Below, piece by piece: positions 1 to 64,000 of a stretch of DNA of 64,000 nt. Made by a program: the position numbers and the translations under genes. Location: positions 84,134,001 to 84,198,000 of the forward strand of contig NC_043002.1 in assembly GCF_006345805.1 (NCBI RefSeq), given 5' to 3'. Positions within the stretch are counted from its first letter, which is position 1. Every line of letters begins with the position of its first letter. The DNA is from Octopus sinensis (lineage: Eukaryota). The notes beneath the pieces are model-generated. The model was not told the origin of the DNA and did no database searches. It saw only the letters and a list, made by a program, of their open reading frames with translations.

Positions 1-112
1 TCCGTCTGGGTTGCAGATCCGTGGAATAAGCTGCCGGACGAGATAGTGAAGATGCCAATGACCGCTCGGTTCAAAGTCTCTCTTGACCAGAAATGGTCTG
101 AACTCTTTGTAT
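1..112 (+). mobile_element. CR1-type LINE 3' end
   Basis: VADPWNKLPDEIVKMPMTARFKVSLDQKW, a typical CR1 C-terminus. Confidence 0.65.
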
Positions 113-576
113 GACCACCATCCCTGTACCCCTATATGGCCTTGCTTTTGCTTTTTGAGCCAATAAAATTTTAATTGAAATGAATTGAAAAAATGATGAT
201 GGACTCTCCCCTCATAAAGAACAGATGAGGGTTCCAGAATTTCTTCCCAAACAACCTGCAGAGATGGTTTGTTTACAGTGATCAAATGTTTGTGTTGTAC
301 AATATCTCACTTTCTCCATTAAATCGATATTGCCTGCACAGGTGCCTCATGTCAGATGTTGAAGTGATCACAGAGCAACATGAAATAAAATTTTCTGCTC
401 AAGGACATAATGCCACCACCCAATCCAAGAATTGAAACCACAACCTTGCAATCTTAAAAGTACAACACACTAACCACTAGACCATGTGCTTTCATACTAC
501 ATCAATACTAAGCATGGACTTTATGACTCAAAAACACAAATTTAATTTTCTCAACGAATAAACTCAAAGAACTTAC

Positions 577-701
577 CAGTTTCTTTATTGTCTGAGAAGT
601 AGATACTACTTGGATTAAACCATTTCTTCTTTAGAGTGTGCGATATAACATCAATTACCTGGGGAGCATGTGGTGTTGAAGCATTGTAATCCAAGTAAAT
701 T
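577..701 (-). CDS. SCLY: Internal exon of a selenocysteine lyase / class-V PLP (NifS-like) enzyme
   Basis: IYLDYNASTPHAPQVIDVISHTLKKKWFNPSSIY matches the SCLY/NFS1 N-terminal motif (VYMDYNATTP...WGNPSS). Acceptor ttctttctgtacag|A, donor ACTG|GTAAGT. The YNA.TP and W.NPSS residues favour SCLY over NFS1. Confidence 0.75.
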
Positions 702-3700
702 CTGTACAGAAAGAAAGGTAGAAATAAGTAAACATTTACATAATTACAAGTAAGAAAAAGTAGCAAATATACAAGTGTAAGATATTCCTACTGCAAATCA
801 AATTACTTTTAGCTATGATGCTAGTTTATTGCAGGTAATTCTTATCCAGATGAAACCAGGTGCCTATTTTCCAGTTCGATGAAATGAAGTTAAGTGGAAG
901 TGTTATCTCTGGAGACAATGAAAGAAATAAGATATTAAATCAGAAGTATAATTATTAATAAACCATTTAAATTTCTTAGGAAGACATGGGACAAAGTGGT
1001 GAGAAAGGATTTTCAGATGCTGGGCCTCACAAGGGACAGGGACTTGTGGCAATTTGCTGCACTTGAAGAGACATGTCAAGATAAGTAAAATCATGGCCAT
1101 CCATACATACAAGGTATGTCCTTAATGGCCATGCATCCCACTCCCTCTCCCAACTGAGAGGTCTTTGTCTTGCCAGTGCCATGTAAATGCATCCATGCCA
1201 GTGGCACATATAAAGCACCCTGCACACTCTGTAAAGTGGCTGGTGTTAGGAAGGGCATCCAGTCATAGAAATCATGCCAAAACAGACAATTGGAGTCCGG
1301 ACAACTCTGTGGCTGGCCAGCTCCTATCAAACCGTCAAACCCATGCCGGCATGGAAAACAGATGTTAAACAATGATGATGAATTACTAATACCCTCAGGC
1401 TTTATACCATTTGTTTCAGTTGCTTATAACTGATGGTACACAGCACCATGACTGGTAGGACAGGAAATAATCTACTCCTAAAATTCATATAGATCTTTAA
1501 TTTGCTAAGCTATTAAGCTATTCTGCCTAAACTTGCAAAATTTTTTTTGAAATGGAAAATAGACTCCTGCTAAGCATAAAATACGAAAATGTAAGAAACA
1601 CAGAGATAGATTAATGAATCTCACACACACACATAGGGAGAGAAGGAGAGAAAAAAAAAAGAATTTGTACCACCAAACCCAATCAATCAGTTCAGAAGAG
1701 TGCAAAATTGCAATGCACTGATTTTGACAAAGAATGGCTGGTTTGCCAAATGTCTGACTAAAATCTTCGGAACACCTAATTTGGCACCTCATAATATTCC
1801 GCTCCAAATTAACTTTAGTTGGTCATGCTTTTCCCCACTACAGGAGTTATTGTTTAGCTCCACGACAACCATAATCTAACAGGTCTATAATGAAAGATAT
1901 TCCATCCATGACTATACTGTCTTTTTCTATTTTTTCTACAGCTACATTACCAAATATGGTGTTCTTTTTCTACTGTTATGGCCTCTGCTCCTCACAGCTC
2001 ACTGAGCCCATGCCACCTACATACAAGTATTCCTATTCTACTCATCTCTCCCTTAATAATCACTAGTGTCTAACTCTCACTCGAATAAGGCCCCACACTA
2101 ACCAATGTCCCTAGTCTTTCCTTTCCAGAACACCAGTCTTCTGGAATTCTTTTCCTGCTTTTGTCTTTCCCAGGGTGTTGATTTACATTAATGGCATCAA
2201 TCTTGCTGGTCTAAGAGGGCTTGAGAAGGCCGTAAACCCTGCTCCTTTCTCCAGAGTCAGCAAGAAAAAAAAAAAAGATACTAATGCGTAATTTAGCAGC
2301 TACCTCTAGCAAGCAACCAAACACATGGAGGTCCTGTCATCAGGTCATCCCTCCAAAGTACACAGAACAAGAACCAGAATGATAATGAGTCTGTTCTATC
2401 TACTACGCTTTACTCTACTTATCAATAATGATTGTGTCTAATCAAAAGAATTTCTAATTCAAATGTACATAAATATGTATGTACACATTCACAATTTAGT
2501 TTTTGAATCTCGAGTTACTATATCCTGTTTACAATTTAACATCTTCACCTGTAAGAATACAAGTAGTCAAATATAAGTTTAAACAGTAACCTTGAAAAGC
2601 TACAGTCCTCAAGTAGAGAAAAAAAAAACATCACTTAATGGTGGTTCTTCAATTTAATCAGTAAGTAGGGCAATAAAAACATCTAAATTGGCTGGTTTTG
2701 TTATGGAAGAAATTTAAGTAAAAAAATTAAAAAATTACACACACACAATACAACTTGAGAACTTTGAAATTGCAGGTCTTGTACCTTAATTAAAGACCAT
2801 GGTTTTCAACATAGAGATCCAGTTAGAAAAAAACAAAAAAGAGATGATTGCAGAAAGGAAGGTTACTTTAGCATCTGAATAAATTAATTTTTCGTTATGA
2901 TATTGTATAATAAAATAACTTGAGACAAAAATTTCTAAACTCATAATTGGAGCAAAATTTTTTTAACTAGATCAGTATTTGTCAAACAAGAAGCACTTTG
3001 TTTCAAGGGGAATGAATTTCTGTCAAAGAAGGCACTTCAAACTGGGAAAAATAATATTTTGTGTACTTTATATATCAAATGAAATATCAATATACATAAC
3101 TACACAAATGATCATAAATTAACAGTTAACAAAAAAAAAAAATGCCTCTTCAAACTTAATCCCATTTGAGACTCTTCAATTATTTATGTTTGAAAAATGT
3201 CCTCATAGTAATACGGTAGTTAAGCTCAGCAAGTGCTTTTGTCCTTTGTAACAACATAGTAGGTCGCATGTACCTTTAGTATGGTTTTGGCGATATATTA
3301 AGTAAAAATCAAGGACACCTCAACACTTGTGTCTATAGTGAACTTCAAGTAAAATTATCTGGATTTTTTCCTTAGTATTCTAGTTTAGTTTCTCTGCATG
3401 CAAGCCAAAGCAGACATTGAATTAGTTTCAAATTTCGACACAAGGGGAATCTCAGGAGAGGCGGGGGGGGGGGGTAAGTTGGTTACAATGATCCCAGTGT
3501 ACAAATAGCAATTATTTTATTAACCCTGAAAGGATGAAAGGTAAAGTTGATCTCAGCAGAATTTGAACTTGGAATGTAAAGACAGACAAAATGCCGCTGA
3601 GTATTTTGCCTGGCATGCAAACACTTCTGCCAGTTTGCTTGCCTTAAAGTAGATATTAAATTAAATGGAAGTTTTGTGCTGCAAAAATTTCACTGTATTC

Positions 3701-6022
3701 TTTTATTTTAATCCTTATTATGATGGCACTTACAATACTTTTGGCCTTCCCAACAACACATTTAGCATTAAAGCAAATGGAACTTTTATGGTCCACTGAA
3801 ATAAGATTGCTATTTGATTGCCATTAACAAAGTCATAGACTACTTCAATAATTGCTACTGTAAAAAGTGTAATGGTGAAAGAATTACTAAATGACATATC
3901 AAAATGGGAGAGGACATGAGAAATCACAAGGGGAGGAATGCAATTAGGGACTCTGAGAAATCACTGACCCAAATCTAACTAGGATAGACAAAAGTATTGA
4001 TAAAGGGTGAGATGGGACTTACTATATATATTTTAGCAGTAATAGCCAATAAAATGTTGAGCATAGTTTTACAACCATACCACTAAGCAGGGGCCCAGTT
4101 ATAAAAATTGAAATGTGTGTCATAGAATATATGACACGTAACTGAATTGTGTCATAGAATATAAGACACATAATTGAATTGTGTGTTGTATTAAATGTCA
4201 TACATAATTAACAAAATGTTTACATTAGCAAGAACCTTTCTAAGTGTCTGAAGCACTAATTAGCTACTTCCTAATATTTGGGGGAAAAGGAAAAAAAAAA
4301 TAGGAAAGAAGCTGGCTAATTTCCATGTAAGTTTAATTCTTACAATTTGTTTTAGAGTAGTCTTAAGTCAATAGTTTTTCTCCAACCAACATGTCTGAAT
4401 GTTTCAGACAATAGTCATGTGAAGAGAAAAGCTTATATAGAGGATTAAAGACAATAGCATTTAAACATGAGGTTTTTGTATCTTTGCTCTTGTTGTTGTC
4501 ATCATAATCATCATCACCAGCATCATTTTACACCCACTTTCCAAGCTGGCATTGGTTGGATTATCATCCAAGCCAGTTCTTATTTGAAGTTATTGCCTCC
4601 CCAGACAGATCAGAAGGCGTTGCTCATATACCATTTTTGGCTTGATTTCTACAGGTGGATACCCTAATACAAACCAATTTAGTGTTTAAGTGCTGTGATA
4701 AAATGGACCCAGTACACAGTGTCCTGGGTACATTTTATCATGGTATCAGCACAAGAGAAGTTGTCATTTCCTTGGCAAGACTAAAGAATCTTCTTGACGC
4801 TACACTACACTACACTCCATTACTACTGAAACAGTAATTTAATATAAGTTACCTATAAATTTGTAAAACGAAAAATTCATTGTCATTTCCCACACAGAAG
4901 TCGCCTAACCAGTTTTTCTTATACACTTAACAATTTACCCATGATACTAAACAGGTTCTCCCTTAAAGGTCATTCCCTTTTAGCACTCAAGTTGAAAATA
5001 AACCATGACCAATTAACAGCCACCTTACAACATTACTATATATATATATATATAGACTACAATGTGTTAGACATTTTTGTTCTTTCTTTTATATTCACAA
5101 CTGAACTAAATACACGTCACTAGAGGGCAGGTTACAATTACTTTTATTAGATTAACTTACAGATACTAAATCAGATGTCTTAAGTATTAGATGACAGCCG
5201 TGTTTCTGTGTTACAAGACTGTTAGTATTGACATACCATGCTTAAAATCAGTCAAGGAGCAAAAAACCTTTTTTAAAAGATCAAGAAAAATTCAGATTAT
5301 TTGGGTGATTAATCAAGGATGTAAAACTATTTACAATACTTTCTAATTAAGTAATACAGACCTGCCCTGCATCATTGGGTTAGTCTACATTACTCTATAA
5401 GAGCCATAGGGCTGATTTCCTGGTCTCCCTGGTGTATATATTTTTCTTTGTGTGGGATGCCAGATTACTCATTTTTACCAGCTGAGTGGACGAGAGCAAC
5501 ACCAAATGGAGTGTTTTGCTCAAGAATATATGTCTATTCCAGGAATCAAAATAAGAATCTTACCATCATGAGTCCAACACCCTAACCACTAAGCCATGTG
5601 CCTCCACATTCCCATCATTACATAAATAAAATACTAATACACAAATACACACACACAAACAATATATATATATATTGGTAACTGCTCAGTTTACAGATGC
5701 AAATCTTTGCAAATATGACTCAGAATTTGGTATAAAAGCTTTCAGTTTCTCAAAACGTTTTTGTTTTGTTAACAAACCACTCTACATTATTAAGGTAAAA
5801 ATTACAATGTTAACAGTTGATATAGTCTCTATTGTTACTCAGGGTTTCACACACCCAAAATACATGCATGATTGACCCAGACAGTCTTTTGTTTGATTCA
5901 TGATTCATGATAAAGTTACTGTCAAAAACAAGCATTTCAGACAAGTGACAATGGACTCAGTCATAGAAACTTTGTGAGGGAGAGAGAGGGGGGGGGAGTA
6001 TGTGCGTGTGCATATACATACA

Positions 6023-7152
6023 CACTGCTGTGCAAAAGTCTTTGGCCACTTTAAACTATTATAAGTTTCTTGGCCTTGTTGGAGTCATTTCCTTACCTAA
6101 TCATTATATTTTGTAGTAGGGGTTTTGAATATGAGGGGAAGAAACGAGATGACCCCAAAAATGGCCATGCAAAAGTTTTCAGCCACCTCACATAAACCAC
6201 TCAAGATACAGTGTTTTAAAACAGAAAAATGTCTATAATGAAAATTTACTACATAATGTTCATTTCAAGAAGTTACATTAACATTTCATAGTTAATATTT
6301 GTGTGGCTTTCCTAGCTTGAACAATTGCTTCAATGTACCTGGGAAAAGATACGTACAAATCCGTCACCTTCTTCACAGGTATGGAGATGCCATTCTCTGT
6401 GGCTGAGCTTCTACAACCCTTTAAGATTGTGTGGGTTCTTCTCTTTAGTTCTGTCCACATTTGCTTGATGATATTTAAGTCAGGGCTCTCAGCTGGTCAA
6501 TCTTTCAATACGGTAACACCTTCATTAGCCAGACTCTGTTGTGTTGCATGCAATCTGTGGCATGGAGCTCTGTCATGCTGAAAAATTACACCGTCATCCA
6601 AGTCCAATATCATATTGTCCTTCAGCAACTGGATGTATTTGGCACTATTCAAGTTACTGTCAATTTTAACCAACTTTCTTGAATCATCACTTTTTATGTA
6701 TCCTCGAAGCATCAGACTCTTTCCCCCAAACTTCACTGTTTTCATCGTTTCGCCTTCCTGGAGGCCTTCTGACAAATTCTCGCTTATTAGAAAGTGAAAC
6801 AACCCACGTTACATGACAAAAACAGTGAAGTTTGCGGGAAAGAGCCTGATGCTTTGGGGATACATAAAAAAGTGATGGTTCAAGAAAGTTGGTTAAAATT
6901 GACAGTAACTTTATCTTGATTGGCTTATGTGAGGTGGCTGAAAACTTTTGCACGGCCATGTTTGGTGGTCGTCTCACATCTTCCCCTCTCATTCTGAATC
7001 CCTACTACAAACTATGATTAAATATGGAAATGACTCCAACAGAGCAAATGTTTCATCAGTAAAAAATGCAATGTAAAACAGCCACTTATAGGTTGGCAAT
7101 TGGTAGAAATTTACAGTAGTTTGAAGTGGCCGAAGACTTTTGCACAGTACTG
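6023..7152 (-). mobile_element. Defective Tc1-like DNA transposon with IR/DR-type ends
   Basis: Outer TIR CA(C/G)T(G/A)CTGTGCAAAAGTCTT(T/C)GGCCAC at both ends. Inner repeats at 6161-6198 and ~6922-6959. Minus-strand transposase remnant FQHDRAPCH...P.ESPDLNII..MWTELKRR (DD34E-type region). Confidence 0.88.
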
Positions 7153-7239
7153 TGTGTGTGTATATATATATATGTATGTATGCATGAATGTATGTATGTA
7201 TGTATATATATATATAATGCGTACATAACCCATGGCCTA

Positions 7240-7745
7240 TGCCAGGGGTGGAACCAGCCCACTTATATGTACCTTTCCTACATTAGATACTAAACTCTGC
7301 TTACGAAGACCTGTTGAGGCAAGTGAAATCAAATCAATCAAATCAAATTCACAAATTCGATGACTGGCTTCTATGCCGATGGCACGTAAAAAGCACCATT
7401 CAAATGTGATCGTTACCAGCGTCGCCTTACTAGCACTTGTGCCGGTGGCACATGAAAAACATTTGAGTGAGGTTGTTGCCAGTGCCGCTGGACTGGCTCC
7501 TGTGCAGGTGGCACACTTGAGCATGGCCGTTGCCAGTACTGCCTGACTGGCCCTCATGCCGGTGGCACATAAAAGCACCCACTACACTCTCAGAGTGGTT
7601 GGCTTTAGGAAGGGCATCCAACTGTAGAAACTCTGCCAGATCAGATTGGAGCCTGGTGCAGCCATCTGGTTCACCAGTCCTCAGTCAAATTGTCCAACCC
7701 ATGCTAACATGGAAAGTAGATGTTAAATGATGACGATGATGATGA
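7240..7745 (+). mobile_element. SINE/LINE-tail repeat with internal GTGCCGGTGGCAC repeats and (GAT)n tail, family C (representative copy)
   Basis: ...GAGTGGTTGGC.TTAGGAAGGGCATCCA...CATGGAAAG..GA.GTTAAA.GATGATGAT. Other copies: ~1150-1380, 17640-17940, 26270-26410, 48770-49130, 49530-49920(-), 55090-55355. Confidence 0.8.
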
Positions 7746-8249
7746 GCTCATACAATAATAATATTCCTGAATATATATTCATATTCAGAATATACTTGAC
7801 CTTTACAAAATGAAAGTGATAAAATGTCTAATAAAATCAAGTGGAAATAAATTAGCAAGTTATAAAAACAGAAAAAACACTCAAATGAAAACAGATCTCC
7901 ATATAATTAGCTAATCTTCAGTCCTCTGTTAGTGTTGACACAACATTAATGCTGTGCTGTTGTGCTTATCTCATAATAAATTGCACAGTTTTCCATGAGA
8001 ATTCTAAAGTAATTGTTGATTGTAAATAAAAACAGTAAAATAATATTAATCATAAGACTTACATTCAGAAACAATACATAAAACAATGGCGATACAAGAT
8101 ATTTCAATGTTTTACGTTATTGCTTTAGTCACCTACTTTGGAAAGTGTTTTTTAGTACCTTAGGAACAGATCTGCAGTTATTTGAGATTCTACCTTTGTA
8201 ATAATTTCCCATAGCTTGATTTTATTTAAGGTGATGGTTACTTTGTGAA

Positions 8250-8525
8250 GGCGCATGGCTCAGTGGTTAGAGTCGAGCTTATGATAGTGAGGTTGTGAGC
8301 TCCTGTTCACTCAGCTGTAGAAATGGGTTGTGACGTCACAGGTGCCAGGCTGTATCGGCCGTTGCCTTTCCCTTGGATAACACTGGTGGCATGGAGAGGG
8401 GAGGCTGGTATGCATGGCTGACTGCTGGTCTTCCGTAAAAATAACCTTGCCCAGACTTGTGCCTGGGAGGGTAACTTTCTAGGTGTAAACCCATGGTCAG
8501 TGTCGTGACCGAAGGGGGTCTCAGA
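8250..8525 (+). mobile_element. tRNA-head SINE, family D
   Basis: GGCGCATGGCTCAGTGGTTAGAG head. Related copies at ~21770-21990 and 61585-61830. Confidence 0.7.
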
Positions 8526-11500
8526 ATGGTTACTTTAGGAAGGACATTCTGATTTTGAATGCATTCAGCAAGATTCCCTATATAAAACATACTCCCACTA
8601 GTACAACCTCAAGAGTATATGCTAAATGTAAATGAGATGTCTTTTAGTCCAGTTTCACTGAGGATTTGACGATCTCTCTAGTGCCAGGTGTCATAAAAAA
8701 ATACATAAAAATAACAAGGATGTAGCGACCTATTCAAAGGTAGAAACTCCGTAGTAATTTGTATAGTATAAATGTATATATATTATCAGAATAAGCATAC
8801 CAAAGGGTCCGTGGGAAACTCATTTAAATAAAAGAGTTGGAAACCACTGGTATAAACATTCATTCAGACAAACATGTACATCAAGTTGTAATGCTGTTAC
8901 TAGGGTCCCTAGATATAGTAGATAAATGATGTCACAGCTACTCATAAAGGTGGGGATGGGGTGGACAATATGGGCATTGAGTGGAAGCAGACTTAACCCT
9001 CGGAACTGGCTGGTTTTTGCCACTCCCACCATCACCAGAATCCTGTATTAACCACCAGGCCCTAGACCCAGACCTTCAACTTCAGCAGTCCCAGTCTCAA
9101 ATTGGATTTTCAAACACCAAGTACTGCAGTCAATATAATCGACAATTCCTCTGCCCTCAAATTTCTAGCCTTGTGACTGTGTTAAAAACATTTATCAAAT
9201 ATTGCTTTCGTAGTTTGTCCCCTGATCAAGCATAACTATCGTCAAATGCATTCCAGACAGAATATATGAATTCTAATAATCAATTACACGTGAAACTCAT
9301 GTCAATAAAAGCGTCGTTTAATGTTTCCAGTAACATATAGCGTGTTCAGTACGGTTCGAATACTAAAGAGATCATATACAGATAGTGAAATAAAAGTCCT
9401 CGGACGAGTAGAAATCACCAGAAAACTTAAGAACATAGGAATCAGATGGTTAAGTTAATGAGAAACAACTTCGATCACTTCAGTAACAGCTGGGAAAATG
9501 AAAGACACGAAGAAGACACTGGATGGGCTTATTCAGATGGCAGCAAAAAGTTTTAAAAAATTCAACCTCAATGGAGCAGATTCTATGATCAAATGCATTT
9601 CACTTCTGAACATCTTTTTTTCAAACTACATTATCGAATGTATCCTTTTGTGAAGAAAATGTGTGATTTGATAGAAATTTGGCTGCTATTTCTAGTACGT
9701 CGAATAGCCATATAGTGGTTACATATATGATTGATTTGTATTAACCACCCGAGAAATTTCTATTTAGGGATGCTGTCAAGTGTATTTCAAGCAAAATGAT
9801 TTAACTTACATCATTAATCTATTTGAGAAACGAATGAATGTCACTACTTCCTATTAACGACTTTCCCCAAGAAAAAGACTAACTGGTGAAAAGAAAACGA
9901 AGACGTCAGAAGAGACGCGATTTCCTAGTGAGCCTTGAACCGTTTCTTGTTTGAATTAATAGTGATATAAATTTAGATTCGTTTCGTTTTTGGATTTGGT
10001 TTGCAAGGTTCTTTATGCGAGTTCGTGTGTTGAAGCATATTCTGTTGTGTCAGGGGAGAGTCATTTTCTTTTTGTGCCTTATAATTTTAACACACTCACC
10101 AGTAAAATTTCCACTTATTTCTTATTTTTATTTTCCTAAATCTTTCGTTGCGTCTTGCAACCTTTTCAATAGTCTTAGCCCAAGATCCACTTGAAAAACA
10201 TTCTGGTTATGACCATCTAGGCATTTATTTAATATACGGGGATAGTGGAGGAAAATAGGGGTGGGTCAGGGAGGAAGCAGTAATGAGTAGCAGTACATAA
10301 AGGGTGGTGGTAAGAGCAACAGTACAATGAAACCATAAGGCGGCGAGCTGGCAGAAATGTTAGCACGCCGGGCGAAATGCGTTCTGAGTTCAAATTCCGC
10401 CGAGGTCGACTTTGCCTTTCATCCTTTCGGGGTCGATAAATTAAGTACCAGTTACGCACTGGGGTCGAATGTAATCGACTTAATCCGTTTGTCTGTCCTT
10501 GTTTGTCCTCTCTGTGTTTAGCCCCTTGTGTGTAATAAAGAAATAGGTATAATGAAACCATAGGCAGATGAAAAAATAAGATGATGTAACGTGTATGAGA
10601 TAGTTGAGAGCAGGATGCACAGTGGCAGAGACAAAGGCTAGAGATACATAGGGGTGGATATAGTCATAAACAAAGGTGAGGGTCTGACAAGAGAGACAAA
10701 CAGACATTTCTTTTATTTTCTACTTTCTTAAATTTAGGATTAAACTTGCTTTTTGCAGTAGGGAATTAAAAAAAAAAATCAAACATCTCTATCTGTCCCC
10801 AAAGGTAGAAGAATTTTTGGCATACTTTACTAACATAGAACTCTGGTTCAGAATGAGAATCGATTTTCCAAAAGAATGTGATAAAGAGAGGGGCATGTAT
10901 TATAAGGCTGGATGGGTAATCACAGTTCTTATTCATAGTTACTGCTCTCCCTCCTTGATATTTTCAGCTTTACTTCTTTGTAGTTCTACTCTTGTGAAAT
11001 AATCTTATTTTCATGTAAGTGATGCCGAACATGTGGCGATATGGTCATGTTTTACGCTCCAAAACTTTAATGTGGTGTTGAGTCGTTCGCTTCCCAACCA
11101 CTTGATATCCAGTTCAATCTCACCAAGGGCAAGTGTCTTCTATTATAGGCCTGGGGTGATCAAAGACTTGTGAGTGGATTTTGAAGATGGAAATAGAAAA
11201 AAGTCTGTCCTGTGTGTGAGTGTCCCCATCCGTCTGTCCATCCATCCATGCCTTAACATTGTGTGAAACTTGTAAATGAGCATCATCATACCAGTGGTGT
11301 TGTTTTGTTTCAAATCCTCCACAAAAACCTGTCAGGTCAGTGGGAAATATCAGCTTGTTTAGAAACAAAATGAAGGTTGGTAACAGGGAGGGCATCAGAC
11401 TATAGAAAATCTGCCTCAGCAAAATCCACATTTTCTTCATACATCCATTCACACATTCATGGATGTGTAACAATGAACTATATAATACCTGAGCCAACAA

Positions 11501-12936
11501 ATGAACTTCTACTAGAAATAACGGCCAAATCTCTCTCCAAATTCACACGCCTGTCTTGGTAGTACAAGGACACACATGACAATGTAGTTCTAGACATAAA
11601 AAGAAGAAAATGATGGTCATGTTTGGAACGTTTTCCCTCGTAGGTTTGTTCTATCAAGGTTAAGGCTGACCTGAGTTTAAACATCTTTACCTTATGATCA
11701 CAAATTAAAAAGTGGAATATTATCCTAAGTAAATGCAATTGAAATTTTGGGAAAAAATATTGACATGTTCAAAAGCACTTTCTTTTCAGAATTGTAATCT
11801 CCATATTTTTAAACTTGGAATCGGGAGTGAAGATTGATAAAAGAAAAAGGAAAAAAAAAAAGTTAAAATTTTGATGTGAATGAGGTGATTGAAAATTTAT
11901 AAAGCTGATTTTTTCCTGTTTTGCAGTCGTAATCTCTATCGCCATTGTTGAAAACGGCATACATACAAAAGGTGTTACCCACCATCGACTTTGTTTCCTC
12001 ATAACTTCCAGCAAAATAGACATTTTTTAATGCATTTTCTTACAGATATGCTTCAGGCTGTGAAGATTCTGATTATATTTGAATATGTAGTGTAAAATAT
12101 TTTCCGAGGGTGGGAAGGAGCGTTTCTGAAAATTCACAGAAGTTGTGTTTCCTTCATAACTTTCAGGAAAATGGGGTGTAGGTTGCGATTATATTGGAAT
12201 TTAATAAAAAAAATTTTTTTTTAAATATATATAAACGGCGGGCTCGTACTTATTATTATATACTGACACATCGGAATTCTTTTCGAAATTATAAGTTTCA
12301 TTTTGTGATGTGTGTCCATTTTTCTGGAAGCTAGGAGGAAACAAAGTCAGGGTGCACACTTGTGTAGGCATGCCTTGAAATTTTAAAAAGACATGTTGGG
12401 GTGCCTATTGGAAACATCCGCTTGGACATAGCCGAATAGTGACAATATTTCCACTTTAATTTGTAATCAAAAATGGAAAGAATATCACCACTCACCACAC
12501 CAATGTTTAAAATTAATGTCTATTTCACAGTATTTATTCTGTTTTAGCAATTATCATATAAACATAATTAAAATGTTACTGTAACATTCGCATCAGCCGC
12601 GTAAAATCATTTGAAACGTAATTATTTCGTGAAGCGAATAAACACCACTGAAAATACTTATACACCAGGAAAATGCTTGAAGGAAACTTACACTCCAATT
12701 TTGCCTTAATCAAATTATAACAATAATTGGTTGTTACTTATCCCTAGGATACCCCGATCGAGGAGACCTATGGAGGTGAGAAACTCAATTGAGTGGTCGC
12801 CGTGGTGACCATCTCATCATGTTTGTATATTGGAGATTACATCAGAAAATAGAGTATGATCTGAGGGAGATTTGGCTGCTATTTTAGCAGGCCAAATGAC
12901 CACATAGAAGACTGCTGTTTAGCTGATTCATACATT

Positions 12937-12967
<31 letters not shown>

Positions 12968-13282
12968 TACATGTACATACATACATCATACATACATAAA
13001 TAAATAAATATTTCGGGAAACCTTGAAATATTTTTGAGAAATGAAATGCAAAAAAAAACCAGAAAAAAAAGTGATGTTCATGCTTTTCGAAGGGGCACTA
13101 GGGCTATGAAGGAGATGACGTTTATTGTAGTTTAGTATTGATCGGGCCTGAGTGAGCAGATATACGATCAAAGGCATTCCAGCTGTGACCATGCCTTCAT
13201 ATATATATATTTTTTAACAGAATATGTTCTGCAGGATATTCAGCTGCCACCTTAGCACGTATTTTAGCAACCAACCGCATAG

Positions 13283-13440
13283 AGCAATCACGGGCAACCT
13301 GCGGCCCGTGGGACGTTCTGAAAGGTGCGTCTAACGAAAAATTACCTTGAATTTTCTTTTTTTAGTAGTGCGGCCCACCTGATGCTGAGCCATGTTTCAC
13401 GCGGTCCGGTTCTCGAGAAAGAAAGGTTGCCCATGCCTGA
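13283..13440. mobile_element. Short hAT-type non-autonomous element
   Basis: Inverted ends CACGGGCAACCTGCGGCCCG ... AGGTTGCCCATGCCTG. Confidence 0.55.
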
Positions 13441-13705
13441 CCTAGAGGCCCTATCGTTGGCTCGAGCGAGATGAATTAACTTCAAAAAGGTAAAAAAAAA
13501 ATTAATCTTCGGCATTCGTCATACAGTTTTAATTACTAAGTACAAGGCCTAAATATTTATATACGGGTGTAAATGGGGTTTGTGGTATTCCACCCAAATG
13601 AAACCAGGATCGAAACCCGCTCGTTTTACAATTACAACAATAACAACAACAATAAATTCTTAAAGAACTCAAAGATGCTGATAATGTTTTTAGAATCCAA
13701 CTTAC

Positions 13706-13782
13706 ATCTTTCCATTCTGAATGATATCGTCAACATCCCTGGAATCCGGATCGAAAGCTGCGATGTTTAATACGGATCCCAT
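13706..13782 (-). CDS. Putative first coding exon of the SCLY-like gene (MGSVLNIAAFDPDSRDVDDIIQNGK)
   Basis: GCCATGG start context. Donor AAGAT|GTAAGT, phase 2, compatible with the acceptor at 701. CpG-richer non-repeat sequence around 13570-14350. The linkage across a 13-kb intron is inferred. Confidence 0.45.
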
Positions 13783-13902
13783 GGCCAAGAGTGATTCAAA
13801 ATCGATTAGATTAGGCCACCAAGAAAATATAGATGTGTTTATGTATGAGTATGTAGACAGAGCGTTATGGATAGATGGATGGGTATATATGTTGTTGTTT
13901 TT

Positions 13903-13918
13903 TGTGTGTGTGTGTGTG

Positions 13919-13953
<35 letters not shown>

Positions 13954-13988
13954 TGTGTGTGTAGATAGATAGGTAGATAGATAGATAA
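13903..13988. repeat. Compound microsatellite (GT)n(GA)n(GT)n(ATAG)n
   Basis: Seen directly. Confidence 0.95.
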
Positions 13989-15146
13989 AATTAGATGAAC
14001 TTGATTACCGAATAGATAAGGATTTCGATAGTTATATTAATGTATATATAATAGGAAAAGACAAAGAAATTTTGGAATTAAAAAAAAATCAATTGTTAGA
14101 TGCTGAGAAAAAAGTGAAGATCTGGAAATTTTAGGGAAAAAAACAACTAAAAGTAAGAGTGGTAAAGGTCATGTAGTTTGCAACGTCCCCGGTTGAACAG
14201 GAGAAACACTTAAGCAAGATCGAGTACAATGTGCGCTGAGTGAGAGAGCAAGACTGCAGCAACTGATGACGAAATGTTTCAGCATTTACTTAAATAGACA
14301 CTGAACAAGGACGTCGTGTTGTGTGCTGGTGTATGAAGGTTAGCGTGGAGTGGGAGAAAGTTGTTAAGCTTCTTTCTTTCATTACATGCGTGTAAATGAG
14401 TAAAGGTGTGTGTATGTGTATGAATGTGTGCAAATATATACGACATACATGCATACGTCAACGTACGTCGTTTCGAGTTACGTCTTTTTCGACATACGTT
14501 TTATTTTTTTAAAGAAATTAATAGGTAAAAATAAACCTCAACTGAAGTCGTTTGATCCGACTTTACGTCGGTCTCAGCAAACATATTTAAAAGCATAAAA
14601 ATTCAAATTTTAAAAAGAGTTAAAAACCAATAAGGAAGTGGAAAATCAGATATAAATATGTAAAATATTGTCATTTATTAAAACAGATATAAAAACTAGT
14701 AAATTTTTTTGAAAGTGCTTTTTCGTATTACGTCTTTTCGAGCCTAGTCGCATATTACCGACGTAAATTGAGGTATGGCTGTATGTGTGTGAATAGTGCA
14801 CTAAAAAACGATCTAGTCACTAGCTGTCAGAATAGATAAGACAATACTATCTATCAATGGATCTTTTCGGTTTGACCGGCAGTTTTTTCTAGCGGTGTCA
14901 TATGAAATTGTCACCCATAATTATGACCCTAGTATCGATCTATTGCATTTCAATCTGTTTTAGGGTTAGGGGTGGGGGAAAGGCTATCTTTTTTTCTTCA
15001 CAAATGTAAATTAAAAAAAAAACTAACAATGCATTATTGTATTTTGGTTTCTTTTTGAGTTTACAATCCCATGTTGGTTTGTATGTGTGTAAATGTAGAC
15101 GCAGTCTTGGCATTCTTTCATTTCGCAACCATGCGCAATAAATTAG

Positions 15147-15540
15147 GCGCAGGAGTGGCTGTGTGGTAAGTAGCTTGCTAACCAACCACATGGTTCCGGG
15201 TTCAGTCCCGCTGCGTGGCATCTTGGGCAAGTGTCTTCTGCTATAGCCCCGGGCTGACCAATGCCTTGTGAGTGGATTTGGTAGACGGAAACTGAAAGAA
15301 GCCTGTCGTATATATGTATATGTATATATATGTATGTGTGTGTCTGTGTTTGTCTCCCTAGCATTGATTGACAACCGATGCTGGTGTGTTTACGTCCCCG
15401 TCACTTAGCGGTTCGGCAAAAGAGACCGATAGAATAAGTACTGGGCTTACAAAGAATAAGTCCCGGGGTCGATTTGCTCGACTAAAGGCGGTGTTCCAGC
15501 ATGGCCGCAGTCAAATGACTGAAACAAGTAAAAGAGTATG
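15147..15540 (+). mobile_element. tRNA-head composite SINE, family A (representative copy)
   Basis: Head GGAGTGGCTGTGTGGTAAG...GGTTCAGTCCC, central TA/TG microsatellite, tail ...CAGTCAAATGACTGAAACAAGTAAAAG. Other copies: ~15828-16175(+), 18830-19175(-), 22915-23250(-), 35633-36000(+), 60057-60392(-), 61940-62350(+). Confidence 0.85.
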
Positions 15541-16518
15541 TGATTTCGGTTCCAGACCCTCGCCCAACTGCACGGCATCTACAGTAGCTTGGACTGGCCA
15601 ATGCTCTGCGGGTAAATTGAGTAAACAGAACATGCATGGAAACCTGTTATACACACACACACACACATGTGCGTATGCATTGCACGGTTTATGCATTGCT
15701 TACGCCACGACAATTTGGAAAGTTAGAGAACATAAAATAATTCGTTTTTATGGAGGGGGGGTATGACTCGAAGTAGATAAAGCTATAACAGCACGTAAAT
15801 ATTGGATTTAAAAACTTTATCTAGAGGCGCAGGCGTGGTTCTGTGGTAAGAAGCTTGCTTCCCAACCACATGGTTCCGAGTTCAGTCCCACTGTGTGGCG
15901 CCTCAGTCAAGTGTCTTCTACAATAGCCTTGGACGAACTAAAGCCTTCCGAGTGGATTTGGTGCACGTGTATATATCTGCGTTCGCTTTACAACCGGTGT
16001 TGGTGTGTTTACGTCACCGTAACTTAGCGGTTCGGCAAAAAAGACCGATAGAAAAAGTACCAGGCTTTAAAAAGAATAAATCCTGGGGTCGACTTATTCG
16101 ACTAAAAATTCTTCAAGGCAGTACCCATGCATGGGCGCAGTCTAATGACTAAAACAAATAAAAGATAAAAGATACTTGGAGTTCCACAGATAAAAACAAA
16201 TTACACACTTGCACACGCACCTGCAGATTGCCGTGGCGTGAAACTCGAGTCGCAAGACAAACTCATAGTTTCAATATTGAGAATTTTTTTCTCGTTCGTT
16301 CGACATAGAAAAACATACTTGTGCACGCACACACATACTGTTGTACTTTGAGAGTGTCGTTATGTATGTATGGATGGATGTGACCCCTTCACTGCTTGAC
16401 GGTGTTGGTTTGTTTACGTCCGCGTAACTTGGCAAAAGATCCGATGAAATAAGTAGTTGACTTAGAAATGCAATAAGAACTGGGGCGATCTGATCGACTA
16501 AACCTAGCACGGTCGCAG

Positions 16519-16791
16519 GGACCTTTTTCAATCTCAGTTACAGATTAAAAAAATTTTTTTTTAACTAAACAGTTTGAAACTTCGGATACTAGTTGAATGA
16601 GTCACGTAGAGCACGGTTTACTCTTATACCCAAATACGACAACTTGAACACGAAATAACTTCTAAAATACAAGATTTTGTCAAAAGCGTTAAGAGTAAAC
16701 CGTGTTCTACGTGACAGTACCCGAAGTTTCAAACTGTTTTAGTTAAAAAAAAAATTAATTAAAAAGTCTGTGACTGAGATTGAAAAGATCC
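16519..16791. mobile_element. Palindromic MITE of the same GGA(T/C)CTTT family, inserted into a SINE
   Basis: Termini GGACCTTTTTCAATCTCAG / CTGAGATTGAAAAGATCC. Exact 8-bp TSD GGTCGCAG at 16511-16518 and 16792-16799. Confidence 0.85.
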
Positions 16792-19007
16792 GGTCGCAGT
16801 CCAATGACTGAAACAAGTAAAGGAATAAAAGAACGTGTGTGTGCTGGCGCGGTCTCAGGAATTTTTCGAAAGGAAGACAATTCCAGTATAAAAAAAAAGG
16901 CGTCGTAACATTATTTAGAAGGGTGCACCGCGTTTCTTGAGAGAGGACACGTGTCCCTCGACCCCCACCCCACCCCTGGTTGGTGTGTGTGTGTGTGCGT
17001 GTGCGCGGCCCAGTGAAAATGTGTATCGTATCTATCCGTGTATATCTGTATACATGTCTGAAGATATCTGTATTGATAAACACTTAACATAGAAATACCT
17101 ACACACATTTTGCTCGACCTCATGTCACGAACGTTGATTTATGTACACATAACAATAGAAGGAAACAGCTTAAACTGTCTCATACTACTGATAGATGTAT
17201 ACATAGTGGAAATAAACAAAATAAATGCACGAACTTAGGCATATACACGTGCCCCCCCCCCTCCACCTGGACAGACTTTATTTTCTTACATTTTTCAGAA
17301 AAAAATTAATATTTTTAAATGAAATTTTCTATAATTATGCTTCAGCTGATGCAGATTGCGATTATATCGGAATTTGTCGTAAAAATTTTTTCTGAAGTGT
17401 TGAGAAGAAAGAGTAAAGAAAAATTCACACAAGTCGGCATTGTTTCCTCATAACTTCCAGAAAAATGGGTATTTCTTGGTGAAATTTTCAACAAATTCCT
17501 TTCAGATAGTGTAGATTACGATTATATTGGAAGTGAAGCCGAAAAATATAACTGGTGAGCGTACAAACATACACATTGGATTGATATATATCAAAATTTT
17601 TTTTTAAAATTTTGTAAATACATATATATCGAATTGAACCAGCCAGGATCCCTGGTCTGGTGGTACGTAAAAAGCACTATCCGACTCGTGGCCGATGCCA
17701 GCTCCGCCTCGACTGGCTTCCGTGCCGGTGGCACATAAAATACACCAATCCGACCGTGGCCGTTGCTAGCCTCGCCTGGCACCTGTGCAGGTGGCACGTT
17801 AAAAGCACCCACTACACTCACGGAGTGGTTGGCGTTAGGAAGGGCATCCAGCTGTAGAAACATTGCCAGATCCCCGGTCGAACCGTCCAACCCATGCTAG
17901 CATGGAAAGTGGACGTTAAACGATGATGATGATGATGATGTGATATGCGTCAGTGTGTGTGTGTATGTGTGTGCGTGCGTGCGACCACTGATTTTTGCTT
18001 CACATTAAATTCCGATATAATCATAATCGGCGATCTTTATCTACACTGTGTCAAGGATATTTGTAAAAAATTTCGTTGAAAAAAAGAAAAATAATAATTC
18101 GTTCGTTTATTGGTCACAAGGGCTAACAAAAATCAATTAAAACATAAAGGGACGAAATACAGGACGAAAGTTACAAAAGGTTTTGTCCGTTTGAAAAAGT
18201 CCGTGTACCTCCATGTAGGATAACAACGAAATGTAAGTAACAATTAAAACTCCCAATAGGGGGAGGCGCTTCGAAAGGTTACTCGTGGAAAAACCTATAA
18301 AAGCCACGGGAGCCTGGTCAAAAGGGGGGTAGAGAGCCCCTTTCTCCTTTTATATTTCCTTTTAATTTTCACAGGTGTATCCTCAGAATTGGTCCGTTCA
18401 TACTGGACATTCTTACGACATTCATCCACCTTTCAATAAACTTGCTACCAGACATCACTTCCCTCTCTACTCTCAATAATAATTAGTGGGTGCATTCACA
18501 ATTTTTCTCAAAAATTCATGTTTCATTTTCTTATATACATGATGTGTATATGTGTGTGCGCGTGCTCACTCGCCAATTTTTGCTTCACATTAAATTTCGA
18601 TATCATCATAATCTACATGGTGTGAAAGGTATTTGTAAAAAATTTCATAGAAACATCTGTTAGAAAGAATAGGTCCAGTACCACTCCTTTTGGGACAAAA
18701 ATACACCTTTCCGATTGTTATACAATGCTCTCAAGTTGTGAGAGTTAGCAGCCTGTTCCAATTCTTGGGTCTTTTGTGGCCCACCAAGAAATTTTTCACC
18801 CATACTCTTTTACTCTCTTTTACTTGTTTCAGTCATTTGACTGCGGCCATGCTGGAGCACCGCCTTTAGTCGAGTAAATCGATCCCGGGACTTATTCTTT
18901 GTAAGCCCAGTACTTATTCTATCGGTCTCCTTTGCCGAACCGCTAAGTGACGGGGACATAAACACACCAGCATCGGTTGTCAAGCAATGCTAGGGGGACA
19001 AACACAT

Positions 19008-19078
<71 letters not shown>

Positions 19079-19662
19079 TACGACAGGCTTCTTTCAGTTT
19101 CCGTCTACCAAATCCACTCACAAGGCATTGGTCGGCCCGGGGCTATAGCAGAAGACACCTGCCCAAGATGCCACGCAGTGGGACGTATTTTTTTGAGTAG
19201 TTTTCTGAGATGTATAAGAGATCTGAGTGATGTGAGTTTTTGTTTGAGATCCATGCCTTATACCATAAAGATACTGATTTTTTTTTTCAAAGAGCACAAC
19301 TCTAGATGAATATTCCCCGTTGAACTTTTCTATCCTATTTCTCGTTCTTTCTGTGCTGTTCCAGGATTTACTCCTGTATAGCGGGCGGATCTCCAAGCAT
19401 CACTCTCTATGTTGACTTTGCACTTAGTCCTGGCTCCTTTGTACATTCTAATCCCGCCCCTTTGATTGTAGCCAGAAAACTACATGCAGTGGATGAGGTG
19501 TTGTATGTATTTTTCCAATTCCATAAGGTCGCACATGCGAGACACATTCCTCATCACTCTAAGTCAGCTATAAAAATATTGAACTTGGCGTTGTCCGCAA
19601 TCGCTGCGTTCTTGTGAACAAGGGTACTTAGAGGCCATGGGTTTGGCATGATGGGAGTGAAG

Positions 19663-19890
19663 GCGGCGAGGTGGCAGAAACGTTAGTGCGCCGGGAGAAA
19701 CGCGTAGCCGTATTTCGTCTGCCGTTACGTTCTGAGTTCAAATTCCGCCGAGGTCGACTTTGCCTTTCATCCTTTCGGAGTCGATAAATAAAGAACCAGT
19801 TTCGCACTGGGTCGATGTAATCGACTTAATCCATTTGTCTGTCCTTGTTTGTCCCCTCTATGTTTAGCCCCTTGCGGTCAGTAAACAAAT
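19663..19890 (+). mobile_element. CORE-like SINE, family B (representative copy)
   Basis: GGCGGCGAG.TGGCAGAAACGTTAG...GGTCGACTTTGCCTTTCATCCTTTCGG with TSD ATGGGAGTGAAGG. Other copies: ~3440-3650(-), 10340-10550(+), 21425-21630(+), 21992-22225(+), 25400-25597(+), 26610-27012(-, two), 28762-28993(-), 63720-63880(+). Confidence 0.85.
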
Positions 19891-20061
19891 ATATAATGGG
19901 AGTGAAGGATCTGGACCTTACTGTTCTTAGTTTCTAGCCAGAGTGCTGTGTCCAAAACAGGTAGTCTATAGTTTGGGTGCTTGTTAGGGTAATAATCTAG
20001 TGGATGGAATTAGCTGTTTGCTGGATGCTCTCCATAGTGTTTAGCTTCTAGATCATCAACC

Positions 20062-20063
<2 letters not shown>

Positions 20064-20111
<48 letters not shown>
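20064..20111. repeat. (TG)n microsatellite
   Basis: Seen directly. Confidence 0.95.
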
Positions 20112-20115
<4 letters not shown>

Positions 20116-20862
20116 ATATATCAACTGATTCTGATAACATGACCCTGAAAACTACAATGGTGGGAACTGTTTGTTGTAGACGGAGGCAAGTAGCACAATA
20201 AAAAAGGACAAGGAAATTGAAAATGTCATTTTCTCACACTAATCACCCACATAAAGTATACTAAGTCACCTAATGTATTTCACGCAAAGGGTCATAGGAG
20301 GGGACAGTAAAACCAAACAGAAAGAGGAAATGGCACTCACTGATCGCCTTAACTGCATTTTAGAGGCTATGTGACACATTCTACTAGTATCCGAAGTTTC
20401 AAAGTGTTAAAAAAAAAAAATTAATCAAAAAAATCTGGCCGTCAAATTGAATAGATCCGCTATTTATAGTGTATTAGTTGTCTTGTTTATATTAAAGTTC
20501 TTTATATCCAGCCAGAGTTGCAAGAACTAGCTACAGTAGGTGGTGGGAAGTTGCAAAACAGGAAGATGTAGGAGATACATAACCAGATTGATTGACAATT
20601 ATATTCACACGTACGTTTGAATTTGGTTGATGTATGCAATGTTTTAAACAACCACTGCAACATTTATGTTAATCGTAAGAAAAACTGACCGATACGAATT
20701 TTAAAACATGTACGAGATGTGTCCGTGTGTGCGTTTAGAATTCACAGTTCATGAGAAGGGACTTGAAATCCCGCCATAATGAACTTAGGTATGCCGTTTT
20801 GGTTTCTTTATCAAACCAGCAGAAATATGTACCTAAAACCAAAAATTGACTAATTTTATTTA

Positions 20863-21343
20863 CTGTAAATCCTCGAGTATAGTCCGCCCTTGAGTATAAT
20901 ACGCAGGGGATTTTTAGGGGGATGTACCACTGAAAAACCTAAACCTTGTGTATAATATGCACCCCTTCTTTAACTTGAGTCAAGGAGGTCTATATAACGT
21001 CCTTGGTTTGTAAAAATGTATATGATAACGTCCTTTATTATTATTGTATCTATAACATAATGCAAACGTGTAGCTTTTTTGTACATTTTGTTTGCAGAAA
21101 ATAAAGAAATAACAGTAATAACGTTTAATAAATTTTGCTCACTGCATGTTATGGATGATTTAAGGTATTTTTGCGCCCGATATCACAAAATGCGTCTGAA
21201 TAAACATTGCCGGACAGCAAATAGAGACTCGGACATTACTTGGGAAATAATTTTCATTTTTAACCTCGTATATAACACGCACTAGGGATTTTGACCTTTA
21301 AATTTTTTGGGGGAAAATGCGGATTATACACGAGGATTTACGG
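20863..21343. mobile_element. pogo/Tc1-type MITE with TA TSD
   Basis: TA|CTGTAAATCCTCGAGTATAGTCCGC ... GCGGATTATACACGAGGATTTACGG|TA. Confidence 0.75.
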
Positions 21344-24300
21344 TATTTGAAACATTATGTTTATAAGTAAACAATCTTAACAGTGGAACAAAATTGTTGA
21401 TATATATAATATTCTTCTATTGTAAGGCGGCGAGTTGGCAGAATGGTTAGCACACCAGCGGAAATGCTTCGCAGCATTTTGTCCGTCATCAAACCGAGTT
21501 CAAGTTCCGCCATGGTTGACTTTGCCTTTCATCTTTTCGAAGTTGATAAAATAAGTACCTGTTGAGTACTGGTGTCATTGTTATCAACTTATCCCTCCCC
21601 TGATACCGCTGCCCTTGTGCCAAAACTTAAAACATTCTTATATTATTAACTCTACTCTATCTGCTATAGGCTTCATAAAGGTATTGTACCATGTTTTATG
21701 CAGGTGCTAAAATCTAGTTACTATTTAAGATTGCCTTATAGTTAATGCAGGCATCTCTTGTAAAAGCACATGGTTTAATGGTTAGGGTATGCAGCTCATG
21801 ATCATAAAGCTGTGAATTTGATTCCCAGCAGTGCATTGTGCCTTTGAGCAAGACACTTTATTTCACCTTGCTTCCAGTCCACTAAAAAGGAGTTGTACCT
21901 TTAATTCAAAAAGGGCCAGCCTTGTCACATCCTATGCCATGCTGAACATGCTGAATCTCCCTGACAACTATGTTAATGGTACATATCCCTAAGGCGGCAA
22001 GCTGGCAGAAACGTTAGCACGCCGAGCGAAATGCTTTGTGGTATTTCGTCCGCCGCTGCATTCTGAGTTCAAATTCCGCCAAGGTCAACTTTACCTTTCA
22101 TCCTTTCGGGGTCAATTAAATAAGTACCAGTGACGCACTGGGGTTGAGGTAATCGGCTTGATCTGTTTGTCTGTACTTGTTTGTCCCCTCTATGTTTAGC
22201 CCCTTGTGGGCAATAAAGAAATAGGTACATATCCCTATGGGGAGTTAGCCACTTGTATTTTAATTTCATGAGCAGATCGTTCCGTTGATCGGATCAACTG
22301 GAACACCTGTCATCGTAACCAACGGACAGCAGGCCATTCTTACTGAAAGTTACAGCCAAATTGGACAGAATTGTAGCTATCGTCTTCAACATCTGAAATA
22401 TTAATTTTTAAAAAGGCATAAGTAACACTCTCCCACCACCTATTTTCCTTCGCCCACAAGACAGATGCTTTTTGTCAATATAAGAAATCAAATTGATATT
22501 TACATAAATATAAAACAATTCTCACACAAAATTATTGAACAGAACAAAGCTTATCACAAAAGGTATATTTAAAAGAACATCATCATCAACAACAATCTGT
22601 CCTACTACATCTGTCACACTGCTAATAACAGAAATGTATTAAGACCAATTTAATCAATGAAGCTTAAATGTTGTTGCATGGATCCAGGTCAGCTCTGATT
22701 GAATAGATCGTGATCAAAATCAATCCAGTCAGGAACATTTTACCTTTTGAAGGACATCTGAGATTACATTATTTAATGTGTCTTTTCCTTTTGTAAGATG
22801 GTGGTGTGTGATTTATGGCTGCTCTGACTAGTAAGTTGAGCAACTACACAGGCTTTCTCAATGGTCTTTAACTGCATGTGTATTACTTACATAAATGCAT
22901 GAATACGACCTTGTATTCTTGTACTTGTTTCGGTAATTTGACTGTGGCTATGCTGGAGGACTGCCTTGAAGGGTTTGTTTTAGGGACATAGACACACCAT
23001 CGGTTATCAAGTGATAGCGAGGTGGGGAACAGACACAAAGACATGCACACATAAATATATACATATATGTGTGTGTGTATATATATATACGACGGGCTTC
23101 TTTCAGTTTCTGTCTACCAAATCCATTCACAAGGCTTTGGTTGGCCCAAGGTTGTAGTAGAGGACACTCGTCCAAGGTGCAATGCAGTGGTACTGAACCC
23201 AGATCCATGTGGTTGGGAAGCAAACTTCTGACCACACAGCCACGCCACGTTTTGTATACATAAGCAGAACGTGAAACAAATTCAGTTGAAATTAATATAT
23301 CGGTTTACATGTTCACATGAGAAGCCCCACGACCAAAGATATCCCAGTTTTTTTACGGTATAGTGCATTTAGAATATTATCCTAGATACATTTCCTTTTC
23401 TTTTAAAGCTGGTTAAGTGCATTTTCAAAGTCTTTTTAAAATTTAGATATTAAAACTGGGTCAAGGAGTTTGGTTTACTGAAATGAGGTCACAATAATAA
23501 AGGTTGAGAAGTGCTTGCTTGAATAGCAGTAAATTATCAAGTGATGGGAAGATGATTTAGTTACAGGATTTAGGCTAGGATGGAAAAAAAGGGTGCAATC
23601 AAGAAAGAACTGAAAGCACATTGGGACCAGCAGTATATAACATCTGATAATCTGGTCAATGCAGGTGGAATTAGAAAGTATTTGGATACGTTTGTAAAGT
23701 CCTAAATATCTGAAGGAGTACTTGGAGAAAACACTGTACAACTGAATCCTACTCAATAGTATCCACAAAAAAAAAAAAAAAATACATCAGTTGTATCTAT
23801 TTTTCCCTCCTGCAAGTTATATCTGAAACATACCATTAAGTACAGTGAAGTCAGTCATTAAATACCTTGAAGAGAGTGATTAAATATGCCGCACTGACAA
23901 ATGTCTATAGAAGACTTTGAATTCAAATCTGAAGTCTTCTGAGCTGCTTAATTATGAGACAGTAGTGAAAATAAATCAATGAATACATGTAATTATTTCT
24001 TTTATATAGAAAGTAAACATCCAAAATTCTGAGTGCAGTGGTATCATGTAAATATTTTTAAACACAAATCCATTTCCTTTCATAATCTTTCTATTCAACA
24101 GATTAAAATACTATCTATAACTGCATTTTCTAATCTGTTGATAGATATGGAAGACTTAAAATACATTCCATGTCTCAGGAAACCCTATATAATTTTATCA
24201 TTGTCATCACCATCACTATTTTAATGTTTGTTTTTCTATATTTGTTGAGGCAGATTTTCTCAAGCCCAATGCTCTTCCTGTCACCAACCCTCACCTATTT

Positions 24301-25199
24301 CTAAGCAACATTGAAAATGAATGGCACTGCTTGTATGACAGTGACACTCATTTACAGCAATCACTTTACATCAAGAAAAGGAAACAAATATATATGTGCA
24401 CACATACATATATACAACAGGCTTCTTTCAGTTTCCGTTGACCAAATCCACTCATAAGGCTTTGTTTGGCCTGGAGCTACAAGATGAAGACACCAGCCAG
24501 AGGTGCCATGCAGTGGGGCTGAATCTGGAATTATGAGGTTGGGAAGTAAAATTGTGAACCACACAGCCATATATGCATCTATATTATATATTTTTATTAA
24601 CCCTTAAGCATTTAATCAGGGCATATCCACCCTAAATATTCTGTTTTTTGTTCAAACCACCCAGATCTGGTGTTCTACACCTACCTTACAAAATCATTCT
24701 GGAAAAAACAATCACACCACCAAAATCTCAAAGCTATGAAATAATGCATGATTGATTCAAAACAATGTGAATAAATAAAACTGTCAGACTTCATACAGTT
24801 GGATTGAACCCCTAACCTTGTTGTTCTCAAGTGAACTTCTTAACCATACAGTCATACCAGTTATTTTTCAGTTTCAGTATTTTTACTTCATTTTATATGT
24901 GTTCTGTGGGCATGCACTGTGTATAAGCTGTTATGATGTTCTGTGTGCTGTTTCATGTTCTTTGTGTGATATTATTTAAAGTAATCATCCATATTAGCAG
25001 AGGAGAAATAACTTTAGATTCTCGATCAACTTTTGCAAATGCCTTTTTTTTGTGCTTCATTCTATATTTGTAATTTTATTATACACATACTGCAGATTTC
25101 TTAATGCAGGGAAATCAGCATTTGTTTGAAGTAATGTAACCTTATAGAGGGTGAGAGTAAAAAAGGACATTTTAATAGGGAATTGTAGGTAAATTTGGT

Positions 25200-25641
25200 T
25201 TAATCCTTTAGCATTCAGACTACTCTGTCAATTGTAATGCTTATTTATTCACATTGTTTTTAATTACTCATGCATTATCTCATAGTTTTGAGATTTCAAT
25301 GATGTGATTGTTTCTTTTTAGAATGTCATTGTAGGGTAGGTGTGAAAGGCTGGATCTGGCCAGTTTGAACATAAAATTGTTAGAATATTTGGGCCTGGTA
25401 GAAACGTTAGCATGCTGGGCGAAATACTTAGCAGTATTTCATCTGTCTTTATGTTCTGAGTTCAAATTCTGCTGAGGTCGACTTTGCCTTTCATCCTTTC
25501 AGGGTCAATTAATTAAGTACCAGTTGCATACTGGTTCGATTTAATTGACTGGCCCCCCTCCCCCAAAATTTGGGGCCTTGTGCCTGGAATAGAAAAGAAT
25601 ATTTGGGCCTGGTATGGCTGGTTTCAATGCTAAAGGTTTAA
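25200..25641. mobile_element. piggyBac-like (TTAA) MITE interrupted by a SINE
   Basis: TTAATCCTTTAGCATT ... ATGCTAAAGGTTTAA ends. Related copies near 24598 and 25778. A separate TTAACCC...GGGTTAA element at ~30114-30332. Confidence 0.6.
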
Positions 25642-28600
25642 ACAAAGTCTTTATATAAGATGAAGTTTCTTAAACCTTCTTGGTGACATCTGATAGATGT
25701 AGCACTGTCAAAATTTTCAAAGATAGTTTCATTTGTTTAATCTCTAATGAAATTTAACTTCATAAAAAAGAAAAAGATTAACCCTTTATCATTCAGATTA
25801 TTCTGTCAAATGTAATGATTATTTACTCACATTGTTTTGAATCAATCAAGCATTATCCCATAGCTTTGAGATTCTATAATATAGCTGTTGATCAATATCT
25901 TGTGAGTGAAAATGATAGATGAAAACAGTGGCCCAACATCATTTAACATCAGCTTTCCATGCTGGCATGGGTTAGATGGTTTAACTGAAACTGGTAAGCT
26001 GGAGAGATGCACCAGATTTCAATCTGATTTGGCATGTTTTCTATGGCTGGTTGCCGTTCCTAACACCAACGATTCCAAGAGTGTAATGGATGCTTCTTAT
26101 GTGCCACTGGCATGAGTGCCAGTTATGTGACACTGGCAATTCAATGTGTGTGTGTGACAGAGTCCCTATTCCTCCTCATCTTCACATCTACTCACTGATT
26201 GTAAGCAAAAGCATCACTGCTCATCTTGATGGTATTGTTTGTTTCTAGTCTTCCACTAACCTTGAGAGGGCAGTTCAATGTCCAATAAACTGGGAGGGTT
26301 GGTGTCAGGAAGGACGTCCAGCCATAGAAAATTTCTGTTCCAACATAGTCATGTCTGATCCATGTAAGCACAGAAAAGTAGACATTAAAACAATGATGAT
26401 GACCATCATCATAATGAACCTGGACATGCCAAAAACACAATAAGTGACTGTGGCATGTTTCAAACCGCCCCCCCCCCCCACTGTCTGTCTCTACACAAAG
26501 AATCACTTCCAAACACACAAACACATTTTCAACAGATCAGAAATAGACTGGATAGCAGAGAGAGCACAATAGCATGTGTTCAGATTGTCACATTACATAA
26601 CATACATATTCCTTTATTGCCCACCAAGGGCTAAACATAAAGGAGGCAGACAAAGGGATTAAGTCAATTACATCAGCCCCAGTGCGTAACTGGTACTTAA
26701 TTTATTGACCCCGAAAGGATGAAAGGCAAAGTCGACCTCGGCGGAATTGGAACGCAAAACGTAATGGCAGACGAAATACCTATTTATTTATTACCCACAA
26801 GGGGCTAAACGCAGAGGGGACAAACAAGGACAGACAAATGGATAAGTTGATTATATCGACCCCAGTGCATAACTGGTACTTATTTAATCGACCCCGAAAG
26901 GATGAAAGGCAAAGTTGACCTCGGCAGAATTTGAACTCAGAACGTAACAGGAGACGAAGTACTGCTAAGCATTTCGTCCGACGTGATAATGATTTGGCCA
27001 ACTCGCCACCTTAACGTTACATAACATACAGTTCAACACTGCATATTAGTGTGTTGAGTGTAGCCCTTAGCAAGACAGACACCCAATGTAAATGGGAAAA
27101 AGGACCTATAGGTTAAGTCTTGTTATTTGGCCACTTAACATTTCACAGAACTGTTCACTCAGGTCAGGTCTAATATCAAGTTATTTGCTGCATCATGCAC
27201 AACCATGATAGAGAAGATTTCATTTAACAACACACTACAACCTTTGACCTATAGTCAAGCTGGCTTCTCTTAATTTCTTCTACTACGACTACATTGGCAT
27301 CTGCATCCCTGAACTTGCTGACTGCACATATCACTTTCACACTGCTCAATTCACCAGTCACTCTTCCACTTAACACAATTATTGAATCACAACATAATGA
27401 CATACAGATCTTATACTAAACAGTTTCTCTGATCTTCCTGAGATTGACCTGTATAATTTTTTTAAACTTCTTTCTTATCCAAGGTTTTCCCTCAACTTTT
27501 ATTTTTCAACATTTCAAATGAGATTTAATTAAAAGTGAAATCTATTAGCTCCCATACATGTATTAGATAAATATAAGCTGGATCAAACCAGAAAACTGAA
27601 CACAAACATGCATGCACACACGCACACATGTGCAAGTATAACTGAATGGTTCAGAAGCTAGCTTTAGAACTACATGGTTGAGAGTTCACTCTTATTGCAT
27701 GGACACTATCGGCTAGTGTCTTCAAATATAGTTGTAGGTTGACTAATGCCTTGTGATAAAAATGCAGTAGATGGAAACTGGAAAAAAAGCCTCTTGTGTG
27801 TGTGTTTATCTCCCTCTTCCTGATATATAGGCATTGGCTGTAAACAAAGAGATATAATTCAAACCCAGTGTCATTTGTTTGCAATCCTCCATGAAAACAT
27901 GTCCTGGCTAGGGAAATATTAACTTATTTGGATACAGGCGAGAGCTGATGACAGGAAGAGCACCAACTTTCACTTGTAAAAAAGGAAGATGGAAATATAT
28001 ATAAATCCTGGTTTTAGAATAGGTACATCACATTCCTACATTTTGCAGCAGAGCTGTAAACAGTCTATCATGGGTAAGTCAGTCAGCCTTCAAAATCACT
28101 GTCTCAGAAAACACACGCACATACATATATTTCTACACAGAGACATATGCGAACTTTAGGTGACTAAAATATGCTTCTGATATATTTGAACTTCTAAAGC
28201 AAATTCACTTTAGTTACCATGAGGAAAACATTCTCTCTTGTAGTAAATGGTGTAAAAACACCATATCTGCCCAGTGCTGCCCCCTATTGGATTCCCAGAT
28301 GCATTTCTACCTCTTTAGCCACACACACACACAAACTTTAAGTTAGTTAAAATATGCTTGTGACATATTTCAAATTCTAAAGGCAAAATCACTGCAGTTA
28401 TTACAGAGAAAAAATTCTCTCTTATAGTAAAAAGTGTAAAAACACCATATCTGCTCAGTGCTACCCCTATTGATATAACCCATGCCAGCATGGAAGATGG
28501 ATGTTAAATGATGATGATATATGAAACAAAAATGAGTGAAGAGAAATAATCCAGACTGACCAGTGGCGTATATTTGAACAAGAAGTGGAAATAAGAGTAT

Positions 28601-29192
28601 ATTAAATATCACTCAAGATACATTCTTGATTCGTTAAAATTATCTCCATTTCCAGAGAAGATAGAACAATTACTTCATAGGAATTGAGAACAACTTTAGA
28701 TGAGAATTCACCAAAATTGGTATGCCAGTAATGAAAACAGTCTGAATGCTTAGAGATCAATATATTTCTTTACTGCCCACAAGGGGCTAAACATAGGGGG
28801 GACAAACAAGGACAGACAAAGAGATTAAGTCGATTACATCGACCCCAGTGGGAAACTGGTACTTTATTTATTGACCCCGAAAGGATGAAAGGCAAAGTCG
28901 ACCTCGGCGGAATTTGAACTCAGAATGTAACGACAGACGAAATACGGCTACGCATTTCGCCCGGCGTGCTAACGTTTCTACCAGCTCGCCGCCAATGCTT
29001 AGAGATCAATGTTCAGCTGTGAACATCTCAGTAGGCATCATCAGCACAACTGTTGCCCTTCCTTATTTCCAGCAGAACAAGACACTTAAGACATATAGAG
29101 TAGAATACATTTCTGGCCTAATTTGCAGAAATGAAATGAAAGTAACTAAGAGAAATAACTCAGGATGACCAGCAGCATGTATTTGAACAACA

Positions 29193-29954
29193 GGATCTTT
29201 ACCTTTTGACCGGCAGATTTAGAAGATAATTTTTTTGTAACTAAACACTTTCAAACTTCGCATACTGGTAGAATGCGTCATATAAGATATCTTTTACTCT
29301 TAGCGTTTTTGAGAAAAGTTTATATTTACGAAGTTATTTTGTTTTAAAGTTGTCGTATTTCGGTAATTTCAACCAATCGATGATGTGTATTCAGTTGAAT
29401 AAAATTACTGCTGGTGTTTGTCAACAACAACTTCCGGCAGTGTATATTTCGTTTGTCACTGTTATTTATGACATATTCAAACTCAGTTACGTTCGTATGA
29501 ATAAACGAGTGTATCTGAAGCATGTTTACTTCATGGTACCATCATAATCGTTCGTGCTTCATTTTTCATTTTTTTCCTTAACTCTAACCCTAAAACCCCA
29601 ACCCTAACCTTAAAACCTAACCCTAACACCCTTGCCCTAACCCTAAAACCTTAAAGGTAAAACCAGTACAAACGCACGAACGATGTCATAAATGACAAAC
29701 GAAATATACACCACCGATAGTTGTTGACAAATAATGGCAGTAATTTTATTCAGCTGAATACATGTCATTGATTGGTTGAAATTAGGAAAATACGACAACT
29801 TTAAAACGAAATAACTTCGTAAATATAAACTTTTCTCAAAAATGCTAAGAGTAAAAGATATTTTATATGACACATTCTACCAGTATACGAAGTTTGAAAG
29901 TGTTTAGCTACAAAAAATTTTTTTCTAAATCTGCCAGCCAAAAGGTAAAGATCC
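29193..29954. mobile_element. Fold-back MITE with ~280-bp arms, GGATCTTT termini and 8-bp TSD (Merlin-like)
   Basis: 29193-~29480 is the reverse complement of ~29680-29954. TSD GAACAACA at 29185-29192 and 29981-29988. The spacer contains telomere-like CCCTAA variants. Confidence 0.8.
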
Positions 29955-30639
29955 GAACAGGATCTAAATGGTAAAGATCCGAACAACAAAGATACATGCA
30001 CACACGTATATGTATGTGTGTGTATTTATATATGTATAAATGTATATAATTTGTGGTGTTCAATTGGCAAAATATGTACATAACAGTGAGCAAGTTGATA
30101 TATCTTGTGGTAATTAACCCTTTGCCTATTCAAAGCATTTTCATAACTTTGTCCTAAATATCCATATTTGTTGTCATGGCCCTTGTTTCTGAGTAATATA
30201 AAGCTTTCTTTCTATACATCCAAAGTTACTCTGGAGGTTGAAAAAAATAGCGAATGTGTCATAAGAGATGCACAGGCATCGGGGAAATATGCCTGAGTAT
30301 CACATGTTATACAGAGGACAGGAACGGGTTAAATTCTACTTGAATCATACAGACACTCCTGTGTCAATGTTGCTATCAGAAATGAAATGAACCAGTGATT
30401 GGCCTGTCTTTTAGAAACCTATTTACTAATGGCATAACTGCTCATAAAATGCACAACATCAAAAAATGTAAACATTTCAAAAATATGAATTTCTAACAAA
30501 TATACACAAATAGACAACCCTCATTATATCATCTGTGTGGACACTACTTGGTGCTTCAAACTTGTTAATTATTATTTTCTTTTTTTTTTTTTTTCATTTC
30601 AGATTATAGTATATTAATTGTTTATAGCAAGTAGCCATG

Positions 30640-31025
30640 TTATGAACACCTGAACCAAAAGAGCAGTCTGATTTTCAAAGAAGGTGTATTGTGAGTCAGA
30701 GGGTGGACTTGGCAGTGTAAGATTGCACAAAACTTTAGGATTCCTTTTGCTACGGTCAACAGAGTGATCGTACAATTCACCAGCAAAGGAAAAGTAACAA
30801 CAGCATCAAGCTCCTGCCAACCTGTATTCTCTGACAGGTGTCTTTGGGCAGTTAAAAGGGTTATTGAAAGTAATCCCAGTTGCAAAGTAGCTGATGCCAC
30901 AGAGCAACTCTAAATGAGTAAGAATACTTCTGTGAAGTATCTTCTTCAACTTGGCTACTACAGCAGAACAGCTGGAAGGAAGCCTCTTCTTTGACCAGGA
31001 AATAGCCAAAGAAGAAAGGAGGAAT
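30640..31025 (+). mobile_element. Tc1-like transposase N-terminal remnant
   Basis: Plus-strand translation with stops: KIAQNFRIPFATVNRVIVQF...FSDRCLWAVKRVIESNP...LLQLGYYSRTAGRKPLL, the Tc1 HTH/RKPLL region. Confidence 0.75.
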
Positions 31026-31092
31026 AAATTTTACAAAAACGATGCTGTCTATTTATTTTTGAGATGTCAGTGTAGATTAGAAAACAACTTAC

Positions 31093-31533
31093 ATTTTAGG
31101 TTGATCAGCATCTTCAATATATTCTACTGGTTCCCTCTGTGGTATTGTGTTATTGGACCATGGTCTAGGTGCAGAGTTTAGATTTGTGTACTCCTCATAC
31201 ATTTTGCATTCTTCACGGGGTTGGCTCATTAGTTTCATTTGGTTTTCCTTTGTTCGCCGGCCCTTTCGACTGGCTTCTTTTGACATGCCAAGAGTCAAAC
31301 ATTTTTGTAGCCTACAGTAGGCACAACGAGTCCTTGTGAACTTATTGATTATGCAATTTTTGCTAATGCACAAATAAACCATTTTCTTGCGTATGCTACG
31401 ACGGAAAAATCCTTTACAGCCTTCACAAATGAAGTGGCCATAATGTATACCAGATGCAAGATCTCCACAAACTTTACACGGAAAGTGACGTGGGTTACAT
31501 AAAAGCTTCTTCTTTTCATAGTTATTTGTGGTG
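31093..31533 (-). CDS. Coding exon 6, canonical NR1/RAR-like DBD14 (31284-31478)
   Basis: Acceptor ttcttttttccttttag|C (phase 2). [75 protein letters not shown]. Ends AAAAT|GTAAGT, which is either a donor or reads through to TAA at 31089. Confidence 0.9.
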
Positions 31534-34500
31534 CTAAAAGGAAAAAAGAAGAAAATAATAAAATTGTTGATACACATAATCATAGAGATAGTTTATTTGT
31601 TTTAATATCTGTTTTTTTTTTTCATGCTATGACTTTGACAGAAATGGATTTGGGAGCAGGATTTAATGGCTGGATGCTCCTCTTGTCACAAACCCTCACC
31701 TGTTATTCAGGAGAAAGGGATTTTTATATTTCACAGGTATTTGAAAGTGTTGAGCCATCAGTCACAATGTCAACAAGACATCAACACTGTTTCATTCAAA
31801 CAGTAAAAATTGAAATATCAACATTCAGGAACATCCACATAGACACACACATACATGTGTGTATATAAATATACACACATAATTTTATGTCAGTTTTCCC
31901 ATGCTAGCATGGGTTAGACAGTCTTTCTGACATTATCTTCATGTTGCCAACACTCAGTACATGATGTACCTATTTTAAAAACAAGGATACATACAGTAAA
32001 TATAGCCATAAAGTATGTTTGTTGAAATTTGATCATAAGAGTAGCAAAAATGAAGATAGTAGCATCAATGTTACTAACAGCATGAACTGGATGCTTTTTT
32101 AAGTGGCACCAGCACTGGCAGGGTCACCAAGTAATTTGCAAGACAAGGAATCTTTGAGTGGGGAAGGGGCATTGGAGGAAGTAATCTTGTATCAGATGAT
32201 GGAAGGTTAGAATGTGACAGAGAGACAGAAACAAAGGTCTTGCAGTAGAGGAGGTGCATGGTTACCCAGCCAGAGAAAGAGAGAGATGCTAAACTCTATA
32301 GATATATTCTGTAGTATTGCATAGTTTAAAGACATTAAAACATCTTACTTCTCTTCTTTCATCATTCCAACAATCAGACACTTCTTGAAACGGCAGTGAT
32401 GACACAATACTCGACTGGTTTTGTTCACAATGCAGTGGTTGTTGTACTTGCACTTGTAACTCTCGCTGTGGTTGTTAGTAATACTGAACTGGAAGAAATT
32501 ACGGCAGCTACGGCAAACCCACAGCCCACAATAAATCTCACTGGACACATCTGAACAAACAATGCAAGGAACTTTTGGATTTTCCTTCACCACATTCTGT
32601 GGATTTTCATCTGAGTTGCTGTAACAAAGAAAGGATAAAATTGTATAAATAGAACATAACATTAATGTGAAAGATATTAAATATGTTTTCTTCCATCCCT
32701 GTTTTTTTTAAGCCCAGTGATGTAAGTTAAATGAGAAATAACTTATACAACTCATACGCATGCCCACACACACACTTTGGGTAAGTGCTTTCTGCTATAG
32801 CATGGGCAGACCAAAGCCTTGAGTGAATTTGGTAGACAGAAACGGAAAGAAGTCCATTGTGTGTGTGTATATCTAGGCATACCTAGAATAATGATGCACT
32901 TTTATCAAATTGACTACTCGCATGAGACATCCCTTTGTATTATAAAAGCGGACTTGTTTATTAATTGAATATTTTTGTTGCACAATCACTGAGATGGTTG
33001 TCATATTTGCTAAAAATACCAGCCACACAGGCCTAGGCCTTAAATCATGCTCCACCAAATTTTTTTTTGTTTTTGGCATAATTGTATGAAGTTCTGTGTG
33101 TAGAATATAAATTTGCAAAAATTTTCTGAAAACTTGAGACAAATAAAAAAGTTATGAAAGGGTTATATGTTGTGCATAATTCTACGCTTCCATATCAAAA
33201 TACAAGTGCTATTTCCAGGATGTTGACAAAATGGGCAGTCACGCACAAAATGACAGCTTTGAAATTGTGTTTCTTGACTGAGTCAAAATGATTAAACTTT
33301 AAACCTCTATAACTTATAAAAACATTTTTCTGGAAGGAGTTGAATCTGATGGGTCCCCTTCAAAAACAGGAAGATACAGAGATTTTTCGTCTCTCCTAAA
33401 GCATAAAATTTCCTACCAGATACTAACTCTTCATTGCCTGGCACACCAGCAGCATTTAATGGCAAACAATATGAATGGTAGACTGAATGATGCGTTACAG
33501 TTAGTTATCAAGACTGTGAACAAATTGAAGTCCAGTCCCTTGTCTGATTGAATTTTCCGTCAATTCTGTCTGAGAAATGATGAAGACTATACTAAACTCT
33601 TATACCATACCAAAGTGTGGTGGCTGTCAAAAGGAAACTGTGTTTTACGCTTTGTTCAACTGTTTCATATAATCATATATTTCTATGAAGATACTACACT
33701 ATCCACTTCATTGATGGGTGCAAGGCGCCATATCTTTTTTCTTTGTGATATATTCTCAAAATTAAATGATTCAAATATGTTATTGCAAGGAAACAGAAAA
33801 ACTCTCGTTGATTGTAAATTATTTACTACTACCTTCATTTCAAAATTGGTGCTGTATAAGATTAACATTCCAAAACATCAATTCCGTCAATTTCCACAAC
33901 TTGACTCTTTGAGAGATGAATTGGTTGATGAGGATTTAACTACATATCACAACTATATACAATCATTGCATGATGACATTTCAAGATATTGCGCTGAATA
34001 TTCCAAATTGGTAGAACAAACCATTTGAGGTCAATGCAGTCAATTGTTCAGGAGGGATTGATAGAATTACAAAATGACAATGATGCCACAATGCGATATC
34101 ACCGTAATGGCAAAGAAGGTTTGTGGTACCAATCTGTGGAAACATATGATATTACTTTTTCTTGCCTTCCTTACCTCATACCGGGTTGAATCTGGTTTTA
34201 GTCATTTGGAACTTTACTTTTCCATAAAAGAATTGAACTGGATGTGACACAACGAAGAGACTTGTGACTAATGTTGACAAGTTTGAAACTGAATGTATCT
34301 GCATTAGCTGCATCATACCAGACACTTTTTAAGAATACATTAAAAAGTTGTATTCGTTTCCTTTATAATACAATCATTAATTATTTTTGCATTGGTAATT
34401 CTGATCAATGGTTCATTTGGGGAAAATAGAAATCAGTGTAAAAGAAAGTGCAAGTTTACCGAAGTTAGTCTGTTTGCATAATATAAATTTAACATTAGAA

Positions 34501-37500
34501 TTTTATTCACACTAGCAGCAAAACTAAGCCCACAATGAGGGATTATTTGTAAACAACAGCATGTTTAGTCCAAACGGCACTAACCAAGCAATGAGTCTAC
34601 AATATAGTGTGTGTGTCAAATGATACAGGGGGGGGGTTCTCCTAGTGTTAGGGGTATGGTTGTATCAGAGTTTTTTTGACATAGGTGGGCAGTGGAGCAA
34701 TTTTGGACCAATAAGTGGGCAATATCGCAATTTGATGCGAAAAGTTTGGGAAACATTGCTTTAATGTCTATTTTCCATGCTGACACTGTCTGGGCCATTC
34801 AACCAGAGCTGGCAAGCAGGAGAGCTGCACTTGGTTCCAGTCTGACTTAGCTTGGTTTCTATGGCTAGATGTCTTTTCTAACACCAATCGCTTTACAGTG
34901 TGTGCTGGATGCTTTTAACGTGGCACTGGTATGAGTACTTTTACATGATGTCAACACGAGTGCTTTTTATGAGGCACTGGCACAGGGCTCTTGCAAGCCA
35001 TGAAAAGTGGATGTTAAAGCAATTAGGATGATGATAAAAGTAGCATAGAAATTTTGAATTATCAATGGAATGGACAAACAAAAAACTTACTTGGTTTTAG
35101 ATTTATTGGTGCTATTAGTCTTTGTCTGCTGCTTCTTTAACTCTGGCATTTCTTTAGACAAATTCTCATCTAGTTTGCGTCGTCTTCCTCGTTTGCTCAA
35201 TTCCTTTGACATGCCAACCCTCAAACACTTTTGGTAGCGACAATAGGAACAATTCACTTGCGCACTACCGTATACATTACAATTTTTCGGGGCACACTGA
35301 TAGTTTTTAAAACTTTGTTGCTCACAACTCTTGTAGAAGAAAACTCGGCAATTGTGACAGGTCCAAACCCCATAATGAATTCCAGATGCTTCATATCCAC
35401 AGACTTTGCAATGGTTCTGTAAAAAGTGATTAATGCCAAAAATATAATATTATTGAAAAAATTACAATTTCTTAGTTTATTAAGTGGTTACTTACAACTC
35501 AAACTTAGTTACATTCAATATCACCAAAGTATCCAGGCAAGAGTGTCCTTATAGCACTTAATACAATTCTTACTAATGTTACAATGAACAATCTCAGGTG
35601 ATCCTACTTGGAAATGTTATAAATGTTATACAGCAGGAGTGGCTGTGTGGTAAGTAGCTTGTTTACCAACCACATGGTTCCGGGTTCAGTCCCACTGCGT
35701 GGCACCTTGGGCAAGTGTCTTCTGCTATAGCCTCGGGCTGACCGAGATTTGGTAGATGGAAACTGAAAGAAGCCTGTCGTATATATGTGTATATATGTGT
35801 GTGCATGTATGTTTGTGTTTGTCCCCCTAGCATTGCTTGACAACCGATGCTGGTGTGTTTACGTCCCCGTTACTTAGCGGTTCAGCAAAAGAGACCGATA
35901 GAATAAGTACTGGGCTTACAAAGAATAAGTCCCGGGGTCGAGTTGCTCGACTAAAGGCGGTGCTCCAGCATGGCCGCAGTCAAATGACTGAAACAAGTAA
36001 GTAAAAAAAAAAAAAATATGAATAACAGAAATTGCAATGAAAAGGTTGTATTTTTTACCTCTAATTCCAATACACAGCACAAATATATAAGAGCTACAAT
36101 AGATAATCTCCCTCAAGCTTAGAGGCTCTTGAAGATAAAGCTTATCTAAATTTTCAAGGTGTTTAAACTGAGTGTATAAGATTGCACCCCTCTGAACTGG
36201 ACATCTGTCTGTTGTAGGGTTAATCCTCAGGTGCCACTGATACTCTTGCTCAGTTGAGTGCTCTGGAGCAATATGAAATGAAGAGCCTTGCTCAAGGATA
36301 CAGTGCACAGCCCAACCCAAGAACCAAACCTCAAACCTAAAGATCACGAGCCTAACATTGTAACAACTGGATCATGTACCTTTATGTCCAAATATATGCG
36401 AATAAAGAGAAAATATACATTACCCTCGTAATGGATTCAATCTGTACATTGCTAGCAGACTCAACCATCTTTTGGCTATCAGTCTTATCTTTTAAAGGCT
36501 GGACATTATGCTTTACAATATTTTTGGCCATTCCAAGAGCAAGACATTTTCGATACCGGCAATAATCACAGCTCTTTTTGTTGTTTTTCGTAATTGAACA
36601 GTTTTTGCTATCACAAGAATATTTCCGGTTGATACTGTTCTTTTGACTTCGTTTAAAGAAAGATCGACAAGGAAAACATGTGAGTACACCTGCATGTACA
36701 GTAGAGGCCTCATCACCACACACTTTACAGAGTATGTTGCCACTATGCCGAGTGAATCCAAGAGACAGGTTGTCCAGGTCACTAGAAATATATAAAAAAA
36801 TAGTCAAGTATATTAAACATAGTAATACAAAAATCTTTTCAACAACAATCAAAATTAGGCATTATAATTAAAAGCATTGCATTTTTATTAACATCTTCAT
36901 GTTGGCTCACAGCTGTATAGTTATCTGTTTTTTTATAATTAGTTTTCATTTTCACCATTTTGTTATTTTAGATTGTGTCTAACTACCCCTAACTCCCAGG
37001 ATATATTTAAGCTATTTGTACCATTTATTTTCTCTCTCTCTCTCTCTTTTCTTTTGAAAGTAGTGGTTTTCTGATTGCAGCCCTCTCATGAAATCTGGCT
37101 TTGTGCAGCTCCCAGCAAACAGTTTTTGTGGAAACTGGGTTCTCGAGGTGGTCATTAAGTTCTGCAGTAATTTTGGGAGCTGTACTTTTGTGATCCTTTC
37201 TAACAAATTGCGTAGAAGTCCAACTGTCCCTATCTGAAAGTTTTGGTTTTCTTTCAGAGTTTTGTTTCGATGAGGAGGTTTTTCTCTCTTTCTCAAAACT
37301 GTCATTTCTTTCGAGACCTCTTCCACACACACATGCTCTCTTATACACATGCACGTGCACCTTCGTTTTGGGATCACCACTACTTTATTAACACCCCTTC
37401 TTCTTAATTCTCCTGTGTGACCTCTCTGGCATTCGCCATGATAGATCGCTAGTTACTACACATTCTTTAATTTCTCTCCTTGTCTCTGTGTTCCATTCTA

Positions 37501-37628
37501 TGGAAGAGCATAGGCTCGAAATGTTAAAGACCTTTTCACTTGCCAAGCGTTACACTAATACATCTGTTTGTTGTCTACATCACCTGTCTTCGTCCTTTGT
37601 TTTTTTGTGAATTCTCCCCCCCTATATA

Positions 37629-37660
<32 letters not shown>

Positions 37661-40600
37661 ATAATATTAGGGAGTATATCCAAACTTACAGGGAAATATA
37701 TATGTAGGTTTAGGTAGATATGTATATGTTTTCTGCTGGTAACTTTATGTGTGTGTGTGGGTATATACATGTGTATGTATGTATATGTGTATGTATATCT
37801 ATGTGTGTGTGTGTGTATGTATGGATGTATACATATGTATGTATTATGTGTATATATAGGGATGTAGACAGTGATATGCAACCCCATTACAAAACCAATA
37901 AATTGATTGATTGATTGATTATTTAATCAATCAATGGACCTAAATTTTTGAATATATTATATATTTTTTATAATTTAGACCTCAATAAACTAGAGTTGCC
38001 TCCCTTCATTCTTTTTATAAAACCACACATCTTAAATATAACATTGAAAGTAATTAAATGAATAGACGGATAAATATTTTAAAGGACTGAGTAAATGATG
38101 GTTATATTAATTAAGTGACTTAACACTATTACATAGAGTCTTGCATTTGAGGCATTTTGCCAGATAAAAATAGAATTTAAACATAATTTCAGGGATAAAT
38201 AGCAACAATTTAGTAATATGTAGGTATATATATATAAAAGAGAATATATAAGGATATATATTGAGTTGATTAATTAAAAGAGAATATATATTAAGTTGGT
38301 TCATTAATTTACTAACTAAATACTGTTGCAATTAATGCACTCTATCGGAGAATACATTTTAAACATAATTTTAGTGATAAACAACAAATTAGTGAAATAA
38401 CTTATATGGTCACTTTTGTTATTTTGTCCCTTATTTGAATTTGGTCCAAATAACTTCCAACATACATTTTTAACCATATATCACCCATATGATTTAATAA
38501 ATATATAAATGATGTCCCTACAGAATTCATGTTTTTCATCCAAATGATTTTGAAGACTGCGGAATAAATGATAATCTGGTGGGGTAATATCTGAAGAATA
38601 TAGTGGGTGGAGCATCGCTTCCCATTCAAACTACTCTAGCCTTAGTCTGGCATCCCATTCAATGAGGAGCCTTATACTCCCAGTCTTAGAAATTATAAGT
38701 TTTAAACAAAAGACAAGATTCATCCCAAACAGGTATGAAAATATTTAAGATGTTAGAAGACTATTACTTACCCATCAGACACAAGACTTTTATTCTGATT
38801 TGAAATTGGTTGGGTATTGTTTCCACTGTTGCTGTTCTTAGAATTTTGATTAACAGCATCTTGATTAGGAGTTGATAACAGTGACTGTGGCACTTCTGCT
38901 TGATCACTTGACTTTTCTTTCTGATGACGTAGTTTACGCTTAACCTTGTAGGACATACCAACACCCACGCATTTCTGGAACCAGCAGTAATAACAGCGAC
39001 TACGACTGGTACGACTGATTAAACAATCCTTGTTGAGGCATTTATATGCACGATGTAGTCTTTTGTCCAAACTGCGTCGGAAAAAGACACTGCAGTTCAA
39101 ACAAGATGCAATGCCATAATGAGAAACAAACGAGACATCCCCACAGACTTTACATAACTTAGCAACATCCTTGCTTAGATTAGTAGTCACTGATGGTGAT
39201 TCATTTGTTGTGTTCCTCATGTTGGAACTTAGGTCTTTGGTCTGAGATACTGTAGGACAAGTGGAACCCGATTTGCTTGATGTAACAGGCAGCATTTGTA
39301 CTTCTGAAGATGTGGTCATAGATAATCCTGAAAGCTTGTTAATAATCTCTGAATTATTACTAGGAGTTGGTATAGGATTAGTTTTGTCACAAACGTTGGA
39401 ACTGTTGGCATTGCAATCCTGTTCAGGTGCTGAGAGTCTGTTTGTAGCCATTAATGTTTGCTGCTTTTTCATTTGTAGAGTATCACTCATCCCAACAGAA
39501 AGACATTTTTGGTACCAGCAGAATCGACACCGGTTGGTAGTAGCTTTATTAATAAAACAGTTACCGTCTGCATGATCCTTTTCAGTAGGTATTCTCCCAT
39601 TTAGTACAGTTCGAAAGAAACACAAACAATTACGACATGTCTGTACTCCATACCGAACACCAATTGCAGTATCATCACAAACACTGCATATCAGTTCAGA
39701 ATGAGTTTGTGTCTGTCCCTGAGGTAAGGTAGGCTTAGGAGCAACTAACACAGATTTTACAGGTGAAGTGTGAAGTCTACTTTGAACAGCATCTACAGTG
39801 TTTGTAGGTTGTTTATTATTTGATAACTGTGGCTGCAAAGAAACTGTATTAGGTGTGCTGGTAGTATTAGTGTTTGCATTGGTCTGTAATGGTGTTGTGG
39901 TAATTACTGATACAGTTTGACTTCTAGGATTAAATGTACTAACTGTGCTGACTTCTCTTTCAACAGGAGAAACACTGCAAGCAACATCTGTAGTTGTACA
40001 AGTTGCACCAGAAACTATGCTGTTTGTGCTACTGATGGAAGTTGCTACAGATGCAAGGGATGTGCTTGCTACTTTACTTCTTTCAGCATTTGAAGAATCT
40101 GCAACAGTAGGCAATAGCTTACCACTCTTTACCTGGTGGATTCCTGAAGAGACAGATCGGTCAGTATTTGAAGTATAGCTCTCCAAGAATTGACCAGTTC
40201 CACTTTGGCTTTGATTTGTGGGAATTAACATTTTTGACATGCCAACAAGCAAGCACTTTTGAAACCAACAATAAGAACAACGTTCGTAGTTATCAGGTGT
40301 GACACAACAGTTTTTGTTATGGCACTTATATTTTTTGGTCGTTCGTGAGTCAGTACTCTGCTTAAAGAAAATAGTACATGACCAGCAGGTTTCTATGCCA
40401 AAGTGAATTCCTGATGCCAAGTCACCGCATACTTTACAGAAACATTCTTGACTGCTAGTAGAGTTTGGATTCTGGGAATTACCGACATCACTTTTGTTGT
40501 TATCACTCTGGTGTGGAACACTTTCAATAATTAAAGGTGAATCAGAATCATTATCAACAGCCATTGGTTCGGTTTCAGTGAGATTAGCTGTCCCAGTGCT

Positions 40601-43600
40601 ATTTAAATTACTATCTAAATCAATGCAAACAATAGATGATTGCTCACTGACTATCTTCTCTGTACTTGTCTCACGTAGCATCTTCTCTTGAGAAACGGAA
40701 GATCTGTTAGTGACTTTTTCTAAGTTCATTTCATTAGATTCTTCATCAACTGATATTCCAGTCTGTGTTGAACTGGAAGGCTTTGCTTTCAGATTTACTT
40801 CATCATCATCATTGTTTTCATCATTGTTCCCTTCTTTAATAACATCAGATGATATATCAATGCTATCAACTTGATCATCTTCAGTATTGGTGTCATTGTC
40901 AGTCATGACTGGATCACTATTGTTCACAGTGCTTTCATTATTTTGAATTGACTCTTTATGAAGTGCTGAAACTGCTGCTTCTGAACTTGTCTCAATCTGA
41001 TCTTCAGGAATAGAAACCTCATTTTCACTAGTCAAATCCTTCTGTTTGCTAACAGTTTCAGTTTCATTAGTTTGGGGTCTAAGTTTTGGTGGCCGTCCTC
41101 GTTTAGTGGTGCCTTTCATCATTCCTGCCTGTAGACACTTCTGTAGCCAACAATATCGACAGAATCGGCGTGTTACACTGTTGATTATGCATGACTTATT
41201 ACATACTTCATATTTACAGCCAATTTTGGAGTCAGTGCTTTGTGCAAAGAAACTACGGCAGCTTGAACATGAAATAATACCATAATGTAATCCATGAGAC
41301 ACATCTCCACAAACACTACACAAGCTAGTCCCAATGAAAATAGTATCAGTTTTGTTTCCAACTCTGCTTTCAGTCATGCTACTATCTTCTTTATTTCTGA
41401 CTTTATTTCTCTCGCTGAATTCTGCGACTATAGTAACAGAAGGGACAGACGAAATTTCAGTGGTGCTCTCTGACACAGTAGATGGTTGTTTACTGTTTTC
41501 TTTACAGATAGAATCTTGCTTACAGGTTGGTGTAACTTCAGTGCTAAGTAGTGTTGATTTTATCTTTCGTGGACGGCCTCGTTTACGCAGTGGCTTGGCT
41601 TGTGCTGTTTCCAAATCTACATCCTTATTTCTTAGGGGGATTTTCAAAGTAGTTTTGGTAAGAGTAGAAATAGACTTTGAAGTATTGTTCTGGGGATGAC
41701 GATTTTGTTTATGCATAGAAGTTGATGTCAAATTCTTTTTCAATGAAGTCTTTGAATTTACTTTTTGCTTGGCCATTTTCTTAGACAATTTCACAGTACT
41801 ATATGTTTTCTGTGATTTAGGCAAAGAATGTCGTAAACGACCATCATCATCATCATCATTAAGATTATCATCAACAAACTCATATTCTTTCAGTGCAGCT
41901 TGATGTGATGAGCTAGGAAGTGCACTTTTTGAAAGTGAAGGCTTTTTCTTAGCCTTCCCAATCATTTGAACTGACTTTTTGATTCGACTATGCATTTGAT
42001 TTGCAATATGTTTTGGAGAACAACATTTAATCATATAACGTAAAGAAAGAGATGGTACACCAACAGCTCTGCTTGTCTTCTTCTTTGACATATGAGCTGT
42101 TCTTTTCAGCAAAGTGAAAGATGTTTTCTCAGTTAGAGCTCGTGACCTGTGAGAAATATTTGGGTTGGTTGTCATCCTGGTGTAGTCAGTTCCAGCTTCT
42201 TTAGGATGGTTACTATCTGAAACAGAATCTTCATTATCAGAATTTCCAGCAAATTCAGAACTGGTCTCAGAAGGGTCTGGCACTACTATAGGATTAAGAG
42301 ACTGTTTATCGATGAAATGAGACAGTGCTCCAGGAATGATTTCTTTGCCAACAGGAGCCTCAGGTGAACAACAGTTGGAGTTTTGGATCATATCAACCAA
42401 AACTGAAGAATTTACAGAATTTCTTGAAGAACTTGGAATAATTTCTGTAATAACAGATTTATCAGTAAAATTTCGCAATGTCTCTAGAATAGTATTGTCC
42501 ACATTTTCCTCAGAATGTATTGCTCCAGTTGAATCAATAATTTCTACAGGTGTCACTCTATCAGCACTGCTTTCACCATCATCAACAGAATCACCAGACT
42601 TCTTTTGAACAATTTCAGTGTCTACAGAATTCCATAAAGGTTCAGGAATAACTTCAGTAACTACAGAGGGATCCACTGATGTACTAAGGCTTTCAGGTAA
42701 GATTCTCCGGAATGTTGGTGCTTCTTGTAATCCCAAACCCTGGTCAGACTCTGGCAAAGAAGTTTTTGCATTTGCAACTGGAATTTCAGTTGTGATATCA
42801 TTTGATGCCACTAGAGGAATGCTTTCAGAATTTGAATTCAAAGTAGTGCTTTTATCCATGTTGCTGACATACAGAAGAGAACCATCACTTTGGTCTTTTC
42901 TCTCCATTGTTACAGTAACATCTTCATTACATAAACTAGTATCCATGGCAGTGGACATAGATGAGTTATTGGAATCACAGCTAGGTTTTTGAGAAGGAAA
43001 CGACTCACTGATATCAACAGAGCATCCAGAATCACTAATTTGATTGTTATTATCTACAAATTCTGTATTTGAAGATTCTGGGGCCAAAGAAGATGTTGTG
43101 GTTGTTGGTTCACCTGAAGATGGCTGCGAAATTTTCAAATCCAAAAATGCTCTTGAACAGTTTTTATTACTTTTGGACACTGACTTGAAATCAGGAACAT
43201 CACAAACCTCCACATTTCCAATCTCTTCATGTATTTCTTCACTCATTTCATCAGTAAGGTCTTTAGCTAAAGGACTTTTATCATTAGGGAATACATTCTG
43301 AATAATTCCCATTTCATTTTCATTAATATGATGGTGATCACTATTGTCGTGGAACTTTTCATTTCTGTTTTGATCCTGTTGACCAGTTTTGGGAGTAGGT
43401 GTTGGTGATTGAACTGGAACGATTCGTTTCTCTTGCTTTGACATTCCAACAGCCAAACATTTTTGGTACCAGCAATATCTACAAACACCTCTATTTATTT
43501 TGTCAACATAACAGTTGCCATCTCGGCAGACATACTGACTGGAAATTTGCTTGTCTAAACTCTGGCGGAAGAAGACACTACATTTCAGACATGTCCACAC

Positions 43601-46600
43601 TCCATAGAGGACTCCTGGAGCTCTGTCTCCACATACTCTACATAACTTCTCAGAATCTGTTTCTTCAGAATGAGTAGCAGTTACAACAGAGCTACCATCC
43701 TCAATCATAGCAAAATCATTTGTTTCTGACTGTTTCTGTTTGACAAAATCAATATTTGAAGATTCCAATACAAGCTGTGGTTCAGGTTCTAGTTGTGGCA
43801 TTTTAGCATCCAAAGACAATGCATTTGAAGATTCCAGAGACTTATCACAAATTTTGACTCCTCGCTTCCTTTCTTTCTGAAGACTAAGAAGTTTTTTCCG
43901 TTCTTTCTCAATGCTTCTCTGGAGCATTAGAAGCTTCTCTTCCACATTATCTTTCTTCATTTGAAGCTCATTTAATTTTTGCTGAGCAGTTTCCCGCTCT
44001 CCATGCTCAAAATTACATCTGTCCATATCAGAGACTTTTTCTGACACATCCTGATCTTCACTTCGATCTAGGATTGGTTTGAAAACCACTTTTTTCACCT
44101 GTTTTTCTCCAGCTGCTGATGACACAAATGGCAGAGATTCAGAAACTGGTGTCATATCATCTGAGCTGTCGAAAATGTTCTGTGGAACTTCATTAGTTAC
44201 TTTTACCATCAAATGATCATTCATCGAAATTGAAGTAAAACTGTCTTTCACAGAATTGTTACGTTTTTCATTAGACTTTGTTTCCCAATCCAAACTAAAA
44301 AGCGATGGATCACGATTTTGATTTGAGTGCTCGGAGATGGAATCAATTCTGGTATTTTTAGAAGTCAAACAGGAGGGTAGAACATTACTGGTTTCATTGG
44401 TTTGTTTCAGATGACTGTCTTTTAGTAATAAACCACTTTCCTTTGTTTGATAATCATTACTGTTAAGGAGTACACGCCTAGTAGCTTTTGACGTACAGTC
44501 TTTCATTGTATCAGGTAACATCACAGACTGCTGCTGTTGCTGGTTTTGTTTCTTTAAAGCACTAACACGTTCTTTTTCCATTTTTAGACGTTCAAATTTC
44601 TTCTGGATCAATTCTATTTCTTCAGATGATTTAGTTAGAGATTCAAACATACTTTCCATCAAACTTGGTAGTTCACAAATTTGGTTGTCTGAAGTATTGT
44701 CCCCAAAGTATGGTTCAAGAACTTCACTGTCCATGTGAGATGGACTTGTTTTATCTTGAAGTATATTGTCCAAAACAGCACTGTATATGTCCACTGATTC
44801 TCTGAAAACTAGATTATCCAAAACAGGATCAGGAATTCGATTTTTTGATGCCTGGGTCTCCAAACTGGACGAATTTCTCAAAACATTTGTTTCTTTACTG
44901 AGCAAACCACATTCTACACACTTCTCATACCAACAATAGCTGCACCGATTTTTTGGCAGCAAATCACTATTGATAATAGAACAGCTTTGAGTCTGCTCAC
45001 ATACATACTTAGAGCATATTTTTGAATCAGCATTTTCTTTGCAGAAGGCCTTACAATCAGTACAAACTTTAGCACCACAATAGATCTCAGCAAAAGGTGC
45101 ACTACAGACAATGCACAATTCTTCGTTTTGAATGAGTGGAGTTATCACTGAAGAATATAGTGTATTTCCAGGATTTTTAACTTGATCCAAAGAGCTAACC
45201 ATGTGTACAGATGTTGTATTTGTGCTTGTAGAGTTACTGATGGCAGTTGTTAATTGTGCAGATGATATTGGTGTTAGAGGTAAGGAAAATGTAAAACGAT
45301 CACAGGTTGGCGTCAAGGCAAAAGTAAAACGGTCACAAGTCGGGGTCATTTTTGATATTTGGTCAGCCTGCATTCCAACAGCAAGGCATTTCTTGTACCA
45401 ACAAAATTCACAGTTTTCCCGGTTTGTTTTTGTAACCGAGCAATTTCGTCGTTTTGAACAGCTGAAACCAGCAGCAAAACCATCTTGTATGCACATCTGG
45501 AAAAAGATGCGGCAATCTGGACAAGTAAGCACTCCGTAATTAACAACAGAAGCCTGATCACCACACACAGTACAGATGTTCATATTTTGTGTAAAATGAG
45601 AAGGATCGATAAAAGTCTTGGTGGTGTTGTTAGTAGTAGTAGTAGTAGTAGAAGTAACAGTAGTAGTAGTAGTTCTACATGTACTGCTCTCAGTAGATTT
45701 CAACAAGTCCTCGTGCTTACATTTGTCAGATGTGGCACCTGAATCAGTCAATTTGGTACTATTCACTGCATTTACATCAGGTGCTTTATCGCAGGAGCCG
45801 ATAGCTGTTGAAATAGTAGATTTCTTCAGTCTGCTGCTGTTACTGTTTAAACCAGTATTACTACTACTATTACTAATGTTACCGTTATCATTTCTGCTAG
45901 GAATACTGACGTTGGTATTTTTTGCAAAATCTTCTTTTGGTGCTACAACTCTTTCATGAGTTGGTAATTTACACATTTTGTAATGTGATTCAGCACCAGA
46001 AGCAATCTTGATGCCATCTTTGTTACTGTCTGTGACTTTCTTTTTAGGTAGCACCACAATTTTCTTTGCCACTGTTTTTTGATGAACTTTTGCTGTCATA
46101 GTAGTGGGTGCTGAAAATGTGACTGTTGTTGATGCTGCAGTTCTCTTTAAAACTGATGGCAATGTCACAGCATTGGTCGGTTTCTGTGATACAAAAGTTG
46201 ATGACGACGACGACGATGATGATGATGACGGCAATGATGATAAAGTCGATGATGATGATAGAATTGATGATGGTGATGAGGAGGAGGATAAAACAGATGA
46301 TGATGACAATGATGGTGAGGTTAATGATGATGATGATGACTGTGATGATAATGATAATGAACGAGAAAATGAAACAGAAAGAGATTGGAATGAAGTAGTT
46401 GATGATGAGACAGAAGTATTACTGGTACTCCTTTTTGAAGATGAGTTAAGTTGTGTATTTGAAGAGTTACCAGTATTCTGTGTGCTACTTGCAGAATGAC
46501 TTACCACTTTGAAACGTTTGTTAGGGATGCTGTTAATGTCGCTCTGATGTTCAGAAGGTTTGGCTAGGTTTTGATCTATAGTTTCGAGTTTTCTTTTTTT

Positions 46601-49600
46601 CACAGTAATCACATTAGTTTTTGATGCTGTTGAAGAGACACATCTACCGCTGCTACTGTTGTTGTTATCGTTTAGAGATTTATTACCAATATTGTTGTTG
46701 CTACTGTTTAGAAGTTTGCTACTAACATTGTTGTTGTTCTTGTTGCTACCGATGACCTTCACACAGTCTTTGCTATCTTTGATACACTTTTTGTTATTGT
46801 TTGCTGTTACAGATCCTTCGCTTTCTTTCTGCTCATCTTTTACTTTAATGCCATAAACAAGTTTTACCGTTTTTTGTGTTGATGAAACAACTTTGCAGCT
46901 GTCATTATCTTCCATTGGATTTCCCTCTTTCTCTTTCTGCATACCGCTAAGCAGACACTTTTCATACCAACAATACTCACAGCTACTTCGCCGAAAACGA
47001 TTAATCTTGCATTTTTTAAACTTGCAAAAATAGCCCTTGTAAAAATCATCAAGAATACTCATTTTAAAGAAAACTTCACATTCTGGACAGGCCAAAATGC
47101 CATAATGTTTCTTGAAAGCACGATCTCCACAAACTTTACATAAGTTGAGATCTTTTTTAGGTGGTGGTACTTTCTGAGACTCTGTAGTTTGTTGTGGGAC
47201 TGTGGCCTTGCATGTCTCTTTATTTATATGTTTATGCAGTGATGGCATTTTCGATAATGAGTTGGTTGCTTTTTCAGTTTTCATTTGCTGTTGTTGTTTG
47301 TTCTCTACTTTTATCACAGTAACAGTTTCACCAATTTCTGGTTTATCACTTGTCATTCCAGCTCTGCAACATTTCTGGTACCAACAGTACTCACACTTTC
47401 CTCGGTTTCTCTTGGTAATTTCATGCCCTTTATGTTTGCAGTGGTAACCATCAGCAAAGCTGTCTTGTATGCTCAGTCGATAGAAAAGCACACAGTCTGG
47501 GCAAGTGAGTACTCCATAATGGATAGTAGAAGCTGTATCTCCACATACTTGACACACACATTCCTCGGTAGTCAGGACAATGCCAGGATGTTTCTCGGGA
47601 TGTGTTTTCCTGCAACATAAATAGAAATGAATTAAGTAAAAATTAACTGAATGCCAACATTGAAATAATACAGATAGACACATCCTCATCATCCGTTTAG
47701 CATTTACTTTTTTAAGCTTGCATAGGTTGGACAGAGTTTATTGAGGAAGATTTTCTATAGTAAGATGCTCTTCTTGTCACCAACTCTCAGCTGTTTCCAA
47801 GCAAGGCAATATTTCCTCATAGCCACACATGTTCTCATAGAATATTGGAAGTGAATACCACTGCTTGTATGACAGTGGCAGTCATTTACAACTATCACAT
47901 ACACATAAATATACATACATACATATATACACACACACATCTATATATATACATATATATATACACATACACACACATCTATATATATATATACACATAC
48001 ATAGACACACACACACACACATATATATATATACATATACTACACACATATGCAATGGGCTTCTTTTACTTTTCTCTCTCACAAGGGCTTTGGTCATCCT
48101 GAGGCTATAACAGAAGACACTTGTCCGAGGTACCACACAGTGGGACTGAACCCAGAGCCATATGGTCAGGAAGCAAACTTTTTACCACACACAAATATAT
48201 CTGTTTACTATATGTACTAGTGCAATTACTAGAGTCACTGGCTTAGCCTTTCATGACCAAAGATAGCTATCAATAGGTTGCTAGCCTAATTAACATTTTT
48301 GTAACGAAGAAATAATGGTAGTAATAAGCATCTCTCTCTCTCTCGCAAGAAATGCAGTAAAGCAACTATAATTTGAGATCAAAGTTTCAATGGCAGACTA
48401 GGTTACTTTGTAAGTCTCTCACTCACTCACTCTCAATCCTACTATATGACACTTTAGGCAAATGTTTTAAATCATATTCTCAAGTTAGCCAATATCTTTT
48501 AAGTGGGAATTGATAAGTGGAAACTGAGCAGAAGCCCATTATATATGTAGAAGAGGATTATACTTATTGGTAAAATCAAGCAGGAAGTCTGAATCAGACT
48601 GGAGTTTGGTGCAGCCTTCCAGGTTGCCAGTCCTGGTCAAACCATCCAACCCATGCCAGCATGGACAACAGATGATGATGATAATGATGGCTAGAAATGT
48701 GTCAAAAAAGTACCTTAAGCAGTCAGTAAATGCATAAAAATAAAATAAGCACCAGATTATTATAAACATTCAGATCGTTGTCAGCGTCACCTCACAGGTA
48801 CTTGTGCCGGTGACACATGAACAAAACAGCCGAGCGGAGTCGTTGCCAGTGCTGCTGGACTGACTCTTGTGCAGGTGGCATGTAAAAAACACCATTTTCG
48901 AGCGTGGCCACTGCCAGTACTGCCAGACTGGCCCTCATTCTGGTGGCACTTTAAAAGCACCCACTACACTCTCGGAGTGGTTGGCATTAGGAAGGGCATC
49001 CAGCTGTAGAAACTCTACCAGATCAGATTGGAGCCTGGTGCAGCCATCTGGTTCGCCAGTCCTCAGTCAAATCGTCCAACCCATGCTAGCATGGAAAGTG
49101 GACGTTAAACGATGATGATGATGATGATGATATGGGGAGTACTGCAGCATAGCTATGCTCCAAGGACTAAAACCAATCAAAGTATAAAAGAATATATTTA
49201 CAACTACTTTCCTGTAGTAACATGCACTGAATAGGTTCATTTTAAAACAGCCAGTTTCTACTCAGTCTTTCATCGTTTCTGTGTGAGGCACAGCATTCTG
49301 AGATCAGTTCTCACCATGTCTTCCTTCCTCTCCTGTGGACTCCTTCCACCAGCACTTGTTTGACACTTTTTCACCCAACATGCATTCTTCATATGCATCA
49401 CTCATCTGTACTATCAGTGAGGTCCACACCTCTAATGCTGAACTTTTATAGCTCAGCACAGCTCGTGTCATATCATTCGTCCATACCAATATCACACATC
49501 TAGCTATCAAAGATATAATATATATATCATCATCATCGTTTAACATCCATTTTCCATGCTGGCATGGGTTGGACGGTTCAACCGGGGTCTGGGAAGCCAG

Positions 49601-52600
49601 GAGGCTGCACCAGGCTCCAGTCTGATCTGGCAGTATTTCTACAGCTGGATGCCCTTCCTAACGCTAACCACTCCGTGAGTGTAGTGGGTGCTTTTTACAT
49701 GCCACCAGCACAGGTGCCAGGGGAAGCTGGCAGCAGCCACGATTGGTTGGTGCTTTTAACGTGCCACCAGTACGGAAGCCAGTCAAGGCGGCGCTGGCAT
49801 CGGCCACGTTAGGATGGTGATTTTTACATGCCACCAGCACAGGTATCACAACTACAACTTCCATTTGATATTTATTTTGATGTTGATGTACTTGACTCAA
49901 TAGGTCTCCTCAAGCACAGCCGGTTACCCTATGATCCTAGGTAAGCACAGCAGGTCGTTAAGCAGTCCAAGGTACTTTGGATGGGCTGGGGCTGCTATGT
50001 GAAACTGGTGCAGGAAACAGACACGAACTCACGTTATTTGTCGTGTCTTTGCAGTCACAGCATATCTCCTGAGATCTCGGTCTTTCATCATTGCTTCCGT
50101 GAGGCCTATATATATCTGAGTGGTTAAGAAATTCACTTTGTACCCACACAGTTTCAGGTTTAGTTCCACTGCATAATACCTTGCGCCAGTGTCATCTGCT
50201 ATAGCACAAAACCAACTAAAGCCTTTTAAGAGGATTTAGTAAGCAGAAACTGACAGAAGCCCAATGTGTGTATGCACGTGTGTGTGTGTGTGTGTGTGTG
50301 TTCATGTGCCTTTGTTTTGACATTGGGTACTGACTGTTAACAAATATTGCTGTCATACAAGTGGTGTCATTTTCAATCTTCCATAAAAACATGTCTTGTA
50401 TTAAGGGAAAATATTACCCTGCTTTGGAAACAGGTGAAGTTTGGCAACCGGAAAAGCATTCACCCATAGAAAAATATGCCAAAACTAATTCTGTCTGAGT
50501 CATCCAGGCATGGAAAAGTTAACATGATGATGATGATATGTATGTGTGTGTGAATAGACCTAGATAAGATGCTGTCTGGTTTCATGCCTGGAAGCAGTAT
50601 CATAGATGCAATCTTCCTAGTGAGGAAACTGCAGGAGAAATACTTGGCAAAATGTAAACCATTATTCTGGAGAAGGCATTTGACAAGGTAACACATACCT
50701 TGCGATCACTAAGGAAACTAGGTGCTGACAAACAGCTTGTAAGAGGTGTATAAGTTGTGTACAAAGATATAGTAAATAAGAGTTAAGAACAACTTCAATG
50801 AGGAATTTAGAGTGAAAGTTGAAGTTCATCAAAGTCCAGTCCTCAGTCCCCTCCAATTCATCATCGTCCTACAGGTCATTACAGAGGAGTTTAAGACTGG
50901 CTGTCCATAGGAACTCCTATATGCTGATCATCTAGCTCTTGTAGCTGAATCTATGGGGAATAGAGAGGAAATTCCAAGCATGAAAGCTAAAACCTGATTG
51001 GCTCTGATGAAGATTTATTCAAAGGTGTAGTAGAGGGCATTTACCAGATGTCTTATAGAATATATGCAATAAACTGAACTCCTCTAAAAGTACCAAATGG
51101 CTATTATTTCATACGTAGAAGTTTACTATTAAAGTGCATATGTGCAGCATTTTAATATTGAGGTGTATGTATACTATTTTAAAGTTGAGGTGTGTGTATA
51201 CAATAATTTCAGTGTTGCAGTGTGTGTGTGTACGATATTTTAGTGTGCCATTTTAGTGTTGAGGTGTGAATTCTTTAATTCATTTTGTCTTCATCATTCA
51301 ACTACAAATATGCTGGAGTACTGCCTTGAAGGACTTTAGTCAGTCAAATCAACCTTACTTTCTTAAAGCTTGATACTCATTCTATAAGTCATTTTTGCTA
51401 AAGTTACAAGGATGTAAACAAACTGATGCTGGTTGTAAATTGTAAAGTAATGAGACAAACACAAAGACACACACACACATATATACTAAAGGCTCCTAAA
51501 TATGTTCCATTTACTGAATTCACTCACACAACATCATTGGGAGCCCCACCCCCACCCCACCCCCAGGTGGGGGGGGGCTCCAAAAGGGGGTCTCAAGGAG
51601 TAGCATCCCTGCCTTCCCAAGCTAGTTTTCTACCACATTCTTTAAAGATCGTGCTAGAGGCCTTGGTCTTGGCACCACTCATGTCTAGAAACTGAGGCTG
51701 GAGGTAAGCAAGGACATGCACCCTGTAGAAATTCCAGTTCCAAAAATGCCTCATAACAATAGCAAAGAAGCATGGGCACCAGCCAGCCCAACGGTTGGGG
51801 CAGGCTGCACCTGCCTACCTCCAAAAGGAAGGTGCAAATGCTCATCCTGGGTCACACAAGCATGACTTACCTTATGATGGCTGACAGCTTGAGGAGAAGC
51901 TTGGGGTCAGGTTGGGAAGTTGGAATGTGGGCAGTCTGCATGGAAGGGGAACTGAGGTGTATGAAGAATTGAGGAAGTGGAGGGCAGATGTGTGCTGTAT
52001 GCAGGAGGCTAGGTGGAGAGACCAGGATGCAAAGTAAGATGATACGAGTTCTGGTGGTCAGGAAATGGCAAGGGGACTGGAGGCATGGAAGTTTTGGTGA
52101 AGGAAGAAATCTGAGAAAGTGGTGGAGGTCAGGAGAAAGAGTGACAGATTGATGACAGTAGGATTAGCATTTGAGGAAGAAGTGGTGAGGTATGATCCAC
52201 AAAGTGGAAGATGGATCGCTGAGAAAGAGTGGTTCTTTGATGACATGGTGTGTGAGCGGGACTTACATGAGATAGATGAATTGGTTTATGGCATGTGTGA
52301 TTTTAATGGATATGTTGGGAAATGGATCCAAGGCTTTGAGGGAGAAATGGAATTGGTGAGAGAAATATGGAAGGAAGGATGCTGTTGGAGTTTTGTGATA
52401 AGAAGGAGTTGTGTGTGACAAACGCGTGGTTTACAAAACAGAGAAAAGGAAGGTGACTTTCAGTGCAGGAGGGAATGAGACAGAGATTGATTTCATGTTG
52501 GTTGGCATAGAAAACAAAAAGTATCTGAGAGATGTGAAGACAATACCAGGGGAGTTGCAGCACAGGTTGGGGTTGCTGACTTGACTAAGAGGAAAGTTTT

Positions 52601-55600
52601 AAAAATGTGTGAGAAAGGAAACGGTTGAGAGAAGAAAGGTGTGGAGATTGAAGGAAGAAGAAACAAGAGCAAGGTTTGAAGAGAGAGTTAGGGAGCTGGT
52701 AAGCATTGATGCACTGGATTTGTGGAAATCTTTTAAGGAAGGGGTACTGAAGACATGTGACAAAGTGTGTGGAAGGACAAAAAGTAGGAGAGATCGGTGA
52801 GATATGTGGTGGTGGAATGAGGAAGTGAGGGATGCGATAGCAAGGAAGGAGGTGCACAAAGCTTTATGTAATAATAGGACTGAGCAAATGAAAGCCAAGT
52901 ATAATAACATGAAGAAGCGTGCAAAGAGGGTGGTTGTGAGATCTATGAGGAAGGAGGCTGAGGAGAAGTTGAGCAGGCTGGATGAGAACCCAGATAGAGT
53001 GTGTAGGTTTATGAAATCAATGAAAAAAGATGGAAGAGATGTTAAAGGAGGAAGGTTCTCCTTGAAGATGAAAGGAAGCGTTTATCGGAGTTGTGTGAAA
53101 TCTGCAATGCTGTATGGGAGTGGGACATGGTGTCTGAGGGAAAGCAAAATGGCAATTTTGTGAAGGACCAAGAGAGCAATGTGTGGTGTGAAACTACTGG
53201 ACAGAAGGAGGGCTGAGGACTTGATGGAGATGCTGGGATTTGGAGGAATTGGTGGAACAGCTGGCAAGGGCGAATGGAATGCAGTGGTATGGACATGCAT
53301 TGAGGAGGGATAAGGATCATGTTCTGAAGAGCGTGCTTGAGTTTAAAGTGAATGAACTGCGAACGCAAGGTCGACCAAAGGAAACATTGAGGGAACAGAT
53401 GGAGGAGATTGAGAGGAATGACTTGAAGAGGGAGGATGACCAAAACCAGGTGAGATGGCATGATGGTGTGAGAGCGGTTGCAGTAGGAGTGAGGTAGATC
53501 CAACCACCCACATTAACAGGGACAGACCTGGATTTAAAATATTGGAATTCATCATCATCAACATCAGTGTGCCACACAAATGGGAATGATATAGAAACTA
53601 TGTAAGATGGAAACTTAACCAAACAGCCATGCCTGTGCTTCTTAAGTGTATGGGTCCCATTTTATTGTTAAGATGTGTATATAACCTTAACAAAATATGT
53701 TAATGTTGAAGTGTGTATGTGCAGCATATGTTGAGGTGGTGCAAGCAGTATTTCATTAATGAGTATACACAAGCTGCAGACATTTTACAGTTGAGATTTG
53801 CATGCAGGGCATTTTAATGTTAAGGTGTTTCATTTGTTCAATGAGTGTTTTTCCATGCAAGCATGGGTTGAGCAGGGGCTTATTTGAGACAGAGTTTTAT
53901 GGCCAGATGCTCTTCCCGGTCACCAAACCATACCTGTTTTTCTCAAGTAAGAGAATTCTTGATTTCTCCTCATCTTCAAAAGTGTAGAGTGACTGGTTTA
54001 TGATGTCAACAAGGAATGTAAACATCATATCACCATTTCACTCAGACAGTAACAAGTGACATCATAGAATGTCACTATTCATGTGCATATGCACACATAC
54101 ACACACATATACAAGAAGCTGTCATCAATTTCCATCTATCAAATTTACTGAAAACGCATAGGTGGCACAGAACTATGGTAGACAACAGTTGCCCAAGATG
54201 CTATGTAGTGGGACTGAACCTGAAACCACACAACCTATTGCTGAGATATTTGCATGCTGTATTGTAGACATGTACACATGTGGCACTTTAGATTTAGGTC
54301 TAATGCTATGACATCTGTTTGCAATTTAAGAATAATTTAAAAAGTTAGTATCACCTAGCAGATTAGAGACCATTTTCAGCTAAAATTATTTAATGCTGGT
54401 GGTACAAGAAAAAGCACTCAGTACAAGTGAATGGCATTAGGAAGGGTACCTGGCTATAGAAACCATGTCAAAGCAGACACTGGAGCATGATGCAGTCCTT
54501 GGACCCATTGGATCCTGTTAAACTGTCTAACACATACCAGCATGGAACATGGACATTAAGTGGCGGTGATGGAAGTCAGAAAAATTGTTTAGTTTTATTT
54601 CAGAAATGAAAGGGAGAAAATGAATTGATGTTTTGATAACTCTCTCCAAATCATGTCCCAATATAATTTTGTTTAGCATTTTTATAGATGCATGGCACAA
54701 AGTATCAGATCAAATTGTGCTGTGCTTTCAGTTTGGTGCTACACTGTAGGTCACCTGCACTTTTTGATTGTGTGATAGATTAAACAGCTTGCATCCAATG
54801 ATGTGGTGACTGCAACTTACTTATGCATGTAGTTACTGCAGCTAAAACGAAGTAAACTTAAATGATAAAAACAGCTCCAAATTTGCCTGATTTATCATAA
54901 AAATTTGATAATCTAGCTTATAAAAGGTAGGGCTGAGAGAGAGAGAGAGGGGGGGGAGAGGAGAGAGAGAGAAAATGGATGTTTTCTTTTCCTTTTAGTG
55001 ACTTTAATAACTAAGAAACTACTTCAAGAATTTTTTGGTAAATCATATCAAATCTAACATCTATTTCATCCTGGCATTATTTTATTCACCAGCCTCGTCT
55101 GGCCTCCATGCCAGTGGCACGTAAAAAGCACCATCCGATTGTGGCCGTTGCCAGCCTCATCTGGCACCTGTGCCGGTGGCACATAAAAAGCACCCACTAC
55201 ACTCACGGAGTGGTTGGCGTTAGGAAGGGCATCCAACTGTAGAAACACTACCAGATCAGACTGGGCCTGGTGCAGCCTTCTGGCTTCCCAGACCCCAGTT
55301 GAACCGTCCAACCCATGCTAGCATGGAAAGCGGACGTTAAACGATGATGATGAATCAAATAGATAAGCTACATTTTGAGGAGCATAGAACAATACACTAA
55401 TTTACACAAATGCACACACATATATCATCATCATTTAACATCTGTCTTCCATGCTGGCTGGGTTGGACAGTGTGACAGAAGCTGGCAAGCAACACCAGGC
55501 TCCACTGTCTGCTTTGACATGGTTTCTATGGCTGGATGCCCTTCCTAATGCCAACCATAAATAATAGGTACAGGCATGCCTGTGAGGATGCAGAGTTTGC

Positions 55601-58509
55601 TTTATTATTATTATTATCATGTAGTTTTGGGTTTTATCCCACTGTTTAGCACCTTCGGAAAATGTCTTCTACTGTACCTTTAGGTCAACCAATGTTGTGA
55701 GTAGAACTAGTAAACAGAAACTGTATGAGAGCTCATCATATATACATCATTCTTGTTATCATCGTCATCATCATTTTTATGTCTACTTTTCCATGCTTGC
55801 ATAGGTCAGATAAGACTTTGCTGAAACAGAATTTTGCCAGACCAAATGCATTTCCTCCCCTATTCTAATCAACAACTAACAATCTGGACATGAATTTGTT
55901 AAGGACTACAAACTAATGACACCGTTTGTATGAAATAATGACATCTGTGTCCAGTACTCACATGTCAAGACATGCCAGTACGATGAGACACGCTTTAGTA
56001 GTGGACTGTAAACAAAGAACAGCTGACATCACTGAATTGCAAATCCGATTAATTAGTTTAAATGTTATAAGTTCACAACCATGAAGTCTCAAGTTCAAAC
56101 TCACAGCAGAGCATTTTGGGAAGCTTTTTTTTTTGCCATAGCGTCGGGCTAACCCAAGCCTTGTGAGTAAGAGTGGGTATTCAAGAACAGAGCAGAAGAC
56201 CATTAGATTGATCGTTCCTGTAATTACATTGAGGATACACGGATCTGTAGAATACTCAGCCACTTACATGCTAAATCAAGGCGCTGGTAGTTCAATTGAT
56301 TGAACAACTAGATACGTATCATTGAAATCAACGGTGATCCAGTGTTTTACATGCTAATAGCAACTACAACTTAATATAACTATGACTGAATGCTCAAGTC
56401 AGGTTTAACTAAATGAACTTCAATGTAGATCTCTGCTGAGGCCTTTGAATAAGCATGTACTTCTTATTGTTCAACCATGAAGCTACCCTGACCTGGCAGG
56501 CCTATGATCAAAAACACATCTGTCGTACAATCTTATCGTTTCAGAGAATATGTAGGACCTATATTGTCTAAAGTGTCACGGTATGGTGTGATTTGAAAAG
56601 GGATTCACTCGATGACACTTTGATATTATAGATGCTATTATAGGATCGTTATAGTAGAGAATATTGTTGTTTAATACTAGGTCATCTCCGACAACACAGA
56701 CCTATGATTAAAGACATTCTAGCTGTGGCATCCCACATATTTTATATATGAAAGACTACATTGTCTAAGTGTATTCTTTAAGACGGTAGAGTGTGATTTG
56801 CGGGAGATCTAACTGCTATTTCTAGCGAGCCCTATGTGTGTGTGTATGTATATATATATCATTTAGTTGTAAACTTAAAACGAGTATCCTATTAATGTGA
56901 AATAGAAATTTGGGGAATGTTGGGTGTAATAAATCTGAGTGCTATCCGTGGGAAAAGAAGGAGAAAATAAGCACCTTTGAGTACCATAACTCATGGTGGC
57001 AATATATGTGTGTATGTATTAGTGAAATTAAAATCAGTTTTTGATATATGATGAAATTAAATGGTCAAAGCATCCTTTAATTTCCTCAGTAATGCAAGTA
57101 AGTATATTTTGGCCTTAGTTGTTACTTAATCCCGGATCATTGCAGAAAAATAGATTTGTGGTTAAAAAGTAATCCAGTCGAGACTATCTCATCTTTTTGG
57201 AGATGTATAGCAATACATTTTCTAACATACTATATCCCTATTTATGACGGTAGCATGTGGAAACTTGGCTGCTAATTCGAATAGGCCGAACGACCACGTT
57301 GTCTTGTTGTCTAGGCAATATTTCTCTCATTAGTTTACTGCTATAATTGTTGTAATAAAGGAATTTTGGGTGTGTACATATGTCTGCGTGTCTGTATATG
57401 TATGTATGCGGGTGTTTAAAGAGGGATGCAGAGTAAAAATTACATTTAAAGGCTTACTTTTGTGATTCCTTTGAGGAAACAGGATTATTGGTAATCTCTC
57501 TCGTAACCGAACTTTTCGTCTGATTGGAAACAGACGTTTTTGTTTGAGGTTGAACTGCGGTAGTTTTTGTTATCCCTTGAGTTCGAGCGATTGGTTTTAA
57601 TTGTTTCACTGATTTCTGTTGTTGATTAAAAACTTTTAACGACTTCCCTTGTGCGAGTTGCAAAGAGGCTACTCCGGATGATACTGTAGACACCGACGGC
57701 CCATTTCCTTGGATTGAGCTTTTAGTAGTGTGAGAATTATCCATTTGAGTCGATCCTGCGAGTTGCTTTTGCATTGTAGATAGTTTCGGTTTTGATTGAG
57801 AGATAGCCGTTTTCTCGGAAGAGTCTGAACGAACGGGCTGATATTGCTGGCGTTGTGTCTGTTTATTCTTGGTTGCCACATCTACACTTGAACTTTCATT
57901 TGACGAGGCAGATAAATTTGGATTCTTGGATTCCTTTTCTGACGAACATGAATCGTTTTTGTTCCGAATTATATCATCACTGGGATCTTTGTTGTTATTG
58001 TTGGTATTCGGAGGTCTGTCTTTCTGATGTTTAGATTGGTTAACATCCGCGATTTCCAAAGCTTCATTGAGTCCAAAAGAGATGCATTTGAGATACCAAC
58101 AAGCACGGCATTTATTTACAATATCTGTTTTGATAACACATAATCCAGAAACTGGTGATTTCGAAGTCAACAAATTGGAATTCCTCAATGATATACGTCT
58201 GTTAATCTGACTCTGAGTAATACAGACATAAGTTAAGTGTGCATCTCCTAAGGTACTATGCTGGTAAAAATTCCTACATGCGGAACAAAAACTTTTTGTC
58301 TGAATCTTAACATCTGTAGGTCTATTTATGTTATTTGTCGACTTACTGTCAATATACTGCTCCGCCGCCTGTGCCCCACACACAAAACACGGGGCTGTTG
58401 CTGCCGTGGCGGCCAAAACTCCATCATCATCATCTTTTTTTAGCCCATCCTTCCGATTAAAATCCTGTGTTGTGGTTCTTTTGTGTTTCTGCGGGGACTT
58501 AAAGTCCAT
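31093..58509 (-). CDS. Spliced gene model: giant protein (>=3,761 aa) with 14 nuclear-receptor-type C4 zinc-finger DBDs, no LBD seen; 3' end unresolved
   Basis: Six exons joined by hand, each with a GT donor, AG acceptor and matching phase (2,2,0,2,2). Each exon carries one or more C-X2-C-X13-C-X2-C...C-X3-5-C-X9-C-X2-C-X4-C...GM motifs (loops expanded in DBD1 and DBD5). Confidence 0.85.
32349..32618 (-). CDS. Coding exon 5, DBD13 (32363-32566)
   Basis: Acceptor cctttctttgttacag|C, donor GAGAA|GTAAGA, both phase 2. [25 protein letters not shown]...CKYNNHC...[14 protein letters not shown]. Confidence 0.88.
33427..34758 (+). mobile_element. hAT (Charlie/Buster-type) transposon remnant in intron 4
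   Basis: [10 protein letters not shown]...[19 protein letters not shown] transposase motifs with stops. Charlie-like 3' TIR AAAAGTTTGGGAAACATTG ends at 34758. Confidence 0.8.
35091..35416 (-). CDS. Coding exon 4, DBD12 (35210-35410); this reading frame is absent from the ORF track
   Basis: Hand translation: [82 protein letters not shown]. Acceptor atcactttttacag|AAC (phase 0), donor ACCAA|GTAAGT (phase 2). Confidence 0.88.
36424..36781 (-). CDS. Coding exon 3, DBD11 (36529-36729)
   Basis: Acceptor tttttatatatttctag|T (phase 2), donor ACGAGG|GTAATG (phase 0). [28 protein letters not shown]...CDSKNC...[14 protein letters not shown]. Confidence 0.88.
37040..37300 (-). mobile_element. Tc1-like transposase N-terminal remnant (intron 2)
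   Basis: RKPKLSDRD...[29 protein letters not shown]...[19 protein letters not shown]. Confidence 0.8.
38480..38660 (-). mobile_element. mariner transposase C-terminal remnant
   Basis: [28 protein letters not shown] resembles the mariner WEVLPHPPYSPDLAPSDYHLF motif; in-frame stop upstream. Confidence 0.75.
38772..47609 (-). CDS. Giant coding exon 2 (8,838 bp, 2,946 codons) with nine NR-type DBDs (DBD2-10)
   Basis: Lies within the 2,974-aa ORF. Acceptor ctatttatgttgcag|G, donor GATGG|GTAAGT. DBDs at 47354-47554, 46940-47140, 45371-45574, 44903-45115, 43442-43642, 41120-41320, 40238-40438, 39488-39688, 38954-39154. Confidence 0.93.
50570..50955 (+). mobile_element. RTE-clade LINE reverse transcriptase fragment
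   Basis: [22 protein letters not shown]...LRKLG...[16 protein letters not shown]...[14 protein letters not shown], degraded. Confidence 0.85.
51600..53520 (+). mobile_element. Internally deleted RTE-clade LINE (AP endonuclease plus C-terminal region)
   Basis: VGSWNVGSL...VCCMQEARW endonuclease motif; [14 protein letters not shown]; [12 protein letters not shown]; WYGHALRR; GRPKETLR. Many frameshifts. Confidence 0.85.
57458..58509 (-). CDS. Coding exon 1 of multi-DBD gene (350 codons + 2 nt), contains DBD1 with two loop insertions
   Basis: ATG at 58509; the ORF-track start at 58512 is GTG and an in-frame TAG lies at 58542-58540. CFVC-X30-CSAC-X17-C-X27-C-X9-CRACWYLKC at 58069-58389. Donor CAAAA|GTAAGC, phase 2, matches the phase-2 acceptor at 47609. 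Confidence 0.8.
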
Positions 58510-59089
58510 CACAAGGAAAGTAGAAGTCTTCGTGGCACACTAAAAATACACAACAAAACAACGTCCGACATAATTGATCCGCCAGCTTACTTACTGCTGC
58601 GACACCTAGCGGCTACACAAGAGAAAATAACTAGCGAGATATTCGCACGACTTCCTAGTAAGGGAGATAACCACAGTCAAGTCCTGATTTGCACGATCAG
58701 TAGCGAGAAAACATTGCACTATTCATTTAACAGGATAAATTATTTCTCCTAAATATTTTTTGTTTGTTTCAGTTTATTGGACAGCGGCCATGCTGAGTAC
58801 CGCTTTGAAGGGTTTTACTCAAACGAATTGCCCCAGTACATATTCGATTGGTTTCTTTTTGCCAAATAGCTAGATTAAGGGAACGTAAACAAACCAATAC
58901 TGGTAATGGGGGACAATCACAACACAAACATTTTATAATATGTATGTATGTTCTCTTCTGTTTTTAGTTATTTAAATTCTTTCTCTGAGAAAGGAGCTGG
59001 TTTCTAAGAAAGATACAAAGCTCCATCGTTGGAAAATAGATAACGACTTGAGAAAAGTCTGGCCTATTTTTACTGTTACACTTAAAGAT

Positions 59090-59345
59090 TGTATTAGTAA
59101 TGTGCGATTTCTTTTTCTGAAAATCCAAGCTTATCCAGACTATCACTTAGGCACTTACTCACAAAACCAAGTGCAATAATTATTGCTATAAATGTAAATT
59201 TGTAATCTAAATATAAAAGTTTAAGGTTTCGAAGCAGTACATATTCTTGTCTGTCCCAAACATCAATAGCCGGCCTGTTATGCTTACACTCGACCAAGGT
59301 TTTGATGGGAACGTTCCCTGTGTTAATGTTTGTGTTCGTATTCAC
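59090..59345 (-). mobile_element. Possible restriction-like-endonuclease (R4/NeSL-type) LINE remnant
   Basis: VECKHNRPAIDVWDR and FIAIIIALGFVSKCL resemble the HNRPDIVV.D and PVIIGALG.V motifs. Confidence 0.45.
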
Positions 59346-62300
59346 TTCAATAGCAGGGGATTTTCTATATTTTATTCCAGGACAGTCTTTCTTTCCGGAT
59401 GGCGTTAAGCATTAAATGTGGTGTGCAAGAGAGACGACTGCACTGGTATGGTCAAGTGTTACATATGGATTAGGACAGCTGTGCGAGGAAGTGTCACAAC
59501 CTAACTGTGGAAGAGGTAGACCCAGGAAGACATGGGATAAGATTGGGCCTCACAGAGGCAATGGCAGGAGACCAAGATCTTTGAAGATATGCTGTGATTG
59601 AGAAGACCTGGCAACTAAAGTGAGATCACAGCCATGGCCAATGCTAGTGTTGCATGTCTGGCCCATTTAAGAGTACTCTTGATGCATTGGGTGATATGAT
59701 ATGCTTGAGAAGATCTGTTGAGTCAAGTAAAACCAAAATTGTAGCTGTGGCCAGTGCCTCTTGACTGGCTCCTTTTCCAGTGGCACATTAAATGCATCAT
59801 CCAAACGTGGTCAATGCCAGTGTCCACTGACTGGTTCTTGTGCTGGTGGAATGTAAAAAAGCACTATCCAAATGTGACTGATGCCAGTACTCACTCACTG
59901 GCTCCCGTGCTATCGGTACATAAAAAGCACTGTCCAAACATGATCGCTACCAGTGATCATGTATGGGTGTTAGTGTAACATGTATGCAAAGTTTCATGAA
60001 TATTGGTTCACTGGTTTAGGCACTAGGATGGTAACAGACTGACAGAAATTGCCATTTACTCTTTTACTTGTTTCAGTCATTTGATTGTGGCCATACTGGA
60101 GCATCACATTTAGTTGAGCAAATCGATCCCAGGACTTATTCTTTGTAAGCCTAGTACTTATTCTATCGGTCTCTTTTGCCGAACCGCTAAGTTACAGGGA
60201 TGCATACACACCAGCATCGGTTGTCAAGCTATGCTGGAGGGACAAACACAGGCACACAAACACACACACAAGGCTTTGGTCGGCCCGGGGCTATAGTAGA
60301 AGACACTTGCCCAAGGTGCCACGCAGTGGGACTGAACCCGGAACCATGTGGTTGGTAAACAAGCTACTTACCACACAGCCACTCCTACGCCTATGACCGA
60401 CCCCTCTTGTGAGTCCCGCCCATAGTACTATATATATTTATATATAGATATCATGTCAGTGTGAATGTGTGTGAGCCCACCAGTTTTTTTTTCTTATTAA
60501 ATTCCAGTATAATCATAATGTACAGCATCTGAAAGGTATTTGTAGAAAATTTCATTTTTCTGAAAGTTATGAGGAAACAAAGCCAGCTCATGTGGATTTC
60601 CTGAAACTCCTCTCTCCACCCTGAGAAAATATTTTTGACAGTAAATTCTGATATAACCAGAATCTGCATCATCCGAAGTGTACTTGTAGAAAATTTCATT
60701 TAAAAACTATCTGTTTTTCTGGCAATTATGAGAAAGCAAAGCTGGGGTGGGGACACACTTCTGTAGTATGCCTCAAATGATATGACCGGGGTGTGTGAGA
60801 GGCCTGAGCTGGCCAGTTCTGAACATAAAAGGGAAAGAGTATATGGGTCTAATATGGCAAGTTGAAATGTTAAAGGACTTAGGCTTTTATCATCTTAAAA
60901 CATATTATGCATAATTTTGATTAATAAATTAAAATAAACAATGGTTTTCTAGATTTCTTCTAATATTTAAACTTTGGAACATAATTGGGTTTTGGTTTTT
61001 TTTTTTCTTTTTGACATTCCATGCAACTGGCTCATGTAGTTACTTCACCGATCTTCATTACGTCCTAAAGTTAAAACGTCTGAGACACCCCATCCTTCAT
61101 CATCCTCATTGGGCACTTAATGAGTTTTCACTGTTCCAAATTGCTTTTCTTGTTTTATCACTTGTATGACTATCTTTTTTCAGTGGTTTGGCTGTTATTT
61201 CTAGCATGTGGCAGGACTATATTGAGACTTCTCTAATTTCATCAGTTGGTTTAACAAGCTTTTACACATGAACAAATGACTGAATAAATATAATGCTGGT
61301 ACGGGGATGAAGTGGGTGGGTATTTTGAAGACTCGTAAGAAGAGGAAGAAATTTTTTAAAAAACTGAAAAATAAAATCGGTTGGTGAGGAAATTATAAAT
61401 TTGAAACGCTGTTTTGGAGAGCAAAATTGTAATGGTTGTTGTTGAAAACAGAAATCCAAGAAGATTTTGAAAAAAAGATTTAACTAAAACTTTATTGCAA
61501 GATTTATTCACTTGTTACTTACTTATGTCCCCACCAAGCTACATGGCACAGTGGTTAAAGCATTGGACTGATAATCATGAGGTAGTGAGTTTGATTCCAG
61601 GACTGGGTGGTGTGTTGTGTTCTTGGGCAAGACACTATTTCATGTTGCTCCAGTCCACTCAAGTGTAGAAATAAGTTGCGATATCACTGGTGCCAAACTG
61701 TATCGGCATTTCTCTTGGATAATACCAGTGGCATGCAAGGCTGACTGCTGGTCTTCCATAAAGAACCTTGCCCAGACTTGTGCCTTAGAGGGTAACTTTC
61801 TAGGTGCAATCCCAAGGTCATTCATATTGCTACACTCCACCTTGAGAAACACTGAGTTAGACCAGCTGCTCTTTTCCCATCTGAACTCAACAACTCTTAC
61901 AGACTCCACCCAGCAGAAGTGTTTCCTTTATAATATCACAAGTGTGGCTATGTGATAAGAAGCTTGCTTCCCAACCATATGGTTTTGGGTTCAGTCCCAC
62001 AGTGTGACACCTTGGGTAAGTGTCTTCTACTGCAGCCTCAAGCTGACCAAAGCCTTGTGAATGGATTTGGTTGACAGAAATTGAAGGAATCCCATCATGT
62101 ATGCGTGTGTGTGTGTGTGTGTGTGTGCATGCATGTGTGTGTGTGTCTCTGTGTTTGTCCCCAATCACCACTTGACAACTGATGTTAGTGTGTTTATGTC
62201 CTCATAGCGGTTTGGCAAAAGAGATTGAAATAATAAGTATTGGCTTAAAAAAGAAATAATAACTCCAGGGGTTGATTTGTTCAGTTAAAACCCTTCAAGG

Positions 62301-62409
62301 TGATGCCCCAGCATGGCCACAGTCAAATGACTGAAACAAGTAAAAGATAAAAGAAAATTGTATACATTACTCAGGTGAGCTACAACTCATCAGAAAAAGT
62401 AACAAAAAC

Positions 62410-62645
62410 TGCATGAACATCAAGTCTTAAGAAAAAAAATGGGAGTGGACACATCAAGTGTACTGTTGGTGAATTTCAGGAAGCATGGAAGTTTTGAAGG
62501 ATGTGGTGACCTGATAGGTAACAACTGATGTGGGTAGTTTATTCCTTGCTTCAGCAATTCCAAATGTGAAAAAATGTTTCTGAATGTCATGGGTGCTGTG
62601 TTGTTTTTTGATTTTGTAAGCATGCCCATGAGTGTTAGACATATA
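62410..62645 (-). mobile_element. CR1-type LINE 3' fragment
   Basis: THGHAYKIKKQHSTHDIQKHFFTFGIAEARNKLP. Confidence 0.7.
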
Positions 62646-63079
62646 GAATCTTATTTTCTTTTTATGAAATGAGATTTAGAATGAATATTTTACTTAAATT
62701 ATTTTTTATTGTATTTAGTTTAATCTATCTTTAAGAAAAAAATGAGGTATTCTTTCGACGAACACCAGTGCAAAAACAAACCCTGAGAAAAAAAAGAAGT
62801 TGCTTCTAATTTATTAACTATTTATAGTGAAACTATTATCTCACATTACAATAGTGATGTTTCACTTTTGACACGTAAAAATGAAACAGTGTAAGAGATT
62901 GCTCTGGGCTTGCATTAGGCAAGAAGTTGAAATTCTTTTGGCCCATGATATTCCATGGACCCTAAGTAGTGCGTATGTAAAATTTGAATGATATTGATTG
63001 GGTAGTTCTCGAGTTTTAGTAATGCACACATACAGGCAAACAAACAGACAGACACACATTCTCAGTTTTATATATATAG

Positions 63080-63525
63080 ATAGGCTGATGGTGTCTTAGC
63101 ATCACTCAGTAAGACCTCTGTCAGCTGCTTTCCAGGTATCTTTTTAAAGCTGTATAAGACTATGGTATGTCCACACTTAGAGTTTGCATCACCAGTCTGG
63201 AATCCCATCTTGCTCAACATATCAGTCTCCTGGAAAGTGTTCAGAAACATGCAACCAAACAAATACTCACCATCAAGCATCTACCATACTCTGAAAATCT
63301 TGCTTCCCTGGGCACAGACACAATAAAGCTCTGATGTCTGGCGACTGACTTGGCAGACACCTACAAGATTATCCACCATCTTTTCAAAACTTGGGCACTT
63401 TTTGAATTCCATTTGTCAAACACTCGTGGACATGCTTGCAAAATTAAAAAATGACACAGCACTTATGACTTTCGGAAACATTTTCTCACACTCAGATTTA
63501 CTGAAGCATGGAATAAACAGCTTAC
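63080..63525 (+). mobile_element. CR1-type LINE 3' fragment
   Basis: LYKTMVCPHLEFASPVWNP...LLESVQKHATK...DL..TYKII; same family as 62410-62645. Confidence 0.75.
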
Positions 63526-63625
63526 AACATCAGGGGTCAATAGAATAAGTACCAGTTGAACACTAGGGTCAATGTGATTGACTTATCCTGTCCTCTTAAA
63601 ATTCCTGGCCTTGTGACAAAATTTG

Positions 63626-63714
63626 AAATAATAATAATAATAATAATAATAATAATCATCATCATCATCATCATTATCATTATTATTATTATTAGTAGTA
63701 GTAGTATTATTATT
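63626..63714. repeat. Compound trinucleotide repeat (AAT)n(CAT)n(TAT)n(TAG)n
   Basis: Seen directly. Confidence 0.95.
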
Positions 63715-64000
63715 AAGGCAACACGCTGACAGAATCATTAGCATGCTGGATGACACATTGAGGTCGACTTTGCCTTTCATTCTTTTGGGGTCGATAAAAT
63801 AAGTACCAGTTGAAGACTGGGGCTGATGTAATTGACTCATTGCCTCCCACAAAATTGCTACTCTTGTGGCAAACTTTGAAACCATTATTGTTGATGTTGT
63901 TGTTATTTTTTACTAATTTTCATTATTTTGGAAATAGTTTCTATGGGAATGGCCAATTAGAAAGACATCTTGAAAATCAAAATATGTGACATAATATCTA

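Follow-up and report, generated by a model that had tools for sequence, protein, structure and literature searches.

A cephalopod gene for fourteen nuclear-receptor-type zinc-finger modules, probably extended in frame into selenocysteine lyase

The DNA-binding domain (DBD) of nuclear receptors (NRs) is, by textbook account, found singly in a protein, or as a pair in the 2DBD-NRs, and is always partnered by a ligand-binding domain (LBD). In the window, the whole stretch of 64,000 nucleotides analyzed here, the region 31093-58509 had been predicted to encode 14 such domains. The question is whether this locus holds one gene and what kind of protein such an array would form. The results point to a single conserved gene of coleoid cephalopods, which encodes 14 NR-type modules on disordered linkers without an LBD and whose long form is probably fused in frame to selenocysteine lyase (SCLY).

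Gene model and zinc-finger modules

The region contains six minus-strand exons with GT-AG borders and compatible phases throughout. They match residue for residue the RefSeq protein XP_029638073.2 (P0006; Octopus sinensis LOC115213281, named "uncharacterized"), which maps onto the window exons with 0 mismatches.

57458..58509, minus strand: exon 1 CDS, with the ATG at 58509, the degenerate DBD1 and a Ser/Thr/Gln-rich tail; P0006 residues 1-351 map exactly
38772..47609, minus strand: exon 2, a giant 8.8-kb coding exon with DBD2-DBD10 and long low-complexity linkers
36424..36781, minus strand: exon 3, DBD11
35091..35416, minus strand: exon 4, DBD12 with the basic C-terminal extension KRGRRRK
32349..32618, minus strand: exon 5, DBD13
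31093..31533, minus strand: exon 6, canonical DBD14 and a conserved tail, ending in AT/GTAAGT, phase 2

The coding sequence of the six exons sums to 11,285 nt (3,761 codons plus 2 nt), in agreement with the at least 3,761 amino acids claimed originally; including the SCLY part, the whole predicted protein has 4,182 amino acids. Exon 1 ends in the donor AA/GTAAGC (phase 2), and the N-terminus with the first finger is kept in O. bimaculoides (P0017) and in the cuttlefish (P0128). Exon 2 is one stop-free frame of 2,989 codons; its orthologue stays open for >3,288 codons in Argonauta, and the cuttlefish frame runs to 3,223. Three species share the donor of this giant exon (GAT NG/GTAAG, phase 2) as well as the acceptor of DBD11. 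The acceptor and phase of exon 3 are common to Argonauta and the decapodiform-like ERZ contig, and so is the GTAAG donor of exon 6 in phase 2. The presence of nine DBDs in one exon and the retention of phases and donors in three species uphold the claim of a single gene instead of a gene tandem. RNA covers the junctions in part: one contig joins DBD12, DBD13, and DBD14, whereas exon 1 to exon 2 and the giant exon to DBD11 are connected by gene models and conserved splice signals. This spliced RNA is a contig of another cephalopod spanning DBD12 to SCLY only, and for O. sinensis itself the gene model is predicted.

Searching the whole model with Pfam zf-C4 (PF00105) returned 14 stretches (728 bits, E 9.5e-225), nine of them in exon 2 (464.9 bits), and the predicted distribution of 1+9+1+1+1+1 proved correct. 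Exon by exon, at a cut-off of 21.1 bits, 13 modules are clear (32.3-99.5 bits); DBD1 is degenerate and falls just below the cut-off. The spacers between the DBDs measure 23-707 amino acids. The ligand-binding domain PF00104 gave no match at E<=1 on the 4,182-amino-acid model.

58069..58389, minus strand: DBD1, 20.7 bits, 107 amino acids, CRACWYLKC
47354..47554, minus strand: DBD2, 64.6 bits, zinc ligand 6 is His
46940..47140, minus strand: DBD3, 66.8 bits
45371..45574, minus strand: DBD4, 73.6 bits
44903..45115, minus strand: DBD5, 32.3 bits (minimum among the clear modules), additional residues in the loops, net charge 0
43442..43642, minus strand: DBD6, 76.9 bits
41120..41320, minus strand: DBD7, 69.2 bits, directly followed by the AT-hook-like KRGRPPK
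40238..40438, minus strand: DBD8, 67.7 bits
39488..39688, minus strand: DBD9, 64.6 bits, zinc ligand 5 is His
38954..39154, minus strand: DBD10, 73.0 bits, net charge +9
36529..36729, minus strand: DBD11, 82.4 bits, net charge +10
35210..35410, minus strand: DBD12, 70.6 bits
32363..32566, minus strand: DBD13, 68.9 bits, P-box RSCRN, 23 amino acids upstream of DBD14
31284..31478, minus strand: DBD14, 99.5 bits, P-box EGCKG followed by FFRR, net charge +11

All eight Cys residues are present in DBD1, which carries loop insertions of about 17 and 21 residues. The ligand-6 His of DBD2 is also kept in decapodiforms, and the ligand-5 His of DBD9 is conserved in all four species compared. DBD6, the one module for which a structure was predicted, was modelled with a pLDDT of 90.2 and superimposed in Foldseek on the DBDs of RXR, RAR, TR, and GR (TM 0.93-0.97, rmsd 0.6-1.0 Å); of the four species compared, only Argonauta deviates in the helix of this module, by one substitution. 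DBD14 is closest to the RAR DBD (RAR-alpha, 90 bits).

Several conserved short motifs were found in the linkers:

41561..41590, minus strand: AT-hook-like RKRGRPRK, residues about 2358-2367, shared with Argonauta and the ERZ contig
41081..41110, minus strand: AT-hook-like KRGRPPK, residues about 2518-2527, right behind DBD7, conserved in other cephalopods
42260..42754, minus strand: most conserved linker island, residues 1970-2134, 76% mean column identity in three species
43856..44686, minus strand: two conserved K/E/L-rich segments, residues 1326-1371 and 1553-1602, coiled-coil-like by eye

By sequence, the two motifs at about residues 2360 and 2520 have the R-G-R-P core with basic flanks expected of putative AT-hooks. 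The linker island contains four copies of [RE][IV][IL]P..L..[SF][VI][DN] and has no predicted fold (pLDDT 49). A further conserved motif lies between the two K/E/L-rich segments (residues 1471-1516).

Predicted binding properties of the array

The original prediction had envisaged a multivalent chromatin, RNA, or protein scaffold. From the module features we infer that the protein is most likely a multivalent DNA- or chromatin-binding protein, so that chromatin binding comes first and an RNA or protein scaffold becomes the rival. AGGTCA-type half-sites would be the target of DBD14, which has the canonical helix and a C-terminal extension rich in basic residues; extra DNA contacts would come from the AT-hooks and from DBD3, DBD10, and DBD11 as basic modules, and the diverged modules may contribute other specificities for DNA, RNA, or protein.

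According to the rival explanation, which we consider somewhat unlikely, the modules do not bind DNA and the NR fold serves as a compact structural bead in a zinc-stabilized scaffold for protein or RNA interactions. The canonical EGCKG/FFRR recognition helix is confined to DBD14; DBD10 and DBD11 retain the basic pair and the remaining modules have diverged, with acidic or hydrophobic residues at the base-contact positions of DBD2-4. In total, 13 of the 14 P-boxes are non-canonical, and as many recognition helices lack the canonical base-contacting Glu/Lys/Arg set. Furthermore, the conserved, phosphate-contacting Arg after the last Cys pair is replaced by Trp in nine or ten modules (DBD1-10), and the D-box has mostly four residues (C-X4-C) and not five. 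Given these helices and the Arg-to-Trp exchange, most modules are only putative DNA binders and may have given up this activity. The strongly conserved short motifs in the linkers, which are typical of protein docking sites, fit a scaffold as well. However, DBD14 is wholly canonical and its helix is invariant in the three species compared, and a net positive charge, as in true DBDs, is usual among the modules (+3 to +11 in 13 of 14; RAR/RXR +8/+9). The two conserved AT-hook-like RGRP motifs and the basic C-terminal extensions also suggest DNA as the target, and module-specific helices conserved between orthologues (identity at the variable helix positions 0.64 between orthologues vs 0.19 between paralogues) agree equally well with sequence-specific recognition.

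The array can be compared with C2H2 poly-zinc-finger proteins as regards the way of working only. In both cases, small zinc modules in tandem have grown by internal duplication, and the recognition helix differs between paralogous modules and is conserved between orthologous ones, which supports the earlier idea of the NR fold used as a repeated module in the manner of C2H2 arrays. The octopus fold is an unrelated double treble-clef C4 fold of about 67 amino acids, and its modules are tens to hundreds of disordered residues apart, unlike the 7-amino-acid linkers of C2H2 arrays. Owing to these long disordered spacers, a contiguous DNA read-out is unlikely.

Probable extension into selenocysteine lyase

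The reading frame is open past position 31093, where the phase-2 GTAAGT donor of exon 6 leads to SCLY exon 2, about 30 kb downstream. No other long frames were found between exon 6 and SCLY exon 2.

13706..13782, minus strand: alternative first exon of SCLY itself, MGSVLNIAAFDPDSRDVDDIIQNGK, 25 codons plus 2 nt with a GTAAGT donor, within the 30-kb intron
577..701, minus strand: SCLY exon 2, in-frame acceptor for exon 6; the remaining SCLY lies past the window start (G000:C6:84114538-84127162)

Homology to rat and human SCLY, as well as the SCLY fold, begins exactly at SCLY exon 2. Aminotran_5 (PF00266) matched residues 3763-4158 with 151.9 bits, and the C-terminal 420 amino acids aligned to rat SCL (3A9X) with 411 bits. 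At the active site, the PLP lysine (GHKFYGPRIG) is retained, as is the catalytic Cys (SVGAACHS), in common with the rat (3A9X) and human (3GZC) enzymes; the alignment to 3A9X keeps HK and SVGA(A/S)CHS. Among the SCLY models listed from outside the cephalopods, those of Haliotis, Mytilus, Pecten, fishes, and birds contain PF00266 only, and an N-terminal DNA-binding extension was seen in none. SCLY is a single-copy gene.

The Logan contig SRR27666080_82463 (2,578 nt) holds one uninterrupted frame from a part of DBD12 through DBD13, DBD14, and the complete SCLY to the stop codon and the 3'UTR. In a related genome, the pieces of this intron-free contig are separate exons, 2-17 kb apart. The fusion is predicted in three annotations, i.e., O. 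sinensis (NCBI), Argonauta hians (GAB1611135.1), and Acanthosepion pharaonis (2,152 amino acids, zf-C4 and Aminotran_5), the latter two of which (Argonauta and the cuttlefish) may have drawn on the RefSeq proteins of O. sinensis. The distance from the DBD14 exon to SCLY exon 2, downstream on the same strand, is 17-30 kb in three species.

SCLY can also be made alone. Its ATG-bearing first exon is conserved in Octopus and, with equal length and phase, in Argonauta (L011:31271-31347); it is used in the SCLY-only model P0008 of O. bimaculoides, and SCLY-only models and transcripts are on record (P0007/P0008, P0169/P0170). The fused form could thus be a minor read-through product. In the corresponding explanation, two genes are adjacent, the poly-DBD gene ends at or just past exon 6, and the fusion is a conjoined read-through of low abundance that pipelines made the main model. 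The length of the intron (30 kb) and the stop one codon past an unspliced exon 6 (...DADQPKM*), the TAA of which is part of the GTAAGT donor, are in line with this. However, the whole phase-2 GTAAGT donor and not the TAA alone is kept in three species amid diverging flanks, no alternative terminal exon is known, the arrangement has kept its synteny, strand, and phase since the octopod-decapod split, and the junction is present in the RNA contig. Two adjacent genes are regarded as unlikely, more so than a scaffold without DNA binding, and they would leave the 14-DBD gene itself standing.

The arrangement favored here is a single transcription unit that can start at either of two 5' ends and has the SCLY exons from exon 2 to the end in common; it would follow from the production of SCLY alone from a short first exon within the last long intron. 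With its homodimeric PLP enzyme fold and intact catalytic residues, the SCLY domain might provide dimerization instead of the missing LBD and possibly add a catalytic or sensing activity. That SCLY in fact substitutes for an LBD in a giant multi-DBD factor, serving dimerization and small-molecule sensing, or that the array tethers a selenide-producing enzyme to chromatin sites, is a speculative and quite doubtful proposal.

In UniProt, the 4,182-amino-acid protein is simply named "Selenocysteine lyase", and other genomes break the gene into fragments. The locus is a warning for annotators in this respect.

Conservation and relation to known architectures

One-to-one orthologues with the same exon plan were found for DBD2-14 in Argonauta and the ERZ contig, and for DBD2-10 in the cuttlefish. 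These finds answer the call for orthologues in other cephalopods; in the searches made, the array was confined to cephalopods, consistent with the claim that it is lineage-specific. The DBDs are more conserved (identity 0.66-0.71) than the linkers (0.28-0.49). As judged from these sequences, the array is older than the octopod-decapod split and hence no recent oddity. Its probable source is a single NR1/RAR-like DBD that was duplicated internally before octopods and decapods parted, each module having since retained its own recognition helix; the best genomic matches of DBD10 are neighboring modules of the same array. That several DBD-only (NR0-like) genes or pseudogene pieces were falsely chained, as tandem NR-DBD-like units with in-frame stops on unplaced scaffolds elsewhere in the genome and the degenerate DBD1 and DBD5 might suggest, is extremely improbable and already contradicted by the frames open in three genera despite 37% G+C, the one-to-one module orthology, the conserved splice phases, and the spliced RNA.

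NR0A (knirps-like) proteins have a single DBD, a kni-box, and no LBD. The octopus protein is similar in combining NR DBDs with the lack of an LBD, but it was not assigned to NR0A because it has 14 DBDs instead of one.

Like the 2DBD-NRs (NR7), defined by two DBDs, a 17-22-amino-acid spacer, and one LBD (PMC10497141), the protein carries multiple NR-type DBDs on a single chain. Its DBD13-DBD14 spacer of 23 amino acids is near that range, and its last DBD has EGCKG and then FFRR, like the second DBD of 2DBD-NRA. It differs in having 14 modules instead of two, spacers of up to 707 amino acids, and an enzyme at the C-terminus where an LBD would be. According to the same source, the P-P module of 2DBD-NRs is EACKK-EGCKG or LPCKS-EGCKK and their D-box is C-X5-C (PMC10497141); in the octopus array, no EACKK or LPCKS first-DBD P-box is present, only the terminal EGCKG matches, and C-X4-C prevails. 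Membership in NR7 was thus rejected on DBD count, spacers, LBD, P-P module, and D-box. 2DBD-NRs are found in molluscs, too; in the survey of these receptors, the mollusc tables contain bivalves and gastropods only, and a word search returned no mention of "octopus" or "cephalopod" (Wu & LoVerde, PMC1810520, PMC10497141).

The literature searched describes at most two DBDs per protein, in accordance with the original statement that no 14-DBD protein had been described, and holds no account of an array-SCLY architecture. A check of databases for proteins with more than three zf-C4 domains was less clear-cut: 14 is far above the next highest count of 6, but predicted proteins with 3-6 zf-C4 domains exist in a nematode, a mite, a stick insect, and transcript contigs, so that multiple DBDs as such are not unique. 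Among them are Caenorhabditis brenneri CAL2035663.1 (5 DBDs and an LBD), proteins of Dinothrombium and Bacillus rossius, and 2.7-kb transcript contigs (4-5 DBDs and an LBD). They differ from the octopus protein in having at most six modules, lacking its Trp signature, and being non-orthologous, and several end in a normal LBD. P0012, the sole multi-DBD protein compared with the octopus genome, had no counterpart there, and no published description of these other predicted proteins was found. The gene for the 14-DBD array on SCLY is already in RefSeq and its architecture is without a description in the literature searched; given the public RefSeq/Gnomon model for LOC115213281, the sequence is undescribed rather than undiscovered.

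At this locus, the fold of the NR DBD is used repeatedly, in 14 copies and on a metabolic enzyme instead of an LBD. Provided that the modules bind DNA, the locus would offer a natural system for combining NR-type fingers, analogous to C2H2 arrays, and a new lineage-restricted class of regulators adding to the expanded zinc-finger repertoires of cephalopods. Were the fusion with SCLY the main product, it would be a rare conserved chimera of transcription factor and enzyme and a clean case of a giant regulatory protein that has its 3' exons in common with a housekeeping enzyme. Should SCLY act as an LBD substitute or as a chromatin-tethered enzyme, coleoids would possess a selenium- or amino-acid-responsive "receptor" of a principle unknown in other animals.

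Gene structure and the 14 zinc-finger modules

The frame scan of the window revealed a minus-strand stop-free frame of 2,989 codons (38768-47737) and smaller open frames on the same strand at 57454-58539, 36382-36861, 35087-35449, 32345-32707, and 31089-31592. Nuclear-receptor-type double zinc fingers are present in every one of these frames, as detected by a six-frame pattern scan and Pfam. The host genome searched comprised 2.72 Gb in 13,516 contigs, in which the window corresponds to G000:C6:84134001-84198000. Among 5.8 billion proteins searched, a single cluster was retrieved, containing the O. sinensis protein P0006 (XP_029638073.2), two O. vulgaris models, and two O. bimaculoides models limited to selenocysteine lyase (SCLY). 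P0006, which is listed as 'uncharacterized protein LOC115213281 [Octopus sinensis]' (4,182 aa), mapped to the window with zero mismatches, and all of its exon borders are GT-AG:

57458-58509, minus strand: exon 1
38772-47609, minus strand: exon 2, the giant exon, holding DBD2 to DBD10
36424-36781, minus strand: exon 3
35091-35416, minus strand: exon 4
32349-32618, minus strand: exon 5
31093-31533, minus strand: exon 6
577-701, minus strand: exon following exon 6 in P0006

The six exons claimed in the original prediction coincide exactly with the first six exons of P0006 (11,285 nt, i.e., 3,761 codons plus 2 nt). Its 14 double fingers were recovered as 14 zf-C4 stretches when Pfam was run on the spliced model, the check it had proposed (728 bits for the full P0006 model). 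The observation is therefore confirmed, and its interpretation as a poly-finger protein that uses the nuclear receptor (NR) fold as a repeated module held in part and was extended substantially by the present analysis.

In the exon-wise scoring against the genome, 13 modules reached 32.3-99.5 bits (cut-off 21.1). DBD1, with 20.7 bits, retains the eight cysteines and contains large insertions within both fingers. The spacers between successive modules measure 222, 71, 455, 85, 420, 707, 227, 183, 111, 78, 37, 57, and 23 aa. A histidine replaces one zinc ligand in DBD2 and likewise in DBD9. DBD1-10 display C-x2-C-W at the position where canonical receptors have an arginine, which is retained in DBD11-14. 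The D-box comprises four residues instead of five in most modules including DBD14, and only DBD14 has the canonical recognition helix (EGCKG/FFRR). The nearest solved structures are those of RAR-alpha for DBD14 (90 bits) and RXR for DBD6 (62 bits). The AlphaFold model of DBD6 (pLDDT 90.2) superimposes on the RXR, RAR, TR, and GR DBDs with TM scores of 0.93-0.97. The net charge is +3 to +11 in 13 of the 14 modules (RAR/RXR, +8/+9). A ligand-binding domain (LBD) was not detected, as PF00104 gave no match anywhere on the full model. DBD14 as the start of a separate receptor with a downstream LBD was rejected, since PF00104 gave no match and long frames were absent from 700-31000.

Two further features of the locus were observed. 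Within intron 1, a purine-rich segment at 52600-53320 (plus strand; GC skew 0.49 over 52-54 kb) resembles a decayed retrotransposon ORF. A poly-Ser stretch of 107 aa at about 46184-46504 (P0006 residues 720-826) is missing from the O. vulgaris model CAI9724068.1, which reflects either a real indel or its annotation as an intron in O. vulgaris.

Fusion to selenocysteine lyase

Exon 6 ends in AT followed by the donor GTAAGT, in phase 2, and is joined by RefSeq to exon 577-701, which encodes IIYLDYNASTPHAPQ..., the beginning of a class-V aminotransferase fold. Aminotran_5 covers residues 3763-4158 of P0006 (151.9 bits), and the C-terminal 420 aa matched rat SCL (3A9X) with 411 bits, the PLP lysine and the catalytic cysteine being in place. 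Homology to SCL begins exactly at exon 577-701. By sequence, the C-terminal 420 aa are clearly an SCLY orthologue, and SCLY is present in one copy in the O. sinensis genome. The gene also has a first exon of its own, which is employed by the 446-aa model of O. bimaculoides:

13706-13782, minus strand, within the 30-kb intron: SCLY first exon, MGSVLNIAAFDPDSRDVDDIIQNGK, 25 codons plus 2 nt, GTAAGT donor

The same arrangement was found in other cephalopods. At the Argonauta hians locus (L011), the DBD11-14 exons are followed 20 kb on by SCLY exon 2, and a homologous SCLY first exon of the same length and phase is located in between. On a decapodiform-like contig (ENA ERZ21867824, loci L012-L015; hereafter ERZ), SCLY exon 2 lies 17.1 kb after the DBD14 exon on the same strand. 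All three species share a phase-2 GTAAG donor at the end of the DBD14 exon, while the flanking sequence and even the C-terminal peptide diverge. The Argonauta model GAB1611135.1 (950 aa) consists of DBD11-14 and SCLY. The record of the cuttlefish Acanthosepion pharaonis has, directly after the 5' fragment, a model of 2,152 aa that carries zf-C4 and Aminotran_5; its size fits the remainder of the giant exon plus DBD11-14 and SCLY.

Transcription across the junction is documented by L016 (Logan contig SRR27666080_82463, 2,578 nt), an RNA from a cephalopod other than Octopus. Its single uninterrupted frame, open at the 5' end, covers the second half of DBD12, DBD13, DBD14, and the complete SCLY up to the stop, followed by 376 nt of 3' UTR. 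Because its segments align to separate ERZ exons and the switch from DBD14 to SCLY coincides exactly with the donor and acceptor in the genome, only spliced RNA can yield this contig. SCLY is also transcribed alone, from its own first exon (P0170, a Logan contig of 2,958 nt). No transcripts bridging the end of the giant exon to DBD11-13 were detected at E<=1e-40 in a word-index protein search, the threshold and length window of which were probably too strict. We conclude that the locus yields stand-alone SCLY as well as a poly-DBD-SCLY fusion, the spliced RNA for the latter stemming from a cephalopod other than Octopus.

Age and constraint of the array

In Argonauta the open frame of the giant exon exceeds 3,288 codons, and in the cuttlefish it spans 3,223. 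With three genera keeping a frame of this order (about 3,000 codons), a chance frame or pseudogene was rejected. When 40 DBDs of O. sinensis, Argonauta, and the ERZ contig were placed in a maximum-likelihood tree, the modules clustered by position and not by species, with DBD2-14 forming one orthogroup each, most of them with good support. The cuttlefish DBD2-10 were assigned to their positions by order and sequence. This grouping by position across octopods and decapodiforms indicates that the array is older than the Octopodiformes-Decapodiformes split. With DBD10 as the single query for genome-wide relatives, 11 of the 12 best matches were DBD10 itself and its neighbours, which is consistent with intragenic duplication without a paralogous array elsewhere in the genome.

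Identity of the DBDs to Octopus is 0.71 in Argonauta and 0.66 in ERZ, compared with 0.49 and 0.28, respectively, for the linkers. The seven variable positions of the recognition helix are 64% identical between orthologues versus 19% between paralogues, and the helices of DBD3, 6, 8, 10, and 14 are almost invariant. The His-for-Cys ligands are conserved in orthologues, and the phase of the giant-exon donor (GAT NG followed by GTAAG) and of the DBD11 acceptor is kept in three species. An exon 1 homologue was present in the cuttlefish record; in the ERZ contig, the 10 kb preceding the giant exon gave none. Module number varies across coleoids, since decapodiforms have one additional degenerate module between DBD3 and DBD4 (L012:11156-11360, …CWSMKWFQVGQ; L017:23371-23570, …CWYLKWRQVGH), which is absent from Octopus.

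Conserved islands in the linkers include two K/E/L-rich segments resembling coiled coils and one further short motif. Two RGRP AT-hook-like motifs are present, one of them immediately C-terminal of DBD7. Four [RE][IV][IL]P..L..[SF][VI][DN] repeats lie in a stretch of 165 aa that is near-identical across three species. As AlphaFold gave no confident fold for this island (pLDDT 49), it probably represents a series of docking motifs.

Between DBD4 and DBD5 in ERZ21867824 ctg120624l (L012:11736-11845), the giant-exon frame shifts within a poly-Ser tract, probably an assembly indel because the cuttlefish orthologue is uninterrupted. In Argonauta (L011:5700-9800), very large lineage-specific expansions (SPVTSPVH..., TDVAS...) flank DBD10, and the frame is open throughout.

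Relation to other receptors and proposed function

The profile built from the 13 clear modules gave 10,677 matches among 1.84 billion representative proteins, with multi-domain proteins ranked at the top because scores sum across domains. The original prediction had known of no other 14-DBD array; among the best 150 of these matches, proteins with up to six DBDs were found outside the octopus gene family and none near 14. Their sources are C. brenneri, a mite, a stick insect, and other contigs, some being 2.7-kb contigs, probably transcripts, with 4-5 DBDs and an LBD. These proteins are no orthologues of the octopus gene. With P0012 as the query for an octopus member of the 5-DBD plus LBD family, the octopus genome gave generic DBD-level matches only and no counterpart.

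P0012, P0014, P0016, and P0023 (UniParc, Logan 2.7-kb contigs), probable transcripts, encode 3-5 NR DBDs followed by one LBD, a '5DBD-NR' type of which the literature searched holds no mention. P0040, P0078, P0136, and P0138 (ENA contigs, 2-13 kb) form a separate LBD-less family with 4-5 divergent NR-type fingers and a 'Y[ST].EEI..IL' motif after several of them; this family may have arisen independently as a poly-NR-finger protein. Unplaced O. sinensis scaffolds carry tandem near-identical NR-DBD-like units (C12463:54000-60500, L001, period about 1,662 bp; C8699:3000-11000, L002; C725:2000-10000, L010), in each of which the fingers are separated by an in-frame stop. Amplified, satellite-like pseudogenes are one possible reading, units containing a tiny intron another.

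2DBD-NRs are defined by a pair of DBDs 17-22 aa apart, a single LBD, EACKK-EGCKG or LPCKS-EGCKK, and a C-X5-C D-box (PMC10497141). By the criteria of Wu & LoVerde, the octopus protein does not belong to this class. It may share a common ancestor with 2DBD-NRs, as suggested by the EGCKG-FFRR helix of the last module and the spacing of 23 aa from DBD13 to DBD14; when each module was compared by best hit with 291 DBDs taken from the profile matches, no consistent affinity to a first or a second DBD emerged. Knirps-type NR0A proteins have a single DBD, which rules out this class. Neither NR proteins with more than two DBDs nor SCLY joined to NR fingers were described in the literature searched (full text). 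Since the sequence is already public as an uncharacterized or mis-named model, what is new here is the recognised architecture, the depth of conservation, and the enzyme fusion.

We infer that the protein is a nuclear, multivalent nucleic-acid binder. It combines a string of basic zinc modules, each with its own conserved recognition helix, with two AT-hook-like motifs and, at its C-terminus, a domain from a homodimeric enzyme family; one of the modules is fully canonical and RAR-like and carries a basic C-terminal extension. Receptors with an EGCKG P-box bind AGGTCA-type half-sites according to established rules, and DBD14 is predicted to do so because it has this P-box. With the canonical Glu/Lys/Arg contacts lost and tryptophan replacing the backbone-contacting arginine, RNA or protein are possible ligands of the other 13 modules. 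The SCLY domain may merely dimerise the protein, replacing the missing LBD, and may also be catalytic or act as a sensor.

Follow-up and report, generated by a model that had tools for sequence, protein, structure and literature searches.

Fourteen tandem nuclear-receptor-type DNA-binding domains, spliced to a selenocysteine lyase, in one conserved cephalopod gene

The 64,000-nucleotide stretch of the Octopus sinensis genome considered here (the window) carries on its minus strand LOC115213281, a gene whose protein (XP_029638073.2, 4182 aa) contains 14 tandem nuclear-receptor-type DNA-binding domains (DBDs): a degenerate DBD1, intact and non-canonical DBD2 to DBD13, and a canonical, RAR-like DBD14. 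This is one real gene, conserved in cephalopods. An earlier note on this DNA had listed thirteen non-canonical P-boxes, and a six-frame scan combined with Pfam recovers exactly these, all in zf-C4 domains of this minus-strand gene. The interval given for them, 32363-58389, also agrees with the domain ends, as the GM motif of DBD13 has its last codon at 32363 and DBD1 has its first Cys codon at 58389. Against Pfam zf-C4 (PF00105), the whole protein scores 728 bits (E 9.5e-225) over 13 stretches, far beyond chance, and spliced protein mapping (label P0003) finds the encoded sequence identical to the RefSeq protein.

All introns of the gene are GT-AG and in frame; DBD1, DBD11, DBD12 and DBD13 occupy one exon apiece, with GT-AG borders, while the linkers between the DBDs of exon 2 are Ser/Thr/Asn-rich and 71-707 aa long. 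DBD14 lies 885 bp past the interval of the earlier note, in the same reading frame and the same gene, and was one of several features that the note had passed over, together with the absence of a ligand-binding domain (LBD), the selenocysteine lyase fusion, the losses beyond the P-box and the degeneracy of DBD1. The features are collected in Table 1; the remaining lyase exons extend past the window.

Table 1. Features of the array gene in the window, in the order of transcription
Feature	Position	Strand	Basis
Exon 1, start ATG at 58509, holds DBD1	57458..58509	-	spliced mapping of XP_029638073.2
DBD1, P-box CSACRN, degenerate	58069-58389	-	Pfam 20.7 bits, cut-off 21.1
Exon 2, 8838 nt, 2946 codons stop-free, DBD2-DBD10	38772..47609	-	9 zf-C4 stretches, 465 bits
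DBD2, P-box CPDCVL, Cys6 to His (also in third cephalopod)	47354..47554	-	scan, alignment, AF2
DBD3, P-box CPECEV, unchanged in third cephalopod	46940..47140	-	scan, alignment
DBD4, P-box CPDCRI	45371..45574	-	scan, alignment
DBD5, P-box CTDCKA, FC and GL motifs, 3-aa insertion, net charge 0	44903..45115	-	scan, alignment, AF2
DBD6, P-box CLKCSV (same in third cephalopod, CVKCSV in Argonauta)	43442..43642	-	scan, alignment
AT-hook-like motif upstream of DBD7, kept in Argonauta and third cephalopod	41558..41590	-	sequence
DBD7, P-box CSSCRS (identical in Argonauta), finger 2 C-x3-C	41120..41320	-	scan, alignment
AT-hook-like motif, C-terminal extension of DBD7, kept in all three species	41075..41107	-	sequence
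DBD8, P-box CWSCTI	40238..40438	-	scan, alignment
DBD9, P-box CRNCLC, Cys5 to His in all three species	39488..39688	-	scan, alignment
DBD10, P-box CLNCSV then FFRR (helix Arg kept)	38954..39154	-	scan, alignment
Exon 3	36424..36781	-	Pfam, spliced mapping
DBD11, P-box CFPCRS then FFKR	36529-36729	-	Pfam, spliced mapping
Exon 4	35091..35416	-	Pfam, spliced mapping
DBD12, P-box CHNCRV, then KRGRRRK	35210-35410	-	Pfam, spliced mapping
Exon 5	32349..32618	-	Pfam, spliced mapping
DBD13, P-box CRSCRN	32363-32566	-	Pfam, spliced mapping
Exon 6	31093..31533	-	
DBD14, canonical P-box CEGCKG, net charge +11	31284-31478	-	Pfam 97 bits
Alternative first coding exon of the selenocysteine lyase itself (MGSVLNIAAFDPDSRDVDDIIQNGK), within the 30-kb intron after exon 6	13706..13782	-	
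First shared selenocysteine lyase exon (IIYLDYNASTPH...), which gene models splice in frame onto exon 6	576..701	-	

A domain was taken as zf-C4 when it had the modules C-x2-C-x13-C-x2-C and C-x5-C-x9-C-x2-C and a score over the Pfam cut-off. Where scored singly against PF00105, domains of DBD2 to DBD14 reach 68-97 bits each. DBD1 stays below the cut-off, with only its second finger matching, and its two fingers are longer by about 20 and about 23 residues, respectively. The view that zinc ligands and the FF/FY and GM motifs are retained throughout is right for most of the array, with exceptions in DBD2, DBD5 (the most divergent DBD of the array), DBD7 and DBD9 (Table 1); the Cys to His replacements of DBD2 and DBD9 are conserved across species. 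Nearly all DBDs have a D-box shortened to C-x4-C.

Regarding the residues that contact DNA, the canonical set of P-box Glu and Lys with Lys-Arg in the helix is found in DBD14 and is absent from DBD1 to DBD13. None of the latter has Glu at P-box position 2, and the absence of Glu reported by the earlier note is thus correct for the canonical position, although DBD3 has Glu elsewhere in its P-box. Position 5 is Lys or Arg in only 6 of 12 domains. DBD2-9 and DBD13 lack the near-universal base-contacting helix Arg, DBD12 has Lys in its place, and only DBD10 and DBD11 keep it; moreover, DBD1-10 have Trp instead of a backbone-contacting Arg, and this Trp is shared by all species. The backbone-contact motif His-Tyr of finger 1 and the Arg preceding the last Cys pair are retained by most domains. 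Most are also net positive, the charge of DBD2-13 going from 0 to +10 (DBD9 of Argonauta, -3), against +11 for DBD14. Since DBD2-13 are much less basic than DBD14 and mostly without the Arg by which guanine is read in every solved receptor-DNA complex, some or all of them may not bind double-stranded DNA.

The proposal that the fold is conserved and the recognition helix differs agrees with the 13 Pfam domains, with core columns that are 88-92% identical between orthologues, and with the AlphaFold check, run on DBD2 (pLDDT 88.7; TM 0.85 to receptor DBDs) and DBD5 (pLDDT 79.7; TM 0.77-0.80). Both AF2 models match solved receptor DBDs, at TM 0.77-0.88 overall; the fold is well known, hence the models are little informative on function.

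DBD14 is 76% identical to a vertebrate RAR-alpha DBD, including FFRRSI.K.M.Y.C, and of the structures in the PDB those of RAR alpha, beta and gamma match it best (105 bits). It retains the P-box Glu and Lys and the arginines of FFRR, and has a basic C-terminal extension. Judged by sequence, the motifs KRGRPRK and KRGRPPK, conserved in Octopus, Argonauta and a third cephalopod, have the AT-hook core of Gly-Arg-Pro with Lys/Arg flanks. Pfam finds no LBD (PF00104) on the 4182-aa protein, and 12 receptor C-termini used as tblastn queries gave no LBD-like match in the window, the 30-kb intron included, or at the Argonauta locus.

The DBD array, with no LBD, continues by in-frame splicing into an intact selenocysteine lyase (SCLY). 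The lyase part matches rat SCLY (3A9X) at 414 bits, in an alignment that takes in GHKFYGPRIG and SVGAACHS, and Aminotran_5 (Pfam PF00266) at 152 bits, and both the PLP Lys and the catalytic Cys are intact. The fusion is also present in an Argonauta gene model (P0007) and in an intron-free contig of 2578 nt from another cephalopod (L003), which holds DBD12-13-14, a complete SCLY and the 3'UTR; the in-frame junction between array and lyase is the same in Octopus and in these two. Transcript support for the fusion covers DBD12 to the lyase, out of a full-length mRNA that would be 12.5 kb. The first exon of the lyase itself matches the N-terminus of a SCLY-only protein of O. bimaculoides (P0005). 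A likeness between the donors of this exon and of exon 6 (AAAAT followed by GTAAGTTG) scored 27, against a mean of 18 and a maximum of 25 in shuffles, and was dropped as barely above controls.

The comparisons between species cover three or four lineages, with sequence sources that include ENA ERZ21867824 and SRR27666080. At the Argonauta hians locus (L001), DBD5-14 occur in unchanged order, and an ENA contig from the third, more distant cephalopod (L002) holds DBD2-10 and one extra degenerate module, with no DBD1 orthologue in the 10 kb upstream of its exon. In three lineages the array frame stays open for over 2800 codons, the gene is single-copy at every locus seen, and gain or loss of modules is rare. 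In the alignment the domains cluster by array position and not by species; each DBD's own identity appears to predate the split of Octopus, Argonauta and the more distant cephalopod.

The DBDs have a dN of 0.172 and a dN/dS of about 0.11, compared with 0.355 and about 0.35 for the linkers, ratios that are rough because dS is saturated (1.0-1.5 between Octopus and Argonauta, and beyond measurement for the third species). The DBDs of Argonauta evolve faster than those of Octopus. O. sinensis and O. vulgaris differ at 1 of 849 DBD sites and at 24 of 2674 linker sites (p = 0.017). By these measures DBD2-13 are under purifying selection and not decaying. The decay that the earlier note offered as an alternative does fit DBD1: compared with a close Octopus relative, 10% of its sites have changed, the rate of the linkers, against none in DBD2 and DBD3.

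Identity between orthologues is 58% at the P-box columns, compared with 58% (Fisher p 1.0) and 52% (p 0.6) at the other surface and variable columns; in deep comparison the linkers are about 33% identical, well below the P-box columns (p = 0.0016). With a dN of 0.32-0.34 and a dS above 1, the P-boxes have a dN/dS of about 0.2, which at no point exceeds 1, and no faster evolution or positive selection at contact residues of the KZFP type was detected across the three lineages, with their saturated dS. The P-box diversity thus looks old and fixed, and ongoing diversification against transposable elements (TEs), which the earlier note had given as an example, is unsupported because P-box positions evolve neither faster nor slower than other surface positions.

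The textbook nuclear receptor has one DBD and one LBD, and the sole described exception with extra DBDs has two. In the 2DBD-NRs (NR7; Wu and LoVerde 2023, PMC10497141), these lie 17-22 aa apart and are followed by an LBD, the P-P modules are CEACKK-CEGCKG, CLPCKS-CEGCKK or CEACKS-CEGCKG, and the D-box is C-x5-C; the group is known from molluscs (bivalves, gastropods), with no cephalopod member listed. Like them, the octopus protein has more than one zf-C4 DBD per polypeptide, a canonical last DBD and unusual P-boxes upstream, and the 23 aa between DBD13 and DBD14, the sole similar spacing of the array, come near theirs. Unlike them, it has 14 DBDs, no LBD, linkers up to 707 aa, a C-x4-C D-box and no known P-P module: DBD13-DBD14 read CRSCRN-CEGCKG, and CEACKK is indeed missing, as had been noted. 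The idea that DBD1-13 derive from the first DBD in the 2DBD-NRs is unsupported, their identity of 33-49% to it being no higher than that to RAR or to one another. As for RAR (NR1B), DBD14 resembles it in sequence and best structure matches, but its D-box is one residue shorter, it has no LBD, it ends a 13-DBD array, and an enzyme follows.

Receptor DBDs without an LBD occur in NR0A (knirps type), and divergent P-boxes in the nematode supplementary receptors (PMC10497141); the octopus gene shares the missing LBD with the former, and wide P-box diversity and lineage-specific expansion with the latter, but those are single-DBD proteins of separate genes, whereas its own diversity lies within one polypeptide. 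Models that combine 3-6 DBDs with odd P-boxes came up in a profile search, from Caenorhabditis brenneri, the mite Dinothrombium, the stick insect Bacillus rossius and ENA/Logan contigs, several with an LBD-like tail and some of them possibly merged tandem genes; we found no paper that treats them as a class. Their domains are far fewer than those of the octopus gene, they are not its orthologues, and a lyase fusion occurs in none of them. Two other homologue searches gave little: the whole 2989-aa exon returned its own protein cluster only, as low-complexity words swamped the search, and an alignment of 13 DBDs gave 37 candidates, none useful. Polydactyl C2H2 proteins are similar in principle, with many small zinc modules of differing recognition helices in one chain, but they have another fold and linkers of 7 aa instead of long disordered ones, and in the octopus array no fast evolution of contact residues was seen.

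Bacterial MocR/GabR proteins combine a winged-helix DNA-binding domain with a dimeric PLP domain of fold type I, usually not an active enzyme. The octopus protein similarly would have a PLP fold-type-I domain joined to its DNA-binding part at the effector-sensing position; unlike theirs, its lyase keeps the catalytic Lys and Cys, and a regulatory role is suggested by analogy only.

Taking this evidence together, we give an even chance to the likeliest reading, in which the gene encodes a multivalent array for nucleic-acid binding, ancient and fixed, with DBD14 and the AT-hooks as its anchors. Such a nucleic-acid or chromatin binder would be held on DNA by DBD14, its basic C-terminal extension and the AT-hook-like motifs, probably at AGGTCA-type half-sites. 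DBD2-13 would be unable to read the canonical hexamer because most of them lack the helix Arg and DBD1-10 have Trp for the backbone Arg; each would instead add a fixed, module-specific contact with a non-canonical DNA site or another nucleic acid. Diversification would have been a single ancient event, by internal duplication of an NR1/RAR-like DBD, now maintained and not ongoing, and two arrays may be paired through the lyase, which forms a homodimer in its solved structures.

It is possible, if less probable, that DBD1-13 work off DNA as zinc-stabilised RNA or protein modules, for instance as a scaffold bringing partners to the selenocysteine lyase, with DBD14 alone touching DNA. The replaced base-contact residues (P-box positions 2 and 5, helix Arg), the Trp of DBD1-10, the low net charge and the shortened D-box all speak for this, and steroid-receptor DBDs can bind RNA hairpins; against it stand the retained His-Tyr motif and Arg before the last Cys pair, the still positive charge of most domains, the AT-hook-like motifs and basic extensions that adjoin DBD7 and DBD12, and the lack of a known partner. 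An arms race like that of KRAB zinc fingers, in which recognition helices diversify to follow TEs, would suit the polydactyl architecture, with a different helix in each module, and a repeat-rich genome with TE relics in the introns of this gene, but the P-box rates given above, the one-to-one orthology of modules over lineages with saturated dS, the single gene copy and the rarity of module turnover make it very unlikely.

The reading in which the non-canonical domains are unused, decaying relics, only DBD14 and the lyase being of importance, draws on DBD1, on the degenerate module of L002 and on the faster evolution of Argonauta DBDs; the low dN/dS and the substitution counts refute it for DBD2-13, their kept zinc ligands, their conserved core and the frame open in three lineages also weigh against it, and as a whole it is extremely improbable. 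Finally, predictors might have wrongly merged separate receptor genes, or receptor and lyase genes, as could be suspected from the ATG-bearing first exon of SCLY inside the 30-kb intron, the SCLY-only proteins of O. bimaculoides and an O. vulgaris protein model (P0002) that stops after DBD12. We find this scarcely credible when one exon carries nine DBDs, an intron-free contig links three more with the complete lyase, and the in-frame junction is common to Octopus, Argonauta and L003.

A more speculative extension, which we regard as unlikely and which leans on the MocR/GabR analogy, is that a PLP enzyme has replaced the LBD of a RAR-like receptor, so that the lyase would dimerise the protein and couple selenocysteine/selenium or cofactor state to DNA or RNA binding by the 14-module array.

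The layout of 14 DBDs and a lyase with no LBD is conserved in other cephalopods, and we found no published description of it, of any cephalopod receptor-type protein with more than two DBDs, or of a DBD-lyase fusion. The database names of the gene products, "selenocysteine lyase" or "uncharacterized", mean that surveys of cephalopod receptors and of lyases both misread the gene. With 14 receptor DBDs, of which 12 are intact and have re-written recognition surfaces, the protein amounts to a natural experiment on what the fold can recognise beyond the hexamer half-site, and the in-frame fusion, present in a spliced transcript, to an apparently active lyase is a previously unreported link between a DNA-binding family and selenium metabolism. 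If the replacement of the LBD by the lyase were true, the protein would be a eukaryotic counterpart of MocR/GabR and a new build of metabolite-sensing "receptor", whose 12 re-written modules would correspond to a long composite target.

A six-frame scan finds, on the minus strand, 12 complete matches to the receptor zinc-finger pattern at 32.5-47.6 kb and one more at 31.4 kb. The thirteen non-canonical P-boxes that an earlier note had listed for DBD1-13 all read exactly as given, and its interval, 32363-58389, spans from the GM of DBD13 to the first Cys of DBD1. Pfam places nine zf-C4 (PF00105) matches, 465 bits, within one 2989-codon open stretch, and single matches of 68-97 bits on DBD11, 12, 13 and a fourteenth domain. 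This last domain, DBD14, carries the canonical CEGCKG followed by FFRR, and it is absent from the earlier list because it lies 885 bp outside that interval. DBD1 (58389) escaped the pattern scan because of large insertions in its fingers; only its second finger matches zf-C4, at 20.7 bits, under the 21.1-bit cut-off. The observation stands, except that DBD1 has to be ranked lower and the canonical DBD14 joins the list.

Database proteins of Octopus vulgaris and O. sinensis match the 2989-codon stretch at 99-100% identity, and the window matches O. sinensis XP_029638073.2, an "uncharacterized protein LOC115213281" of 4182 aa that is named selenocysteine lyase in UniRef. Mapped back, this protein gives six exons within the window, every border being GT-AG and all in frame. 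Pfam assigns 13 zf-C4 stretches and an Aminotran_5 domain to the whole 4182-aa protein and no ligand-binding domain (LBD), and a tblastn search of the window and the Argonauta hians locus (L001), with receptor C-termini as queries, turned up no trace of an LBD. The lyase part aligns with rat selenocysteine lyase at 414 bits, PLP lysine and catalytic cysteine included, and its own first coding exon has a counterpart in the lyase-only proteins of O. bimaculoides. An O. vulgaris model (P0002) stops by read-through right past the DBD12 exon (...NSTNKSKTK, then stop; donor 35091), so the gene may also make an array-only isoform that lacks DBD13, DBD14 and the lyase.

Features of the array gene in window coordinates, with those of two related cephalopod sequences in their own coordinates
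Feature	Position	Strand	Content	Basis
E1	58509-57458	minus	start ATG, DBD1	spliced mapping
E2	47609-38772	minus	DBD2-10	spliced mapping
E3	36781-36424	minus	DBD11	spliced mapping
E4	35416-35091	minus	DBD12	spliced mapping
E5	32618-32349	minus	DBD13	spliced mapping
E6	31533-31093	minus	DBD14	spliced mapping
DBD14	31478-31284	minus	fourteenth domain	Pfam
First exon of lyase body	701-576	minus	begins IIYLDYNASTPH..., after 30-kb intron	
Lyase's own first coding exon	13706-13782	minus	ATG at 13782, inside 30-kb intron	
AT-hook-like motifs	41558-41590 and 41075-41107	minus	flank DBD7	sequence conservation
Purine-rich stretch	52300-53700	plus	intron 1; GC skew +0.49; translation resembles degraded retrotransposon coding region, many stops	
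Open stretch	6500-6808	minus	resembles Tc1/mariner transposase fragment (...VIFQHDRAPCH...); long intron before lyase exon	
Extra degenerate DBD	L002 11155-11359		P-box CNACYN, KW for KC, GQ for GM	
Frame change	L002 ~11736-11845		poly-Ser run between DBD4 and DBD5	
DBD9-DBD10 linker	L001 5648-8654		1002 aa	

The evidence indicates that the in-frame fusion of the array to an intact lyase is real. In the Argonauta hians model GAB1611135.1 (P0007), DBD11-14 run on into the lyase at the identical junction position. In addition, L003, a 2578-nt contig from the SRR27666080 assembly that is 63% identical to Octopus, has a single uninterrupted reading frame, open from its first base, with the second half of DBD12, DBD13, DBD14 and the complete lyase in this order, and beyond it a stop and a 3' untranslated tail. 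Since the genomes have introns, one of 30 kb, between the parts that L003 carries joined, it must derive from spliced mRNA of another cephalopod, and transcript evidence spans the second half of DBD12 to the lyase.

A 2023 review of the 2DBD class (PMC10497141) names bivalves and gastropods and no cephalopod, and every protein it describes has two DBDs and an LBD, with five-residue D-boxes and P-P modules that are fixed. Whereas those receptors have two DBDs, an LBD and a five-residue D-box, the octopus protein has 14 DBDs, no LBD and a four-residue D-box in nearly all of them. A profile search over 1.84 billion representatives returned models with 3-6 receptor DBDs from a nematode, a mite, a stick insect and further contigs, none of them near 14 domains and none with a lyase, and full-text searches of the literature yielded no description of LOC115213281, of any cephalopod receptor bearing three or more DBDs, or of a DBD fused to a lyase. 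Six proteins from ENA, Logan and MetaClust (P0008, P0009, P0011, P0013, P0020 and P0116) have 4-6 receptor DBDs with odd P-boxes, several sharing an LBD-like tail (...WQFFAPQMDLEIRQI...), and seem to form a multi-DBD receptor family of their own that is apparently undescribed.

The Argonauta locus holds DBD5-14 in the Octopus order, with DBD5-10 again within one giant open exon, and an ENA contig from a third cephalopod (L002) has DBD2-10 and, between DBD3 and DBD4, one additional degenerate module. Aligned together, the domains cluster by array position, not by species, and orthologues share their odd features: His replaces Cys6 in DBD2 and, in all three species, Cys5 in DBD9; in DBD1-10 the backbone-contacting Arg of the second helix has become Trp (C-W-Y-Q-K-C); and the D-box has four residues in nearly all domains. 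This positional grouping and these shared features indicate that the array was built, its modules already individually different, before these lineages split. The frame change in L002 may stem from misassembly or reflect a real shift. In Argonauta, the DBD9-DBD10 linker has expanded in frame by ~890 aa (111 aa in Octopus, 122 aa in L002). Argonauta DBD8 and DBD10 have diverged more from Octopus than have their counterparts in the third species, although that species is the more distant one, and two Argonauta modules have turned acidic; these two points suggest a faster-evolving array in that lineage.

DBD14 shares 76% identity with a vertebrate RAR-alpha DBD, and RARs are the solved structures that match it best. 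Identities of DBD2-13 range over 32-54% with RAR, 25-56% among themselves and 30-55% with the first DBDs of 2DBD receptors. The best reading is that DBD2-13 arose long ago by internal duplication of an NR1-type DBD; there is no sign of an expanded first domain of a 2DBD receptor. The earlier proposal that the fold is kept while the recognition helix varies is supported, as AF2 models superpose on receptor DBDs and core columns are 88-92% identical between orthologues. With a paralogue alignment, the His variant DBD2 reaches pLDDT 88.7 and TM 0.79-0.88 to solved receptor DBDs (rmsd 0.9 Å to the best match); for DBD5, the most divergent module, AF2 gives pLDDT 79.7 and TM 0.77-0.80. These models hint that both keep the fold, a weak argument because AF2 knows the receptor DBD well.

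Synonymous sites are saturated (dS 1.0-1.5 between Octopus and Argonauta, not measurable to the third species), and at this distance dN is 0.172 in the DBDs and 0.355 in the linkers, with dN/dS of approximately 0.11 and 0.35. Between O. sinensis and O. vulgaris, 1/849 DBD sites and 24/2674 linker sites differ (p = 0.017). The low dN and few differing sites indicate that DBD2-13 are maintained, and decay, the outcome that the earlier note had set against diversification, is refuted for them. It does apply to DBD1, which looks like a decaying module: in a close Octopus relative (P0014) it differs at 11/107 sites, the linker rate, while DBD2 and DBD3 show no difference. Among paralogues, pairwise identity at the four variable P-box columns is close to random (8-17%). 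In orthologue pairs these columns resemble other non-core DBD columns, at 58% and 58% for Octopus-Argonauta, 58% and 52% for Octopus-third species, and 42% and 42% for Argonauta-third species. In the deep comparison they clearly exceed the linkers in conservation, at 58% vs ~33% (binomial p = 0.0016), and their codon dN is 0.32-0.34, that of linkers being 0.36 (Argonauta) and 0.6-1.1 (third species). These values indicate moderate constraint: P-box positions are neither neutral nor specially protected nor accelerated, which counts against an arms race that is still going on and favours a diversification that is old and has since been maintained. Diversification against TEs, offered earlier as an example, is not supported, the P-box columns being no faster than other non-core columns.

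In receptor-DNA structures (ER, GR, RXR/RAR), bases are contacted by the P-box Glu and Lys and the Lys-Arg after FF, and the residues that touch the backbone include finger 1's His-Tyr and the Arg that follows the last Cys pair. The Glu is missing from every one of DBD2-13, and half of them (6/12) have Lys/Arg at position 5. Only DBD10 and DBD11 retain the helix Arg (DBD12 has Lys), the residue substituted for it being well conserved among orthologues (7/9), and the last-pair Arg is Trp in DBD2-10; the His-Tyr is mostly retained. The 67-residue core carries a net charge of +11 in DBD14 and 0 to +10 in DBD2-13, with two Argonauta modules at -3 and -1. Judged by these losses and the lower charge, canonical half-site reading is very unlikely for most of DBD2-13 and likely for DBD14. 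The main rival to the reading that we propose below is that DBD1-13 are RNA- or protein-binding modules, which we consider less likely. AT-hook-like motifs (KRGRPRK, KRGRPPK) on either side of DBD7 are conserved in Octopus, Argonauta and the third cephalopod, and DBD12 and DBD14 are each followed by a basic GR-containing extension; these suggest that the whole protein sits on nucleic acid. Overall, we propose that LOC115213281 may encode a multivalent nucleic-acid-binding array, which DBD14 and the AT-hooks would anchor and the lyase might dimerise, a reading that we hold to be about evenly poised between right and wrong.

Follow-up and report, generated by a model that had tools for sequence, protein, structure and literature searches.

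An octopus gene with fourteen nuclear receptor-type DNA-binding domains, nine of them in one giant exon conserved among cephalopods

Introduction

The textbook nuclear receptor (NR) consists of one DNA-binding domain (DBD) and one ligand-binding domain (LBD), and the known exception, NR7, has two DBDs. The DBD-only NR0A proteins (knirps/knrl/eagle of Drosophila and ODR-7 of C. elegans) are small and carry a single NR-type DBD without an LBD, and are thus ligand-independent. Cephalopods, for their part, are known for novelties in transcription factors and genome architecture.

Nuclear receptors with two DBDs (2DBD-NRs, NR7) have been described in molluscs (Wu & LoVerde, PMC10497141, PMC1810520). 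They contain exactly two DBDs followed by one LBD, with the P-P modules EACKK-EGCKG (A) or LPCKS-EGCKK (B), and the review of this group mentions neither cephalopods nor proteins with more than two DBDs (PMC10497141). Arrays of C2H2 zinc fingers (poly-C2H2, KRAB-ZNF-like) are expanded in octopus (Albertin 2015, cited in PMC5291267).

Here we describe the Octopus sinensis gene LOC115213281, which lies in a stretch of 64,000 nucleotides (the window) and whose product, XP_029638073.2, is an "uncharacterized protein" in RefSeq. Like the 2DBD-NRs, it has more than one zf-C4 DBD per polypeptide (PMC10497141, PMC1810520), but it has 14 of them and no LBD. The NR0A proteins share the missing LBD, yet they are small and have one DBD rather than an array. 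With the poly-C2H2 proteins it has in common many tandem zinc modules in one large exon, each with its own recognition residues, and repeat-rich surroundings; however, its fold is the double treble-clef NR DBD of about 70 aa, its linkers run to hundreds of residues instead of the 7-residue TGEKP linkers, and the array is a single conserved gene and not a gene family. No published description of this octopus poly-DBD gene was found in the literature, and it represents an undescribed and extreme protein design.

Gene structure

The gene holds 14 NR-type double-zinc-finger DBDs (D0 to D13): a degenerate one in exon 1, nine in the giant exon, and four in single small exons. Pfam recognizes 14 zf-C4 stretches (728 bits) in the whole gene model of 4182 aa, and in this model no DBD is split by an intron, just as the earlier note on this DNA had claimed. 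The coding exons are as follows.

57458 to 58509, minus strand: coding exon 1, with the start ATG and the degenerate DBD D0 with long loop insertions (gene model, threading)
38772 to 47609, minus strand: giant coding exon 2 (ORF, splice sites, protein threading, Pfam zf-C4 nine times)
36424 to 36781, minus strand: exon 3, D10, with P-box FPCRS and a canonical CRYRKC (threading)
35091 to 35416, minus strand: exon 4, D11 (threading)
32349 to 32618, minus strand: exon 5, D12, with CIVCS...EIYCG as in D4 (threading)
31093 to 31533, minus strand: exon 6, D13, the sole canonical DBD, RAR-like, with no stop ahead of its phase-2 donor (threading, DBD comparison)

Spliced threading of XP_029638073.2 places the giant exon exactly at 47609..38772 (8838 nt, phase 2 to phase 2); together with the ORF, it bears out the 38772-47609 coordinates and the 2,946 stop-free codons that had been read from the sequence before. 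The enclosing minus-strand ORF covers 38768..47692 (2974 aa counted from the first ATG), and both splice sites match the consensus (acceptor tttatgttgcag/GAAAAC, donor TGATGG/gtaagtaa). Roughly 7% of random codons are stops at the local ~37% GC, so that a stop-free run of 2946 codons has a chance probability of about e^-200 and a chance origin of the frame is excluded; outside the exons of LOC115213281, the longest ORF of the window measures 153 aa. Within the giant exon, zf-C4 (PF00105) is matched by nine stretches with 464.9 bits (cutoff, 21.1).

The LBD (PF00104) had no match at E<=1 in the 4182-aa model, and when 12 LBDs were searched by tblastn in the window and in the loci of O. vulgaris and Argonauta, only E>0.1 was returned. 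The product thus departs from the typical NR layout, in which an LBD lies C-terminal to the DBD. The acceptors of all coding exons are in phase 2; since the coding exons are phase-2 modules, in-frame exon skipping could yield isoforms with fewer DBDs.

The nine domains of the giant exon and D13

The domains of the giant exon, from its 5' end, are:

47351 to 47554, minus strand: D1, P-box PDCVL, 6th zinc ligand Cys replaced by His (domain alignment, AF2 model)
46937 to 47140, minus strand: D2, P-box PECEV (domain alignment)
45371 to 45574, minus strand: D3, P-box PDCRI (domain alignment, tree)
44903 to 45115, minus strand: D4, P-box TDCKA, divergent (CIVCS...EIYCG), with a 3-residue insertion in finger II (alignment, Argonauta and ENA cephalopod orthologues)
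43439 to 43642, minus strand: D5, P-box LKCSV (domain alignment)
41117 to 41320, minus strand: D6, P-box SSCRS, followed by KRGRPPK, an AT-hook/CTE-like Gly-Arg element (domain alignment)
40235 to 40438, minus strand: D7, P-box WSCTI (domain alignment)
39485 to 39688, minus strand: D8, P-box RNCLC, 5th zinc ligand Cys replaced by His (...KDHADGNC...; alignment, the His kept in Argonauta and the ENA cephalopod)
38951 to 39154, minus strand: D9, P-box LNCSV, then FFRRS (domain alignment)

All nine show the two-zinc-module pattern of zf-C4. Finger I is exactly C-x2-C-x13-C-x2-C in 9/9, and finger II reads C-x3-5-C-x9-C-x2-C, with x12 in D4 (canonical, C-x5-C-x9-C-x2-C). Across the 13 compact DBDs the ligand columns C1, C4, C18, C21, C54, and C57 are invariant, and the 5th Cys of D6 is displaced by one residue. 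The alignment confirms that D1 and D8 are the only exon domains with a substituted zinc ligand, i.e., the two Cys-to-His swaps reported in the earlier note. D1, the sole domain modelled, is predicted to adopt the NR-DBD fold: its AF2 model (pLDDT 92.2) superposes on the DBDs of TR-beta, EcR, ERR-gamma, and GR with TM 0.85-0.93 and an rmsd of about 1 A in Foldseek (TR-beta, 0.93). The nearest solved structures to D9 are the Rev-erb and RXR DBDs, the best being the Rev-erb DBD (E=9e-18).

The contact roles of the P-box, of the GR R489-type Arg, and of the A-box/C-terminal extension in the minor groove are known from the structural literature on NRs. None of D1-D9 has the canonical recognition helix (P-box E/G-G/A-C-K-G/A/S, then FF-K/R-R) or the Arg after the 8th Cys. 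The P-boxes of D1-D12 are non-canonical and without the base-contacting Glu/Lys/Arg set, only D9, D10, and D13 retain an intact FF-K/R-R pair, and D0-D9 have C-x2-C-W in place of C-x2-C-R in all species compared. Only D13, outside the giant exon, combines a canonical P-box (EGCKG), FF-K/R-R (FFRRS), and the Arg after the 8th Cys. It is ~69% identical to RAR DBDs (E=2e-30) and continues into an NR1-type Gly-Arg C-terminal extension, whose 'GR' at GM+8/9 fits the ROR/RAR-type extension of the matches P0210 and 6fx0. With the RAR/NR1 DBDs (PDB 6fx0, 1dsz, 1hra; ROR-gamma 7xvn) D13 shares ...SI.K.MVY.C..KNCIINK.TR.RC.YCRLQKC..GMSKEA.R, but it has no LBD after it, and the nine DBDs of the giant exon have diverged much further. 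EGCKG followed by FFRRS also occurs in the second DBD of NR7A; the EACKK and LPCKS of 2DBD-NRs, in contrast, are absent from the upstream octopus DBDs, where FPCRS of D10 comes nearest, so that only the EGCKG of D13 fits. In profile searches typical 2DBD-NRs scored well below the orthologue fragments of the octopus gene.

Between the domains, the linkers contain conserved islands including coiled-coil-like blocks, RKRGRP(P/R)K, and three copies of [VI]x[TK]E[VI]IP.

Conservation, selection and origin

An open giant frame occurs in each of four independent assemblies, namely O. sinensis, O. vulgaris, Argonauta hians (3288 stop-free codons, reaching the edge of the fetched locus), and an ENA cephalopod contig (642 + 2851 codons, with one frame change within a His/Ser microsatellite). 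Every exon DBD has a one-to-one orthologue in the latter three, the domain-specific P-boxes are conserved between species, and the His of D1 is kept in the ENA cephalopod. Identity is higher in the DBDs than in the linkers, 72% vs 48-52% of amino acids for Argonauta and 66% vs 27-32% for the ENA cephalopod, and in O. bimaculoides identity reaches 100% in D1 and D2 but not in the linkers. By NG86, dN/dS is 0.31 for the exon between O. sinensis and O. vulgaris (23 nonsynonymous and 20 synonymous changes; binomial P=2e-4), and 0.12 for DBDs vs 0.34 for linkers between Octopus and Argonauta; dS is about 1-1.4 against Argonauta and saturated against the ENA cephalopod. All three indels between the O. 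sinensis and O. vulgaris exons are multiples of 3.

These omega values and dS of about 1 or more, together with the open frames, the orthologous DBDs, and the conserved Cys-to-His swaps, indicate that the array is under purifying selection, strongest on the DBDs, and support the earlier proposal of strong purifying selection on a probably functional gene. By the same comparisons, the array was already present before Octopus, Argonauta, and a more distantly related third cephalopod diverged. The distance between O. sinensis and O. vulgaris is very short, and over it the exon in its entirety is no more conserved than its introns (0.49% vs 0.46-0.63%); the selection signal lies in the N/S ratio and the deep comparisons.

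The exon DBDs are 30-55% identical to each other in amino acids, and self-BLASTN detected no similarity between them at the DNA level. In a neighbour-joining tree (without support values) the exon DBDs form two groups of their own plus D4, and each pairs with its positional orthologue. This argues for the suggestion that the domains were amplified inside the gene, and the sequence comparisons date the copies as old, predating the species splits. In the same unsupported tree D13 sits amid NR1 DBDs and second DBDs, D12 adjoins the first DBDs of 2DBD-NRs, and D1-D9 stand apart. Other predicted multi-DBD proteins (Caenorhabditis brenneri CAL2035663.1, CAL2034588.1, and CAL2034589.1; stick insect XP_063216918.1; mite RWS01804.1) likewise exceed two zf-C4 domains, but they have 3-6 DBDs with short linkers, and several have an LBD-like C-terminus; all are uncharacterised, and the tree places none as an orthologue of the octopus gene.

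Cryptic intron and selenocysteine lyase junction

Three features bear on the mRNAs, one within the giant exon and two downstream of exon 6:

46184 to 46504, minus strand: candidate exitron (cryptic intron, in frame, 321 nt) where the sequence is Ser-rich and of low complexity (G/GTAAGT donor, CAG/ acceptor)
13706 to 13782, minus strand: own first coding exon of selenocysteine lyase (SCLY; MGSVLNIAAFDPDSRDVDDIIQNGK), ending in phase 2 (mapping of O. bimaculoides P0005; Argonauta counterpart)
577 to 701, minus strand: first SCLY exon common to the fusion model and the stand-alone SCLY, with a phase-2 acceptor (gene models)

The O. vulgaris model P0001 treats 46504..46184 as an intron, the O. sinensis model keeps it in the exon, and the O. 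bimaculoides model P0014 diverges from the sequence at the same point, directly after KRFK. Given this candidate exitron, the giant exon may not be uninterrupted in every mRNA.

Gene models also join the DBD array in frame to SCLY (one annotated isoform), and the fusion model matches the class-V aminotransferase family PF00266 at E=3e-44. The junction of exon 6 with SCLY exon 2 in this putative fusion is in frame in both the Octopus and the independent Argonauta gene models; SCLY, however, also has its own conserved start exon.

Possible function

We consider it probable that this conserved cephalopod gene encodes a ligand-independent nuclear nucleic-acid-binding factor, comparable to a poly-zinc-finger protein made of NR DBDs. 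The RAR-like D13, with its EGCKG and Gly-Arg extension, would anchor the protein on AGGTCA-type half-sites, and further, different contacts would come from the nine exon DBDs, each of which has a non-canonical recognition helix of its own, conserved in its orthologues, and the invariant Trp (C-x2-C-W) in place of the phosphate-contacting Arg. The whole molecule would then recognise extended composite sites or link several sites together, aided in DNA binding by the conserved AT-hook-like RGRP motifs and in oligomerisation by the coiled-coil-like linker blocks. That the nine exon domains bind double-stranded DNA is an assumption, because D1-D12 are without the canonical contact set and D0-D9 without the phosphate-contacting Arg.

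It is on these same residues that a different reading builds, one we regard as unlikely while giving it serious weight: the derived DBDs have lost recognition of double-stranded DNA and form a zinc-module scaffold for proteins, RNA, or single-stranded nucleic acid, in which the CW[YF] aromatic pair is a stacking or interaction surface and only D13 (perhaps D9-D11) touches DNA. The non-canonical P-boxes of D1-D12, the Arg-to-Trp change of D0-D9 in all species, and the restriction of FF-K/R-R to three domains would agree with it, and the long conserved linker motifs, e.g., the three [VI]x[TK]E[VI]IP copies, suggest partner binding. However, the overall NR-DBD fold and the zinc ligands are strictly kept, the AT-hook-like motifs and the NR1-type extension point to DNA, and the recognition helix of each domain is conserved between species, as specific recognition predicts. 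Far less credible, indeed highly improbable, is that the ORF represents a degenerating or neutrally evolving remnant, or that tandem NR genes were wrongly joined in assembly or annotation. The product is nameless in RefSeq, and exon divergence between O. sinensis and O. vulgaris (0.49%) does not fall below that of the flanking introns. Against this reading stand the frame kept open in all four independent assemblies at dS of 1 or more, an N/S ratio significantly under neutral, indels only in multiples of 3, conserved zinc ligands, and a single continuous frame bounded by consensus splice sites.

At the level of the mRNA, the 8.8-kb exon might rarely be whole, with exitrons and phase-2 exon skipping producing shorter isoforms that each carry some of the DBDs and the 9- or 14-DBD protein being minor or model-only. 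We think this quite unlikely: even though a consensus in-frame cryptic intron is spliced in the O. vulgaris model, a second O. vulgaris isoform stops after D11, every acceptor is in phase 2, and the O. vulgaris annotation draws on Iso-Seq and RNA-seq (PMC10700109), a single cryptic-intron candidate was found, and the entire frame, linkers included, is open over deep divergence with omega about 0.3, implying that essentially all of it is translated in at least some isoform.

Returning to the nucleic-acid-binding factor, there is a bolder version, which we offer tentatively and rate as somewhat short of an even chance. The protein would be a coleoid lineage-specific, 14-DBD, LBD-less regulator and the first 'poly-NR-finger' protein, each DBD having evolved a recognition surface unlike the others; in the main isoform, this protein would be covalently fused to the PLP-dependent selenocysteine lyase, tethering the enzyme (or its fold) to chromatin. 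Phase-2 DBD exons would have created this fusion by taking over the acceptor of SCLY exon 2, with SCLY keeping an internal promoter and its own start exon. If real, the union of DBD array and selenocysteine lyase would be an unusual enzyme/transcription factor fusion.

A conserved 14-DBD protein without an LBD shows that the NR DBD fold is usable as a repeatable module, like C2H2 fingers. Its 13 naturally diversified recognition helices on one scaffold offer a natural experiment on NR DBD specificity evolving away from AGGTCA/AGAACA half-sites, and the gene is a candidate cephalopod-specific regulator.

Repeats around the giant exon

Interspersed repeats make up 20.5% of the window by self-BLASTN: 24% of the intron upstream of the giant exon, 27% of the 30-kb intron, 32% of the DNA upstream of exon 1, and 14% of the stretch 31533-36384. 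The giant exon has 0%, vs 24-32% in the three larger non-coding stretches, in keeping with the earlier observation that it contains no TE insertion; the short intron directly downstream also has 0%. The roughly 52 kb of DNA outside exons contains 32 repeat intervals, a density that predicts about 5 in 8.8 kb (Poisson P(0) about 0.005). As for the SINE/LINE debris described in the flanks, one decayed LINE and many SINE-sized repeats were found, the repeat classes having been checked in part. The LINE lies as follows:

51900 to 53500, plus strand: decayed LINE fragment in the intron that precedes the giant exon, with the remnant of an APE-type endonuclease (Exo_endo_phos E=2.8e-5, scoring 24.4 bits against a cutoff of 24.5)

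A local GC-skew peak at ~51900-53500 is due to this fragment.

The giant exon and its gene model

The ORF listing of the window contains a very long minus-strand ORF (38768..47692, 2974 aa), whose translation consists of repeated CxxCGD...C..C..FF...C....C.........C..CW.QKC units and in which Pfam recognizes nine zf-C4 (PF00105) stretches (464.9 bits; gathering score 21.1), in agreement with the nine nuclear-receptor DNA-binding domains (DBDs) counted in the earlier note. A six-frame regular-expression scan recovered all nine start positions, together with four extra DBDs downstream on the minus strand (36729, 35410, 32566 and 31478). When the RefSeq protein was threaded through the window, the bounds of the giant exon came out exactly as claimed, at 47609..38772 (8838 nt, 2946 codons). 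The exon is edged by a polypyrimidine tract with a cag/ acceptor and by a G/gtaagt donor, and the stop ending the ORF is the TAA within that GTAAGT.

The protein search matched one cluster, made up of O. vulgaris, O. sinensis and O. bimaculoides proteins.

Members of the matched protein cluster
O. vulgaris CAI9724068.1, 4009 aa
O. vulgaris CAI9724069.1, 3526 aa, second isoform
O. sinensis XP_029638073.2, "uncharacterized protein LOC115213281", 4182 aa
O. bimaculoides, two short selenocysteine lyases

Between the main exons in the window and the O. sinensis protein, identity is 100% or 99.97%, which places the window in O. sinensis. Seven coding exons of the LOC115213281 model were placed in the window by threading, with GT-AG introns throughout the model.

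Coding exons of LOC115213281 in the window
58509..57458, minus strand, coding exon 1
47609..38772, minus strand, coding exon 2 (giant exon)
36781..36424, minus strand, coding exon 3
35416..35091, minus strand, coding exon 4
32618..32349, minus strand, coding exon 5
31533..31093, minus strand, coding exon 6
701..577, minus strand, seventh coding exon and first selenocysteine lyase (SCLY) exon

Across the whole model, Pfam reports 14 zf-C4 stretches and one class-V aminotransferase domain; no ligand-binding domain (LBD) was matched, either by Pfam on the model or by tblastn with 12 LBDs, and the seven longest non-exon ORFs gave no Pfam match. The six-frame scan and the threaded model agree that every DBD is contained within a single exon, as had been proposed; typical nuclear-receptor genes carry an intron between the two fingers. 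The observation of an uninterrupted exon is qualified by one candidate in-frame cryptic intron within it (46504..46184).

Repeats around the exon

The earlier note had described a clean exon in transposon-riddled surroundings. By self-BLASTN, interspersed repeats make up 20.5% of the window, covering 24-32% of the three larger non-coding stretches and 14% of 31533-36384; the giant exon and the short intron that follows it are free of them. This part of the description therefore holds, while the transposon classes named could be verified only in part, as one LINE and a set of SINE-sized families. The 32 repeat intervals are about 100-400 bp long, each recurring 3-13 times. Some SINE-sized families are shared with an intron of the Argonauta hians locus (L003, ~34025..34150), so these repeat families are old; a tRNA scan found no tRNA-derived SINE heads. 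Examples of the SINE-sized repeats lie at 7380..7741, 15149..15535, 17661..17937 and 26603..27013, with up to 13 occurrences in the window. The LINE is a decayed element on the plus strand at ~51900..53500, antisense to the gene, which retains an N-terminal remnant of the APE endonuclease (GSWNVGSL...CMQEARW) and a C-terminal segment resembling the reverse-transcriptase (RT) tail, most of the RT having apparently been deleted; it is marked by a GC-skew peak at 52-53.5 kb (+0.5 to +0.65).

Conservation and selection

The locus was compared with those of O. vulgaris (L001) and Argonauta hians (L003) and with a cephalopod contig from an ENA assembly (L002). Between the window and O. vulgaris, the giant exon differs by 43 substitutions (0.49%) and three indels (3, 6 and 6 nt), and the neighbouring introns by 0.63% and 0.46%. 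These substitutions comprise 23 nonsynonymous and 20 synonymous changes, giving an NG86 omega of 0.31 (binomial P=2e-4 against neutrality), and the 615 DBD codons account for only 2 of the 43 (Fisher P=0.007).

At greater distances the frame persists. In Argonauta a single open frame of 3288 codons takes up the 10 kb preceding the annotated gene, runs off the locus and is orthologous to the fourth to ninth exon DBDs (D4-D9) with their linkers. In L002 the frame is open over 642 + 2851 codons, with one frame change in a microsatellite coding for His/Ser, and contains D1, D2, one additional degenerate DBD and D3-D9. The frame change sits at ~11736..11845 in a CAT/CGT (His/Ser/Arg) microsatellite, and could be an assembly error, a true frameshift or a small intron. 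In a neighbour-joining tree each DBD pairs with its positional orthologue. XP_014778860.1, a fragment from O. bimaculoides, shows 88% overall identity, rising to full identity in D1 and D2.

Divergence of DBDs and linkers
Octopus-Argonauta dN: DBDs 0.16, linkers 0.34
Octopus-Argonauta dS: DBDs 1.4, linkers 1.0
Octopus-Argonauta omega: DBDs 0.12, linkers 0.34
Octopus-L002 dN (dS saturated): DBDs 0.26, linkers 0.81
Octopus-Argonauta amino-acid identity: DBDs 72%, linkers 48-52%
Octopus-L002 amino-acid identity: DBDs 66%, linkers 27-32%

An 8.8-kb frame kept open across these distances requires selection; the purifying selection suspected earlier is supported, and the suggested comparison of DBDs with linkers, made between Octopus and Argonauta, gave the lower omega in the DBDs.

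Linkers between the domains

The linkers are more than spacers. Several islands are kept in all three lineages (Octopus, Argonauta and L002).

Conserved linker islands
Two coiled-coil-like blocks
[VI]x[TK]E[VI]IP motif, three copies, aa 1969-2130 of protein P0003, window ~42270..42750, minus strand, invariant in the three lineages
RYMIKxCSPKHI
RKRGRP(P/R)K, AT-hook-like
KRGRPPK, AT-hook-like, immediately after D6

The region of the three-copy motif has no Pfam match. Other parts of the linkers are of low complexity and expand freely: Octopus has a Ser tract, L002 an in-frame Glu/Lys/Arg-rich (EEEKRKEKER-type) tract of ~600 aa in the D5-D6 linker (~14000..16000), and Argonauta an in-frame run of ~60 TDVAS-type pentapeptide repeats after D9 (L003 ~8900..9800). 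A 33-nt tandem duplication was also seen in the coding sequence just after D3 (window 45282..45348, minus strand; 2.0 copies, 82% match), which the O. vulgaris protein has as well.

Origin of the array

Self-BLASTN of the window revealed no similarity among the DBD units at the DNA level, and as protein they are 30-55% identical; the amplification is therefore ancient, and a retro-copying event of this age would be expected to have lost any poly-A relic or target-site duplication. The exon DBDs fall into D1-D3 and D5-D9, with D4 apart. All of them carry C-x2-C-W[YFL] where the canonical form is C-x2-C-R, which is retained in Octopus by the single DBDs of exons 3-6 (D10-D13). L002 has one more DBD between D2 and D3 than Octopus, so at least one gain or loss of a copy has taken place.

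Zinc ligands, recognition helices and likely function

When the 13 compact DBDs are aligned, neither the finger I Cys columns nor the final two finger II ligands vary. The two Cys-to-His swaps had been counted correctly: the sixth zinc ligand of D1 and the fifth of D8 are His, both kept in orthologues. D6 has its fifth Cys displaced by one residue, and the finger II loop of D4 is longer by three residues. The AlphaFold2 model of the His-containing D1 reached a mean pLDDT of 92 and superposes on the DBDs of TR-beta, EcR, ERR-gamma, GR and RXR (TM 0.85-0.93, rmsd ~1 A). Every one of the domains genuinely belongs to the zf-C4 fold family.

D13 is RAR-like, with ~69% identity to RAR DBDs (E=2e-30) and an extension comparable to GMSKEAVRNDR of RAR and to GMSKDAVKFGRM of ROR-type matches. 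In D1-D12 the P-box, that is, the recognition-helix residues, differs in each domain, and most are kept across orthologues (D5 LKCSV, D9 LNCSV/LSCSV, D2 PECEV, D12 RSCR). Such conserved yet non-canonical helices argue for specific functions other than the classical reading of half-sites. We lean, with a little better than even confidence, towards a ligand-independent, multi-DBD, putative nuclear DNA-binding protein; the main rival reading is a scaffold without affinity for double-stranded DNA.

Comparison with known proteins

Representative proteins, 1.84 billion in all, were searched with a profile built from the 13 DBDs. The best matches were orthologue fragments of this gene (O. bimaculoides, Argonauta and L002). 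Next came predictions carrying 3-6 DBDs, found in Caenorhabditis brenneri, a stick insect, a mite and eukaryotic contigs, and only after these ordinary nuclear receptors with two DBDs (2DBD-NRs); one match with 11 partial stretches is apparently a repeat artefact. Unlike a typical nuclear receptor, the octopus protein has no LBD, and from NR7, the 2DBD nuclear receptors with two DBDs and an LBD, it differs in DBD number, in the P-P module and again in the missing LBD. A 2023 review devoted to 2DBD-NRs is silent on cephalopods and on any protein exceeding two DBDs, and a full-text literature search found no published description of the LOC115213281 array. The 14-DBD architecture appears to be undescribed, though its sequence is public and auto-annotated.

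Link to selenocysteine lyase and modularity of the locus

SCLY lies downstream of the array on the same strand, and in the models of O. sinensis, O. vulgaris and Argonauta hians (GAB1611135.1) the D13 exon is spliced to the first aminotransferase exon, over a distance of 30 kb in Octopus and 20 kb in Argonauta. Several points speak for a real fusion: in both genera the D13 exon is stop-free up to its donor and the junction is in frame in the gene models, the final residues of that exon (VEY.EDADQPK) are conserved, and when the 20-30-kb introns after D13 of Octopus and Argonauta were compared, they had repeat families in common but no other collinear conserved exon. Against the fusion as the sole product stand three observations. 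SCLY has a start exon of its own (13782..13706, minus strand, MGSVLN...), annotated in O. bimaculoides and matched in Argonauta (L003 31272..31348); its ending phase equals that of the D13 exon, and the phase-2 SCLY acceptor at 701 is joined in the models either to the D13 exon or to this start exon. A 2958-nt Logan contig encodes a stand-alone SCLY that looks cephalopod-like (P0160, 426 aa, starting MGGITSK...). Finally, read-through past every phase-2 GTAAG donor meets an immediate stop, so that intronic polyadenylation would yield DBD-only proteins; the O. vulgaris annotation includes one such isoform, which terminates after D11. The annotation pipeline for that species drew on Iso-Seq and RNA-seq (PMC10700109), which makes its annotated isoforms plausible while not proving individual junctions.

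The acceptors of exons 2, 3, 5 and 6 and of the first SCLY exon are all in phase 2, making the locus modular. Exons 2, 5 and 6 are each phase-symmetric, as are exons 3 and 4 jointly, and therefore any subset could be skipped in frame; the pattern fits the insertion of modules into a phase-2 intron. The SCLY first exon starts with MGS(V/I)LN in Octopus and Argonauta and with MGGITS in the Logan contig, N-termini that resemble an N-myristoylation start (Met-Gly...Ser/Asn at position 6).
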